Source: Macrostomum hystrix
Taxonomy: Eukaryota > Animalia > Platyhelminthes
DNA: 64,000 nucleotides
Reading direction: 5' to 3'
Assembly (NCBI GenBank): GCA_950097015.1
Contig: CATNEN010000003.1
Span: 4,030,001-4,094,000, forward strand
In this document: piece by piece, positions 1 through 64,000 of the stretch
Layout of the letters: every line of letters begins with the position of its first letter
How positions within the stretch are numbered: position 1 is the stretch's first letter
Program-made: the position numbers and the translations under genes
Notes under the pieces: generated by a model
Told to the model about the DNA's origin: nothing
What the model saw: only the letters and a program-made list of their open reading frames with translations
Database searches by the model: none

Positions 1-165
1 AGAGATGCCGTGGCATGACTAGGTTGGATCAAACTCTGACTTTACATATACTCAGACGTTACGAACTCTCATATTAACTTTCGAATCGCATTGATAGTTT
101 ATGCATTGCTCTGTCTCTCATAGCGATTATCCAGCGATAACTTGTCGAATTTAGAATTTCAAAGC

Positions 166-3100
166 ATGGAAAATATAATACGAAAAGGTCATCAATTAGA
201 AGGACAAATACTACTAATTTGCTTCGTTGGCCTCGCCTTCTTCTGGTAAGAAAATAGTTTGGACATTTGTTTTCAACTTCTCTTTCAAACTAAGTAACTT
301 CAATTTCGTCTGCGAGACCGGCCTGCCCAAGTTATAGCAAATCAATTTCACAAAATGAAACTTCTTTTTTGTCTTGCATTATATTCACCCGGCTTCAAAC
401 ATTATTATATGCCATGATGGGCCTGTACTTTCAATATATATTTTGGACGTCTCAGGCAAGACACCCAAGTGGGAGACAAACAACAAAAGTAGCGCGTATT
501 GTCACTCCAATAAGATTGGAGCTTCAAGAGCGGCTGGATGTGAAAGTTTCTGCGCAATCCAATTACGAGTAGCTGTATTTTTTATTGTGATTCTGTGCTA
601 TAGGGTCATAAATGCACAGGGCTTTAAATCTCTCGACACTCGACAGAATTATTATAATTGCATTGCGGCGGAGTCAGTGGCGGCGTCGGCGAAGATCAAG
701 GGCAAGGATAAAATCCGTATTTGTCAAAGCGGACCAAACACAAATAGCTGTGCTGAAGAGACGAAACACAAGTTACTAACGCCAGCCGGAAAGCCACCGG
801 GCGAAATTGAAGTTACTAAGTTTGAATTAGAAGTTGAAAACCAAAATTTTAAGCACTCTGACTAAGAGACTAGATTTGTTATTATTTATTTAGCAGTCGC
901 TCTCTAAATTTAAACTGTTTAACAGGATGCAAACTTTCATCTGTAATCTCCTACTTTAGGTTTAGGTTCATTCACTCGCTTACTGCAGTGTGTACTTTGA
1001 TTTATTTGATGCTAAAATGAAGGACTAAATGAATGGTCATTATTGACAATAAGAATGTGAATTAGACTTTAACAACCAGAAAACTAACCATAGTTAGAGG
1101 AAGGGGTCCCCATCACAAATTGTGATCCTCAAGACTGCGGTAAACATGGTATTAAACTTTGAAGTTGAAACTCGTGCTTTGCAGAGCAGAAGTTCATCTT
1201 TCTTCTTCTTTCAGTCAATGCTGCTAGCCATTTAGCAGTCAGCAATTAATTAACTACAGTTACGTGTCTTCCACAGAGTACCACCACCCCCTGTGCATTA
1301 CAGCTTTGATTAAATTTTCTTACACTATTAAGTCAGTCGCCAAATGAAGTGCGCGCTTGTGCCTTAGCGAGTAAATAGTGCGCTCTTGCGCATATGTCTG
1401 ACAGCGCGCTTATGCCACAGCGTGTCAAAAGTGCGCGCCTCTGCCAGTGCGCGCATGTGCCGCTGCGCGCTTATGAAGCGTTAATCCCGGTATTGGGTCA
1501 GTTTTTTTACCCCGATCCCGGGATTTGGGAAGCCCTAAAGACAATAATTACGACCGAGGCATGTAGCTTCGGCCACATGTTTTGTTAGGCAAGCGGCGAG
1601 ATTAAATATGCCATCCAGAGCCCGATTTGCCACGTAGCGTAATTTTATTAAAAGCGAATAGATGGTCTGTCCTATCTTCGTATCATTTTTTCTCCCCAGA
1701 TTTTTTCTGTTTTTTAACATCTCTGAAAAGTTTTAGAATCGAGGCGGCGAACCACTACTGCATCCACGACAGCATGAAGGTCTTCTCCATGAACGCTGAC
1801 TCGGACCAGACAGAGACACTGTTGACGAGCCACGGAGATATGGAGCTCCACGTGCCGCGGCAGCGCTGCTTGTGGGACGTGAATATCAACCGCATGACGG
1901 AGCCGCTGCAGCTGGTGCTGAGTCTGCGCCGAGGCCGACTGTGGCAGGAGGCAGCGAACGCGACCGGCTGCCCGTCGGAGCTGAGTGTGGCTCTGCAGGG
2001 TGAGCGGACTGTTGCAGGACTGTGTCCTTCACCATTGAATGAGCAAATCAGTCACGCAAAGCAGATCCCTCCTCACTCCAGGATCTGGATTCCACCGAGA
2101 GTGGAGAGACGGCTCATCGTTACCGAAGGCCCCTCTGATTGTGCCAGTGTATGAAAGGTGAGCTCGATACTCTGAGTGTTTCTAGAATATCCAATTCGCA
2201 CACGAGAGATTCGCGAGTCATTGAGAATGCACCGAACTGGCTGCAGCTCGCAGCAGCTCATCGTCAGGTTCTCGACCGGAGATCTCCAGCCTGAGGCGGT
2301 CTGCGGTCGCATCGAGCTGACCATCGGCGTCGCCAAGAAGGGATACTGCGGCAGGAACATGCTGCTGCATCGACATCGCTGCCTCTTTGTCTCCGACGAG
2401 AAGCTAGAGCTGCCAGACCTGACTGGGACTGGAGCAGAGCTCGCTAGCATCTCCGGCATTGAGCAGCTGCGAGACCTTCTGAGCGACAGTGAGAGCTGAG
2501 TCGCAGCCTGTTTGTTCTTTCCTTCTGTCAGTTGAAAAGCCATATGTAGTCAATTTGCGACGCGATCATTTTAGATGAGAAGCGGAGAGCAAAGCACCCG
2601 TACAAAGCCCCTCTGAACCTGAGGGGCTCCACCAGAGTGGGGATTTTCCGCTGCACTGGCTCTAACTGGACATTTTACCTGAACTCCAGCAGCGATGGGT
2701 GTGCGGCGGCGCCGTTCGTTCAGGAAGGACAGAAAGGCCAGCAGAACTCCAGGTCTGTGAATATAGCACCGAGAGTCGCATTGCTGAGAAAGGGGAACTA
2801 TACCCCTTCCGCTTCTTTTACCTGCAATTCGAGGAGAAATTCCACAAGATTCCAGGAAATATCCCTTTTTAAGAGAAAGTGTGGAGAGGTTACAGATAGG
2901 TTTGCTTAATTAGGTGATCCGTTTTTAGTTGTTTCCACGTTAAAATGATCCTTAGTGAGATGTACAGTTCAGGTGTGTACTTTTATACTTATTGTGATGT
3001 CTTGCAATTCAAAAGCTTCATCAGCAGTAGAACTCACAAAAGGGGAGTTTCCCACAGAACGGGGCAACGCTAGCACGCGACACTCAAAGCTTTGCCAGCC

Positions 3101-3823
3101 TTCAATCTTTATCAGCACGTCACCCGAATGTGCCTGCATCATCTCCGACTTTTGTTGGTCACCGACCTTTATCTTGACGGAGCTGCTGGGCCTTCAACAA
3201 GTAATAGTTGACTTTAGGCCAATCAGCGAAAGTATAAAAAAGCTTTAGGGACTCCACAGCAAGCTGCATGCTGACGGTGCTGACGACATTGGGCTGGTGA
3301 CTGATTTATTGACATACTAGGCGAGGGTCCTGTGATTGAGCTTGGTCCCATATTGAGGCCTGATCATCGAGATGGGAGAAATTTGCATCAGGGTGTCCAT
3401 ATTCGGCTGGTGCCACTTGTTGAATAACCTTGGTCCCCTTGGTACAAAAACGGGCGGTGAAATGGCTTGTAGTCCTACTGTTAAAATTACTTTTTCATCC
3501 ATTCTATTTACAGAGAAAAGTCTACTGAGTTTATGTGCGCATCTATGAAGATAATTTCTGATAGCATTCATGAGCTGATGTTCTTAAACTGCAGCAGTTC
3601 AGCCAGATGTCTGCTCGGCTTTGACGAGACTCCCAGGCCCACACGGAGCGCCGCTATCGATGGCGAAAGTTCCAGGTGCAATGAAGCGCTTCAGGCAGCC
3701 TGTCGGTTTGAGAAATCGGGCAGTATAGTATTTCCAAAGGTACTTCTAATAGCCACACTGTCTTTTTTAATTGTTATAGTTATAGTAGCTGTATTTTTCG
3801 CGGTGCAAAAGTGGAAATTTTAG
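166..3823 (+). CDS. CUB-like/CTLD-like type I membrane protein, paralogue 1 (last exon type A, nearly tail-less)
   Basis: Manual splice model: exons 166-245 (hydrophobic ILLICFVGLAFF, GTAAGA donor; least certain exon), 1731-1999, 2082-2157, 2247-2488, 2575-2752, 3514-3823. All introns GT-AG, phases 2,1,2,1,2; open 384-aa product. CUB-like motifs: YC..., RCLWDVNI, LQLVLSL, GCPSELSV, QLIVRFST. CTLD-like motifs: CGRNMLLHRHRCLFVS, GAELASISG, RVGIF, CASM, LMFLNCSS. TM VLLIATLSFLIVIVIVAVFFAV, then QKWKF-stop. Confidence 0.75.
1345..1540. mobile_element. Possible DNA transposon termini (GCGCGC-rich subterminal repeats; hAT-like end)
   Basis: Repeated TGCGCGCTTGTGCC-like units ending at ...GTTAATCC, followed by CCCGATCCCGGGATTTGGGAAGCCCTA (reverse strand TAGGG...). 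No partner ends found. Confidence 0.3.
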
Positions 3824-4389
3824 CTGAAATGTGTTCAATGAGATTTAAATTATTCTTCTGAAAATGTGGTAGCCATGCACCAGGTAGCTATGCAGCACAG
3901 GTGTGCTCATGATGAGGCCCAAGCACTTGAGACTGAACCATTGACTTAATTTAAGATTTATTTTGACACATTTGCATCGAATTAATGGACTTGTCGAACA
4001 TAACAAATTTCTAAAGCGATAATGCAATTCATTTGAGATAATACCCTGAGATTAACCAATTTACTTCTTACTTTGTTGACCGCCCGCCCATGCCTGCGCG
4101 TGTGGGGTGGCTGATTTTATTGATTTATTTTGCACTGCATACATCCACCCCGCCCCCAGTGTTATCTCTCTCTTTCTCACTCAACCCTCTATTATTATAT
4201 GCGTGCAGTACATGTACATGCTCCCTCACCCTGTCAGTTTAATGTTATTAAAATATAAAGTCTGCGAACTGCAGCATGAGTCATCTGTTTTGCTGAGTCA
4301 ACAGCTAATTTCACAACACGTCTATTTTTTTGTTGACGTATCGAAAATTATGTTCATGAGTAGTTGGACCCCAAAAGCCAAGGAGCGCA

Positions 4390-6112
4390 CAAATAACGTG
4401 ATTTTACACAGTCTTATAGCGGCAAGTCTCTTCTTTATATTAATTCAAATCTTTTTTCTAAGAGACTAAGGAAAGAGAAGTTATCAACGAAAAACTAACA
4501 GGACCTCAAACACAGACTTACAGTAAATCAACAAGCAAGCAAAAATGACCAACATTTGAGTGGTTGCGAATATGAAGTTTTCTCGTAGCAATTGAAACGC
4601 TCCTCTTCACTCGTCGGTGGGAATGCTTGACTTCTCAACGTAGTCACCGCCGAGCTGAAGGCATATTTGCCACCGACTGAACAAACCGTCAATAGCGTTG
4701 GTATAACTCTCGCGTGGAATTTTGTGGAGCAGGACATTCCGCACTGCCTGTTCGAGGTTGTCACGGTTCTCATGAACTTTACCTCGCAGATGCGACTTCA
4801 TTAGTGGAAATAAGGCGAAATCTGCTGGCGCCAGATCAGGCGAATACGGTGGATGAGGCAGAATATTAAACTTGAGTCTGCTGACAGCCTCAGAGGTCTT
4901 CTGTGCAGTATGGGGTCTGGCGTTGTCGTGGTGGAGAAGAAAGGGCTTGATTCCAACCCGACGCTTATTCCAGATTTCGACTTCAATTTTTCAAGGGAAG
5001 CAATATAGCACTCGGCATTGATGCTCTTCCCTGGCTCAAAAAATTCGATTGTAAGTGGTCCATTCCTGTCGAAGAACAAAGTCAGAAGCACCTTTTTGCA
5101 GTAAGGCTCTCGACGTGCCTTAACAGGGGGGTCTGAACCCCTGATTGTCCAAACCTTGGACTCCTGCTTGGTGGGGGGATCGAAGTGAGACACCCACGTC
5201 TCGTCACCAGTAACAACGATTTGCCGAAACGTTTCCCATCCACCATGTTGCCTGACGAGCTCCAGATTCTCCTGGCACACTCGCGGCCGCTGCTCTTTCA
5301 GGTCTGGTGTCAGAAGGCGTGGAATCCAGCGAGCGCTCAGCTTCACATAATCCATGCGGGTGAGACTTCGATGAACCGTTGATCGCGGAGTATTTAGCCT
5401 GTCAGCAATCTCTCTGATCGTCATTCGTGCGTCCTCATCAAGAAGATCCAGGATAGCGTCAGCCAGGACGTCAGAGTCTCGAACATGAGGGCGACCTGTC
5501 CTGAGCTGATCAGCAAGGTCCGTCCTTCCCGCTCGAAACTGTTCTATCCAAGGATAGATGGTCATTTTACTGACCGCGCAAGACCCATGAGCTGATGAAA
5601 GTTGCGCGTGAATCTCGGCTGCACTGTGCCCCGTCTTCCAAAGGGTGTAAATCACACTCCTCTGGGCAAAACTTTAATGCACATCCATGATCTTTGGCAC
5701 AGCAAGAAATAAGAAAAATAAGTTATCGTACTGAAGCCAAGTCCAAGTGAGAGATATGAAGATTTCATTACATCTTTTCCAGAGACAATTTCAAATTATA
5801 ACTTCATTATGATTTTTCCAGAGACATATCTTTGTCGCGGATTGAGAAATTGAGAAATTTTGGTTAAAAGAGTGACCTCAGTCGAAAGCACTTTCGTAGC
5901 ATTCCGATAGCTTGTTGATTTACTGTAAGTCTATGTTTGAGGTCCTGTTAGTTTTTCTCAATAACTTCTTTTTCCTTAGTCTGTTAGAAAAAAAATTGAA
6001 TTAATATAAAGAAGAGACTTGCCGCTATAAGACTGTGTAAAATCACGTTATTTGAACCATCAGAACAAAAGATATAATTAAAAGTAACACTACTTTTGGG
6101 ACAGCCTTCGTA
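4390..6112 (-). mobile_element. Mariner-type (DD34D) DNA transposon with defective transposase
   Basis: ORF pieces 4607-4801 and 4801-5688 carry an HTH region, WIPRLL, TGDETW, and in a shifted frame HHDNARPH and PPYSPDLAPAD. In-frame stop at codon 5 plus a frameshift. Inverted repeats of about 147 bp at 4390-4536 and 5910-6054; mariner-like terminus CTTTTGGGACAGCCTTCG-TA ending at 6110-6112. Confidence 0.9.
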
Positions 6113-6156
6113 CATATATAAAATAAAACGAGCGATTCATATATATATATATAATA

Positions 6157-6692
6157 TCTAGAGAGACTATTTGAGAATCTAGAGAGACTAATTGAGGATC
6201 TAGAGAGACTATTTGAGAATCTAGAGAGACTATTTGAGGATCTAGAGAGACTATTTGAGGATCTAGAGAGACTATTTGAGGATCTAGAGAGACAATTAGA
6301 GAATCTAGAGAGACTATTTGAGAATCTAGAGAGACTATTTGAGAATCTAGAGAGAGTATTTGAGGATCTAGTGAGACTATTTGAGAATCTAGAGAGACTA
6401 TTTGAGGATCTAGAGAGACTATTTGAGGATCTAGAGAGACTATTTTGAGAATCTAGAGAGACTATTTGAGAATCTAGAGAGACTATTTGAGAATCTAGAG
6501 AGACTATTTGAGGATCTAGAGAGACTATTTGAGAATCTAGAGAGACTATTTGAGAATCTAGAGAGACTATTTGAGAATCTAGAGAGACAATTTGAGAATC
6601 TAGAGAGACTATTTGAGAATCTAGAGAGACTATTTGAGGATCTAGAGAGACAATTTGAGGATCTAGAGAGACAATTTGAGGATCTAGAGAGA
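6157..6692. repeat. 21-bp minisatellite (GA[A/G]TCTAGAGAGACTATTTGA)
   Basis: About 25 tandem units directly beside the mariner end. Confidence 0.95.
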
Positions 6693-8087
6693 GCACCTCT
6701 TAAGAGGGAATTGAAAATCTAGGTCGTGTTATGAATTATAAAATAACTGTCTGGATGCCTGGAATTAAAAAAAGCGCTGAAAACAGCTAGAAAAAATTGT
6801 TAAAATGCTAACATATATTACTCGTAAAAGACACTCGTAACTCGTAAGTGTCTTTTATATCTGTGCTAGAGACTGAACAGCCTAAAATAACATTTAGAGG
6901 TCAAGCGCAAAAGAAAAAGGAAATCTTCAGTTTTACACATTTTAAAGTATTGGAAAAAAATCGAGTCTTTGAATTGACCTGTGCGTGTGCTATAGAACGT
7001 AGACGAACGGTTATTTACCGCATCAGATTTATAAATCTGAATTCAGTATCTATAAAATCTCGCACTCGTAAAGTGCAAAGAAGAAAGTAAGTAAGCAAGG
7101 TAATGTATAGTTTTACAAGATTGAAACACTAAAAGATATTACGCTCAGGCAGGTAGGTTGGTGCTGCATTACAAAACATTAACAAAAGTATTTAGTTACA
7201 AGCAGATTGCAATAGTTGTATTCGTCGAGCCGCTCAGGTCTTGTTTCACTTGCTGGTTGAGGGAGCAGTGCCTGTCTGTGTTGTGTTGTGTGCGTGTTGT
7301 TTGTTTTAAGTTATTCAAGCTGCTAATTCTTATTCAGGCTTCAGCAAGAAGTTTACTTTCTTCAGCATTTAAGCCAGTCACGTGGCCAACACGCAGAATA
7401 AGACAGCAACTTTACTGGTAAAAGTACAGCGGAACTTCAAGCTTGAAGAAATTGTCTAGACTAGGGGGATGTTAACACCATATCCTCCTGCGCCTCCGAG
7501 AGTGGAGCGAATTCAGACAGAGGAAACCACGGAGTAATGTCTAAAAATAGAAACAATTGGAAATCACGCGGATTTTCCGTGGCCTACCCGCTCACAAGCG
7601 CACGTACACTGTCGTGAACAATGTGCATGCTTTAAAATAAAACGAACGAGACTTGGGTAGGTGGGTTGGGGTGGCTGAAACAGCGCAATTTATAAAGCTG
7701 CAAGTGGACACCTGAGTCATAGACTAATTCCTTGAATATACGCTCCCGCGTTGAATCACATTTTCGCAAAGCTTATTAATTATTTTCTTTTATTCAATTG
7801 CGTACAAAGCCAATATAGCACAAGCCATGAGACAGAGCGGTGGCATTCAGAAGATGATTAATAAGGCTGGAGGTGAGCACGCTTGCTTGGTTGCTAGCTT
7901 CGATATCAACTAAGATTTTTTTATTATTTTGTTTTGATTGGTGCCATCGAACATAAGCCAATATTTGACACGGCTAACACAACAACATTGAGACTTGTAC
8001 TATTTACAAAGAATTTGAAAGTTCTTTGGGCAGAACTTAATTACAGTTTCAAAGCTAGATATGATTTGACCCATGCAAAGCCTTGAC

Positions 8088-9893
8088 CCATAACTGGAAC
8101 CAGGTTATATTTACCAACACCCATAACTAGAACCAGGTTATATTTGCCAGCACCCATAACTGGAACCAGGTTATATTTGCCAACACCCATAACTGGAACC
8201 AGGTTATATTTGCCAGCACCCATAACTGGAACCAGGTTATATTTGCCAGCACCCATAACTGGAACCAGGTTATATTTGCCAGCACCCATAACTGGAACCA
8301 GGTTATATTTGCCAACACCCATAACTGGAACCAGGTTACATTTGCCAGCACCCATAACTAGAACCAGGTTATATTTGCCAGCACCCATAACTGGAACCAG
8401 GTTATATTTGCCAACACCCATAACTGGAACCAGGTTATATTTGCCAGCACCCATAACTAGAACCAGGTTATATTTGCCAACACCCATAACTGGAACCAGG
8501 TTATATTTGCCAACACCCATAACTGGAACCAGGTTATATTTGCCAACACCAATAACTAGAACCAGGTTATATTTGCCAACACCCATAACTGGAACCAGGT
8601 TATATTTGCCAACACCCATAACTGGAACCAGGTTATATTTGCCAGCACCCATAACTAGAACCAGGTTATATTTGCCAGCACCCATAACTAGAACCAGGTT
8701 ATATTTGCCAGCACCCATAACTGGAACCAGGTTATATTTGCCAACACCCATAACTGGAACCAGGTTATATTTGCCAACACCCATAACTAGAACCAGGTTA
8801 TATTTGCCAACACCCATAACTGGAACCAGGCTATATTTGCCAACACCATAACTGGAACCAGGTTATATTTGCCAGCACCCATAACTGGAACCAGGTTATA
8901 TTTGCCAGCACCCATAACTGGAACCAGGTTATATTTGCCAACACCCATAACTGGAACCAGGTTACATTTGCCAGCACCCATAACTAGAACCAGGTTATAT
9001 TTGCCAACACCCATAACTGGAACCAGGTTATATTTGCCAGCACCCATAACTGGAACCTGGTTATATTTGCCAACACCCATAACTGGAACCAGGTTATATT
9101 TGCCAGCACCCATAACTGGAACCAGGTTATATTTGCCAGCACCCATAACTGGAACCAGGTTATATTTGCCAGCACCCATAACTGGAACCAGGTTATATTT
9201 GCCAGCACCCATAACTGGAACCAGGTTATATTTGCCAGCACCCATAACTGGAACCAGGTTATATTTGCCAGCACCCATAACTGGAACCAGGTTATATTTG
9301 CCAGCACCCATAACTGGAACCAGGTTATATTTGCCAGCACCCATAACTGGAACCAGGTTATATTTGCCAGCACCCATAACTGGAACCAGGTTATATTTGC
9401 CAACACCCATAACTGGAACCAGGTTATATTTGCCAACACCATAACTGGAACCAGGTTATATTTGCCAACACCCATAACTGGAACCAGGTTATATTTGCCA
9501 GCACCCATAACTGGAACCAGGTTATATTTGCCAGCACCCATAACTGGAACCAGGTTATATTTGCCAGCACCCATAACTGGAACCAGGTTATATTTGCCAG
9601 CACCCATAACTGGAACCAGGTTATATTTGCCAGCACCCATAACTGGAACCAGGTTATATTTGCCAGCACCCATAACTGGAACCAGGTTATATTTGCCAGC
9701 ACCCATAACTGGAACCAGGTTATATTTGCCAACACCCATAACTGGAACCAGGTTATATTTGCCAACACCATAACTGGAACCAGGTTATATTTGCCAACAC
9801 CCATAACTGGAACCAGGTTATATTTGCCAGCACCCATAACTGGAACCAGGTTATATTTGCCAGCACCCATAACTGGAACCAGGTTATATTTGC
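8088..9893. repeat. 33-bp minisatellite (CCCATAACTGGAACCAGGTTATATTTGCCA[G/A]CA)
   Basis: About 55 tandem units with no spacers; each unit has an imperfect palindrome ATAACTGG-AA-CCAGGTTAT. Confidence 0.97.
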
Positions 9894-10221
9894 AACCACT
9901 AAAGTTAAAATTAGGTCAGTCAGTCAATCAACTACAGCCTATCAATACATCTAGGCCCAAGCTGTGATCTGCACGTGAAGATCTCAAAGTCAAAATATCT
10001 GCGTTCAAAAAAAATTTCAGAGATTCTCCATGCTTCTCTGGCTAAGAATGAAGATTTCAAGCCTTCAGCAGAACCATCTCCTAGCATTGGCCAGGAAGCC
10101 AAGCCGAAAGTGAGCATTGCTGACGTGTATCCACGACTGATCAGGTCAACCCGCGCTTTCCCACCAATTGCTGGGCCTTGCTTGCTCAACTGGAAGTGAA
10201 AGTTCAGTTTCAACTGCGGAT

Positions 10222-11612
10222 TGACGTTTGAGGATATTGACGGTTGAGGATATTGACAGTTGAGGATATTGACGGTTGAGGATATTGACGGTTGAGGATA
10301 TTGACAGTTGAGGATTGAGGATAATGACAGTTGAGGATATTGACAGTTGAGGATATTGACAGTTGAGGATATTGACAGTTGAGGATATTGACAGTTGAGG
10401 ATATTGACAGTTGAGGATATTGACAGTTGAGAATATTGACAGTTGAGGATATTGACAGTTGAGGATATTGACGGTTGAGGATATTGACGGTTGAGGATAT
10501 TGACAGTTGAGAATATTGACAGTTGAGGATATTGACAGTTGAGAATATTGACAGTTGAGGATATTGACAGTTGAGGATATTGACGGTTGAGGATATTGAC
10601 AGTTGAGGATATTGACAGTTGAGGATATTGACAGTTGAGAATATTGACAGTTGAGGATATTGACAGTTGAGGATATTGACGGTTGAGGATATTGACGGTT
10701 GAGGATATTGACGGTTGAGGATATTGACGGTTGAGGATATTGACAGTTGAGGATATTGACAGTTGAGGATTGAGGATAATGACAGTTGAGGATATTGACA
10801 GTTGAGGATATTGACAGTTGAGGATATTGACAGTTGAGGATATTGACAGTTGAGGATATTGACAGTTGAGAATATTGACAGTTGAGGATATTGACAGTTG
10901 AGGATATTGACGGTTGAGGATATTGACAGTTGAGGATATTGACAGTTGAGGATATTGACAGTTGAGAATATTGACAGTTGAGGATATTGACAGTTGAGGA
11001 TATTGACGGTTGAGGATATTGACGGTTGAGATATTGACAGTTGAGGATATTGACGGTTGAGGATATTGACGGTTGAGGATATTGACAGTTGAGGATATTG
11101 ACGGTTGAGGATATTGACGTTTGAGGATATTGACGGTTGAGGATATTGACGGTTGAGGATATTGACGGTTGAGGATATTGACAGTTGAGGATATTGACGG
11201 TTGAGGATATTGACGGTTGAGATATTGACAGTTGAGGATATTGACGGTTGAGGATATTGACGGTTGAGGATATTGACGGTTGAGGATATTGACAGTTGAG
11301 GATATTGACAGTTGAGGATATTGACAGTTGAGGATATTGACGGTTGAGGATATTGACGGTTAAGGATATTGACACAGTTGAGGATTGAGGATATTGACAG
11401 TTGAGGATTTAGGATAATGACAGTTAAGGATTTAGGATAATGACAGTTGAGTATTGAGGATAATGACAGTTGAGGATTGAGGATAATGACAGTTGAGGAT
11501 TGAGGATAATGACAGTTGAAGATTTAGGATAATGGCAGTTGAATATTGAGGATAATGACAGTTGAGGATTTAGGATAATGACAGCTGAGGATTGAGGATA
11601 ATGACAGTTGAT
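10222..11612. repeat. 16-bp minisatellite (GTTGAGGATATTGAC[A/G]) changing to a 23-bp variant
   Basis: Tandem 16-mers up to about 11375, then GTTGAGGATTGAGGATAATGACA units. Confidence 0.95.
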
Positions 11613-12913
11613 GAATGAGAATTTTTGTCGTCTTCTACTGCATGCTAATTAAGCATTACAGGTACAAACAATATTAATAGTTTCTGTTCTGCTTACAAAA
11701 TAGTCGAACTCAAATGTCACAATAACTGCATAGCAATAAGCTTGTATATAATCAGTGCTTGGAATCAAAAGAATTTTCTTAATTTAATATTTGTGTATGA
11801 AATACTCTATCGTTGTTGGTACATCAAGCAACGTTAAAAAGACCCAATTTTCTAGCTATTGATTAATCCCTACTTCCTGGCTACTATGAATTCATTTGCT
11901 TTTTTGTGATTGTTGATCAAACTGTATAAGAACATTGTGCTTTTTAAGCGAAATCATGCAATATTAATGCAAAATAAGTACAAACTTGCTTTTTTTGTTT
12001 ATGGGTACATAATAAATGCATGGAATTGGCAAATTTCTTTATCGACTTTCTTATTTATTGGGATATATTTATTGGGAATGATTAGAACGAGACTTGAAAA
12101 ACTGGATTCATAGAAAATCCTAATTCCTAATTCCTAGAAATCCTATCTCATTCTTAGAAATCCAAACTGAAAGATATACCCATGTACTGAACTGAAATCT
12201 CATTTTATTCTAACAAATTTGACGTTCTATTTCGTAAGAGGATCCTACAGAACTCCAGACTCACATAAATCACCATTTGAATCGCTTGAATGTTTTTAAA
12301 ATAGCCTAAGTTCTTTACTGAAAATAATCTCAAGTTCAACCTATCCAGAGTTTGCTCCGTCTAAAGACTATAGCTTTGCAACCAGCAGAGCTTACTACTA
12401 TAGCAAACCAGTATTTGATACCCGAATTCAAGATAAGGCTGCGGGTAGTTTGTGCTTGGAGAGAGGAAACAATGGCCAAGGCTGCTATCTAATTCTATCG
12501 AGAATGCTCAACCCAATCGTGAGCCAGAGTACATGTGCTCACTTGAGTCACTTTGTAATTGAGCGATCTATCGCTGTACACTATAGGCTAAACAACACTG
12601 ATAGTGCATTGTGCACACAGTGATTTTAAAGGCGTAATCTGCTAGGCCAACGTTTGTTAATAACTGCGCACTCTCATACTGCACTGTGAGCACAAGGGCA
12701 GTACAAAATAGAATCAATTTTACGAGATAAATAAAAATAAATATCTCAGTCAAATTGTATTTCAGACAGAAGCATTTCTAAGTTTATTTTAGAATTCCAC
12801 TCAAGCATGAAAATATTGTGGCAAAATGCTTCTGGTAAGTTGTTGGTGTTCCTTTCAACATGTTGCTCTGATAATATAGAATGCAGGAACCAGGAAGGCA
12901 ATGGTGCATCCTT

Positions 12914-13140
12914 AGTGACAGTAAACCTGTAGCCAAAGAGAGGCAATTCTGCCCATTCCACTGAGTACATCTGTCCTGACTTTCTCATCGTCAGGCAGTG
13001 TACACTCTCACTGTGCGTTGGAGTTTGACCTTCAACGACCAAATGAATGTGACCTCGCCGCTCAGGGTCGAGCTCAGGGACCTTTGTGCCTGAGGTCCAA
13101 ATAGGCGAGCGCGTTAGACCGCTCTGCCACCGATCTCCCT
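12914..13140 (-). mobile_element. tRNA-derived SINE, family 1 (degenerate copy)
   Basis: Shares AGGCAATTCTGCCCATT, the TGTACA...GTCAGGCAGTGTACA hairpin and the tRNA-like head with the copy at 14446-14817. Confidence 0.7.
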
Positions 13141-13865
13141 GTTCAAGGACCATTGTGTTCCAGTCCGCCACTTCACGCCGCCATTTGTCGTATCACCTGG
13201 TCCAATTAAATTAGTCACTATGCGCCCCTTCCTTCATCTCTGACCTGCAGCTTTGCTTCAGAAGCTCAAACCGATGAATATCTACGAGGACGACGCCACG
13301 AAGACTGGCAAGTCGAAGAAGACTGACGCAGCTGCGAAACCAGACCCTGTCGCAGCATCTTCACCTCATGGCAGAGCTTATTCTCGCCAGATTGCGGCCA
13401 GCTTTGCATTCGCGCCACCAGCCGTGCCAGTGGTGTTCAGCTGCGACCAGGTGTGGAACCTGACTGGCCGGAAATGATTGACAGGAATCGGTTTTCAAGA
13501 CTGCCAACACCTCTGGGAAGTTTGAAACTGTCATGAATCGGTTTTGAATTCTGCCTGATCCAATATCTTAGCCTTTCTCCTTTTAATAAGTAACTCACGC
13601 AGAGGCATGCAAGTAAAGCATGCAATAACTGAGGTGACATTATTCCATTATATTTACAGCTATAGTGCATCGCATGGTACCTGTGTGCAAACATTCGTTA
13701 TTTATACTGTCAAAATACTGTCATTTATTGCGTTCGCTTATCTGTATTCTGTAATAAAGTTGAGAAATATTCGTCTACTATTTCCTGCTGGGTGAACATT
13801 AGCAACGGTAAATAGGATGGGTCTATGAATTTCCTGACAGAAATTGACACGAATTTGACACGAAA

Positions 13866-14018
13866 GGCAAGCAAACTTTAGCAAGCAAACTTTGGCAAGC
13901 AAGCTTTGGCAAGCAAACTTTTGGCAAGCAAACTTTGGCAAGCAAACTTTGGCAAGCAAACTTTGGCAAGCAAACTTTGGCAAGCAAACTTTGGCAAGCT
14001 AACTTCGGCAAGCAAGCA
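13866..14018. repeat. 14-bp tandem repeat (GGCAAGCAAACTTT)
   Basis: About 11 units. Confidence 0.9.
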
Positions 14019-14445
14019 GACGTCGTACTCCCAATCGAGTCAAAGACAGAAATAGTTTTACCAAGTGCTGAGCTTTGAGCTCCCGACCAACTCTCGGTAA
14101 GAAGGTCAGTTCTAACCAGTGAGCTGTGCCTCGACTTACGAGCGTACAAGAATTTTTCACAAAAGTAGAAAACAACTCATATCACTTGATTGTACATTCA
14201 ACAATCGACGTACTTATGTTTGAAACAGCAGTGCAGTTTTTTAAAGTACAGAATAAAGTGTCTTAAAAGTAAAAAAGCATGAAAATGCAAACAACATACA
14301 AACAAACATTTCATGCATACAGCCCATCATGTTGATCCAACTGCATTCAAATTCTGCAGCAGAAGTATGAGAGAAGGGATGGAGTGGAGTTGCTAATCTG
14401 GCTAAGCTAGTTTTTACCCGAGAGAACTTTTACCCTAGACACTTA

Positions 14446-14817
14446 ATAATAATAATAATAATAATTGCAGGAGGGCTGCGGGCAGTGGCTCATAATTTAG
14501 TGACACTTGACCCGCAGCCAGCGAGGAGGCAATTCTGCCCATTTCGCTGACTCCTGAGCACACACGCACACAGATACTGTACGCAGGCATTCGCTCACAC
14601 TGGTGTGTACATCTGCCCTGACTTTTTCATCGTCAGGCAGTGTACACTTTCACTGTGCCTTGGAGGTTGGCCCTCAAGGGCGTAAATTGCACGACAAGCC
14701 CTCAAGCCTTCTCTCCGCGGCTGCTCCCCAAATAAATGTGGCCTCGCCGTGGAATCGAACTTAGGGACCTTGGTGCAAGAGGCAAACGCGATAACCGCTC
14801 TGCCACCGACCCCCCCT
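14446..14817 (-). mobile_element. tRNA-derived SINE, family 1, full-length with target-site duplication
   Basis: Minus strand head has A box TGGCAGAGCGG and B box GTTCGATTCC; (TTA)n tail at about 14446-14464; 13-bp TSD CCCTAGACACTTA at 14433-14445 and 14818-14830. Confidence 0.85.
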
Positions 14818-15265
14818 CCCTAGACACTTAGATTTTCATTCCTTCCCTGTACTGTGAATTAATGACCGGAATGAGAATCATTTTGTCTATGGCAATCAGC
14901 AGCCACTTAAAGGACACGTGAAAGGGAACTCTATGCAACACCAGCATCAATCATGCCAGCCCAAAACTACAAGCGAATCTCGTATAATGACAGGCGCCTG
15001 CTTGCTGCTCATCAGACAGGTGAGAACTACCAGACTGTGGCAAGACAACTAGTAGGGATATCAAGATCGCCGGCCAACTCCATCGTGCAGTCTGGGGTAA
15101 AAGTTGTTTTGGGTAAATACAAGCTTAGCCAGATTAGCAACTCCACCCCATTACTTCTCTCATTCTTCTGCTGCCGAATTTGCTTGCAGTTCGTCGAATT
15201 TGAATGCAGTTGGATCAATATGATGGGCTTTTGCCATAGAAATTTTTGTATCTGGTTGAGCTGAT

Positions 15266-15460
15266 GCCTAACTTGAATGCAGTTCGCCTAACTTGAATGC
15301 AGTTCGCCTAACTTGAATGCAGTTCGCCTAACTTGAATGCAGTTCGCCTAACTTGAATGCAGTTCGCCTAACTTGAATGCAGTTCGCCTAACTTGAATGC
15401 AGTTCGCCTAACTTGAATGCAGTTCGCCTAACTTGAATGCAGTTTGCCTAACTTGCCTAA
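15266..15460. repeat. 20-bp tandem repeat (GCCTAACTTGAATGCAGTTC)
   Basis: About 9 units; a second array of the same unit lies at 24770-24932. Confidence 0.9.
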
Positions 15461-15554
15461 CTCACGCTAACAGCATAGACATGTAAAAAACATGTATGGA
15501 CATGTAACAGCAGTTCAGTACATGGACTGTAGGTAGGCCGATACATTCCGAGAT

Positions 15555-15720
15555 GTCTACCTCAGCTGATTAAGGAGCTGAGTAAGATCTTTCTTATAGA
15601 CTAAATCTTGCTCAAGGACACAAATCCTTTCTTTTAGGCTGAGATTTGAACTCACGACCTCTTATTTGGAAGCACGAAGCTTTCGCGCACGAACACGAAC
15701 ACGAAACAACTGGCCTACAA
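15555..15720 (-). mobile_element. tRNA-derived SINE relic, family 2
   Basis: Minus strand GAGGTCGTGAGTTCAAATC (B box), then GTGTCCTTGAGCAAGA and TACTCAGCT, as in the SINE at 46340-46506. Confidence 0.5.
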
Positions 15721-17537
15721 GCTGACCACTATCAATAAATAATATTTAATACAACACATAAAGTTAGGGCACTCTTATTTAGAAGAGCATTCTACGGCTC
15801 GTATAGCAAGGGGCCCAGGACTGTAATAAGATTGTTCTAATTAATCTTGGATAACCAGGACTGTTCTAGATCATTTTCTCAACCCTATCCGCGCACATAT
15901 ATTTGCTTCTCGATTCACATACACTAAGGTATGACAGGGAATGCTATGCATATTGGCTTCAGTACGTGTTTCCAAATCTATTTTCCAGCTGTATGTACAC
16001 GTATGCGCATGTAAAGGTTTTATTCAGTCCTTGCTGTACAATGCTTCAGTGCAAAGTCAGCGCTTCTGCTTAAAAGTTCCGCGTTGGGAGAAGAAGGAAC
16101 TACAAAATCCAAGAAGAACAATGGATTTTGGACCGAAATTCGCAACAACTCATGATTAACATCGCCAGAAAATTTGCAAAATAAAAGAAACTTCAGGCAA
16201 GCCTCCATGACTAAGCAACTCAAAAAGCTGCAAGTTGCATGCGTACTTTTTGCAGCAATGTCATCACTATTCTCGTAAGTTCCACTTTGGAAAAACTTTG
16301 GAAATACAGCTTCAAGTAACTATTACTGCAAATTACAAGTCGTTGTCCATAAAGTATCAGTAGAAGACAAAGGATCGACTCACTGCCTGTCTGCTCACTG
16401 AAACCCATGTTCAAACGAATGGTATTCAAAATAAAGTACAAGCATGAGTTCTGGAAGCAATGTGTAAGATTTTAGCATCACAAAATGCAAAATGTGCAGA
16501 ATCGAGGCGGCGAACCACTTCTGCATACACGACAGCACGAAGGCCTTCTCCATGAACGCTGACACGGACCAGACTGAGACACTGTTGACCAGCCACGGAG
16601 ATATGGAGCTCCACGTGCCGCGGCAGCGCTGCTTGTGGGAGGTGATGATCCACCGCATGACGGAGCCGCTGCAGCTGGTGCTGAGTCTGCGCCGAGGCCG
16701 ACTGTGGCAGGAGGCAGCGAACGCGACCGGCTGCCCGTGGGAGCTGAGTGTGGCTCTGTAGGGTGAGCGGACTGTTGCACGACTGTGTCCTTCACCATTG
16801 AATGAGCAAATCAGTCACGCAAAGCAGATCCCTCCTCACTCCAGGATCTGGATTCCACAGAGAGTGGAGAGACGGCTCATCGTTACCGAAGGCCCCTCTG
16901 ATTGTGCCAGTGTATGAAAGGTGAGCTCGATACTCTGAGTGTTTCTAGAATATCCAGTCGCACACGAGAGATTCGCGAGTCATTGAGAATGCACCGAACT
17001 GGCTGCAGCTCGCAGCAGCTCATCGTCAGGTTCTCGACCGGAGATCTCCAGTCTGAGGCGGTCTGCGGTCGCATCGAACTGACCATCGGCGTCGCCAAGA
17101 AGGGATACTGCGGCAGGAACATGCTGCTGCATCGACATCGCTGCCTCTTTGTCTCCGACGAGAAGCTAAAGCTGTCAGACCTGACTGGGACTGGAGCAGA
17201 GCTCGCTAGCATGTCCGGCATTGAGCAGCTGCGAGACCTTCTGAGCGACAGTGAGAGCTGAGTCGCAGCCTGTTTGTTCTTTCCTTCTGTCAGTTGAAAA
17301 GCCACATAGTCGATTTGCGACGCGATCATTTTAGATGAGAAGCGGAGAGCAAAGCACCCGTTCATCGCTCCCCTGGACCTGAGGGGCTCCACCAGAGTGG
17401 GGATTTTCCGCTGCACTGGCTCTAACTGGACATTTTACCTGAACTCCAGCAGCAATGGTTGTGCGGCGGCGCCGTTCTTTCAGGAAGGACAGGAAGGCCA
17501 GCAGAACTCCAGGTCTGTGAATATAGCACCAAGAGAC

Positions 17538-18082
17538 GTGTTGTGTCTCGAGGGGCCAACTCAATTCGGTCCAGTAGGGGAAGTTGGGGCCACCCCCCTG
17601 GAGACAACGAGGTCTTCCAGCCACATGGCGACACAGGAGAACTTCTAATTCGCGGCTGAGTGGAACCGGGGAAGCGCGCGGGGAAGAGAGGAACGAGGAG
17701 AGAGAGAGAGAAGGAGAGATGCAAGAGGCCAGAGGGATGAGGTGGGTGAACAGGGTGAGCACAGAAAGAGAATACAGAGCTCTGCTTCCAGCCAGCTGCT
17801 CTGACCACGCAAAACACAAGGCGAATCACTAGGGTTAGTCGCTGTCTCACCGCACAGCTCGCGGCCCGTCAATCTGACAGGGCCGGTCTCTGTCCAGGGT
17901 TTATTGCAGGAGGCCGCACAAGGATTTACCAGCGGGGCCGCCGGAGTCACGCGGCACGCAGACAGGCAGAACGCGGAAGCGCAGGGACGCGGAACGCAGA
18001 AAACGCGAAAACGCTACGTTAGGGAAGAGGAAAAAACTCGAGTCGGGAAAAGGGGAAACTTCGGCGTCGCTCCGCCGACAAC
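17538..18082. mobile_element. LTR-like insertion in intron 5 of paralogue 2
   Basis: GC-rich block starting TGTTGTG and ending ACAACA, beginning where similarity to paralogues 1 and 3 stops. No TSD seen. Confidence 0.4.
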
Positions 18083-18578
18083 ACTGCACAGTTGGCTCTC
18101 ATTTCGCTTGTTGGCTCACTAGTCCATACGATGCACCCGCCACAAAGGGGAACGGCAGAGGACTGTAAAGCCCCCTAAAAAGCCAGGGTTAGCAGACATG
18201 CACACACACGGGGCAAGCAACCAGAATGTGCAATAATCTGTGTCAATAACCAATCTGTAATTATCATAGCAATAACCAATGGGCAATGATCAGAGAACAA
18301 TAGCCGATGCGAAGTAAACAATGTGCAATAAGTCTAAAATAACGAAGTAGCGAGCGATATATACGAGCTATATATATGACGAGCGATTTGGATTTCAGGA
18401 ATTCCCGTAAAGTGTGCAGGCTGATTGTCTGCCTGTGTGTATTTTTATTTAGCAAATTAGGAAGAATGACTTGATCGATAATATTATTTATTCGTTTGGT
18501 ATTCGCATGTCCTACCTACTCTGATAATAGTGGAAGTAAGGGAAAATATTTGTTAAATATATATTGAATATGTTTAGG

Positions 18579-19345
18579 TGATGTCATCTTCTATGCACTA
18601 CTTAAGGCGGCAGTATAAGTGTTTTTATACCATGTTTATTTAGTAAACGATTTATTTATTCCAAGCAATCCGACATCTCCCCCTAAAGTTAGAGTCAGTT
18701 AGCTCAGAATGACAAAATCGTTTTAGTCACAATTGTAGTCGCTCAGGTGGCTGTCTCCGCGGCGCTGCGGGCAATGACGGGTCGTTGTGGTCGCCTGGCC
18801 AACGGCAACGTCTGCAGTGGCGACCAACTCGACGCCTTCCTCGCCGTGCCTTTCGGGTGGCGCTGGTGGCTGTTCGAGGACTTCAGGAGCAGCCTCCGGC
18901 AGTGAGCTTTCCAGCAGCTGATCCGTGTGCCGCCTTTGGGTGGCGTCGCCGACGTCAACTTCGAAGTTGCAAACGCTGCGAAGTCACGATGGTGCCTTGA
19001 GTCCAGACTTAAGAACGAAGACTTGCATCGACTCCAGGTCTCCGAGCAGCGAGTCGAGCGTGCGCTGGAACACGGCGCTGGCACAGTTGACGCCGAATGG
19101 CATGCGGTTCAACTGGTACAAGCCTCGTTGCGTGTTGATGGTCAAGAAGGCCTTGCTGTCCTCAGACAAAGGCAGCTGTAGGCAGGTATTTGACATGTCC
19201 AGCTTGGACCATTTGCAGTCGCCGCCTAGCTTGGCGAACAGGTCCTCGATGCACGGCAGCAGGTATAGCTCTGGCCAGGCCTCAGCGTTGTAGGTCAGCT
19301 TGTAGTCGCCGCATATACCTGCACCACGCCGTTCTTCTTAACGAC
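18579..19345 (-). mobile_element. Internally deleted Gypsy LTR retrotransposon fragment
   Basis: RT motifs CGDYK, SKLDMSNTCLQLPL, INTQRGLYQLNRMPFGVNCASAVFQR. Polypurine tract (plus-strand TCTCCCCCT, 18676-18684) adjoins a TGT-starting LTR-like end at 18675. Confidence 0.8.
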
Positions 19346-19349
19346 CGTT

Positions 19350-19920
19350 AATGTGCAATAACCAATGTGCGATAAACAATGTGCAATAACCAATGTGCAA
19401 TAACCAATGTGAAATAACCAATGTGCAATAACTAATGTGCAATAACCAATGTGCAAATAACCAATGTGCAATAAGCAATGTGCAATAACCAATGTGCAAT
19501 AGCCAATGTGCAATAACCAATGTGCAATAACCAATGTGCAATAACCAATGTGCGATAAACAATGTGCAATAACCAATGTGCAATAACCAATGTGCAATAA
19601 CCAATGTGCAATAACCAATGTGCAATAACCAATGTGCAATAACCAATGTGCAATAACCAATGTGCAATAACCAATGTGCAATAACCAATGTGCAATAACC
19701 AATGTGCAATAAACAATGTGCAATAACCAATGTGCAATAACCAATGTGCAATAACCAATGTGCAATAAACAATGTGCAATAACCAATGTGCAATAACCAA
19801 TGTGCAATAACCAATGTGCAATAACCAATGTGCAATAACCAATGTGCAATAACCAATGTGCAATAACCAATGTGCAATAACCAATGTGCAATAACCAATG
19901 TGCAATAACCAATGTGTAAT
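19350..19920. repeat. 14-bp minisatellite (AATGTGCAATAACC)
   Basis: About 40 tandem units in intron 5 of paralogue 2; degenerate units also at about 18225-18330. Confidence 0.95.
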
Positions 19921-20474
19921 AGCCTATGTGCAAAAAGATGTGGCAAATGTATGTAAGAAAGCGGCGGTCGAACAAATCGGATCATTATGTTTTGAAGGGG
20001 GTTAATTTTTTTGCGAGTGTCATTGCCGTGCTAAGCAGAGCCCCGTCACCTCCAGGGTCGAGTCCCCAGGTGCAAAGTGCGGCTTCCTGCAACAATTGAT
20101 CATCGGACGGCCTGTCCTGACTTTCGCAGACTGCGTCATGCCAGCTAGATTGCTGCTCACCTTCGACGAGACACCCAGAGCTGATTGGAGCAGAACGAGT
20201 TCAGTCTGCCCGGAAACAAGTCTGCTTGAGACCAGCTGTGAATCGAAACAGCAAGACACACCCATGTGGATTTTCGTACTGTCGGTGTCATTTGTTCTCT
20301 TTTTATTGGTCCTTATTATTTCGTTAATTGTTTTACGACTCAAACGTTCTCATAGTACACGAGCTCCTGAGCAGAGGTGTGCAGAGGCATCTAGAGATAG
20401 TGAAGGCCGGAATTTAGAATATATTTCCGTTTCCCCTTCTGAGCCAGCATGCTCACCGAATCCAGCAGACACAC

Positions 20475-20720
20475 AATCTGCTGAAACCAAGAATCGATCG
20501 AAACGCAGATTCTTCCAAAACGCAGAATCTGCTGAAACCCAGAATCGGTCGAAATGCAGATTCCGCTAAAAGTTTGAATCTGCTGAAACCTAGAATCTGT
20601 CGAAATGCTGATTCCGCTAAAAGGCAGAATATACTGAAACCCAGAATCGGTCGACATGCAGATTCCACTAAAAGGCAGAATTTTCTGTAACACAAAATCT
20701 GCTGAAACGCAGAATCAGCC
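20475..20720 (+). repeat. 51-bp tandem repeat overlapping the tail-coding region and 3' UTR of paralogue 2
   Basis: AATCTGCTGAAACC-like starts at 20475, 20526, 20577 and 20628. Confidence 0.8.
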
Positions 20721-21159
20721 GAAATGTACGTAGACTTCACTAAAATGCATAAACAGCTGACACAAGGTATCCAGTATTGAAAAGTAGAATCGGAGTAGAA
20801 AGTGTTGGGTTCCGCATAAACGTAGAATGCACGGAAATTCACACGTGATTGTGAAAATGATTATTTTACCCAGCAGTAACCAATTCTTACCCATGTGACA
20901 GACTCACTCGTTGGCAAAATACCTTTCTACATCAAAAGCTTTTGCCTTTAGTTTTTGTCTGTCTCTTTTTTACGAGCGATTATAGATTGGGCTAGTTCTT
21001 CAATATACGGGATTACATGCTTACCTCGTTTTGTATTTCTTTGACTCTACGCAATATCCCTATTTTTTCTAACGAATTCGCACCCGATTTCTTGGCCATC
21101 AAATTTCTCGCTTCATCACACAGACTCTGGATGGGTTTGCAACCCAGTCATTGCAGCTT

Positions 21160-22619
21160 CAGACTCGTCACTCAGAGGTCCTGGGTTCGATTCACAAAAG
21201 TGGAAACTGTTTGTGTCTTTAAGCTAAATAACCAGTCTTGATTCAGTTCACTCAGCTAAATTATCAGTCTTGATTCAGTTCACTCAGCTGAGTAATCAGT
21301 CTTGATTCAGTTCACTCAGCTGAGTAATCAGTCTTGATTCAGTTCACTCAGCTAAATTATCAGTCTTGATTCGGTTCACTCAGCTGAGTAATCAGTCTTG
21401 ATTCAGTTCACTCAGCTGAGTTATCAGTCTTGATTCAGTTCACTCAGCTGAGTTATCAGTCTTGATTCAGTTCACTCAGCTGAGTTATCAGTCTTGATTC
21501 AGTTCACTCAGCTAAATAATCAGTCTTGATTCAGTTCACTCAGCTGAATTATCAGTCTAGATTCAGTTCACTCAGCTGAATTATCAGTCTTGATTCAGTT
21601 CACTCAGCTGAATTATCAGTCTTGATTCAGTTCACTCAGCTAAATAATCAGTCTTGATTCAGTTCACTCAGCTGAAATATCAGTCTTGATTCAGTTCACT
21701 CAGCTGAATTATCAGTCTAGATTCAGTTCACTCAGCTGAATTATCAGTCTAGATTCAGTTCACTCAGCTAAATAATCAGTCTAGATTCAGTTCACTCAGC
21801 TAAATAATCAGTCTTGATTCAGTTCACTCAGCTGAATTATCAGTCTTGATTCAGTTCACTCAGCTGAGTTATCAGTCTTGATTCAGTTCACTCAGCTGAA
21901 TATTCAGTCTTGATTCAGTTCACTCAGCTGAATAATCAGTCTTGATTCAGTTCACTCAGCTAAATTATCAGTCTTGATTCAGTTCACTCAGCTGAAATAT
22001 CAGTCTTGATTCAGTTCACTCAGCTGAATAATCAGTCTTGATTCAGTTCACTCAGCTAAATTATCAGTCTTGATTCAGTTCACTCAGCTGAAATATCAGT
22101 CTTGATTCAGTTCACTCAGCTGAAATATCAGTCTTGATTCAGTTCACTCAGCTGAATAATCAGTCTTGATTCAGTTCACTCAGCTAAATAATCAGTCTTG
22201 ATTCAGTTCACTCAGCTAAATTATAAGTCTTGATTCGGTTCACTCAGCTGAGTAATCAGTCTTGATTCAGTTCACTCAGCTGAGTTATCAGTCTTGATTC
22301 AGTTCACTCAGCTGAGTTATCAGTCTTGATTCAGTTCACTCAGCTGAATAACCAGTCTTGATTCAGTTCACTCAGCTGAATAATAGTGTTGATTCAGTTC
22401 ACTCAGCTGAATTATCAGTCTTGATTCAGTTCACTCAGCTGAATATTCAGTCTTGATTCAGTTCACTCAGCTGAGTTATCAGTCTTGATTCAGTTCACTC
22501 AGCTGAGTTATCAGTCTTGATTCAGTTCACTCAGCTGAATATTCAGTCTTGATTTAGTTCACTCAGCTGAGTAATCAGTCTTGATTCAGTTCACTCAGCT
22601 GAATAATCAGTCTTGATTC
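21160..22619 (+). repeat. 32-bp minisatellite (TTATCAGTCTTGATTCAGTTCACTCAGCTGAG) preceded by a SINE head
   Basis: About 43 units from 21221; tRNA-like B box GGTTCGATTC at about 21184-21193 just upstream. Confidence 0.93.
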
Positions 22620-23806
22620 TTGCGTCATCATTTCAACCACTACGCTAATACTTTTCTATGTAATCTTTTATTAATTTAGGTCATATTATTGATACACCTT
22701 ATCCAAGAAACGGTTACGACTCTGTCAAAATCCTAATCGAACTGTTTAATACAAATCATTCATAATAGGGCTCATATACCTCAAAGCTCAAAGTGCTTTC
22801 TAAGAAAATGATTCACTGGTTTCATTGGCATCAATGAAACTGTCAATCACAAACGATTAGAATTTTGAGCAGAAATTTCGTCATTTTCAAGGAATTGTGT
22901 TCTAGCTTTTTGCGTCATCATTTCAACCACTACGCTAATACTTTTCTATGTAATCCAACTCATTTTTGTAAGTAAACTTTGAATTTTATCGCTTGTTGTT
23001 AATTTTTTAAACAGCTGCACAAATCTTCATGCTGCAATTATTATTAAAATTATACTTTTGTTCATTATTTTTTTTTATTTTCTGTGAGACTGCGAAAGTG
23101 ACGGCTGCATATTCTAGAAAAAATGACATGTTTTTAATATCAAATTCTGCGTCTTTTGTACGCACAGAAATGACGACTGCACATTGTATCAAATGAGTGC
23201 TGTGTATTATAATACGCTACATTTTGCAGATACATGTATTTTGCAACGAGCCTGTTTGCTCTACTCTACACAATATTCGCTGTAAAATGCTGTGAATTCA
23301 ATTTCATTTTATCAACTTTATTCTGTCCATTTACATGGATTTACCACTTTCTTAAAATTAACTTTTTGTACTTAATAAGTGTGACGACCTCGGCAGATCA
23401 TTTCAGTAAAAATCTGGGATTGTCTGAAAAATACTTCAAATTGGATCATTAAATGAAGTCAAATCATTAAATCACAGACATTCTTTTTTTACTTCTGGCA
23501 TACGTGCCGGATATCTACGAGTATATATCGAAAGTACCTTGTAATTTACTATTTTTGTGCCTTTTGTTCGAAACACGGATGCAATGCAAATCCTAGCAAA
23601 TATACACGTAGTGCATTGGCGTAAGACTTGATTGAAATTGACCAGGGCCAAAGAAATCATTTTTCCTGCGCAAATGAAAGTGCAACAGTCATTTTTGTTG
23701 TGTCAAAGCTTAAATTGATTCGAATCTCATAAGGATACACACTCGTCATTTTTTTCAATTTGTGCAATGTCATATTTCGTATATTCGTCATAAACGGATC
23801 CCTATA

Positions 23807-24218
23807 GTTAGAGTCAGTTAGCTCAGAATGACAAAATCGTTTTAGTCACAATTGTAGTCGCTCAGGTGGCTGTCTCCGCGGCGCTGCGGGCAATGACGGG
23901 TCGTTGTGGTCGCCTGGCCAACGGCAACGGCTGCAGTGGCGACCAACTCGACGCCTTCCTCGCCGTGCCTTTCGGGTGGCGCTGGTGGCTGTTCGAGGAC
24001 TTCAGGAGCAGCCTCCGGCAGTGAGCTTTCCAGCATCTGATCCGTGTGCCGCCTTTGGGTGGCGTCGCCGACGTCAACTTCGAAGTTTCAAACGCTGCGA
24101 AGTCACGATGGTGCCTTCAGTCCAGACTTAAGAACGAAGACTTGCATCGACTCCAGGTCTCCGAGCAGCGAGTCGAGCGTGCGCTGGAACACGGCGCTGG
24201 CACAGTTGACGCTGAATG
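23807..24218 (-). mobile_element. Duplicate of the Gypsy fragment at 18688-19099
   Basis: Near-identical sequence that includes the same internal deletion junction. Confidence 0.85.
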
Positions 24219-24769
24219 GCGCCGAAAGACTGCCGTCAATATTGGGGTGTTTGACGCATTATTTCTGGGATCTGAGAAACTACCAGTTCAAGTAGCATTG
24301 CTTTTGTCGCTCTATGTGGAACAGTGGACATGCAAAACGGAATGGCCCATAAAATTCTATGGCCAAGCGTTTGAACTCACACGAGAAAGTATGCCATAGA
24401 CAACTCAATTTGTCATGTGGAACGACAAGCCAGAATCGAGGGAACGATTTTTTAGTTCGTTTTTGCAGAAAGAAAGCAGAAACAGATCATTTTTCAGAGT
24501 TGCATTCAAATAAATCGTATTATAAGTCAGAAATTAAAGCATCCAGAATTTAAAATAATTCAAGCCCTTAAACAGATGTCGCTGCAAACACAATCCAAAC
24601 CACAGATATAGCAAGGGGCACAGGACTGTAATAAGATTGTTCTAATCAATATTAGATAACCAGGACTGCTCTAGATCATTTTTTAATTCCTATCCGCGCA
24701 CATATATTTGCTTCTCGATTCACATACACTAAGGTATGACAGGGAATGCTATGCATATTGGCTTCAGTA

Positions 24770-24932
24770 CGCAGTTCGCCTAACTTGAATGCAGTTTGCC
24801 TAACTTGAATACAGTTTGCCTAACTTGAATGCAGTTTGCCTAACTTGAATACAGATTGCCTAACTTGAATGCAGTTCGCCTAACTTGAATGCAGTTCGCC
24901 TAACTTGAATACAGTTTGCCTAACTTGCCTAA
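24770..24932. repeat. 20-bp tandem repeat (second array)
   Basis: Same unit and same 3' flank as 15266-15460. Confidence 0.9.
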
Positions 24933-25457
24933 CTCACGCTAACAGCATAGACATGTAAAAAAACATGTATGGACATGTAACAGCAGTTCAGTACATGGAC
25001 TGTAGGTAGGCAGATACATGCCGAGATGTCTACCTCAGCTGTTTAAGGAGCTTAAACAGCTGAAACAATCCATAAGAACAATGGATTTTGGACCGAAATT
25101 CGCAACAACTCATGATTAACATCGCCAGAAAACTTGCAAAATAAAAGAAACTTCAGGCAAGCCTCCATGACTAAGCAACTCAAAAAGCTGCAAGTTGCAT
25201 GCGCACTTTTTGCAGCAATGTCATTACTTTTCTCGTAAGTTCCACTTTGGAAAAACTTTGGAAATACAGCTTCAAGTAACTATTACTGCAAATTACAAGT
25301 CGTTGTCCATAAAGAATCAGTAGAAGACAAAGGATCGACTCACTGACTGTCTGCTCACTGAAACCCATGTTCAAACGAATCCTCAATGAAAATAAAGTAC
25401 AAGCATGAGTTCTGGTGGCAATGTGTAAGAGTTAAGCAAAAAAATGTAAAGTTGCAG

Positions 25458-27837
25458 AATCGATGCGGTTAACCACTACTGCGTCCTGGACAGCACGAAG
25501 GTCTTCTCCATGAACGCTGACACCGAACAGACTGAGACACTGTTGACCAGCCACGGAGATATGGAGCTCCACGTGCCGCGGCAGCGCTGCTTGTGGGACG
25601 TGAAGATCCACCGCATGACGGAGCCGCTGCAGCTGGTGCTGAGTCTGCGCCGAGGCCGACTGTGGCAGGAGGCAGCGAACGGGACCGGCTGCCCGTCGGA
25701 GCTGAGTGTGGCTCTGCAGGGTGAGCGGACTGTTGCACGACTGTGTCCTTCACCATTGAATGAGCAAATCAGTCACGCAAAGCAGATCCCTCCTCACTCC
25801 AGGATCTGGATTCCACCGAGAGTGGAGAGACGGCTCATCGTTACCGAAGGCCCCTCTGATTGTGCCAGTGTATGAAAGGTGAGCTCGATACTCTGAGTGT
25901 TTCTAGAATATCCAGTCGCACACGAGAGATTCGCGAGTCATTGAGAATGCACCGAACTGGCTGCAGCTCGCAGCAGCTCATCGTCAGGTTCTCGACCGGA
26001 GATCTCCAGCCTGAGGCGGTCTGCGGTCGCATCGAGCTGACCATCGGCGTCGCCAAGAAGGGATTCTGCGGCAGGAACATGCTGCTGTATCGACATCGCT
26101 GCCACTTTATCTCCGACGAGAAGCTGGAGCTGTCAGACCTGACTGGGACTGGAGCTGAACTCGCTGGCATCTCCGGCATTGAGCAGCTGCGAGACCTTCT
26201 GAGCGACAGTGAGAGCTGAGTCGCAGCCTGTTTGTTCTTTCCTTCTGTCAGTTGAAAAGCCACATAGTCGATTTGCGACGCGATCATTTTAGATGAGAAG
26301 CGGAGAGCAAAGCACCCGTACAAAGCCCCTCTGGACCTGAGGGGCTCCACCAGAGTGGGGATTTTCCGCTGCACTGGCTCTAACTGGACATTTTACCTGA
26401 ACTCCAGCAGCGATGGATGTGCGGCGGCGCCGTTCGTTCAGGAAGGACAGGTAGGCCAACAGAACTCCAGGTCTGTGAATATAGCACCGAGAGTCGCATT
26501 GCTGAGAAAGGGGAACTACCCCTTCCGCTTCTTATACCTGCAATTCGAGGAGAAATTCCAGAAGATTCCAGGACATACCACTTTACAAGAGAAAGTGTAG
26601 AGAGGGTACAGATAGGTTTGCTTAATCAGGTGCTCCGTTTTTTAGTTTTTTCCACGTTAAAATGATCCTTAGTGAGATGTACAGTTCAGGTTTGTACTTT
26701 AATACTTATTGTGATGTCCTGCAATTCAAAAGCTTCATCAACAGTAGAACTCACAAGAGGGGATCGAGTTTCCCACAGAACGGAGCAACGCTAGCACGCG
26801 ACACTCTTAGAAATGTTTGTTGCGCGTCTTCTGAAACAAGAATCAAGTCACCAGTCCTTCAGACCGTCGAAATATTCAACGGTTCTGGCCCATGGTTGAA
26901 TTTTTCCAAAAGAGCTAGTGTATTCATACACCCTGTACATGAAATAGCTTTTCCAGCCTTCAAACTTTATCAGCACGTCACCCGAATGTGCCTGCATCAT
27001 CTCCGACTTTTGTTGGTCACCGACGACGACCTTTATCTTGACGGAGCTGCTGGGCCTTCAACAAGTAATAGTTGACTTTAGGCCAATCACCGAAAGTATA
27101 AAAATGCCACAGCCAGCTGCTGACGATACTGACGGCATCGGGCTGGTGACTGATTTATTGACAGTCTAGGCGAGAGTCCTGTGATTGAGCTTCGTCCCAT
27201 ATTGAGGCCTGATCATCGAGATGGGAGAAATTTGCATCAGGGTGTCCATATTCGGCTGGTGCCACTTGTTGAATAACCTTGGTCCCCTTGGTACAAAAAC
27301 GGGCGGTGAAATGGCTTGTAGTCCTACTGTTAAAATTACTTTTTCATCCATTCCATTTACAGAGAAAAGTCTACTGAGTTTATGTGCGCATCTATGAAGA
27401 TAATTTCTGATAGCATTCATGAGCTGATGTTCTTAAACTGCAGCAGTTCAGCCAGATGTCTGCTCGGCTTTGACGAGACTCCCACGCCCACACGGAGCGC
27501 CGCTATCGATGGCGAAAGTTCCAGGTGCAATGAAGCGCTTCAGGCAGCCTGTCGGTTTGAGAAATCAGCTGATCAGATCACTACCTGTGCAGAAAGTTTG
27601 CTCAGTAATCAGGGCAGTAAAGTATTTCAAATGGTACTTATAATACCCCCATTTTTAATTGTTATTTTTTTGTTGCGAACGAAGCAATGCTTAGCAGAAA
27701 TGTGTAAGAGACAAGGACCTGCGCAATCGGATCAAAATTATTCTACTAAAAATGTGGTAGCTATGCACCAGGTAGCTATGCGGCACAGGTGTGCTCATGA
27801 TGAGGCCCAAGCCTTTGATACTAAACCATTGAGTTAA
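25458..27837 (+). CDS. Paralogue 3 (last exon type A, long tail); first exon not resolved
   Basis: Exons 25458-25720, 25803-25878, 25967-26208, 26293-26470, 27363-27837; all GT-AG and open. TM VFQMVLIIPPFLIVIFLL followed by a tail of about 53 aa. Confidence 0.75.
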
Positions 27838-28289
27838 CTTATTATTTATTTTGACACATTTGTTTTGGAATTAATGACTTGTCGAACGCAATAAATTTCT
27901 AAAGCGAATATACAATTCACTTACGCTGTCTGCTTTACTTGAGTAAACAACCGATTTTAAATACCCTATGCACAACAAGGCAAAATACATTTTACCTCTA
28001 ATGCTTAAACAAGCATCACAAGATGTAACAATAGAGTTGCACTTTTCAGTTCTGACACTGCTTCTAATTGTGTAAGATTTGGTAATTGTGTGAAATAATG
28101 AGTGAGTTTTTCCGATAAAAATTGAGGTTGGGTGTGGCGTCCCCCCAGTCCATGGACTGAACAGCCGTACGCAGTTTTTAGATGCGCAGCTGCAGCTGTG
28201 CTGTAAGCTGCACATCTGGCCCGATAGGGCATGTGCAATCTGCAATCTATTATTAAAATGATAATAACGGAAAACTATACATTACAGAG

Positions 28290-28545
28290 GCTTTAGGCAC
28301 CATTTGGCGACAGTCGACCCGCAGCCCATTAGGAGGCATTCTGTCCATTCTGTTGACCCTTGAGCACACGCACTCACACAGGTGTGTACCGCCCAGAATT
28401 TCTCATCGTCAGGCACTGTACAGTTTCAGCATGCTTAACTATGGGGGTGCACCCTAAACTAATGCGGGCCTCGCCGCGGACTCGAGCTCAGGGACCCCGG
28501 TGTGCGATGCGAGAGACAGCGGCCTTACGCAGTTGCCACTCACCT
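28290..28545 (-). mobile_element. tRNA-derived SINE, family 1 (diverged copy)
   Basis: Shares GACCCGCAGCC, GAGGCA.TTCTG, CTCATCGTCAGGCA and CCTCGCCG...CTCAGGGACC with the 12.9 kb and 14.5 kb copies. Confidence 0.7.
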
Positions 28546-29951
28546 TCGATCTCGAACTAAAAGTATCCTCAAACACTTGTACATGAATCCTTCATACCAC
28601 GTGAATTTTTTTTAATAAATTACTTTTGCATGTTACATAGACAACAAGCTTTGTTGGGTATATGCTTGAGGAGCTATGATTGGCTGGAGTGATTTCTTGT
28701 CTGCCCCACCCAACCCAAATCAAGATATTAGACACCAAATCCAATTGAACCTGTCGATGCATAAGCCCGATGTGCAATTCATAATATTGTTGCAGCAGCT
28801 CACTACATGGACAGGGTATGGACATAGACCCTCATCTAATACTGCTACAAATGTGGCAGACATTGTGATTAGCAACTTCATTTGCACTTTAAAATAGTCA
28901 TCCAATTTATATGAAATACGCCGAAATAAATTTTCCGGCATTGTAAGCATTTTAACAAAATCTATAAAAAGAGTTCTACAGTTTATTGAAAAAATAATGC
29001 TTAACAAGTGCAAGGAATGTTGGAACTTAATAAAGATTTATGAAACTTTTTTCTCCCCTCCCTGATGGTGCCTACCCCACCCCGTCTCAATGTACGGCAA
29101 AAAAACTGCACTGCGCGGACTTCATCTAGGTAGGAAGTAAAAACACAATCTCGAACTTCACGATCCAATAGTTCAACCAGCATGATTCTGGTTCAGTTGG
29201 GCGTTCAGTCGGCCTGTTCTGCAATGCTGCTGTGTACTTCAATTTTCCATGCAGTCATCATTGTGAAGTGAGGCACTTTTCGGCTTTGATATTGCATTGC
29301 ATGCACGAATAATTACGAAGGAACGTGGATATTTTTAATTTTCGATTCGACTAGGCTGTACGCCAGGTAACGACAATGTGAACAAACATTAAACAGACTG
29401 CTGTTCTTACAGAGAGCATGCGTACAGCGAAGCGTATGCATGCTGTCTCGAAGACCAAACATTGACTTCTATGCTAAGCGATAAGTAACTATGCATGTAC
29501 GTCTTTCACAGGAAGATCGCAAAGACTTTCATGGCAGTACAGGCCAGGCGGAGGGGAGACCGATTTATCAGAGTACTCTCCCCAGAACGAGAAACTGTAC
29601 CCTCTAGCAGTGCAGCTCGCACAAGCGTGTACAGGGTGGTACAGAAAAGAAGAGGGGAAGGAATTTTAGCCTTCCTACTATATGGGCAGAGATAGATTTT
29701 AACACTGAAGTGGTAAAGAGCAGCATAAGTACAAACGAAACCTGAAAATCAACCCATGAAGCGAATTTTCCCATGTTAAAAATTAAAACAAAACATAAGG
29801 CAAGGGGCATTGTTAAATAACTTTGGGGTGCAGCACATTGCATTTAGGCCTTTTTTCAGCGTCTTTCTGACATTCTTTAGTGTCAGCACAATGTGTGAGA
29901 CGGTCCACTTTGCGAGCAGCAGCTCAGGATGCAGTAAACATTTATGCAATC

Positions 29952-30633
29952 AGTTAGAACAAATAATAAATACCTGAACTCCACATGTCTATTGTGTACC
30001 TGGGCACACACAGTCACGCTTTGTACAGAAATGATTGAGCCTAATCTACAGGTTTGAGCCTTTCATGGTTGAGCAATTGTTGTAATTTCCGTTGCGGTCG
30101 AGCGAACAGCAGACGGGTAGTCGGGGTTTGGGTACGGACTGTCCAGAGCTTGACGGGGAGGAGGGAAGGGAGCGGCGACCCTTGAGAGCAAGAGGATGAG
30201 TAATAGAGCAGGAAATTAATAAACTGTTTAACGCTTTCTGAGCGCTGTACGCTCAATTAGCTACTTAAAATGCTGTCTATCTGACAACGCTCTCGCTAGC
30301 TCTTGGCTGGGGGAGCGCGAGAGCACTGAGTTGGTGGGGCTAAGCCACGCAGGGCTGGGGGTTGGGGCCAAACTCTGAGGGCGAGAGAGCAAGAGAAGGG
30401 GGAGACTAGCCAATCAGAGGCCTCCGTGGCGATCGACTTGATTGGACTAGCCCCCCCCACAGCGAAGGCATCCAGCGGGGGCAGCCAATGGGCGAGCGAC
30501 AAAGCCGATAAAGAAGGGTGGAAGGGTGGGCTAAAACGGGGCCGGGCAGAACCGGATCGCCCAGCTGGCTAGCGTGGGAGGGCTAGGGAACGCTGGGGCG
30601 AAGCAAGTGCATTGTGAGTGGCAGCTCACAACA
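29952..30633 (-). mobile_element. Probable solo LTR
   Basis: Minus strand starts TGTTGTG; flanked by CAATC at 29947-29951 and 30634-30638; CCAAT boxes inside. The other terminus is imperfect. Confidence 0.45.
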
Positions 30634-30713
30634 CAATCAGGGTTGAGTAATCATGTTTGAGCGATTCAGGGTAATAAGTAAAGCAAATGTCACTGATTAC
30701 ACAACTAACTTCT

Positions 30714-31792
30714 CTAATACTTTGTGGCGTGTCCTTTCGACTTAACTACAGCATGGCACCGCTGTCCCCCAGATTCTGGCACACTTCTGGCAGGATGGCA
30801 GCCCACGAGTGCTAAATGATACGGAACAGCTGGTCAATGGAAGCTGGCTGCTGCCTCTGGTAGGTGGCTGCTGAGGATGTCACGGTACTGCTGACTGTCC
30901 ATGATGCCCCCAATGCGAGTTATTGGCCCAGGTCCAGCTCTGGATAACGCAGCCCACACCATGACACTGCCACCTCCATGGTTCATGGTACCAATGGTGC
31001 ACCTGGGATTGAATTCCTCATCAACTCGGTGGCACACAAAACGGCGGCGGCCAGAGCCGGTGCGGGAAATTTGCTCTCGTCACTCCAGATGACCTTGGTC
31101 CAGTCCCCTGGTGTCCAGCTGGCATGCTGCTTTGCCCAGTTCAAGCGACGTTTCCACTTTTTGTCGGAGATGAATGGCTTCTTCCTAGCAATGCGGCCAT
31201 GCAGTCCAGCAGCTACCAAGCGGCGGCGGACAGTCATAGGGTGCAGCTGGGCATTGCTGGATACGAGCAGTTAATGGCTGATGTCCACAGCAGTGAGCCG
31301 ACGGTTGGACTCGGACATTCGCACAATTCGTCGATCCAGTCGGAGGTCAGTTTTCGGTGCCCTGCCAGGTCTTGGGGCATAGCCTGTGCTGCCAGTGCTG
31401 ATGAGGCGCCTGAGTGCTTGCTGGAGGCAAGTTTTTGACTTTCCCAGCTGATTGGCCATGTCACGCTGATGAACTCCTTGGTCAAACAGGGTCTTGACTT
31501 TCCTACATGACTCAGGCGACAGAGGCGACAGAGCTCTGCCTTTACCCATTCTTGGAATTTCAAGATAATGTTTCCTTTGAGTGGTATTGAATTTGCTGCT
31601 TTGAACTTGGAGAATCAGCAGGGCCTGACGTACTGAATCGTGACTAATTACCCAAGACATCATTAGTTTAATTGTTCGATGTCATCGTTATCTATAACTG
31701 TTTAGATTAAGATGCTCCCGCAATTTGTGCAGGTTATAAAAAGAAAAAGTGAACTTTTTTGTTAGGTGGTCTTAATTTATTGTGCGCCACTG
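30714..31792 (-). mobile_element. Tc1-like DNA transposon, defective
   Basis: MGKG start, RPGRAPKT, TVRRRL..GLHGRIARKKP, VIWSDESKF, HGGGSVMVWA and C-terminal GHATKY; stops, frameshifts and an internal deletion. One TIR (TA-CAGTGGCGCACAATAAATTAAGACCACC on minus) ends at 31792. Confidence 0.9.
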
Positions 31793-32439
31793 TACATCTG
31801 AGCTTCCACTCCGCTAACTCAATTTTCTCTCTAGCTTTTTGATGTGCAGTCCACCCACCCCTCCGCTTTAGCCAATGTGAAGATATTGTCAATAAATCAG
31901 TGTGATAAGCCAGTCAGGCTGGTTAAGTTTGTTTTTGAAGCGCTCACAAAACAAGGTCATCAAAGCAATGCTGCCCAGAAAACGGAGAAGACTGGCCGTC
32001 CGGTACCTCTCTCCCTTGGATGCCCGTTTCCTTGGTGACAGGTCACAGAGTGTTTGCTGATCCCACCTTTCTGCCAACAACTCGGTACTTTACTTTGTTA
32101 AATATAATGGAAAGAAACTACCAGCCAGGCCACTCCTCACGCTCCCTCTCTCCCGCTCGCCCTGTGAGCAAGGCCAGGCCTGAGCCTCAACTGGGCTGCA
32201 AGCAAGAACGCAGCCCAGGACAGAATATCATGTGACTTTATGGTCTTCTAAGCTGACAGGCAGAAGGAAACGACGAAACGTTAATTGTTTCATTTTGTCG
32301 GTTTAAGATCTGGAGCTTCTTCATCATAAAGGTTACATTTTTCGCCTAGAAGAACGTAAATCACTTCATACTTTAATTGCCAACAGATTGGCTGCAATTG
32401 CCGGGCCAAAGTTGAAAATGGCCTAGTGGCATCAACGAC

Positions 32440-34301
32440 AGGCTTGCATGAGCATCCTATTAAGCGCTATTAAGCTATTAAGCGCAAGAACTTTGCGGAA
32501 GAAATGAAGCAACAAGCCAGAGAACCCGCTCTTCCCATCAAGCGGCTCTATCGTGAAAATATTGCAGCAAGTGCTGCAGAGGGAGCCGAATTGGGCACTC
32601 TGACAACATTCGCGAGCGTTAAGACAGCTGCTTACAACGCTCGACTCTCGGTGATCCCCCCATTGCCTCCCAAAGCTCAAGCCTACAAAGTTGAGGCAGA
32701 AGTTTTGAACAAGTTCACGGTATTGGACTCCCGCGCAATAAATCCAGCAGGGAGTCGAATTGTCGGCTTCTCAATGGACGCACTGATCGCTCGACTTGGC
32801 GAATGAGAACGAATTCAGATTGCCGGACCTTCAGTTTCTGCCCTATTATCATCCATGGCAAAGTACTGAATGCATGGGAGCCACTTGTATTTTTCTTGCT
32901 CCCAGCAAAGGACCAGAGGACTTATGAGGCCTGCTGGGACCTGGTACACACAGAGACTCGAAGAGTCGTCGGTCAAGATTGCCAGGCAACTAAAATTATC
33001 TCGGATTTTGAAGTTGGCAGCATGAACGGCGTGATCAGCAGATGGCCACGCTTCCCTGCTCCTACGCTGTGAGGTTGCTTTTGTTCACTTTTGCCAGTGC
33101 ATTCTGCGGAAAGTAGCGTCACTTGGCTGGAAAGTAGCTTATGAGAACGAACCGGAGGTGAAAAAAACGGTGCGGCGCCTGATGGCTCTGCTTTTGATGC
33201 CAATAGCTCACCTGGATGAAGCTTTTCAGCTCATCCTTGGAGACATGCCTGATCAAGCTCATCCGAATCATGCGGCAGTTTTTTGCGCTGAAGGACTACA
33301 TGACGACAACATGGATTGACATGCCCGCCATTTTCCAACCACCGTTGTGGAATCACTAGGGTGAAGATGATGACCGGACTATCAATGCCTCCGAGGGTCG
33401 TCACCATGCAATCAATCCAATCGCCGGCAATCATCGACTTAATATTCATTCATTTTTGCGAGAAGCTAACAAGGAACTTCAAAGCTTCAAGGAACATCCG
33501 GAAACGTGCCCTTGGCAATGCCATAGGTCGGCAGAGCGCCAAGCCTCCGAGGGGAGTTCGAGAATGGGCAAAGAGCGCTGGCGCACTTCCTGGATGCCTG
33601 TGGATATCAGGTGCAGCTTCTTGGATGACAATTGTCATCCCCCAAACCGGCAGAACCGATGATCCAAAATCTGTCACTAATACAATATACTTGCAGATGT
33701 TAAAGGACAGTGGGTTAAGTACATACATGTCATGCTGAATATGCTGTGGCAAAACTCTTTAAGCAAATCTGCTTCGATTTTGTGTTTATGTTTGTTTCTG
33801 CTTCCATGTTGGCGACTTGCACGTTTTGCGTATTATTGGCGCGTTGTGGACTTGACGTGGTGCGTTTTGAAAATCATTCTGAATGACTGTGCTTTGTTAT
33901 TTTACTTATGTTTACCGTTTTGTATTTTAATAATCCGTTAAATATTTTGCGATTCCGTTTTTAATAATAAAACTTGTTTGTCACTAAGTTCATTTTGTAT
34001 TTGACTGGTGTGCTTTGCGTTCTACATATTAGTCAATACCATTCGTACATATCGTCAATACACCAATTGACGAAACTAGAACAACCGCTTCAAACAACGT
34101 TTAGCTACTGTATATGGAAATTATTCCTGATTAACTAAGTGCTAATGTCTTCAAAAAGTTCAAAAAGTTCCAGAGCAGCGATTAAGAATTTCGGCGAATC
34201 AGGAATTTCGGCGAATCGGGATTCGGCGAGCCGGGAATCGGCGAATCGGGATTCGGCGAGCTGGGAATCGGCAAATCGGTATTTGGCGAATCGGGGGTCA
34301 A
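32440..34301 (+). mobile_element. Mutator/MULE transposon relic
   Basis: Fragmented frames give AAYNARLSVIPPLP, PLVFFLLPAKDQRTY, IISDFE, GC..HFCQCILRK, VRRLMAL and RTINASEG.H. (TTCGGCGAATC)n subterminal repeats at 34187-34295 end in GGGGTCAACC. Confidence 0.75.
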
Positions 34302-34822
34302 CCAGCTTTTTGATGTGCAGTGGCATCGTCCACCCACCCCTCCGCTTTAGCCAATGTGAAATTATTGTCAAACAATTAGTGCGATAAGCCAGACAGGCTG
34401 GTAAAGTGTGTTTTGTCGGTTTGAGATCTCTAGAGCTCACTTTTGAGCACCAATAAATTGACTAGCCGTCGATCTTTTCGTTGTTGCTACTGTACAACCG
34501 TGATCACAGTACCTGACCGGCGGTCTTCTCACTCGCATTGGAATCAATCTGCTCTCGATGATCCCTGCGAACCGTCAGATCTTAGCCTCGGTGATCCAGA
34601 ACACGTCTCAGCGGCCCCTGCTGAGCAGTTCCTTCACCACCGACTCGCTTCGTAGTCAGGGCCTCTTTCAGAAAGTTCCCACAACTCCCAGAGGATTCTC
34701 GAAGTCTGCCTCTGACTTGTGCACTCCGCGTGAATTAGCTGAATATAAAATACAAGTCCAACGTTGTCAAAGTGTCACGAAAATCACACTAACAAAATAA
34801 ATTGAAAACTATTGTGAACAAG

Positions 34823-37800
34823 GATCGAGGCTGCGAACCACTACTGCATCCACGACAGCATGAAGGCCTTCTCCATGAACGCTGACACGGAACAGGCTGA
34901 GACACTGTTGACCAGCCACGGAGATATGGAGCTCCACGTGCCGCGGCAGCGCTGCTTGTGGGATGTGAAGATCCACCGCATGACGGAGCCGCTGCAGCTG
35001 GTGCTGAGCCTGCGCCGAGGCCGACTGTGGCAGGAGGCAGCGAACGGGACCGGTTGCCCGTCGGAGCTGAGTGTGGCTCTGCAGGGTAAGCGGACTGTTG
35101 CAGGACTGTGTCCTTCACCATTGATTGAGCAAATCAGTCACGCAAAGCAGATCCCTCCTCACTCCAGGATCTGGATTCCACAGAGAGTGGAGAGACGGCT
35201 CATCGTTACCGAAGGCCCCTCTGATTGTGCCAGTGAATGAAAGGTGAGCTCGATACTCTGAGTGTTTCTAGAATATCCAGTCGCACACGAGAGATTCGCG
35301 AGTCATTGAGAATGCACCGAACTGGCTGCAGCTCGCAGCAGCTCATCGTCAGGTTCTCGACCGGAGATCTCCAGCCTGAGGCGGTCTGCGGTCGCATCGA
35401 ACTGACCATCGGCGTCGCCAAGAAGGGATTCTGCGGCAGGAACATGCTGCTGCATCGACGTCGCTGCCACTTTATCTCCGACGAGAAGCTGGAGCTGTCA
35501 GACCTGACTGGGACTGGAGCAGAGCTCGCTAGCATCTCCGGCATTGAGCAGCTGCGAGACCTTCTGAGCGACAGTGAGAGCTGAGTCGCAGCCTGTTTGT
35601 TCTTTCCTTCTGTCAGTTAAAAAGCCACATAGTCGATATGCGACGCGATCATTTTAGATGAAAAGCGGAGAGCAAAGTACCCGCCCAAAGCCCCTCTGGA
35701 CCTGACGGGCTCTACCAGAGTGGGGATTTTCCGCTGCACTGGCTCTAACTGGACATTTTACCTGAACTCCAGCAGCGAAGGGTGTGCGGCGGCGCCATTT
35801 GGTTTAACAAAAAATGTCACAATTTTGGAGAACAGGTCTGTGTAAAGTTTGATGTTCAGTGATATTTTTTTCAAATCGATGGGCACTGCAGCAATAACAG
35901 TAGAATAGTATCATGACGAACTTCTACTTAAAACGGAGTTAAAGTTTGTGCTGCAACAGCGTGTGATTGCTATGTCAATTAGAGCTTTTCGACTGTGCTA
36001 ATTATTTGAAAAATTTCTGCCTACTTAGACATTGGTAAGTTGAAAGCAATCGTGGTAATGCGTGCTGCGTTTTCGATTACACTGAACTGTAGTCACTGCA
36101 CTGGAGTCACTGCACTGAAGTCACTGCACTGTAGTAACTGCACTGTAGTCACTGCACTGGAGTCACTGCACTGGAGTCACTGCACTGGAGTCACTGCACT
36201 GGAGTCACTGCACTGGAGTCACTGCACTGTAGTCACTGCACTGTAGTAACTGCACTGTAGTCACTGCACTGGAGTCACTGCACTGTAGTCACTGCACTGG
36301 AGTCACTGCACTGTAGTAACTGCACTGTAGTCACTGCACTGTAGTAACTGCACTGGAGTCACTGCACTGTAGTAACTGCACTGTAGTAACTGCACTGTAG
36401 TCACTGCACTGTAGTCACTGCACTGGAGTCAGGACGGGGAAGCTTCTAGGCCACATCTGCTCTGGATTATAAAATATTGGCTATATAAAAAATTCCAGCC
36501 GTCTCTCAGGCCACACGCACCTTCGCCAGATTATTGAATACACACCCCGACCAGATACGAGGTAAATGGGTATCGCCCTTTCTTTCAAGTCATTCAATAA
36601 AGTCTCAATGTCTCCTTTTAAGTTCCTGTAAGCTGAAAAACCCTAAGTCATGTCATGTTAACTGACCAACAACGTTAAGGGCCAGTGCCAACAACAGCGG
36701 TCTATTTATTAGGGACAGACTTGTCTATGGAAGTACTTATGCCTCGGTGGTGAGTAAACATTGTAGTACGATAAAAAGCGGTCTTTCGCGTCCCTGGGAT
36801 TTCCCTAGGGTAATCCAAAAAATTGGTTAAACTCAAATTGTCTATAGTCGTTAAGCTATAATATTGAAAACAGAGTTGTATTTAGAACAACTAACGGGTG
36901 TCCCAAAAAAGGGTAACACTTTGTGCGCTCACTGTGAGTGAGCAGTTAGGCCTATAGCCCAGTAATTTAACAGGTCTACAGTAAACATATGTAAGTTTTT
37001 CCCACAAAAATTTGGTTACGAAAAATTGCTCTAGAGGCGAGTTATTGAGCACAGAAGTGTACGCTAGCTTTTCTGCCAAGCTTTGCCTACACAGCTGCCA
37101 TAGACAATATTTTGCTTAAAAAATCTTAAGGAGCATGGACAACGAACTTGGCCGGAATCGAAGCGGTGCCGGGTCGAGTCCGCAGCCAGATCGAGTCGCC
37201 CACCTGCTCGGTCATGGTCAGCGGATGGCGGAGGCGGCGGCCCCACATGAGCTGGTCCGGAGAGTCCGAGCGGTTCCCGCTGGGCCTGCTGGTGCGAATA
37301 GTCAGGAGAAGCTTCTGCAGAAATTGGTCGAATGGCACCACCTTGGTCCACGTCTTCAACCCGCCTTTCAGACTTCTCACCAGCCGCTCAGCCTGTCCGT
37401 TAGACTGCGGATAATAGGGCGGGGTGTGTACCTCCTGGCACCCGACGCTGCTCAACCACTGCGACACTCTCTCCGACTTGAACTCCGGAGCATTGTCCGA
37501 CACCAGCGTCCGCGGCACTCCGTTCCGGGCGAACACCGCCCTCAGCACCCGCAGCACCGAACCCGCAGACCTGTCAGGAACCTGAATCGCTTCCGGCCAG
37601 CCCGAGTACGCATCAGACATTAGCAGCAGCAGACCCACCCCGGGCACCTCGCAGCGGTCCATGTGCACTCGGGACCATGGTTCACTCTCTGGTGGCCAAC
37701 AGTCCATCTTCCTCTGAGCAACTGGCCGCCTCTCTGAGCACAGCTGGCACCGCTCAACAAACTGACGCACCTCGCGGTCCAATCTAGGCCACCAGAACTC

Positions 37801-40800
37801 CCTTGATACATGCGCCTTGGTGTTCTCCGCACTCGGGTGCACCTCGTCGTGCGCGACCTCCAGGATGCGCCTGCGGAGGATTGTTGGCGGGACCACCCTG
37901 GTGCCATGAATGACTTGTCCGTTCTCCACCGACAGCGCTTCTCGACAGGCTTTATACGGCCGCTCCACCTGCGATACCTGGCCCCAGTGGCCTGTCCGGA
38001 TTCTCTGCTGGAGTCCTTCAGCAGCGAGCACTGCGCAGTCGCCTCCCTGAGCTCCTCCACCGTGACCAGTCCTCCATTGGCAGCTAGCTTAACTCGGTGC
38101 ACCGACTCGCCTGCACAGTCCTGCTGCTCAAAAACCGAGTCTGGACAGAGCGTCAGCGTCCTGCATCCTCCTTCCCGGCACGTATTCGATGTCGTAGTCA
38201 TACGCCGACATCCGAAGTGCCCACCGAGTCAGTCTGGCAGACACAGTCTTGGGCAGATTTTTGCTCGGGTTCAGGATGTACCTTAGGGGTTCGTGGTCGG
38301 TTTGGATAGTGAACTTCTTTCCCAGCAACATCTTCCTGGCTCGCTCCACGGCCCACACAATCGCCAGCGCTTCCCTTTCGATGTTGGAATAATTAGTCTC
38401 CGCCGGCGTGAGCGCTCTTGACATGTACATCACCGGATGTCCCGACTAGACCAGCACCTCGCCGAGGCATCTCTCGCTGGCATCAACTCGAAGGCAGACA
38501 GGCAAGCGGACGTCGAACGGCTTGATGCACGGGTTGGAGGCCAGGCTCCTCTGACCTCAAAAAACGCAGTCTCAGCCGCGGCGCTCCACTCGAAAACTCG
38601 GTCAGCACGACGAAGTTCTTGAAGGGGCCGACATTTCTCAGAAAAGTTCGGAACGAGCCGTCCATAAAACTGAGCTAGTCCAAGGAATCGCTCCAAGTCT
38701 TTCTTGCTTTTCGGTGTCTCAACATCCATCACCCGCTTCACCATGCCTGGGTCGGGCTTGGTTCCCTCCGCGTCAATCATGTGGCCGAGGAACTTCAAAC
38801 TGTTTGCCTCCATGACGCACTTCGCCTCGTTGATCTTCACATTCGCGGCCTTCAGATTCGCCAGCACCTGCTCCCTGATGCTCTGCAGCTCAGCCTGAGT
38901 CACTGCACCAATCAGCACGTCATCCTGATAGACAATGACGCAAGGGTGATCCCCCAGGAGCTTCTCCATCTCTCGTTGAAAAACTGACGGGGACACCTTG
39001 ATACCGTACGGCAGCCTGTGGAACCGGTAGCAGCCGAACGGAGTGTTGATGGTTGTCACGGCTTTCGACTCCTCATTCAGCGGGACCTGGTAGTACGCAT
39101 CCGAGAGATCCAGCTTACTGAAAAGCTTTTTGTTGGCCATCTTGCAGAAAGCTGTCTCATGGACGGCGTGAGATAAGTCTGGTCCTGCACCCACTGATTG
39201 ACTGCTGTGTAGTCTCCACAGATCCTCACGGATGCTCGGTCCGACTTGACCGTCACCACAATCCGGCTGCCCCACTCCGACGACGTCACCCTCTCCACAA
39301 TGCCTGCACTCTCCATCAGGTCCAGCTCCTTCTTAACCAAGTGCTTTAGCGCTAGGGGCAGCTCCCTGGCGGGCTGGAAAATCGGCCTGGCTCCCGCGCG
39401 CAGCCGGATTTCTCCCGTGGCTCCACAGATCCCCAGCAAGCTCTCTGTTGCTGGCTCCGGACGCAGCTGAGCTGGCATGGTGCACTGGGGTGGGTCCCAG
39501 CAGGTCACGTCCGAGCAGGCCGAACTCCTGCAGGCAGTCGATGACGGGCAGCTCCGCCGCCTTGAACTGGCCCTTCTTGCCACTGGTCTCCACCAGGCAC
39601 TCCAGCACGCCCAGCTGCCGCATCAAGTGACCGTCGAAGGCCAGCTTGCGCGACTTCGCCGACTTCAGCGGAGGCCGGCCGAGCTCATCCCAGATTCTTC
39701 GGGAGACCAGCGAGCAGGAGGCGCCGCTGTCCTTCTCCATCTACACGTCCCGGTGGTTGATCCTCACCGTGCAGTACTCGGCTGGCCGTCCTTCTCCGCA
39801 GTAGAACACGGGCTCGTCGCTATTTTCAATCGGCGTGCTGCTCTCTGATCCACTCGGCTCGGCACACGCGAGAGAAATGACCCTGCTTTCCGCACTTGTG
39901 GCAAGTGGCTTGTAGGGCACGGCAGTCGGCAGGCCTCCTGTGTGCTGGCATGCCACAGCGCTGGCAGCTCTTGGACCCGAAGCTCGGCGGTCTCTGCTTC
40001 TCTACTGCGTTCACGCTGGCTGAGCTCTCAGAGTTGCCAGGTTTCGCATCCGCAGCTAGTCCGATGGGCAGCGGGGTGGCTTGGTGCACCGCGGAGTCCG
40101 CTGGCGCCGAGGCCGCAGCCGTCAAGGAAAATGTGCAGACCATCTGCAGCTGCTGCACGTAGTCGGTGATCTGATTAACCGCCAGCTCCTGGGTCACCTC
40201 ACGCTCCAGCACCTTGTTCCTGACTTGCTGGTTGGCCATGCCCGCGATCAGTCGCATCTTGATGAGCTGTTCGGCCGGATCCGCATCCTTACCCTTCAGC
40301 TGGTCAAACTCGCAGACGATGGCTTGCTCCCTCAGGCGGGCAGCGAAGCTGGTGACGGACTCTCCGTCGGCCTGGCGCATCGACATGAACGACGTCCTCT
40401 CGGCAATCAGCAGCTTCTTCTTGGGCTCCAGTTAGAGCAGCAATTTCGCTTTTATATCCGCCCACTTCATCCGTGGGAGGATTTTCGGAGCCACCAGTTG
40501 TTTGACTTTGATGAGCTCCGCCACGCCCAGACTGCCGAGGAACGCATCGGTCAGCTCCAGATTGCCGTCTTCGTCTTCGACTCCCTTCGACCTAGCCTGG
40601 GCGTCAAACACTTCCACCCAGGCGCGGAGCTCTTCAATGCTGTTTAGAGGCAGTGCCTCTCTCAGTTTGATGCTCATTTTGCAATCCTGCTTGCAACGCC
40701 AAATTGTAAGCTGAATAACCCTAAGTCATGTCACGTTAACTGACCAACAAAGTTAAGGGCCAGTGCCAACAACAGCGGTCTATTTATTAGGCACAGACTT

Positions 40801-42111
40801 GTCTATGGAAGTACTTATGCCTCGGTGGTGAGTAAACACTGCTAGAGAGAGAGAGACAGCACACGAGGGATAGGAAGAAAGATATCATAGAATGTAACGA
40901 GGTCTAAACATAAAAGTGCAACCACAAAACCAACAGTTCCCTAAAATAATCATGCGTCGATTCCCATTAATTCCCTAAATTCCCTGAAGCCAGCTTGACC
41001 CGACCGAGACTCGAAGTCAGAGCGAATTCAAACCTCCCAGGAAAATTAAACTGAAAATTGAAAAATCTGAAAAATTTAAAAAGAGTAGAGGGTTCAACGG
41101 TGTAGTTCAGAAATCCCTGAAGAATTTCGGGAAACCGTGTCCGTGACGACACAAAAACGATGTCGCATAGAAAACGATAACAATCAGACGAGACCGAGAA
41201 GTACCCTGGACAAAACCGCTACGAGACAACGACAACACATAAATCGAGCCTTCGCAGTAAGAGCCAGTCTTTACGGCACTGAACGAATAGAAACGGCAGC
41301 CAGAAGCCCCATTATTGGCCTAGAAAAAATGTATTAACTAAAAGATAAGTAAGGGCCCGAGGGGGTAAGAGCTAAATAAAAGAGGCGAAGAAAGAGAGAC
41401 GAACAGCTAGCCAATCAGAGACGAGGGAGAGGAAAGAGAAGTAAGGGTTAACTAAGATATAGAACAGATAGACGGAGAGAGGAGAAAGTACAATAAGAGG
41501 GCACGCGGCGTAAACAAACACAGAAAGAAGCGGAACTTTATATTAGTCTGTTAATAATAATTAGTAAGCAGGCGACGGTGTAAAAACATCAGTCTGCTAA
41601 TATTAGTAAGCAGGCGACGGTGTAAAAACATCCGTCTGCTAAAAGCAGAGCCCCTGTCACTTCCAGGGTCGAGTCCACAGGTGCAAAGTGTGGCTTCCTG
41701 CAACAGTTGATCATCGGACAGCCTGTCCTGACTTTCGCAGACTGCGTCATGCCAGCTAGATTTCTGCTCAGCTTCGACGAGACACCCAGAGCTGATTGGA
41801 GCAGAACGAGTTCAGTCTGCCCGGAAACAAGTCTGCTTGAGACCAGCTGTGAATTGAAACAGCAAGACACACCCATGTGGATTTTCGTACTGTCGGTGTC
41901 ATTTGTTCTCATTTTATTGGTCCTTATTATTTCGTTAATTGTTTTACGACTCAAACGTTCTCATAGTACACGAGCTCCTGAGCAGAGGCGTGCAGAGGCA
42001 TCTAGAGATAGTGAAGGCCGGAATTTAGAATATATTTCCGTTTCCCCTTCTGAGCCAGAATGCCACCGAATCCAGCAGACACACAATCTGCTGAAACCTA
42101 GAATCGGTTGA
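34823..42111 (+). CDS. Paralogue 4 (last exon type B, ITIM-consensus tail) with a 5.8-kb TE-filled intron 5; first exon not resolved
   Basis: Exons 34823-35085, 35168-35243, 35332-35573, 35658-35835, 41667-42111; frame open across all junctions. LEYISV at 42025-42042. Confidence 0.72.
36090..36431. repeat. 14-bp minisatellite (GTCACTGCACTG[G/T]A)
   Basis: About 24 units in intron 5 of paralogue 4. Confidence 0.93.
36627..40838 (-). mobile_element. Gypsy/Ty3 LTR retrotransposon (Mag-like), defective
   Basis: 134-bp TGT...ACA LTR copies at 36627-36760 and 40705-40838 (4 mismatches). PBS-like TGGCGTTGCAAGCAGGATT next to the 5' LTR. Gag with twin Zn knuckles (CQRCG...CHKCGKQGHFSRVC), protease DSGAS, RT YQDD, RNase H (NYSNIEREALA, TDHEPL), integrase HHCC and SDNAPEF/NGQAER. 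Order PR-RT-RH-IN; several stops and frameshifts. Confidence 0.95.
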
Positions 42112-42290
42112 AATGCAGATTCCACTAAAACGCAGATTTTTCTGTAACACAAAATCTGCTGAAACGCAGAATCAGCCGAAATGTACGTAGACTTCACTAA
42201 AATGCATAAACAGCTGACACAAGGTATCCAGTATTGAAAAGTAGAATCGGAGTAGAAAGTGTTGGGTTCCGCATAAACGTAGAATGCACG

Positions 42291-43839
42291 GAGGCAATTG
42301 GAGCAGGTCAAATACTTCAAGCTGAAGAACAGAAGGCTGCAGGAGAGTGAAGCCTGGCAACGTCAACCAGAACAGGCAGCTGATGAGCTCATCAGCTAAC
42401 TAATGGCCGCCAATGGAAGAAGTTTATTACTGCACTGGTGCAATCACAACTGATAACAGCAATAAACTATAAACATTTTTCACTATGTTATTTATCTGTT
42501 TTTATTGTCATTCATTCTTACCTGTTATTCGTTTGACAAATAATGTACAATAAAGTGTGCAATTGCTCATGAGTAAATCATCTAGGCAGCATATTGCATC
42601 ATGATCTGGGCAATTTCCAATCGGCATCTTATGCCGGCCGCCCTGCGTTGATCCGCGGTAGCATCGTTGTGTTCCTCTAACTCCAGAACATCCAAGTCAA
42701 CGTCAACAGCTTCATCTTCTGTTGCACGATCGTTCAGTTCCTTCGCAATGTTGTGTAGCACGCAGCACGCCAAGATGTAAGTTGGCACCCGCTCCAGACT
42801 CACTCTAATCATGTACTGCAGAATGGGAAATCTTCGCTTCAGCTGGCCGAATGCGTTTTCGATTACCACGCGGGCTCTAGAGTGAACTGCATTGAAATTC
42901 CTCTCCAACGGGATGTTTGGATCGCTGAATGGCTTCATCAGAAACGGTGCAATACCATAGCCTTCATCACCAAGCAAGACGATACCCAGGCCACGAGGCG
43001 TCAATGCTTGTAAACTTGCACTGGACGTCGCACGTTGCTTGGACGTTGATGGATGCAAACCCCTTCCGATTGACGTACTCGTTTCCGATCATCCCACCGG
43101 GCTTCTCTATGCGTACGTGGGTGCAGTCAATCGCCCCAATAGCAGCGGGATACTTAAATCGTTCGAACCACTCCTACTTTGCGTCATGAATAGTAATCGG
43201 AGTCTCGGTTGGCCACTTGATCCAGGAGGAGCTTGCATCCGTGCAAACACTTTTCACCACTTCCCATGCAGTCTTCGAAACAGTGTCTGATGAACACCGA
43301 ATTCGCTCGCGATGCCGCTCTGAGATCCAGGATTCGCCAAGTACCTCAGGGTCATTTCCATTCGCTGCATCGATTGTACGGCACCGCCTCGGGTTTCTCT
43401 GCGGTCACCAAGAAATCGCTGCGCTAGAAACTCCACGCTCGCACGCGAAAAGCGAAACAACCTTCTGTATTCATCCTCGCGAAAAGCATGCATCGTACGT
43501 CTCTCCAAGTACACTTTCATTTGGGCAGGTGCCCTTTCTGGAAGAAACTCAGCCATGCTAACAGAGCAGTAGGAAAGTATGATGCTGAATAGGCGCTGAG
43601 CACGCTGCCGACTTGACTCAAGAAAACGCGAGCAAATGCTTCAGACATTTGTCTATGGCCAGAGTTTATTCTTGCTGACGCGAGTCTCTACTCAGTCACA
43701 GAGCAATTGCTCGAGGGGTGAACACAAACTCTTGAGACAATCATGCTGAGCATTTGCTCAGCAGCAAGCACTCACCTTATTCATTCTGAATTGAGAATGT
43801 CGTAGACTTTGAGCAATTGCTCACTTTATTCATACGGCC
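42291..43839 (-). mobile_element. PIF/Harbinger transposon (HARBI1-like DDE transposase), truncated
   Basis: Motifs FRFSR, LRYLA, IGAIDCTHV, YVNRKG..SINVQATCD, LLGDEGY, RVVIENAFGQLKRRF and ACCVLHN. TIR GGCCGTATGAATAAAGTGAGCAATTGCTC ends at 43839. The convergent 3' end of a second ORF (QLEQVKYFKLKNRRLQ) lies at about 42295-42399. Confidence 0.92.
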
Positions 43840-44790
43840 TAGTATCCAGTATTGAAAAGTAGAATCGTTGTAAAAAGTGTTGTATTCCGCATAAACGTAG
43901 AATCCATGGAAATTCACACGTGATTATGCAAATGATTATTTTACCCCGCAGTAACCAATTCTTACCCATGTGATAGACCTTTTTACGAGTACATATAGAG
44001 CTTTTACCTTTAGTTTTTTAGCAAATATATATAGATTGAGCTCATTCTACAATATACAGCATTGCACGCCTACCTCGTATTTTATTAAACATTATTTAGC
44101 ATTATGTAATTTTTAACTCTAAGCAAAAGCCATATTTTTGTCATGATCTCGTAAAATTTATTACAAATCGTCTTTATTTTCGGCCTAACAGATCAGATAA
44201 ACAGGTAGACACTTCCAAAAACTGCATGATCCGCACATATTTGAGTTACATATTTATTTTCCAGTTACTACTTTTATTAGTATAAGTTTTTTACCAATCG
44301 CTATGCGTACAGTGCATGGGGCACGAAATCAGGCTGTCATATCGAAATTTGGCTTTAGGGCAAGTGAGAGTGGATCTGACATCCCCCAGTCCATGGGAAA
44401 AATTATTTTTTTTTATTCCTACACTGCTGCCTTATCGAGCTAATTGGAAAATATCAAAAGTCTGCACTCTTTGATGTACGGAGCAGGGGGTTCTGTATCA
44501 ACCATCTTAGTGACCAATTTTCGTTCAGTTCTTGCTGAAAATGCGGAATCTAAATCTGATGAAGCCCAGATGAACATTTACGCATCCGGACAAGCAAAAC
44601 TTTTTTAAGCAGAACGTTCCTTTTAACCTATTTAAAATACCAGCGTCCAGTTGAAGCGCATGTGGCCTAAATTAATATCTGGACTGTCTAAAGCGCACAT
44701 TTCGTGCCGTGAAAAATGCAACAGAAAAAGTGATACAGCATTATAATCGTAGTTTATACTTTTTGAAATGAGTCAGGCCAGTAGAACTTA

Positions 44791-45030
44791 TGAGAGATAC
44801 AATTCAGACTACTGACAACAGTAGAAAAGCAAAGACTGGCTGCAAAACTCTCACATAACACTAAAAAATATCGCCATGGAAAATGGCAAGGTAAAAAGAG
44901 ACTTCTGAGCACACTAAAAGTGGTGGGAGACGACGGCGTGTGGCTATGGCTGACTGACGAAGGCAAAAAAGCCAGAAACCGGTCTCGGTCTGCCAGCGCG
45001 AGGTTCGTTCCCCACTTTTAGTGTGTTACA
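44791..45030. repeat. 240-bp TG...CA repeat, copy 1 (LTR-like)
   Basis: Direct repeat of 49201-49440; contains internal inverted repeat CACACTAAAAGTGG...CCACTTTTAGTGTG. Confidence 0.7.
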
Positions 45031-45049
45031 GAGCTGATATGAATTAAGA

Positions 45050-45790
45050 ATGACTCAAGTCTGCTATCAACAGTTGACAGTTGGTCAGAATTGGCTCATA
45101 AAACAGCTGACTCACATCTGTTATCAACAGTTGCAGTAGGTCAGCATTAGCTCATAAAACAGCCGACTCACATCTGCTATCACCAGTTGACAGTTGACAG
45201 TAGGTCAGCATTAGCTCATAAAACAGCTGACTCACATCTGTTATCAACAGTTGCAGTAGGTCAGCATTAGCTCATAAAACAGCTGACTCACATCTGCTAT
45301 CACCAGTTGACAGTTGACAGTAGGTCAGCATTAGCTCATAAAACAGCTGACTCACATCTGCTATCACCAGTTGACAGTTGACAGTAGGTCAGCATTAGCT
45401 CATAAAACAGCTGACTCACATCTGCTATCACCAGTTGCAGTAGGTCAGCATTAGCTCATAAAACAGCTGACTCACATCTGCTATCACCAGTTGACAGTTG
45501 ACAGTAGGTCAGAATTAGCTCATAAAACAGCTGACTCACGTCTGCTATCACCAGTTGACAGTAGGTCAGAATTAGCTCATAAAACAGCTGACTCACATCT
45601 GCTATCACCAGTTGACAGTAGGTCAGCATTAGCTCATAAAACAGCTGACTCACATCTGCTATCACCAGTTGACAGTTGACAGTAGGTCAGCATTAGCTCA
45701 TAAAACAGCTGACTCACATCTGCTATCAACAGTTGCAGTTGGTAAGGATTAGCTCATAAAACAGCTGACTCACATCCGTTTTCACCTGTT
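45050..45790. repeat. 56-64-bp minisatellite (TAGGTCAGCATTAGCTCATAAAACAGCTGACTCACATCTGCTATCACCAGTTGACAG)
   Basis: About 12 units with variable TTGACAG duplication. Confidence 0.93.
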
Positions 45791-46179
45791 AGATGCATAT
45801 TATCCATGTACATTTTTACTAAATGTACACCGTGCCTAAATATACTGCTGGATTGTCTAAAGTACATATTTAATGCAGCGATAGAATTCATCAAAACAAA
45901 GAAACATTTGGTCTTCAGCTGCTGCTTGATATTCTTTATATTTTTAGAAAGTAAGCTGGTATGAATTGAGAAGTCTCTCTAAACGGTGGCTGTACTCATA
46001 AATCTCGCTCTTCTTTCGTCCCAATTTTGTCTCTCTGACAAGGTACGAAAAATTTTATACTTAATTCGAATATGAAATCCCTAAATAGAATGGGAAAATA
46101 ATAGAAATATTGTGCGGTGACGCTTATACAACGCGATAGTGCATGCAAAGTGCAAGAACTATTTCGCTTTGATCTCAAA

Positions 46180-48882
46180 ATGAATATTTTGCGCCACATG
46201 GCAGTAAATTTCCTTCTTGGTAAGCAGCCCAGAAAAGCAGCATTTCTGATTAATATTTTGCAAGCTACTTAATTTGTTATTTTGACTTCTTCGCTCTGTG
46301 CATGCTGCACTGGGTACAAACGGAGGTACTCAGGCACAGATGGCGAAAATGGCTCAAGCCTATTGCTGAGTGAGTCGGACTCATGACTTGAAGACCTGGG
46401 GTTCGATTCGCGACTCTACTAGAAAAAATTTGTGTCCAGTTAGGAAGACACTTAAATGTGCATTAATTTAGTTCACTCGGCTGCTACAAAGGTATACCAG
46501 CTTGCCAAATATTTGTTCATCCAATTTTGCACTTAAACTCTGAGTACACATGTAGGTGACGGTGCCTATTTTTAGAAAAATAGTGGTGCAGTGAAAAAGA
46601 TGCTTACTTAAAGCTTCTCAGCACTACTGCAAGGGAAAGTAATTAATGTGCGAGACCATCTCAATCTGGAACTTCAGCACTTTGTGTGCATCTCTCGCGT
46701 AGGGGCAGCGTATATATATATAGACATTAGCATCAGCAACTAACCCCCACCCCAAGATTGACGGCACATAGAAGGTTTGCGGCAGACAGTAAACCCAGCA
46801 GCCAATCTAAAGGGGCCAAGTGCGCTTGCACTCTAGGCGGCACGCATGCGGAACACATCCGAGCGTACTATAGCCATTATAATGTACAATCCTAACAATA
46901 ATAGTATCTATTATTATAAAGTAATTATTATGACTATTTTATCATTCGAAAACAGCTAAATATGGTACAATTGTACAACTGTGAACTGTACACGAACAGA
47001 GTTTGACGCAAATTATAATTGCGTGGATTGTCTGCAAAAAGTTTCAACTGGGACACTAGTTTATGGCGAAAACAATTACACTGGTGCTATACTGTATTCT
47101 GAGACGCTTGCAGCCTCTTTCTGCTGATTAAACATCAAGGAGCTGTTTGCACTATTTGATGTACCTGAACCGAAATTACAGCCACAAATACCAGTTTTTA
47201 TCTTTGAAACTAAAGACGATGCTGCCGACAATTACAGAACTACAATAAATATAGTACGTTCTGTCTACACACTTGCAAAAAGTTTAGATCAATTTCGTGA
47301 AAATGCTCACCACATTTCCTTCAGTGAAATTGGACCTCGCTCAAGTGGCGCAACTTGCTCATTAACTGCAGGCATGCTACAGACTCGACTGCTGATTGTT
47401 ACGTTATTCGTTTCTCAATCCGAGGCTGCGAACCACTACTGCATCCAGGACAGCACGAAGGTCTTCTCCATGAACGCTGACTCAGACCAGACTGAGACAC
47501 TGTTGACCAGCCACAGAGATATGGAGCTCCACGTGCCACGGCAGCGCTGCTTCTGGGAGGTGATGCTCCGCCGCATGACGGAGCCGCTGCAGCTGGTGCT
47601 GAGCCTGCGCCGAGGCCGACTGTGGCAGGAGGCAGCGAACGGGACCGGCTGCCCGTCGGAGCTGAGTGTGGCTCTGCAGGGTGAGCGGACTGTTGCACGA
47701 CTATGTCCTTCACCATTGAATGAGCAAATCAGTCACGCAAAGCAGATCCCTCCTCACTCCAGGATCTGGATTCCACAGAGAGTGGAGAGACGGCTCATCG
47801 TTACCGAAGGCCCCTCTGATTGTGCCAGTGTATGAAAGGTGAGCTCGATACTCTCAGTGTTTCTAGAATATCAAGTCGCACACGAGAGATTCGCGAGTCA
47901 TTGAGAATGCACCGAACTGGCTGCAGCTCGCAGCAGCTCATCGTCAGGTTCTCGACCGGAGATCTCCAGCCTGAGGCGGTCTGCGGTCGCATCGAGCTGA
48001 CCATCGGCGTCGCCAAGAAGGGATTCTGCGGCAGGAACATGCTGCTGCATCGACGTCGCTGCCACTTTATCTCCGACGAGAAGCTGGAGCTGTCAGACCT
48101 GACTGGGACTGGAGCTGAGCTCGCTGGCATCTCCGGCATTGAGCAGCTGCGAGACCTTCTGAGCGACAGTGAGAGCTGAGTCATTGACTTTTGTGAGATT
48201 GCCTAAAGTGATTGAAGCAAACTCAGTCCTGATGTTTTCTGTGACCAAATCATTTTAGATGAGCAGAGAAAATTAGAATATCCTTACAAAGAGCCTCTTG
48301 ACCTGAGCAACATCCCTCTGAGAGTTGGGGTGTTTGAATGCGCCAGCTCTGGCATCCTGGAATTTGGGAACTTCGGCAGTGGCTCCTGCATGATGCTACC
48401 GTTCAACTCAACGGGATTTTACTTGGCAAAAAGTACTAAAAGTGTGGAAGCCAGGTAAAACTTTGCTAGTCGGTGCAGTGAATTATTCTGTTTAGTGGAC
48501 TTTTCGCACACAATAAACAGATAGTGTTTGCATCTCCATTGCATCTTTAATGAACAGCAGCATAAAAGCTCCAAGTTTCAAGCGCCAATGCGGTGTTTTG
48601 CGGCTTGCTCAGAGTGGAAAGCGTCTGTTGGAACTGGGCCATTGTGGAATCAAGGTGCGGTCACTACTGTGCTTCAGTGAAGTCCCGGTAATTTTAGACA
48701 ATAGCAATGGGGTCTCGTGTGGGATCTGTTCAGTTTTATCCAATGAGGTGACCACGGATGGAAAAGCAGCAAAGATCATTTTGTCGATTGTTATAACATT
48801 GACTCTTGTTATATTGTTTGTTTTTTGGCGTTCTGGCCGTTACAATAAGTTACGCCGAAATATCGCGTTTAAACGCTTGTGA
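46180..48882 (+). CDS. Paralogue 5 (last exon type C)
   Basis: Exons 46180-46219 (tentative; ATG 47374 could be the start instead), 47372-47680 (contains signal-like MLQTRLLIVTLFVSQSEA), 47763-47838, 47927-48168, 48259-48454, 48558-48882; 395 aa open. TM IILSIVITLTLVILFVFW; tail RSGRYNKLRRNIAFKRL. Confidence 0.8.
46340..46506 (+). mobile_element. tRNA-derived SINE, family 2
   Basis: TGGCTCAAG (A-box-like), GGGTTCGATTC (B box), then GTGTCC...AAGACACTTAA and TTTAGTTCACTCGGCTG...GGTATACCAG. Confidence 0.6.
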
Positions 48883-49200
48883 CGATCCGAGGTGACAAGC
48901 AGTTGTGACACTTCAAATGTACGACACGCCATGTAATTTTTCTGCTTTCAGTGACTGAAGAGCGTGAATTTTAGCAAGTTCAGCCTTCCTCCGTCCACAG
49001 AGCTCCCTGAGAGAGATGGAGGTGTTCTTCGCACCTCAGAGATTTTAAGGTTTTTATGATTTTCAATGACTGCGCTGTTTTTTTAAAGATATTTGATAGT
49101 GTATTTCGAAAAATACTTGAATACTCATTCTGTCAGTCTTTTCGTCTCTTTTTTTGAAGCAACTTTTCATGCCCAAAATTTTACATTTACGTCATTTATG

Positions 49201-49440
49201 TGAGGGATACAATTCAGGCTACTGACAACAGTAGAAAAGCAAAGACTTGGCTGCAAAACTCTCACATAACGCTGGAAAGTATCGCCATAAAAATGGCAAG
49301 CTTGGAGGGGACTTCTGTGCACACTAAGAGTGGTGGGAGGGGACTGCGTGTGGCTATGGCTGACTGACGAAGGCAAACAAGCCAGAAACCGGTCTCGGTC
49401 TGCCAGCGCGAGGTTCGTTCCCCACTTTTAGTGTGTTACA
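49201..49440. repeat. 240-bp TG...CA repeat, copy 2 (LTR-like)
   Basis: Direct repeat of 44791-45030. Confidence 0.7.
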
Positions 49441-49608
49441 ATTAATAATCGACTTGTATAAAATAAAATCGAAAAATTGCAACTGAGACGCATGTATGTC
49501 TGTATCGTGTATCAACATGACTGGACTTAGCTGCAGGGCGGTTGTAGACGCAGTGCGTAGACTCAGGCATTTAGCTCATCCCAGCTTCAGCCGATAGTCC
49601 GGGGGCAG

Positions 49609-49875
49609 TCAGGGAGATCCGCAGCCGGTTTGATGGAGGTTAATCTGACAATTAGTGACGGCTTTGGTGATAGGGGCCGGGTGTTCGGGCCTGGCGCAGC
49701 TCGCAGCGGTCAGCGAGCTCGAAGCTGACCGTCTCCTGTTGCCCATGAAGGTGCGCCTTGGCGGAGCGGTAGCGCTCCAAGGCTTTGTCGGCGTCTGACG
49801 GGCCGGCAGTTTTGGTGGCGGGGCCGGTGTGGCGATGGGGGCGTCGGTTCCTGAAATCCCAGACGCGGTCTTCTG
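49609..49875 (-). mobile_element. Possible LINE ORF1/ORF2 junction fragment
   Basis: GC-rich island; minus frame reads CQINLH, resembling the start of an AP-endonuclease domain. Confidence 0.3.
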
Positions 49876-50659
49876 AAATCCAAAATAGGAAAATAAAATA
49901 GGAAAATAACACATCTATCGTGCAATGACACTACTGGTGCTATCTATTGCACCACTCAGCAATTAGCTCTATATGGACACAGGAAAACAATGAATATTTG
50001 AGTCGTACTCAATCTGGAACTTCAGTATTTCAGTATTCAGTAAACCGAAAGTTGAGTATTACGGATATTGACGTATCCAGAAAAATACTTTTCGTTCGAA
50101 AACGGCCGTTTCTGCCGGATAGAAAACCGGGATTAAAGGTCAGACGAGCATTTTAGGTACAATGTATCATGCCTAACTCTTGCTACACTCATTTTCGATC
50201 TTATTGGACACCATTCCGGTAATTGTTGAAAATAGCAATGGTGTATTTTGAGAGATCTGCTCAGTTTTATCCACTGAGTCGACCACGAATGGATCGCAAA
50301 AAGGAGCCAGGTCGCTTCTGTTGCCTCTTGTCTATTTTATTATTTAATTTCTTTCGACTTCATAAAGACAAGCCGAAGTGTTGTGCTCAAGTAATTGAGA
50401 TGAGACGAGATGCAAGCAATCGTAACACTTTGAAAGGGAAGGCACGACATGAAAAATACGCATTTTTAACCAAAAACTGTAAATTTTAGCGTGTTAAGCC
50501 TTACGTTGGGCTCGAAGTATTTCTATAACCAAATTTTGCTGCTTCTAAAAAACCCGTAAATTAAAAATACAATAACTGATGAAAATGACTCTTTTAAATA
50601 GACGTGATTGACTACTAGTGCTGTTAAAGTACTAAGTCGATCTGGCGATTAATAACGGT

Positions 50660-51300
50660 GTTGGGGATCGGAGCCGGGGGTCGGGTTCTGGCGCCTCCCT
50701 GTTTGACCAGGGAGTCAGCAAGCTCGTTTCCAAGAAAATCAGCATGTCGAATTCGAGCATTCGCTCGAATTCAGCATTCGAGCAAAACGGCGTTTTTACC
50801 AGCCAGTTTGTTAAGTAGCCGGGCACAATCACAGACAGTCCGAAATGATGGTCCTGTCTGAGATTTTTTCGCTCAGCTCCGCAGCGCTGTAGCTGATTGC
50901 CAGGACTTCGCTCTGAAAAACACTAGACTATTTCCCAGTGTGTTGGGCGAGTGTGGCAAGATCCAGAAGCCAGCATTGCCGTCCTTTTTTAACTCATCCG
51001 TGGACCTCCTGCGCACTCCGGTGGTCACTTGCTTGAATACCGGTGGTGATGAAAGCCTTAAGACGCTGCAGGAGGTTGAATGTGTGCGGTTAAGCATCAG
51101 TTACGACAGTGATTCCGTTGCAGGTCCCCAGATCTCTCAGGCAGAGGTCCGTGTGTGGTAAGAGCTTTCGCCTCGTTGCTGTTTCATGTGGATGAAGCCC
51201 ACCCAGGCGTCAAGAAGGCGCCGGGCGGTTCGCAGCAGCCTCACCGCCGATATAAGTATCGAGCGGTAGGGTATTGATTAATCCGTTGAGGCCGTTAGGT
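50660..51300 (-). mobile_element. Non-LTR retrotransposon RNase H relic
   Basis: Across shifted minus frames, in the expected order: TDELKKDGNAG (cf. TDGSK), SVFQSEVLAI, IISDC, HADFLGNELADSLVKQG. Confidence 0.7.
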
Positions 51301-51965
51301 CGGGCAGATGGGACAGCGTGGAGGGATGGTATGACCCAAGTAGGACACGCAAATTCACTTTTAAATTAAAGCACATACATCCTATTTATACTACTAGCAT
51401 AAATTCGTTCATGGAAATTTGCTTTTTTGATAAAATTGTTCATCTAAACTCTCGCCCAATAAAGAACCATTCCTCTACAAGAGAATCAATTGTGTACAAG
51501 CTCTATATATCGCTATGCTGAATGAGAAACTGTACAGTTAATGTGCACTCTTACATTCTCGGCTGTTGCAGAAAAGTCAGAATAAAAAATGTACACGCGC
51601 TTTTCGTCCATTGTGCCATTATCGTGTTTGTATTGCTGAGTACTTTCGGAAAGCAAAGCTTGCATTATTGTGTGAATTGAGAGACAAGCCGTTAACAGTG
51701 GCATTTAAAACAAATTTGTAGTAGCTCGTAAATTAAAAATATTGCTATGAAAATCGGCAAATAAATATTTGTTGTCTTACAGTTTTTTGATTGAAATAGC
51801 CTTCTAAACAAGTGAAAGTTTCATTGATTGATTTGGAAAATTCTAGAAATTTCTCGATCACTGCCTTAGTTCTGCGAGTATATAGGCAAAAAACTTCTTT
51901 TGATTTCCATTTCCTAATCTTTCTAATCCGTTTGAGTAAAGTTAGAGATCGTTATTGAGCAGGTC

Positions 51966-54383
51966 ATGAACAAACTCGATATTGCTGTAGCACTCATTCT
52001 GCTCCTGAGCCAATTGTAAGTATGCAACTTAGTTTGTAGACTGCGCTTTAGACTAGTAAACTAGTATTTAGTATTTTAGTATTTAGTATTTAGTATTTAG
52101 TATTTAGTATTTTAGTATTTTAGTAATTACTAGTAGTATTTAGTTTTGAAGTTTTTTAGTATTTTCAACGTTTTTTCCCGATCCATTAAGAAGCTCACAC
52201 AATCTCATGCATAACTCAGATCATCACTACTCACACAATCTCATGCATAACACAGATCATCACTACTCACACAATCTCATGCATAACTCAGATTATCACT
52301 ACTCACACAATCTCATGCATAACTCAGATTATCACTACTCACACAATCTCATGCATAACTCAGATTATCACTACTCACACAATCTCATGCATAACTCAGA
52401 TTATCACTACTCACACAATCTCATGCATAACTCAGATTATCACTACTCACACAATCTCATGCATAACTCAGATCATCACTACTCACACAATCTCATGCAT
52501 AACTCAGATCATCACTACTCACACAATCTCATGCATAACTCAGATCATCACTACTCACACAATCTCATGCATAACTCAGATTATCACTACTCACACAATC
52601 TCATGCATAACTCAGATCATCACTACTCACACAATCTCATGCATAACTCAGATCATCACTACTCACACAATCTCATGCATAACTCAGATCATCACTACTC
52701 ACACAATCTCATGCATAACTCAGATCATCACTACTCACACAATCTCATGCATTATTCAAGTAATTTTACTGCTCACAATTGCTCAATATTATATTCTCAT
52801 TTTCAAATGATCTTAGACCATATAGAATGCTTGTTGTCTGAAGTCAGTTCTGTAAAGTGTTGAGATGAATTTACTTTGAATTGAATTGTTTCGTTTCGAC
52901 ACTGTTTTTCAGAGCTCAAGCCAAGATAAACTACTTCCCTAGCGATGATACTAGTCTTGAACTTCAGCTAGTGCTGAGCTCTAGTGAGACCTTGCTGACT
53001 AGAAGCACAGACCAGAAACAGCTCAGTGCAAACGAGACGCGCAGCACTATTGTGAAGCTACCATCAACTCAAGCGCCTCTGAACCTCATCGTCACAATTG
53101 CAAGAGAACACTCAAGTGGAGAACAGGCGAGAAACTCTGACGGATGGAAGGGCGATTGGCACCTTAATCTCCAGCTAATTTATGGTAGTAGATGACGAAA
53201 AATTTCTGATCTAAAAACAAAAACTCCCAAAACGACCTCTAACAACATCCCGATACTTTGCTCACTAGGCTCGAACTACAACAAGTCCTGGACGAGTCGA
53301 GACCAACTAACCAATGTTCCGCACATTATTCCCGTATTCAACAGGTTAGAACTCTCTTTGTTGCCATTTACTGGACAGTTTTGATTATTTTTATTCACCC
53401 ATTTCCCCCAATATTTACGACTCTGAACAGTTCCCAGCTGCAGCTAATCGTCACATTCTCGACGGGCGGCCTGAACGAGAACGTCAGCCATGCTGCATTA
53501 AAAATCAACTTCGAAATCGCCATGAAGGGATCCTGTGGCAAGAGCTTCCTGCGGCATCGTTCCCGCTGTTATTTTGTGTCCGACAAGAACTTGGAGCTGT
53601 CAGACCTGAGCGGGACTGGTGTTGAGCTGGCTGGGATCTCTGGCTTTGAGCAGCTGAATGAGCTCTTGAGAGACAGTGAGTTCTCTAACCCTTTGGGCAT
53701 AAATTTAATCTGCTTCTGTATTCGAACCAATTTTTGTGCAATCGTTGCAGATGAAGACTTGTCCCAGCATAGCAAGCCGCTGGACTTTAGCGAGCCAGTT
53801 TGCCTCGGAGTGTTTCAATGCTCAGTCAGTGAGCAGCTTCACTACTGGAACTTCAGCAATGGCTCCTGCTCCCCTGAGCAGTTTAACTCGACTGATGATG
53901 AGAATAGGACGCTAGAGAAGCAAGTGCCTTTCATTTTTGAATTGATAGTAATTTATTGACTAATTCAGAATATTTTCCTCAATCATCTGCAGAGTCCAAT
54001 CGCAGGGAAAACTCGACAGATGCCTAGCTGTGAAGTCCACTGGCAGAGAGCGTCCGGAGTACATGCTCTTGGACTGGAAGAAGTCATCAAGAAAGCTGCT
54101 GAGCTTTGAGCAAGCACCAAGCGATGGCATTTCCAAAATTAACTGCTTCAATGACATTGCGGCATTTTGTTCAAATAGAAGCTCTACATACAGCATTTTA
54201 TTTATCGACCTTTTACGAGTATTTATCATTCTAGTGTCACTCGTACTGATTGTATTGGTTGCCTGCCAAATCCATGCCAAGATTGTGAACAATCGATCAT
54301 ACAGGCCTGTACAAATGCAGATTAATCGCGGCAATCAAGACCATGTGACCGACACCTCAATCTCAGTTTGCTGTGTGGAGTAA
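51966..54383 (+). CDS. Paralogue 6 (divergent; CUB-like region lacks cysteines)
   Basis: Exons 51966-52015 (MNKLDIAVALILLLSQL, GTAAGT donor), 52913-53184, 53269-53344, 53431-53675, 53751-53919 (GC donor inferred), 53993-54383; 400 aa open. TM VFIILVSLVLIVLVAC; tail contains YRPV. Confidence 0.78.
52060..52753. repeat. (TAGTATT)n microsatellite followed by a 36-bp minisatellite (CTCACACAATCTCATGCATAACTCAGAT[C/T]ATCACTA)
   Basis: 7-mer at about 52060-52145; about 15 units of the 36-mer at 52194-52753. Both lie in intron 1 of paralogue 6. Confidence 0.93.
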
Positions 54384-54929
54384 CTCAATTATCTGTTACA
54401 GGCTTTTATACTCTGTTAGTTGTCCCATGGTAGCTAAACATTTTGGTCACTAAATTTGCGCCTCTTGTAGCCAAAGATCTACTCTCTCCCTGTCTCAATC
54501 TCAGCGAATCTCAAACGAACGAATGGATCAAGATCACGCATAAGAGTAAATGCAGATCCAGAATGCATTGCTATACTACGTGCTTCGGTCGTTTAAATGC
54601 AATTCCCGCTAGTCCAGCATATCCATTTCATTGCAGTTTTGTGTTTTTAGACGCTAGTTTTTTATATAAGTCAGTAGCTCGGCAGTATTGATATTGTTTT
54701 ACAATTTTCTAGCCATGACGATCAAAAGACTTTGACACCATCTCATAATCTGCAAATTTGTTTTTCGTATTAGTCCAAATTTTCACCTGGACCTTAAATA
54801 AAATTACATTTAATAACTTGAATTCCGTGTCGTCTAGTGATCCTAACCAAGAAATTTAATTTTCAACTTAGGATATCGTGCACTGTTCTTAACATGTTAG
54901 ACACAAGTCCTAACATAAAAGACAAGATA

Positions 54930-55545
54930 CTCAGCTGTTAGACAAGTGTCTCACCTGTTAGACAAGAGTCCCAGCTGTTAGACAAGAGTCCCAGCTGTTA
55001 GTCAACTGTTAGACAAGAGTCTCAGCTGTTAGACAAGAGTCCCGGCTGTTAGACAAGAGTCCTAGCTGTTAGACAAGAGTCCCGGCTGTTAGACAAGAGT
55101 CCTAGCTGTTAGACAAGAGTCCCGGCTGTTAGACAAGAGTCCTAGCTGTTAGACAAGAGTCTCAGCTGTTAGACAAGAGTCCCGGCTGTTAGACAAGTGT
55201 CTCAGCTGTTAAACAAGAGCCCCAGCTGTTAAACAAGAGTCCCAGCTGTTAGACAAGAGTCCCAGCTGTTAGACAAGAGTCCCGGCTGTTAAACAAGAGT
55301 CCCGGCTGTTAAACAAGAGCCCCAGCTGTTAGACAAGAGTCCCAGCTGTTAGAAAAGAGTCCTAGGTGTTAGACAAGAGTCCTAGCTGTTAGACAAGAGT
55401 CCCAGCTGTTAGAAAAGAGTCCTAGCTGTTAGACAAGAGTCCCAGCTGTTAGAAAAGAGTCCTAGCTGTTAGACAAGAGTCCTAGCTGTTAGAAAAGAGT
55501 TCTAGCTGTTAGACAAGAGTCCTAGGTGTTAGACAAGATTCCCAG
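54930..55545. repeat. 20-bp minisatellite (CAGCTGTTAGACAAGAGTCC), left arm
   Basis: About 30 units; the same unit resumes at 58404-58542. Confidence 0.95.
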
Positions 55546-55555
55546 TGTAGCACAG

Positions 55556-58403
55556 TGTTCATGTACCATATGCTTTGACCTACACACGCTCCTTCTCTTA
55601 CTCTCTCCAAAGTGCCGTTCAAACCTGAGACCCAAAATAATGTACAATTTGGCTCTCCAATATTCCGTAATAACAGCTCACGCACTCTGAACTTCAATGC
55701 AATAAATATCGATGCTAAAGCCTCTTATAGGGGCGAATTATTAATTCATTCAGCTTGCCAATATCTGAATAAATATACAAACATATTGTTGCCTCGGACT
55801 CGCAAAACAAACACAAAGTACGGGTGTCAAGACAAATCAAATGAGATTTTAGTCAACTGAGTTTATTGTTTCATTAAGAAAAGCATACGCTTCAAATCAG
55901 AAAGATGCATGTCGCTAATAAGTTGATTGGGGTTGGGAAAAGAGAGAGAGAGTGTGGGGAGGGGTTCATACGTGTTCATACTGATCTCAAGTAGAAACAG
56001 GCATAACAATTGACGAAGCCTTCTCAACATTCCCCCTTCCTGACATAAGATGTCAGCAACAAGCAAACCGAAAGAAGCCTAAAAGCAGAAGAAAGCAGAA
56101 ATCAACATTCGAAAAGGCAATTAGTTTAACAACCGACCACCAGAGACAAGATTCCGAAAGTTACCGGTAATTAAATAGGTAAATATTATTTTTTGTAACA
56201 AAAACAAAAACACAAAAATGGTAACAATAACAACTATAAAAAATCATTTTGCGGTAAAAAAATAGGCAGATAATAAACTGAAGTACGAGTACAAAAAATG
56301 TACAAATTAATTTTGTTCTCGTTTAAACGCATAAAGCAAACATCGCGCTGTTAGTATTTCAATCCAAAGACGAAAAATTGCAAAAAGAGAATCCTGCAAC
56401 TATTCAAAATAAAAAACCCACCGGAACACCGAATCAAATTTAAGCAAAAGTAATGAAAAAAAGATAGTGAGATGACTCAATAAAACGCTTGAAAAATACG
56501 CAATGATTGAAAACCTCCGCCTATAAAGTTAAACAAAATAAGAAACTCTCTGCCGAAACTAAAAAAAACCGCATAATCTCACAAAACAAAGGCTGAGTAA
56601 AAAAAGAAATATTTAATTCGAATGAAAAGCAAGATCTCGCATGACAGATTCAACGTATAATAAAGGTAATCGACTAAACAGCCACTTTCAGTCACAGTCA
56701 AAATCACTCACCCAGTTCTCGGTGCCTCAATGACACAGCTTGGACAGGCCGCACCAGATCCGACTGACCGACTTGAACCTTGGCCACGCGTACTCGTCCG
56801 TCTTGGCCGGGGAACACCGAAGCGACCCGTCCGAGCGGTCAGTGACCTCGCGGCACATCGGGCTTGAGGACCAGCACGACATCGTTCACTTGCAGGTCTC
56901 TCTGTCGGTCGATCCACTTTGACCTTGGCTGCAGACCAGGTAGCCACTCTCGCATCCATCGTCGCCACACATGCGTAACGAGTTCCTGTACACGCTGCTA
57001 ACGCCGCCTCGGATTGGACGCAACGTCCTCGGACACGTCTGGCGCGAACTGGCCTCCGGCTTTTCCATGCAGGAAGTGCTTGGGCGTCAGAGGCGACTCG
57101 TCCATCGGGTTGGCCGTCTGGTACGTGATTGGGCGTGAGTTGATGAGCGCCTCCGCTCCGGTGGTGGCTGAGTTCAGCTCCTCATCATTCACATCTGCAT
57201 TGCCGAGGATTGCGCTCAGCGCCCACTTTGCTGCGCGGATCATTACTTCGTGTGCTCCGCCGAAGTGTGGCGCTGCGGGTGGCTGGAAGCTCCCCTTGAC
57301 GCCGTGCGCTGCTGTGACCTGCTGCACTTTGGCCTTGTTCACGCTTTCCAGCTGCTGAAGCTCCTCTGCTCCTTTGACGAAGTTGCCTCCGTTATCCGAA
57401 TGATGACCTTTGGCAGTCCTCGACGGTTCACCATGCGATGGAATGCGTTAAGAAATGAGTCCGTTTCGAGCCCGTAGGTCATCTCCAGGTGCACGGCACG
57501 TGTCTCTAGGCATATGAACAGGGCTATGTAGCGCTTCTGACGTCGCTTGCCGCGCCCTTGCACCGTGGTGAATGGACCGCCCATGTCGACTGCCACATGT
57601 GTGAATGCTTTTAGCGAGAAAGCCAGCCGCTTCCTGCAGACCGTGCACTCTAGCTCCCACTGGCGAATCGCTTCTCTCGCTCCGATCATCCAGTACCTCG
57701 ATGCCATCGCGGCCAACACATCGTTCGTGCCACCATGCGCTCGGTCTTCGTGAAACTTCTTGATGTCTCGCTTTGAATGGCAGCTGCTGTCCGAACTTCA
57801 GGCGACCGTCAACACGCATTACTCCTGACGGATCCTTCACTGGCTGCAGGGACTGTAGCTTCTTGTCAATGCAGCTCTGCCGGCTGAATGATTCGTCTTC
57901 TACTAGTTTTACGAGCCGCTCTTCCACATCCTCTAACTCATCCACCGTCAGCTCGCCGCTCACTCGTAGCTCTGGAGTCTTTCGGCAATTTCTCAAGAAA
58001 CGCAGCATATAGGCCGTAACTCGCTACAGCCTTCTGAAGTCCGAGAACCGAGATAGCTCCAGGCGCCATCCTTTGTCTGCGACCGCCACTTCCGCGACAT
58101 GCGTCCGCTCCTGATGCTGCTCACCCGAAGCCATAGCAACCAATCCTTCGCGTTTCTTGGAAACCTCAGCTTCAACCGGCATGAGTGGCATTGGCTTTCC
58201 GGCCAGCTCTTTTCCTTCTGCAGCAGAAGCTCTGGTCCATCGAGCCAACATCGCAGGTTGGGCAGCTCGGCTGCGCTGCAGCCACTGGAAACAATGTCGG
58301 CTGGATTCAGCTTCGTCGGCACATACCGCCACTGATTTTTCTGAACCTCTTGCTGACCTCTTGCTGAAAGAGAGCGATTCGGTTTGCTACGAACGGCTTG
58401 GTT
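55556..58403 (-). mobile_element. BEL/Pao LTR retrotransposon, 5'-truncated and defective
   Basis: Motifs WRYVPTKLNPAD, GVMRVDGRL, RYWMIGAR...CTVC, VDMGGPF, CLETRAVHLE, RRGLP, PPAAPHFGG, INSRPIT and LTPKHFL. PPT GGAAGGGGGA at 56031-56040 adjoins a TGTT-starting 3' LTR (56029 to about 55556). Confidence 0.92.
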
Positions 58404-58542
58404 CAGCTGTTAGACAAGAGTCCTATCTGTTAGACAAGAGCCCCAGCTGTTAGACAAGAGTCCCAGCTGTTAGAGTTAGACAAGAGTCTCAGCTGTTAGA
58501 CAAGAGTCCTATCTGTTAGACAAGAGTCCCAGCTATTAGACA
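58404..58542. repeat. 20-bp minisatellite, right arm
   Basis: Same unit as 54930-55545. Confidence 0.9.
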
Positions 58543-59004
58543 CGATCGCAATAGATAGAAATTGTTAACTTAGACACTTTGCAATGGCTCTAGTGCATGC
58601 CCAATGTACACTGCACTACTGCACTGGAGGTTAAAGCATCTGCAGCTTGAGAACGGATGGCGAGTCATAAAAGTACCTACTCCATTGTTCTTCAACCAGC
58701 TGCAGCAGGCGCAACTCTGCGGCAACGTCAGCAGTGCATAAGTGTAGTTGTACGCGAAGTACGTACATTGAGTAGCTTGTCTCTAGTTAAAGTCATCATC
58801 GCTGGCATAAAATGCTGATACTAATTGTGATCTTCTCAATTTACCTTTGACCAAGCCGCCAGACTATTAAGACTCTCGGTTGTCAGTTTTATTTTATTAC
58901 TTCAAAAGTATGAAATAATTTAAATTTTTATTTTCTTCCGTAGAAAATTATTTTCTTCTTCCAAAGTAATAGAACAGAAACTACGTGTTTTTTGGTCTGA
59001 AAAT

Positions 59005-61138
59005 ATGTATTTTAGCCGCATGTACCTGTTGGTTTTGAGCTGTGTAATTTATATTCAAGGGTAAGTCTGTAAGCTGATGTGGTATTAATTTATGTGCATC
59101 TCTATTTATGTACTTAAGTAATTGAAACATTAAGTAATTAAGTAATTGAGTAATTTGAAGTAATTAAAGTAATTAAATGGTCAGATTTAGCTGACTCACA
59201 TCTGTTACCACCAGATGTCAGATGGTCAGATTTATCTGACTCACATCTGTTACCACCAGTTGTCAGATGGTCAGATTTATCTGACTCACATCTGTTACCA
59301 CCAGTTGTCAGATGGTCAGATTTATCTGACTCACATCTGTTACCACCAGTTGTCAGATGGTCAGATTTATCTGACTCACATCTGTTACCACCAGTTGTCA
59401 GATGGTCAGATTTATCTGACTCACATCTGTTAACACCAGTTGTCAGATGGTCAGATTTATCTGACTCACATCTGTTACCACCAGTTGTCAGATGGTCAGA
59501 TTTATCTGACTCACATCTGTTAACACCAGTTGTCAGATGGTCAGATTTATCTGACTCACATCTGTTACCACCAGTTGTCAGATGGTCAGATTTAGCTGAC
59601 TCACATCTGTTACCACCAGTTGTCAGATGGTCAGATTTATCTGACTCACATCTGTTACCACCAGTTGTCAGATGGTCAGAATTAACTGTCAGATAACTTA
59701 TAGCTGGCATCCGACTCGCATTTCAGAGCTGTCGCTAAAAACTATTACTGTCATGATGGTGGACAGGTAAGTTTTTCCATGGAACTTAACTCGTCGCAGC
59801 AACTGATTTTTTTGGTCCGGGATGAAAGTCAGTTCAGTGCATCTCAGAAGTGCTTGTACACTGTGAATTTACCAATGAAGTCGGAACCTTCTGCACAGCT
59901 GCTTGTATGGATCAAGGTCTCGAACAGCGGCATCTTTTCACCAGGCGCACAGAGTGTTGGCTGTGATTGGCAGCTAAATATTTCTCACGAGGGTAAGCTG
60001 AAATGATGGAAATAGTATCAATGCTTCTCAGATACAACTTTGAACCAACCAATCAGACTGCAGACATACACATGGTGCGCTAATAAATTACTGCAGATTC
60101 GAGAAACAGCATGACGTGGACGAATGCTGACCGACTGCCTCCGATTCCGCTAATTTCTCCCCTGTCCAATAGGTGAGTGAAGAATTTCAGTAGTCTGTAA
60201 CTATTCAGCACGTCAGCGCGCCCGAACTGCCCGCAGCTCGCAGAAGCTGATCGTCAGATTCTCCACGGGCGCTTCAAAGCCAAGCGCCAGCTGCAATCTC
60301 ATCAATCTGAGTATCGACATCGTCAGCCAGGGATTCTGCGGCGGGAACATGCTGCTGCATCGACATCGCTGCCTCTTTGTCTCCGACCAGAAGCTGGAGC
60401 TGTCAGACCTGACTGGGACTGGAGCTGAACTCGCTGGCATCTCCGGTTTTGAGCAGCTGAATGAGCTTCTAAGAGACAGTGAGTGCTTTGCCTCTTCTCG
60501 CCTGAGCTTTGTTTTTATTCTGGATTCCGAATGCATGGATTTACGACCATTGCAGATGAGCTCAAAGGGATGGGTTCATTAGCCCAGTCATTGGATCTCG
60601 TGAGCAGCTATGTGAGAATCGGAGTGTTCCGTTGCGCCGACCTGCAGGTTCCCCGATATTTCAGCTCAACAATTCACGATATTAACCCATGCGGTCGAGG
60701 GCGATTCAACCTGACAGGATTTGACCTAAATGAGCAGATTGAAAGGTGAAATGCTGCATGGTGTACTCTTTTGTGTTCAAGAAAAATCGGATACTAGTAC
60801 TGAGATTTGCCTTTGATTTCAATTTCAGCATCGCCAAGGATTCATCTTGGACCCTCAAGTGCGCTTCCGTGAAGGCTTCCAGCGACGGGAAAATCAGTTT
60901 GGTGTTCTCGAACTGCAGTCAGCCAATGAGATCCCTACTCAGCTTTCTTCCTGCGACGTCATCTGCGCTGACCACAGAAAATGTTCGCACAAGCTGCTTG
61001 GAGCCATTTCAGAAACTGTGCAGCTCTCCTCCGCTGAGTGACGAAACAGGTTTTACTTGCGACACGGGGCGCAATTTAATAATCTCTCTAATGGTCGTAA
61101 TTTGTATTTGTCTGGTCAACAGCCAGTGGCTTAGATAG
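59005..61138 (+). CDS. Paralogue 7 (divergent; short hydrophobic C-terminus)
   Basis: Exons 59005-59060 (MYFSRMYLLVLSCVIYIQG, GTAAGT donor), 59727-59992, 60097-60172, 60237-60478, 60556-60745, 60829-61138; all GT-AG, phases 2,1,2,1,2, 379 aa open. Ends LIISLMVVICICLVNSQWLR. Confidence 0.82.
59177..59681. repeat. 45-bp minisatellite (GATGGTCAGATTTATCTGACTCACATCTGTTACCACCAGTTGTCA)
   Basis: About 11 units in intron 1 of paralogue 7; related to the array at 45050-45790. Confidence 0.95.
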
Positions 61139-62095
61139 GTGGGCAGATGTAGACTTTTGGAAGTGCTGTGCAATATTGGCGGCTAAGCCACTGGTTGACG
61201 ACCATCTTAGATACGAGCGTATAACCTGAAATTCCTAATAACTATTATCACATTTTTTAATTAACCGCAATATGTTTTTTCCTGTTTGACCTGTTTCCTG
61301 TTTCCGAATGAGATTATTTTCTTATAAGCAGCACAATCTATTCAGCTTTTAAACAAGCCAAGATAATTGACTATTTAATCCATCTCAACTTTTGAGCTTG
61401 CTGTCAGTTAGTAATTCAAAGATTCGATTGACATAAAATCAATGTCTTCACACATTTGTGAATAGCAATGTTTAAACCTATATAAAAGGTATTCGTAGTT
61501 TCATAAAACATTCAATTAATTATTCAGCCAAATGGAATCGAAAGTTTTCAAGAACTAGTCAAATTTTCAGCTTTGAGTCTGCTTGTCTGTCATTTATAAT
61601 AAAAACTCTTGTATACTTTTTCCTTTTTATAAGATTTCTACTGCTGTGATACTACTAGCAAAGTAGAGTGATTAACTGTACCTGGTCTGAATTTTAATTT
61701 GTTAATTTTGATTGTATCACACATTTAGGTCGTGCTTGCCAAATGGAACTTTTTCATTCGGACTGCTCTGTTAATATAACAGGCAGGCATTAAATTGATA
61801 GTCATTAACGAATCATTGAATATTCAGCTCGTAGTTCCAGCATGACAATTAAAATCGAGTTCTCGACTTTCCTAGTACTTACTTAGCTCAGCTTCATAAT
61901 TAGCTCTTCCGTAAGCACAGCTGTAAGAGTTTAATGCATTGTTGACTTTTATTACACACATGACAAAATACAACGGAAACTATATGAAGTGTGAGTAGCA
62001 AGTAGCTTTTTACAGAAATACATAATTTCTGTACAACTGTGAGACAGCAGTACCATTCTTACTGTTCACTGGCTTTATTTTTGATTTCTGAAAAA

Positions 62096-62311
62096 ACCGC
62101 TCAGCTTGCCTGCCTTCCCTTTCCTCCAAGCGAGTTGGAGAAAAGCGGTCATCAATGGTTGCAGCCGAGCTATGCTAGATAGCAGCTGCAACCCGCTTCG
62201 CGCTCAGAAAGGCAGGCTTGGCCTCGTCCTCGCGGGTTTGGGTCCAGGGTCAATTTTGGTTGACGTCCTGGCGAAACATACTATAGAAATGATCCCTAAA
62301 AGTATGATCTT
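62096..62311 (-). ncRNA. U3: U3 small nucleolar RNA
   Basis: Minus strand starts AAGATCATACTTTTAGGGATCATTTCTATAG (boxes A'/A), then GAGGACGA (C'), GAGCGCGAAGC (B), TTGATGA (C) and CTGA (D) near the 3' end. Nested stems GCCTGCCTT/AAGGCAGGC and GGTTGCAGC/GCTGCAACC; 216 nt. Confidence 0.93.
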
Positions 62312-62986
62312 AAAGATTTGACAGGCAAATTCAAGGCTTTATGTAAAGAGTGTCTACGCAACTAAACAAGAGTCATTATTTTCGTAGAGTAAAACTTTAC
62401 CCCGACATAACGAGAGGGACATGATAAATTACTGTTTATATCAGTTAGCTAAGTAGCTAAGCAATTATTTTATTATGAAATTGTTACTTTAAAGATAATA
62501 AAACAAAAAGCCAAATAATAAATTTGACTTATCCTAGAGCTCTTTGTAAAATTAAATTGAAGACGAGAGCGATCAAACGAACTATTGCTCTACTATGAGT
62601 AATACTCGTTAAATCATTCGTCTGATCAACACATTGAGCAGTAGGCGCAAATTTATGTGTTCGATAATTTCAGCAATCGCGGAATAATTTTTTTTGTGTA
62701 TTTCATCATATAATAAAGAGAGAGAGAGATCAGTAACTGATAAAATTAAACGATTTGCATTGTGGAAAGTGATTCAGTGAAATCCGCAGCTTAACAAGAA
62801 TATCAACACCTCACAGTTAACTGTTCACAAAATCAGAAATGAAAAAAATGGTACTTTCGCGTCATGAGTGACTTAAATGACATAACTATAGCGATAATAA
62901 ATCAAATTAATGTTAACAGTTTAAATACAAAGTCTTTCTAGTGTGACCTTCAAAAGCCGTCAACAATCTTTAATAGAGTTTAGGAT

Positions 62987-63210
62987 GCTGAGGAAACTGC
63001 TCAAGGTGACTGTTCTCACAGCTGCGATTCCTAGGAAGTTTTTGGAGGCTGAGGAAACTGCTCAATGGGACTGTTCTCACAGCTGCGATTCCTAGGCAGT
63101 TTTTGGAGGCTGAGGAAACTGCTCAAGGTGACTGTTCTCACAGCTGCGATTCCTAGGCAGTTTTTGGAGGCTGAGGAAACTGCTCAAGGTGACTGTTCTC
63201 ACAGCTGCGA
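62987..63210. repeat. 61-bp tandem repeat
   Basis: TCAAGGTGAC-like phase at 63001, 63062, 63123 and 63184 (about 3.6 units). Confidence 0.9.
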
Positions 63211-63805
63211 TGCCATGTTTTGCAGGGTAAGGAGCCTAATAGGGCAAGCGAAAATAGTAGGAATTTAAAGAAATAATCAAAATAATTCCTAGGGAAGAAC
63301 AAAATTAGCAGCAGAAAATTATAACAAAAAATACTAAATGAAAAATATTGCAGGACTAAGAATTGCCAGTTGAAAAAAGACAATTAAGTTGCAAAAACTT
63401 AAAGTAGAAAGATAGAGCTGTTATTGCACTTTGAGACATAAATGAGGACTTTGAGCAAGTACGAGCAATGTAAAATACAACAATCACTACTCGAAAGTAG
63501 GATGAGACGAGCGACTATCAATAAAATAAACAGAAAGAGAAAAATCTTTTAATGTTTGACAAAATAAATTAGGACAGAAAATGTTAGCAAGAAATGTGCA
63601 ATACGTAATGTTTGAACACCAACAATGACATTTAGAATTGGTATTGCTTAGATACTTTATGCCCTGCAATACTATCAACACCTCATACTGAATTAGCTAA
63701 AATCAGAATAGCAATTGTATAGTGCACAGTGAAAGAAGTCAACCCTGATGAGGTTTAGCACCGAAAATTTATTTTACCGAGGTAAGCCTAGCCAGACACA
63801 GAGGA

Positions 63806-64000
63806 TCAGCCAACAATGAACTGTTTGTAATCTTTCAGTCGCTTCAGCTGGGATCGAATCGATTTGACTAGGTCGCTTGGTTGCAGCACCAGGCTAATCT
63901 CCTGGCCGTTGGCATTCAATCGAAGCGCCACCTCCTTGGGCTCGGGCCAGAGGCTCAGCGGCCGGCCGTTGACCTCCGTGATGGTCCAGGTGCAAAAATT
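63806..64000 (-). CDS. 3' coding end of an unrelated gene, PDZ-like C-terminal segment (runs off the window)
   Basis: Open GC-rich frame NFCTWTITEVNGRPLSLWPEPKEVALRLNANGQEISLVLQPSDLVKSIRSQLKRLKDYKQFIVG-stop. ITEVNG..L followed by a helix and ISLVLQ resembles the second half of a PDZ fold. Confidence 0.7.
   Translation of the reverse strand, partial: NFCTWTITEVNGRPLSLWPEPKEVALRLNANGQEISLVLQPSDLVKSIRSQLKRLKDYKQFIVG

What the first reader, a model, noticed from the sequence alone, without database searches (positions are those of the whole stretch)
166..61138. Hidden tandem cluster of seven CUB-like + C-type-lectin-like transmembrane receptor genes
Seen: seven same-strand copies splice into open or nearly open proteins of about 380-430 aa. 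They share intron phases for introns 2-5, an invariant 76-nt exon 3, a 242/245-nt exon 4 and a C-terminal hydrophobic helix; a signal-like leader was found in copies 1, 5, 6 and 7. Established: CUB domains show C...CxWxI...LxF...C...lxvxFxs, and long-form CTLDs show C-x10-C(Y/L)F...gaxLasI...WIGL...C...C; both patterns appear here in degenerate form. Inference: an expanded, lineage-specific cell-surface recognition family (innate immunity, allorecognition or gamete recognition). The ORF track shows only intron-readthrough fragments of it.
Basis: partly seen in the sequence, partly recalled or inferred. Interest (0 to 1): 0.9.

Follow-up and report, generated by a model that had tools for sequence, protein, structure and literature searches.

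The report
Flatworm CUB-like/lectin-like receptor gene array
The window holds seven (the locus eight) neighbouring genes of a Macrostomum flatworm for single-pass surface proteins with a CUB-like domain and a very divergent lectin-like domain; they belong to a genus-restricted family of about 60 genes whose function is unknown.

Summary
Seven + strand copies splice with GT-AG introns in conserved phases. Exon 3 is 76 nt in all seven and exon 4 is 242 or 245 nt. The proteins are 379-446 aa, each with a leader and a C-terminal membrane helix. An eighth copy lies 5.8 kb upstream of the window.

The assembly's size and contig count match Macrostomum hystrix. The only database relatives are a few M. 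lignano proteins, and they run without gaps across the same four exon junctions.

Six copies share an exon 2-5 block kept 93-99% identical, introns included. Their last exons fall into about five very different types.

No RNA run could be listed, so expression and function are untested. The scan has noted similar arrays elsewhere in this genome.

The parts
166..3823 (+). Copy c1 (384 aa with acceptor 1731). Tail of 8 aa after the TM helix.
   Evidence: Exons 166-245, 1731(1737)-1999, 2082-2157, 2247-2488, 2575-2752, 3514-3823. All introns are GT-AG. Acceptor 1737 gives TGA at the exon 1/2 junction; acceptor 1731 is open.
16207..20569 (+). Copy c2 (446 codons). TAG in the last full codon of exon 2, so it is either a pseudogene or is rescued by a donor 15 nt upstream at 16747. 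Long tail with LEYISV.
   Evidence: Exons 16207-16274, 16500-16762, 16845-16920, 17009-17250, 17335-17512, 20056-20569. Intron 5 is 2.5 kb and holds a minisatellite at 19349-19936.
25167..27837 (+). Copy c3, fully open, 433 aa. Its leader is the same as that of c2.
   Evidence: Exons 25167-25234, 25458-25720, 25803-25878, 25967-26208, 26293-26470, 27363-27837.
33732..42111 (+). Copy c4. Open from exon 2 (400 aa), or 433 aa with candidate leader exon 33732-33829. The exon 2 acceptor is weak (AAG, no pyrimidine tract).
   Evidence: Exons (33732-33829?), 34823-35085, 35168-35243, 35332-35573, 35658-35835, 41667-42111. The 5.8 kb intron 5 holds a retroelement remnant.
47374..48882 (+). Copy c5, fully open, 381 aa. 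The leader is fused to exon 2 (no intron 1). Exons 5 and 6 are of their own type.
   Evidence: Exons 47374-47680, 47763-47838, 47927-48168, 48259-48454, 48558-48882.
51966..54383 (+). Copy c6, diverged (55-61% identical in exon 4). Open as 387 aa (phase-2 intron 5) or 397 aa (phase-0 intron 5). It lacks several cysteines of the family.
   Evidence: Exons 51966-52015, 52913-53184, 53269-53344, 53431-53675 (245 nt), 53751-53880 or 53751-53923, 53993-54383 or 54006-54383.
59005..61138 (+). Copy c7, diverged (70% identical in exon 4), fully open, 379 aa. Almost no cytoplasmic tail.
   Evidence: Exons 59005-59060, 59727-59992, 60097-60172, 60237-60478, 60556-60745, 60829-61138.
1724..2778 (+). Homogenised block (exon 2 to exon 5, introns included) shared by c1-c5 and by the upstream eighth copy. 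Counterparts at 16498-17538, 25445-26806, 34821-35799 and 47421-48182.
   Evidence: 95-96% DNA identity. Introns 2 and 3 are 97.8-98.8% identical, exon 2 is 93.9% and exon 4 is 97.0%. Identity ends before exon 6, which is only 26-30% identical in protein between types.

Best explanation
The window holds a tandem array of genes for type I membrane glycoproteins restricted, as far as the databases show, to the flatworm genus Macrostomum. There are seven genes in the window and eight at the locus.

Each gene has six exons:
- Exon 1 encodes a signal peptide.
- Exons 2, 3 and the first third of exon 4 encode a CUB-like jelly-roll beta-sandwich.
- The rest of exon 4, exon 5 and the start of exon 6 encode a very divergent long-form C-type-lectin-like domain.
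- The rest of exon 6 encodes a cysteine-bearing stalk, one membrane helix and a tail of 1 to 78 residues.

The lectin-like domain keeps the N-terminal Cys hairpin and one later Cys pair. It has lost both partners of the helix-1/strand-5 disulfide and the calcium/sugar motifs.

The array grew by tandem duplication. In six copies the exon 2-5 block has since been kept nearly identical by gene conversion or very recent segmental copying, while exon 6 stayed in about five old, very different types.

Shown: the gene structure, the family and its range, the homogenised block, the CUB-compatible fold, and the lectin-like N-terminal third.

Inferred: that the proteins sit on the cell surface and bind extracellular ligands, more likely protein than calcium-dependent sugar, as recognition receptors. 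Which tissue and which ligand is unknown.
For: - Splice models with conserved phases and exon lengths.
- M. lignano proteins P0001, P0003, P0004 and P0008 run colinearly across junctions e2/e3, e3/e4, e4/e5 and e5/e6.
- A full HMMER scan of 1.84 billion representatives with the exon-4 profile gives only 4 real hits, all M. lignano.
- The own genome has 8 close and at least 59 broad exon-4 matches in arrays on contigs C3, C25, C26 and C7.
- The assembly has 220,453,370 b in 42 contigs, which matches M. hystrix (PMC10468722).
- CTLD-like: hhalign probability is 77.9% and then 90.3% (P 1.5e-6) against this genome's own CTLDs, with a CUB control at P 0.2. A contiguous profile reaches WIGL. 27 of 30 ESM feature hits are Lectin_C.
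- Leader and TM hydrophobicity.
- Block identity and the contrast with exon 6.
Against: - No RNA evidence: no run was listed, so splicing and expression in this species are not shown.
- Pfam finds neither domain, even at E 10, and no Pfam CUB or Lectin_C match in the genome falls in the cluster.
- Exons 5 and 6 give no significant CTLD signal.
- The AF2 model of the lectin-like half failed (pLDDT 54).
- c2 carries a stop, c4 has a weak 5' end and c6 has an ambiguous junction.
- pN/pS of 0.2-0.8 shows constraint that is only moderate.
Confidence: 0.65

Rival explanations
1. The second ectodomain is not a C-type-lectin-like fold. Only an N-terminal Cys-hairpin plus helix motif resembles one, and the rest (exons 5 and 6) forms a new or different fold.
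For: Exon 5 and exon 6 profiles of 23-24 sequences give P 0.26 and 0.35 against the CTLD profile. There is no Pfam hit. The AF2 model is unreliable. The helix-1 and strand-5 cysteines and the EPN/WND motifs are absent (alignments A12-A14).
Against: - The significant alignment covers CTLD columns 3-56 in the right register, and a contiguous profile extends it to WIGL = RVGVF.
- Domain length is about 138-152 aa.
- Two conserved Cys lie 17-19 residues apart, followed by a hydrophobic 'LLSF' 7-10 residues later. This matches the C2-C3 / strand-5 spacing of CTLDs (the spacing rule is from my own knowledge).
- Both partners of one disulfide are lost together.
- ESM features point to Lectin_C.
Confidence: 0.25
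2. The array is largely a decaying, unexpressed relic. Most copies are pseudogenes that still look open because they were copied recently.
For: - c2 has an in-frame TAG.
- c4 lacks a good exon-2 acceptor and has a retroelement in a 5.8 kb intron.
- The exon 1 junction of c1 needs an alternative acceptor.
- The c6 junction is ambiguous.
- pN/pS reaches 0.64-0.77 in exons 2 and 4.
- No RNA run was listed.
Against: - c3, c5 and c7 are fully open across six or five exons with consensus splice sites.
- The old, diverged copies c6 and c7 keep frame, phases, cysteines, leader and TM helix.
- Exon 3 has pN/pS 0.22.
- M. lignano homologues exist as spliced gene products in two sources.
- The family is kept in at least 59 places.
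Confidence: 0.15
3. The proteins are reproduction-related (sperm, egg or antrum surface, or shed into ejaculate) rather than immune or environmental receptors. Their turnover would then reflect sexual selection in a hypodermically inseminating hermaphrodite.
For: - Distribution is genus-restricted and divergence between M. hystrix and M. lignano is fast.
- CUB-only spermadhesins are seminal proteins and are among the fold matches.
- The Macrostomum genome paper reports high turnover of reproduction-related genes (PMC10468722).
Against: No expression data were obtained here. The membrane anchor and the tandem-array pattern fit immune-type receptors just as well. pN/pS is not above 1.
Confidence: 0.2

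Closest known systems
Canonical CUB domains (Pfam PF00431: spermadhesins, C1r/C1s/MASP, neuropilin a1/a2, meteorin, Kremen, NETO)
   Different: No Pfam match. The profile signal is limited to 11 columns. The second Cys pair is not conserved across the wider family. ColG collagen-binding and SIDT domains match as well.
Long-form C-type lectin-like domains (Pfam PF00059), such as those of this genome (alignment A4) and the NK-cell receptor CTLDs
   Same: N-terminal Cys-x10-12-Cys hairpin, 'CYxVS', helix 1, an 'AQLASF' strand and helix 2, aligned at hhalign 90%. 'RIGLF' sits at the WIGL position. A later Cys pair has CTLD-like spacing. The genes sit in tandem clusters, as in NK gene complexes (own knowledge).
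   Different: No Pfam match. The helix-1 and strand-5 cysteines are both missing. There are no EPN/QPD or WND calcium/sugar motifs. The C-terminal two thirds are undetectable by profiles. Topology is type I, unlike the type II NK receptors.
Caenorhabditis elegans CLEC proteins that combine CTLD and CUB domains; vertebrate attractin (own knowledge, not tested here)
   Same: CUB and CTLD modules combined in one extracellular protein. The nematode CLEC genes are also a lineage-specific expansion in gene clusters.
   Different: Those proteins carry Pfam-recognisable domains. Most nematode CLECs are secreted rather than single-pass. There is no sequence relationship to the present family (one search found only Macrostomum).
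Other CUB-like + lectin-like receptor arrays of the same genome noted earlier by this scan (s1-381990, s1-840548, s1-408163)
   Same: The same kind of gene: tandem, divergent and single-pass. My broad exon-4 profile hits C3:5.04-5.09 Mb, which is the place of s1-840548.
   Different: This cluster is a distinct subfamily. It has eight members, six of them with a homogenised exon 2-5 block and alternative last exons.

Membership tests
C-type lectin-like domain (PF00059 / CTLD fold) | Match to the Pfam Lectin_C model above its gathering score | tested here: not met
   No hit at E up to 10 for single exons or for M. lignano relatives. None of the 66 genomic Lectin_C matches at E <= 1e-5 lies in the cluster.
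C-type lectin-like domain (PF00059 / CTLD fold) | Long-form N-terminal hairpin Cys pair, CY-x-F/V-S strand, helix 1, 'LASI' strand, start of helix 2 | tested here: met
   hhalign of the exon-4 profile against this genome's CTLDs gives probability 77.9% (7 sequences) and 90.3%, P 1.5e-6, over 51 columns (27 sequences). The CUB control gives P 0.2.
C-type lectin-like domain (PF00059 / CTLD fold) | WIGL strand (beta 2) | tested here: inconclusive
   R(I/V)G(L/I/V)F falls on WIGL in the contiguous profile (P 2.8e-4). With exon 5 alone it falls there too, but at P 0.26.
C-type lectin-like domain (PF00059 / CTLD fold) | C1-C4 disulfide (helix 1 to strand 5) | tested here: not met
   There is no conserved Cys in the helix-1 columns of A12. 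'LLSF' stands where F-I-C is expected in A14. Both partners are absent together.
C-type lectin-like domain (PF00059 / CTLD fold) | C2-C3 disulfide and strands 3-5 | tested here: inconclusive
   Two nearly invariant Cys lie 17-19 residues apart in exon 6 (A14), which fits the spacing. But hhalign of exon 6 against the CTLD profile finds nothing.
C-type lectin-like domain (PF00059 / CTLD fold) | Calcium/carbohydrate site (EPN or QPD, and WND) | tested here: not met
   No such conserved motifs in A13 or A14. The genome's canonical CTLDs show GEPNN and WND.
C-type lectin-like domain (PF00059 / CTLD fold) | CTLD fold in a structure model | tested here: inconclusive
   The AF2 model of P0003 has mean pLDDT 54.1, and Foldseek gives no match at E <= 0.001. 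The order of elements, beta-beta-alpha-alpha-beta x5, is compatible but unreliable.
CUB domain (PF00431) | Match to the Pfam CUB model above its gathering score | tested here: not met
   No hit. None of the 71 genomic CUB matches lies in the cluster.
CUB domain (PF00431) | Jelly-roll beta-sandwich of about 110 residues | tested here: met
   - AF2 model of P0008: pLDDT 71.6, pTM 0.55, nine strands.
- ESM Atlas TM 0.59-0.72.
CUB domain (PF00431) | Sequence profile similarity, 'C-x-W-x-I' motif and terminal 'l-x-v-x-F-x-S-D' strand | tested here: inconclusive
   Exon 2 profile against CUB gives P 0.035 and then 0.0054 over 11 columns at CxWxV. The start of exon 4 falls on the 'l.v.F.SD' strand at P 0.06-0.2. 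The two alignments are colinear, but neither is significant.
CUB domain (PF00431) | Two conserved disulfides (C1-C2, C3-C4) | tested here: inconclusive
   In c1-c5 and c7 four Cys stand at suitable places. Across the wider family only the first two are conserved (A15). c6 lacks most of them.

The most novel reading that the evidence does not exclude
The locus may work as a paired-receptor system. One nearly identical binding head (exons 2-5, kept alike by gene conversion) would be joined in neighbouring genes to alternative last exons. These give either a long cytoplasmic tail with an ITIM-like L-E-Y-I-S-V motif (c2, c4) or almost no tail (c1, c5, c7). The same ligand could then drive opposite or different signals. 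That would be an invertebrate, type I, CUB-plus-lectin analogue of the vertebrate NK-cell paired receptors.
Probability: 0.08. Interest if true: 0.8.

Novelty: new variant of a known kind. Interest (0 to 1): 0.45.

Why it matters
Free-living flatworms have no described repertoire of variable surface receptors. This is a family of about 60 genes found only in Macrostomum and invisible to Pfam. It sits in tandem arrays with patch-wise homogenisation and alternative tails, which makes it a concrete candidate for such a repertoire in a model genus that has transgenesis and RNAi (in M. lignano). It also shows that many genes in this genome are missed or mis-joined by domain-based annotation: the M. 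lignano models P0006 and P0007 fuse neighbouring copies. The family gives a test case of how far CUB and C-type-lectin folds can drift. The interest is limited because the domain combination and lineage-specific expansions of such receptors are familiar from other invertebrates, and because nothing is yet known of expression or ligand.

Tried and rejected
- RNA test: the look-up of sequencing runs (kind rna, window:24800-28800) listed no run, so read laying could not be used.
- The search for homologous proteins with the c6 read-through ORF found nothing.
- Pfam on exons and on relatives found nothing.
- A profile of the family against PDB sequences gave only E 0.4-1.4. This included an NK-receptor CTLD, which is not significant.
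- The AF2 model of the lectin-like half (P0003 with exon-wise rows) had pLDDT 54, and its Foldseek list is meaningless.
- Several MAFFT alignments of exon fragments put exon 6, or the tail of exon 2, onto exon 4. I discarded them and used trimmed references instead.
- Diversifying selection is not supported: pN/pS is 0.22-0.77. Exon 2 being less alike than introns 2-3 is more simply an edge of the conversion tract.
- A transposable-element origin of the 1 kb repeat is rejected. It is made of conserved coding exons with introns and is bounded by gene-specific first and last exons.
Those searches were done exon by exon by reference, or with database proteins.
- Joined translations were made only inside scripts, to print and align the seven models and to count substitutions.
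Full report
**1. What is in the sequence**

A self-comparison of the window shows a unit of about 1 kb at 1724-3085, 16498-17538, 25445-26806, 34821-35799 and 47421-48182. These copies are 95-96% identical. Two diverged copies lie near 53440-53680 and 60220-60490 and are 75-82% identical.

A protein-level comparison of all stop-to-stop + strand segments shows four conserved coding blocks in the same order in every copy. It also shows a last block that differs strongly between copies.

I read the DNA around these blocks and placed GT-AG introns with good donors (mostly GTGAG/GTAAG) and pyrimidine-rich acceptors. The result is seven six-exon models; c5 has five exons because its leader is fused to exon 2.
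- Exon 3 is 76 nt in all seven.
- Exon 4 is 242 nt, or 245 nt in c6.
- Introns 2-4 are 75-90 nt.
- The intron phases 2,1,2,1,2 are shared.
- The proteins are 379-446 aa. Each has an N-terminal hydrophobic leader, 11-18 cysteines, 2-8 N-x-S/T sites and one strongly hydrophobic stretch near the C-terminus.

- c2 and c3 also have a leader exon (16207-16274 and 25167-25234).
- c4 has a candidate leader exon (33732-33829) but a weak exon-2 acceptor.
- c1 is open only with the acceptor at 1731. The acceptor at 1737 makes a TGA.
- c2 has a TAG in the last full codon of exon 2. A donor 15 nt upstream would skip it.
- Intron 5 of c6 can be read in phase 2 (weak donor) or phase 0 (82 nt). Both readings are open.

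**2. Which genome, and how large is the family**

The window is C3:4030001-4094000 of an assembly of 220,453,370 bases in 42 contigs. This matches the published Macrostomum hystrix assembly, described as about 220 Mb in 42 contigs (PMC10468722).

A profile of the seven exon-4 peptides finds eight strong places in this genome. Seven are the window copies. The eighth is at C3:4024216-4024455, 5.8 kb upstream of the window. Weaker matches lie elsewhere on C3 and on C25.

A broader profile that includes those distant paralogues finds 59 places. They are grouped in arrays:
- on C3 at 0.65, 1.11-1.18, 1.375-1.449, 2.07, 4.02-4.09 and 5.04-5.09 Mb;
- on C25 at 8.75-8.95 and 9.32-9.69 Mb;
- on C26 and C7.

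In 14-15 further paralogues I found the exon 5-like and exon 6-like pieces downstream in the right order. In about a dozen I found the exon 2-like piece upstream.

**3. Relatives elsewhere**

HMMER read all 1.84 billion representative proteins with the exon-4 profile. It returned four true hits and nothing else of the family. Two word-index searches added five more. All nine are from Macrostomum lignano. They are named 'hypothetical', 'uncharacterized', 'secreted protein' or, for three, 'CUB domain-containing protein'; three others carry unrelated names ('FHA domain-containing', 'Tub domain-containing').

These database proteins are colinear with my spliced models across the e2/e3, e3/e4, e4/e5 and e5/e6 junctions, with no gap at the joints. 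This is independent support for the exon boundaries, although it comes from another species.

P0006 and P0007 are chimeras of neighbouring copies. So M. lignano has tandem copies too, and its annotation mis-joins them.

**4. The N-terminal domain**

Pfam finds nothing. None of the genome's 71 CUB matches is in the cluster.

Profile-profile comparison with twelve of this genome's own CUB domains gives only weak hits, though they are colinear:
- exon 2 on the 'nC-x-W-x-I' region, at P 0.035 with 7 sequences and 0.0054 with 18;
- the start of exon 4 on the 'l-x-v-x-F-x-S-D' strand, at P 0.06-0.2.

I predicted the structure of the M. lignano protein P0008, which carries the leader plus the whole domain, using 23 alignment rows given exon by exon. 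The model has mean pLDDT 71.6 and pTM 0.55, with nine strands after the signal helix.
- Foldseek lists SID-1 ectodomains first (E 6.5e-4) and then many CUB domains: C1r/C1s, neuropilin, meteorin, MASP, NETO2 and TSG-6.
- The ESM Atlas's own model of the distant member P0009 is nearest to CUB clusters, at TM 0.59-0.72.

So the domain is a CUB-compatible jelly-roll sandwich. Membership of the CUB family proper is likely but not proven, because other sandwiches score alike and Z stays at or below 8.

**5. The second domain**

Pfam is silent here too, and none of the 66 Lectin_C matches of the genome is in the cluster. I built a profile of fourteen canonical long-form CTLDs of this genome.

The exon-4 profile aligns to CTLD columns 3-52 at probability 77.9%, P 1.8e-5, with seven sequences. 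With 27 sequences from across the family it aligns to columns 3-56 at 90.3%, P 1.5e-6. The same profile against CUB gives P 0.2.

In that alignment:
- the family's C-x10-12-C hairpin falls on the long-form hairpin;
- 'CY-x-V-S' falls on 'CY-x-F-S';
- 'AQLASF' falls on 'LASI';
- the following helix falls on helix 2.

A contiguous profile (database proteins plus exon rows) extends the alignment to 'RVGVF' = 'WIGL', at P 2.8e-4. Twenty-seven of the 30 nearest ESM Atlas clusters for this region are Lectin_C, at score 0.91.

Beyond that the evidence stops. Exon 5 alone gives P 0.26, exon 6 gives nothing, and the AF2 model of P0003 has pLDDT 54.

Three things in the alignments fit a CTLD:
- a nearly invariant Cys pair 17-19 residues apart in exon 6;
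- a hydrophobic 'LLSF' shortly after it;
- the joint absence of both cysteines of the helix-1/strand-5 disulfide.

The EPN/QPD and WND motifs are absent. If this is a CTLD, it is not expected to be a calcium-dependent sugar binder (inference).

**6. Evolution of the array**

Among c1-c5, introns 2 and 3 are 97.8-98.8% identical, exon 3 is 98.7%, exon 4 is 97.0% and exon 2 is 93.9%. In c5 the identity ends in intron 4. The eighth copy shares the block.

In contrast, exon 6 falls into types. c1 and c3 are 77% identical, and c2 and c4 are 91% identical. c5, c6 and c7 stand alone, the upstream eighth copy having the exon 6 closest to c7. Between types the identity is only 26-39%.

This mosaic is best explained by gene conversion or recent segmental copying of the exon 2-5 block over older genes. 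pN/pS within the block is 0.64 (exon 2), 0.22 (exon 3), 0.77 (exon 4) and 0.45 (exon 5). That indicates moderate constraint and gives no sign of positive selection.

The tails differ. There are 55-78 residues with an L-E-Y-I-S-V motif in c2 and c4, 38-53 residues in c3 and c6, and 1-18 residues in c1, c5 and c7.

**7. Reading**

The best-supported account is a tandem array of type I surface glycoproteins. Each has a CUB-like head domain and a strongly drifted lectin-like domain. The array is one branch of a Macrostomum-restricted family of about 60 genes.

Surface location and ligand binding are inferred from the architecture. Tissue, ligand and role are unknown.

I put about 0.65 on this account as a whole. 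The rivals are set out in their own section:
- 0.25 that the second domain is not a true CTLD fold;
- 0.15 that most copies are dead;
- 0.2 that the role is reproductive rather than immune or environmental.

**8. Limits**

- No RNA run was listed.
- The joined spliced proteins were not sent to any search, family, atlas or structure tool; that step was left out. Folds were made on database proteins with exon-wise rows.
- Joined translations were used only inside scripts, for display, mutual alignment, substitution counts and locating exons in loci of the same genome.
- The scan had already noted similar arrays on other DNA of this genome: s1-381990, s1-840548 and s1-408163. My broad profile independently hits the place of s1-840548.

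Noticed in passing
G000 C3:4022716-4025955 (locus L006), 5.8 kb upstream of window position 1: Eighth copy of the family. It has the homogenised exon 2, 4 and 5 block and a c7-like last exon, but its exon 3 region looks different or degenerate.
   Followed up: partly
window 37126-40386, - strand (inside intron 5 of c4): Remnant of an LTR retrotransposon, with ORFs in several frames: integrase (rve, Integrase_H2C2) at 37126-38031, reverse transcriptase at 38430-39275, and a weak, sub-threshold zinc-knuckle (zf-CCHC) match at 39826-40386. It explains the 55% G+C island and the 5.8 kb intron.
   Followed up: partly
window 4801-5655 and 42582-43058, - strand: A mariner/Mos1-type transposase ORF (Transposase_1, HTH_48) lies between c1 and c2. 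A PIF/Harbinger-type DDE_Tnp_4 fragment lies just after c4.
   Followed up: partly
window 8086-9899, 10220-11616, 19349-19936, 21222-22619, 45051-45790, 52194-52758, 54895-55545, 59177-59688: Eight minisatellite arrays. By the self-match offsets, the periods are about 66, 84, 32, 72 and 90 nt in five of them. Several arrays lie in introns of the family: intron 5 of c2, intron 1 of c6 and intron 1 of c7. They produce long spurious ORFs on both strands.
   Followed up: no
window exon 2 versus introns 2-3 of c1-c5 (for example 1737-1999 versus 2000-2246): Exon 2 is less alike between copies (93.9%) than the flanking introns (97.8-98.8%), and its synonymous difference (0.078) also exceeds the intron difference. 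This is probably the edge of a conversion tract, not selection.
   Followed up: partly
window 20056-20569 and 41667-42111 (last exons of c2 and c4): The cytoplasmic tails carry N-L-E-Y-I-S-V, which fits the loose ITIM pattern (I/V/L/S)-x-Y-x-x-(L/V/I). The short-tailed copies have no such tyrosine. One motif in two 91% identical exons could be chance.
   Followed up: no
window 18681-19101 and 23800-24220: A 421 nt dispersed repeat, 98.6% identical, lies in intron 5 of c2 and upstream of c3. 15299-15966 and 24607-25052 are also shared, so c2 and c3 share upstream sequence including the leader exon.
   Followed up: no
window 1960-1998 versus 2290-2330 (and the same places in the other copies): The end of exon 2 (G-C-P-S-E-L-S-V-A-L) resembles a stretch of exon 4 (V-C-G-R-I-E-L-T-I-G). 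MAFFT repeatedly aligned the one on the other. These may be two equivalent Cys-strand elements of the sandwich.
   Followed up: no
M. lignano proteins P0006 and P0007 (UniRef A0A1I8IA47, A0A1I8GUX1): Both are chimeric gene models that join the end of one family member to the start of the next. P0002 and P0007 also skip exon 3. The public annotation of this family is unreliable.
   Followed up: partly

What the first reader, a model, noticed from the sequence alone, without database searches (positions are those of the whole stretch)
1731..48882. Constant cassette joined to variable last exons: gene-conversion architecture
Seen: copies 1-5 are near-identical, introns 2-3 included, from the first codons of exon 2, while their upstream flanks mostly differ. 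Identity stops abruptly at a different point in each copy: about 48182 (copy 5, start of intron 4), about 35797 (copy 4, inside exon 5) and about 17530 (copy 2, start of intron 5). Beyond that lie three last-exon types (A: copies 1,3; B: 2,4; C: 5) that align only at the motif level (C...C....LL.F.E.P). Established: the C-terminal half of a CTLD carries its usual ligand-binding loops. Inference: old paralogues are repeatedly overwritten at the 5' end while the binding half, TM helix and tail stay diverse.
Basis: partly seen in the sequence, partly recalled or inferred. Interest (0 to 1): 0.85.

Follow-up and report, generated by a model that had tools for sequence, protein, structure and literature searches.

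The report
Gene-conversion mosaic in flatworm receptor cluster
Eight neighbouring genes of a Macrostomum flatworm (almost certainly M. hystrix) encode a genus-specific membrane protein; in six of them the front ~0.8-1 kb, introns included, has been copied between genes and kept ~96% identical while their back ends stay anciently different: a clean but ordinary case of partial gene conversion.

Summary
Five + strand copies in the window, plus a sixth 6 kb upstream, share a cassette (exon 2 to exon 4/5, introns included) at 95-97% identity. It starts at the same point in every copy. It ends at 48182 (c5), 35799 (c4) and 17538 (c2). c1 and c3 stay alike to about 4034. Beyond the ends lie last-exon types A, B and C, only 22-36% alike as protein. 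Two further paralogues (c6, c7) were never homogenised.

The gene-conversion reading is supported on five counts:
- Patches are bounded on both sides.
- c0 keeps an unconverted island.
- Only 8 of 19 shared variants fit any single tree.
- The cassette tree contradicts the last-exon types.
- Silent-site GC is 0.72-0.86 in the cassette and 0.45-0.56 outside.

In M. lignano, exon 4 is independently homogenised (AU p=0.019). RNA contigs confirm all c5 introns and join the cassette to c5's own 3' exons. DNA contigs bridge both c5 cassette edges.

Corrections: the cluster has eight genes, not five. c2 has an in-frame stop. The 'CTLD' label is unproven: Pfam is negative, AlphaFold confidence is low, and the best PDB hit is a CTLD at only E=0.11. 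No long recent tracts were found.

This is a known kind of process in a new, lineage-specific family.

The parts
1737..2778 (+). Copy 1 cassette. Exon 2 1737-1999, exon 3 2082-2157, exon 4 2247-2488, exon 5 2575-2752. Homology with c3 continues to 3085 and, at 84%, to 4034.
   Evidence: Exon borders transferred from the RNA-confirmed c5 borders. The 1-nt insertion at about 2194 is intronic.
3514..3823 (+). Copy 1 last exon, type A: ectodomain end, TM helix, 8-aa tail.
16498..17538 (+). Copy 2 cassette. Exons 16500-16762, 16845-16920, 17009-17250, 17335-17512. In-frame TAG at 16759-16761, so probably a pseudogene. Shares about 1.4 kb upstream (16106 onward) with c3.
20056..20569 (+). Copy 2 last exon, type B: TM plus a 78-aa tail with an ITIM-like LEYISV motif. 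94-96% identical to c4's over 20033-20835.
25445..26806 (+). Copy 3 cassette and the continuing homology with c1. Exons 25458-25720, 25803-25878, 25967-26208, 26293-26470.
27363..27837 (+). Copy 3 last exon, type A. A 45-nt insertion and indels before and within the TM give a degenerate TM and a read-through tail.
34821..35799 (+). Copy 4 cassette. Exons 34823-35085, 35168-35243, 35332-35573, 35658-35835. Identity stops inside exon 5 at 35799.
41667..42111 (+). Copy 4 last exon, type B. It is reached across a 5.8-kb intron 5 that holds an LTR retrotransposon (36627-40841, minus strand).
46103..46219 (+). Copy 5 exon 1: 5'UTR and the start of the signal peptide. The 5' end is a minimum, set by the length of the RNA contig overhang.
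   Evidence: (loose ends before 47371)
47372..48882 (+). Copy 5 exons 2 to last. Exon 2 47372-47680, exon 3 47763-47838, exon 4 47927-48168, own exon 5 48259-48454, own last exon type C 48558-48882. The cassette patch is 47416-48182 only. The gene is expressed and spliced.
   Evidence: GT..AG joints in runs X2, X4, X5; error-free DNA contigs 46400-47477 and 48153-49248 in X1
52923..54383 (+). Copy 6: unhomogenised old paralogue with the same five-exon layout. Exon 4 is 55-58% aa and exon 2 23% aa identical to the cassette.
59731..61138 (+). Copy 7: unhomogenised old paralogue. Exon 4 is 68-70% aa (81% nt) and exon 2 25-31% aa identical to the cassette.

Best explanation
The locus is a tandem cluster of eight genes (c0 just upstream of the window, c1-c7 inside it). 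They belong to a Macrostomum-restricted family of type I membrane proteins. The layout is signal peptide, a CUB-like N-terminal module, a compact and possibly C-type-lectin-like module, a TM helix and a variable tail. The genome is almost certainly M. hystrix.

The paralogues are old. Their last exons, c5's exon 5, and the whole of c6 and c7 differ as much from one another as from M. lignano genes.

In c0-c5, ectopic (interlocus) gene conversion between neighbours has pasted one version of exons 2-4/5, with the small introns between them, over each gene's own version. This most likely happened through double-strand-break repair that used a misaligned paralogue as template. Unequal crossover and segmental duplication contributed as well.

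Each acceptor has its own 3' tract end. The common 5' end is where alignable homology begins, because intron 1 and exon 1 are unrelated between copies. Later short exchanges shuffled variants among the cassettes and raised their GC content through biased repair.

Shown: the mosaic, its boundaries, reticulation, tree incongruence, GC bias, expression and splicing of c5, and the correctness of c5's junctions.

Inferred: the repair mechanism, the direction of transfer, and any selective benefit of keeping a common N-terminal module on diverse C-terminal, TM and tail modules.
For: 1. Boundaries and identity including introns.
2. c5 is a 767-bp patch flanked on both sides by its own sequence. It has its own exon 1, its own part of the signal peptide, and an exon 5 only 33-40% aa identical to the other copies. 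Identity drops from about 97% to about 55% inside a collinear intron 4.
3. c0 keeps its own intron 2, exon 3 and intron 3 (c1 coordinates 2040-2233) between two converted patches.
4. The family occurs only in this cluster, plus one very distant locus on another contig, so the diverse 3' ends must be the paralogues' own.
5. There are 19-20 informative sites showing 9 of the 10 possible 2|3 splits, and 111 of 190 site pairs are incompatible. Any single tree explains at most 8 of 19. Independent hits would give 1-3.6 (P(>=20) about 0).
6. The cassette tree is star-like and follows array position. The AU test rejects {c1,c3} (p=0.036) although these two share last-exon type A.
7. GC3 is 0.72-0.86 in cassette exons and 0.45-0.56 in last exons, c5's exon 5 and the exon 2 of c6/c7. 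Cassette introns are 0.44-0.52 GC against 0.33-0.39 elsewhere.
8. On the exon 2 tree the cassette groups with M. lignano P0005/P0006 (99/97). On the exon 4 tree all M. lignano paralogues fall together (99/99), and the AU test rejects the exon 2 grouping (p=0.019). Those M. lignano paralogues are 95-100% alike in exon 4 but only 23-36% alike in exon 2, exon 5 and the last exon.
9. Selection cannot explain the identity: introns are included and dN/dS is 0.4-0.8.
10. RNA contigs from 3 samples in 2 studies confirm introns 2-5 of c5 and link the cassette to c5-specific exons. DNA contigs bridge both cassette edges without mismatch, and word depth rises from about 78 to 334-1238 inside the cassette.
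Against: - A GENECONV-style permutation test finds no significantly long identical tracts between any pair inside the cassette. PHI is only marginal (p=0.03 at the nearest-neighbour scale and not significant at wider scales). The data therefore fit an older burst followed by short exchanges better than frequent recent long conversions.
- Shared flanks (c0/c1, c2/c3, c1/c3, c2/c4) show that duplication or unequal crossover produced part of the pattern, so not every copy need be an independent conversion.
- Synonymous divergence in cassette exons (5-10%) exceeds intron divergence (1.4-2.2%), which a simple uniform homogenisation model does not predict.
- Read-level support was obtained only for c5. 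The other junctions rest on the assembly alone, apart from one c4 5'-junction overhang in run X1.
Confidence: 0.8

Rival explanations
1. Recent serial duplication by unequal crossover only (birth-and-death without conversion). One young gene was duplicated several times, and hybrid genes arose from single crossovers inside the cassette.
For: Shared flanks fit hybrid products of unequal crossover. c3 has c2-like upstream and c1-like downstream sequence, c0/c1 share both sides, and c2/c4 share the last-exon region. The cassettes are roughly equidistant and star-like, and no long recent tracts are seen.
Against: A crossover hybrid shares one whole flank with each parent. c5 and c4 share neither flank with any copy, so they are two-ended patches. 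The island inside c0 needs two separate tracts. The diverged but homologous 3' exons (22-45% aa) cannot have arisen within the time that gave 4% cassette divergence. No other family members exist that could have donated them.
Confidence: 0.1
2. Assembly or polishing artefact. The identical cassettes arise from consensus bleeding or collapse of a repeat in a long-read assembly.
For: The genome is a PacBio plus Illumina assembly (PMC10468722). Multi-copy segments are the places where polishing errors occur. Only c5 was checked against reads.
Against: - Independent short-read contigs bridge both c5 edges with 0 mismatches.
- RNA contigs from two studies reproduce the c5-specific cassette variants (47371-47600 with 0 mismatches; exons 2-4 with 1 mismatch in 433 nt) and the cassette-to-unique-exon splice joints.
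- Word depth in the cassette is 4-16 times that of the flanks, as expected for real multiple copies.
- A c4-specific upstream overhang is seen at the cassette start (all).
- The copies differ at about 4% of sites, with copy-specific singletons.
Confidence: 0.04
3. Strong purifying selection on the 5' half of ordinarily diverging paralogues, with no DNA-level homogenisation.
For: Exon 4 is the best-conserved exon family-wide: 55-74% aa even to c6, c7 and M. lignano.
Against: Introns 2-4 are even more alike (1.4-2.2% divergence) than the exons. dN/dS is 0.4-0.8. Identity ends in the middle of an exon and in the middle of introns.
Confidence: 0.01
4. The cassette is cargo of a mobile element (transduction or Pack-type capture) inserted in front of different 3' exons.
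For: The 5' edge is shared, and the spacers are full of transposons and minisatellites.
Against: - The 3' ends differ in every copy.
- No terminal repeats or target-site duplications flank the cassette in the alignment.
- The 5' edge coincides with the start of alignable coding homology.
- The cassette occurs nowhere else in 220 Mb.
Confidence: 0.03

Closest known systems
Partial-gene concerted evolution by interlocus gene conversion in tandem receptor families, for example the primate paired receptors Siglec-5/14 and Siglec-11/16, and KIR/LILR (from my own knowledge, not tested here)
   Same: The 5' (N-terminal, extracellular) exons and the intervening introns are kept near-identical between neighbouring paralogues. 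TM and cytoplasmic parts stay different. Tract ends are abrupt and copy-specific. Phylogenies differ between gene segments.
   Different: The protein family is a different, genus-restricted one (CUB-like plus possibly lectin-like, no Ig domains). Six copies are involved rather than pairs. The boundary falls inside the putative binding domain rather than after it. No opposing activating and inhibitory tails have been shown.
Classical concerted evolution of tandem duplicates with GC-biased gene conversion, for example globin, histone and other multigene families (general knowledge)
   Same: Within-species similarity exceeds between-species similarity for the converted segment. Silent sites are GC-enriched in the converted part. 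Paralogues share variants in a reticulate pattern.
   Different: Only an internal segment of about 0.8-1 kb is homogenised. Two cluster members (c6, c7) escape entirely in this species, whereas in M. lignano the homogenised segment is centred on exon 4.
Nematode CLEC proteins combining CUB and C-type lectin domains (nearest named ESM Atlas clusters)
   Same: A possible CUB plus CTLD domain combination in a secreted or membrane protein that is expanded in tandem clusters.
   Different: The similarity is only a language-model lead (0.79-0.81). Pfam CUB and Lectin_C do not match this family. The canonical WIGL and WND motifs and the C1-C4 cysteines are absent.

Membership tests
Interlocus gene conversion / concerted evolution | High identity extends through introns and silent sites, not only through constrained residues | tested here: met
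   Introns 2-4 diverge by 1.4-2.2%, exons by 1.3-6.1%. dN/dS is 0.4-0.8.
Interlocus gene conversion / concerted evolution | Patches bounded on both sides, lying within otherwise diverged but homologous genes | tested here: met
   The c5 patch is 47416-48182. The c4 patch is 34821-35799. c0 has two patches around an unconverted island.
Interlocus gene conversion / concerted evolution | Phylogenetic incongruence between converted and unconverted segments | tested here: met
   Exon 2 tree versus exon 4 tree, AU p=0.019. Cassette tree versus last-exon types, AU p=0.036 for {c1,c3}; {c2,c4} is not rejected, p=0.14.
Interlocus gene conversion / concerted evolution | Paralogues within a species more alike than orthologues between species in the converted segment | tested here: met
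   Exon 4 is 90-99% identical within the window cassettes, 95-100% within M. lignano and 64-74% between species. Exon 2 types are shared across species. This is protein-level only for M. lignano.
Interlocus gene conversion / concerted evolution | Statistically long identical tracts between particular pairs (GENECONV-type signal) | tested here: not met
   No pair is significant (global p>=0.73). PHI p=0.03 only at nearest-neighbour scale. Reticulation is nevertheless strong.
Interlocus gene conversion / concerted evolution | GC enrichment of the converted segment (biased gene conversion) | tested here: met
   GC3 is 0.72-0.86 inside against 0.45-0.56 outside. Intron GC is 0.44-0.52 against 0.33-0.39.
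C-type lectin-like domain (Pfam PF00059) | Significant match to the Lectin_C profile | tested here: not met
C-type lectin-like domain (Pfam PF00059) | CTLD fold (two helices, two sheets, long loop region) | tested here: inconclusive
   AlphaFold2 models of P0004 and P0002 with fragment alignments have pLDDT 56 and 50, and Foldseek on them is meaningless. The family profile's best PDB hit is the CTLD of NKR-P1A, but at E=0.11. The nearest named Atlas clusters are all Lectin_C at 0.75-0.81.
C-type lectin-like domain (Pfam PF00059) | Conserved cysteine framework (C0-C0', C1-C4, C2-C3) and WIGL-type core motif | tested here: inconclusive
   C-x10-C-[LFY]-F-x-S (C0/C0') and C...C in the last exon (C2/C3-like) are present. 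The C1 and C4 positions are L and S in most copies. 'VGIF/VGVF' stands where WIGL would be. This is a reading by eye.
CUB domain (Pfam PF00431) | Significant match to the CUB profile | tested here: not met
   Pfam is negative. UniProt names several M. lignano members 'CUB domain-containing protein'. Atlas leads include CUB plus Lectin_C clusters.
Paired activating/inhibitory receptors | Near-identical ectodomains joined to opposing signalling tails (ITIM versus a charged TM residue that recruits an adaptor) | tested here: inconclusive
   Type B tails carry an ITIM-like LEYISV motif. The other tails are 1-53 aa without such a motif, and no TM helix has a basic residue. Only part of the ectodomain is shared.

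The most novel reading that the evidence does not exclude
The cluster is a flatworm recognition-receptor system built like vertebrate paired or NK-type receptors. Gene conversion is maintained by selection to keep a common N-terminal (CUB-like) module that engages one shared partner. The distal lectin-like loops, stalk, TM and tails (ITIM-like in type B, near-absent in others) are kept diverse for different ligands and signalling outputs. The same design evolved in parallel in M. lignano. This would be an independently evolved, conversion-maintained modular receptor family in a genus studied for sexual conflict and regeneration.
Probability: 0.1. Interest if true: 0.7.

Novelty: new member of a known kind. 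Interest (0 to 1): 0.4.

Why it matters
This is a tidy, well-bounded natural example of partial-gene concerted evolution. It has internal controls: two unconverted paralogues, an unconverted island, and a sister species showing the same process on a different tract. It also carries a clear GC-biased-conversion footprint, in a phylum where such processes are hardly documented. A full-text search for Macrostomum together with 'gene conversion' found no dedicated study among the titles and abstract openings listed; those papers were not read.

For annotators of Macrostomum genomes it flags three things: a genus-specific, expressed membrane-protein family; run-on or chimeric gene models in M. lignano (P0006, P0008, P0009); and the risk of mis-assigning RNA-seq reads among near-identical 5' halves.

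It does not reveal a new mechanism.

Tried and rejected
- **Pfam.** Scans of single exons, of M. lignano homologues and of the distant paralogue L018 gave nothing.
- **ESM Atlas.** The search on exon 4 alone was uninformative.
- **First exon model.** I first placed the exon 4 acceptor at 2185/2186, which made c1 look frameshifted and c0 look stopped. Comparison with M. lignano proteins and the RNA joints moved it to 2246/2247, so both defects are intronic.
- **Alignment A2.** This fragment alignment on full-length P0007 misplaced the last-exon fragments and was discarded.
- **Fold predictions.** Two AlphaFold jobs (A3 on P0004, A4 on P0002) gave low confidence. Foldseek on the second gave only noise.
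- **Tract tests.** The GENECONV-style tract test was not significant. PHI was significant only at the nearest-neighbour scale.
- **Genome scans.** Scans with PF00059 and PF00431 did not touch the cluster.
- **Earlier findings.** The search of earlier findings had nothing for this place.
- **Joined proteins.** The window's exons were never joined into a spliced protein for any search or fold. All window searches were exon by exon, by reference, and database proteins of M. lignano served as full-length proxies.
- **Not run.** Complex prediction was not used, since no binding claim is made.

Full report
**What is there**

The window is G000:C3:4030001-4094000 of a 220,453,370-base, 42-contig genome. 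That matches the published Macrostomum hystrix assembly ('~220 Mb ... 42 contigs', PMC10468722). The only sequence relatives among 1.84 billion protein representatives and 5.8 billion clustered proteins are nine M. lignano proteins.

Self-comparison shows five + strand copies of a roughly 1-kb segment starting at 1735, 16498, 25456, 34821 and 47416. A genome-wide DNA search adds a sixth copy (c0) about 6 kb upstream of the window and finds the segment nowhere else. Protein-level searches exon by exon show two more full paralogues in the window with a diverged 5' half: c6 at 52923-54383 and c7 at 59731-61138. No further members lie within 40 kb upstream or 20 kb downstream. One very distant locus lies on another contig.

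**Gene model**

All eight genes share one layout:
- an upstream exon 1;
- exon 2 (263 nt in c1);
- exon 3 (76 nt);
- exon 4 (242 nt);
- exon 5 (about 178 nt);
- a last exon that encodes the end of the ectodomain, a TM helix and a tail of 1-78 residues.

I first put the exon 4 acceptor 60 nt too far upstream. M. lignano proteins (…PLVVPVTN|SSQLLTVRF…) and RNA joints corrected it to c1 2246/2247. The 1-nt insertion in c1 and the TGA in c0 are therefore intronic.

Logan contigs of runs X2, X4 and X5 (three samples, two studies) are spliced. They show GT..AG joints at 47680/47763, 47838/47927, 48168/48259 and 48454/48558. They also carry an overhang that maps to 46191-46218, which is exon 1 of c5 and reads in frame into the signal peptide. 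These contigs join cassette exon 4 to c5's own exon 5 and last exon, so the chimera is transcribed.

c2 carries an in-frame TAG at 16759-16761. c3 has a 45-nt insertion and indels that degrade its TM helix. The other copies are open from exon 2 onward. I never joined the window's exons for any search or fold. Database proteins from M. lignano served as full-length proxies.

**The mosaic**

Sliding-window identity and the six-way alignment show that identity starts within about 3 nt of the exon 2 acceptor in c0-c4. It starts at the equivalent point in c5, where that point lies inside the exon, because c5's exon 2 begins 45 nt further upstream.

Identity is 97-100% in the core and 88-96% in the first 100 nt. 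The ends are:

| Copy | Identity ends at | Position in the gene |
|---|---|---|
| c5 | 48182 | 14 nt into intron 4 |
| c4 | 35799 | inside exon 5 |
| c2 | 17538 | 26 nt into intron 5 |
| c1/c3 | 4034/27922 | alike throughout, apart from indels |

c0 has two patches separated by its own intron 2, exon 3 and intron 3.

Past the edges the sequence is still homologous but old. c5's intron 4 is collinear with the others at about 55% identity. Its exon 5 is 33-40% identical as protein. Last-exon types A (c1, c3), B (c2, c4), C (c5), the c0 type, c6 and c7 are 22-41% identical to one another, which is no closer than to M. lignano last exons.

The flanks are mosaic too. c0/c1 and c2/c3 share upstream DNA, c1/c3 share downstream DNA, and c2/c4 share the last-exon region.

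**Why gene conversion**

- Selection cannot give intron identity. Introns diverge by 1.4-2.2%, which is less than the exons, and dN/dS is 0.4-0.8.
- A single recent duplication series cannot give 3' exons this diverged. No other family members exist that could have donated them.
- c5 and c4 share neither flank with any copy, so they are two-ended patches and not crossover hybrids. c0's island needs two tracts.
- Among c1-c5, 19 biallelic informative sites show nine of the ten possible 2|3 splits. Any single tree explains at most 8 of them. Simulated independent hits give 1-3.6 such sites and never 20. Of 190 site pairs, 111 fail the four-gamete test.
- The cassette tree is star-like with weak structure by array position, {c0,c1,c2}|{c3,c4,c5}. 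It rejects {c1,c3}, the pair that shares last-exon type A (AU p=0.036).
- Silent-site GC is strikingly higher in the homogenised part. GC3 is 0.86, 0.76 and 0.72 in cassette exons 2, 4 and 5, against 0.45-0.56 in the last exons, c5's exon 5 and exon 2 of c6/c7. Cassette introns are 0.44-0.52 GC against 0.33-0.39 elsewhere. This is the footprint of GC-biased gene conversion.
- The process recurs in the sister species. On exon 2 the cassette groups with M. lignano P0005/P0006 (99/97), while P0003/7/9 form another old lineage. On exon 4 all M. lignano paralogues collapse together (99/99), and the AU test rejects the exon 2 grouping (p=0.019). Those M. lignano paralogues are 95-100% alike in exon 4 but 23-36% alike in exon 2, exon 5 and the last exon.

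**Limits**

- A GENECONV-style permutation finds no significantly long pairwise tracts, and PHI is only marginal. The picture is one of older homogenisation plus short exchanges, not of visibly recent long events.
- Unequal crossover or duplication clearly contributed.
- Synonymous divergence in cassette exons exceeds intron divergence, and this remains unexplained.

**Assembly check**

In run X1 (DNA), error-free contigs span 46400-47477 and 48153-49248 and so cross both cassette edges of c5. Word depth rises from about 78 to 334-1238 within the cassette. An overhang identical to c4's upstream flank appears at the cassette start. RNA contigs reproduce c5-specific cassette variants.

**What the protein is**

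Pfam finds neither CUB nor Lectin_C on the exons, on full-length homologues, or in a genome scan that detects more than 150 canonical examples of each elsewhere. Two AlphaFold2 models have pLDDT 56 and 50, with only the TM helix confident.

Three weak leads agree with one another:
- UniProt calls several homologues 'CUB domain-containing'.
- The family profile's best PDB match is the CTLD of NKR-P1A. It aligns C-x10-C-F-x-S…ELAxIS…EQL to the N-terminal half of that CTLD, at E=0.11.
- The nearest named ESM Atlas clusters are all Lectin_C, including nematode CUB+Lectin_C proteins, at 0.75-0.81.

I rate 'CUB-like + CTLD-like' at about 60-65%.

**Comparison with known systems**

Mechanistically this is partial-gene concerted evolution, as described for tandem receptor families. 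The closest analogy, from my own knowledge, is the paired Siglecs and KIR/LILR, where conversion keeps N-terminal exons alike while TM and tails differ. Here the family is new and genus-restricted, six genes take part, and the tract ends inside the putative binding domain. Type B tails have an ITIM-like LEYISV motif, but no opposing activating features were found.

Earlier scan notes describe other receptor clusters with tyrosine-motif tails in this genome. I use them as context only and did not test them.

**Verdict**

The process is of a known kind in a new family, and the interest is moderate.

Noticed in passing
window 16759-16761: c2 has an in-frame TAG at the last codon of exon 2 (CAG in all other copies). 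It is probably a pseudogene, yet it still carries a homogenised cassette.
   Followed up: partly
window 36627-40841 (- strand): An LTR retrotransposon sits inside c4's intron 5. Its gag (zinc knuckle), RT and integrase ORFs lie in separate frames, and it is flanked by 137-nt repeats that are 96% alike. It explains the 5.8-kb intron. Observed only.
   Followed up: partly
window 4801-5655 (- strand): A mariner-like transposase ORF of 284 aa (Pfam Transposase_1, HTH_48). It is truncated relative to a full DDE transposase.
   Followed up: partly
window 6023-6818, 7956-9900, 10140-11000, 19344-20000, 21062-22700, 52086-52866, 54903-55642, 59078-59778: Minisatellite arrays with 14- to 45-nt units fill the spacers and some introns. 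Two of them end immediately upstream of exon 2 of c6 and c7. They may promote misalignment and exchange in the cluster.
   Followed up: no
window 50168-50347: A decayed second copy of part of the type C last exon (41-58% aa, with stops) lies 1.3 kb downstream of c5.
   Followed up: no
window 49127-49400 and 44791-45030: A very high-copy repeat. Word depth in DNA run X1 reaches 68,000, against about 78 for unique sequence.
   Followed up: no
window 27580-27700 versus 3685-3830: c3 differs from c1 by a 45-nt insertion before the TM helix and by indels within it. The result is a proline-containing, weaker TM helix and an ORF that runs into what is 3'UTR in c1.
   Followed up: partly
window 20290-20400 and 41900-42010: The type B cytoplasmic tails (c2, c4) contain an ITIM-like motif, LEYISV. 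The other tails are 1-53 aa and lack it.
   Followed up: partly
L018 (G000:C25:9321745-9324948): A distant paralogue with the same exon order: a CUB-like ORF, then 'FCHMDMLFHRGSCYLIT…TFDEAARAA…', then 'KFWTGAYK…C.YM…DC'. A 'PDPQIGNASL' minisatellite-like ORF lies between the pieces. Pfam is negative.
   Followed up: partly
window 47680 -> 47924: RNA contigs of X4 and X5 show an additional joint that skips 243 nt (GT..TG, 'between: not known'). It could be an exon-3-less form or a contig of a paralogue. Unresolved.
   Followed up: no
cassette exons versus introns (c1 coordinates 1737-2752): Synonymous divergence among the cassettes (5-10%) is 2-5 times the divergence of the intervening introns (1.4-2.2%). 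This is unexplained. It might reflect exon-restricted input from more diverged donors, or hypermutable CpG sites.
   Followed up: partly
M. lignano proteins P0006, P0008, P0009: These database models look like run-on or chimeric predictions across adjacent family members (two ectodomain pieces in one protein). That suggests the family is tandemly arrayed in M. lignano as well.
   Followed up: no
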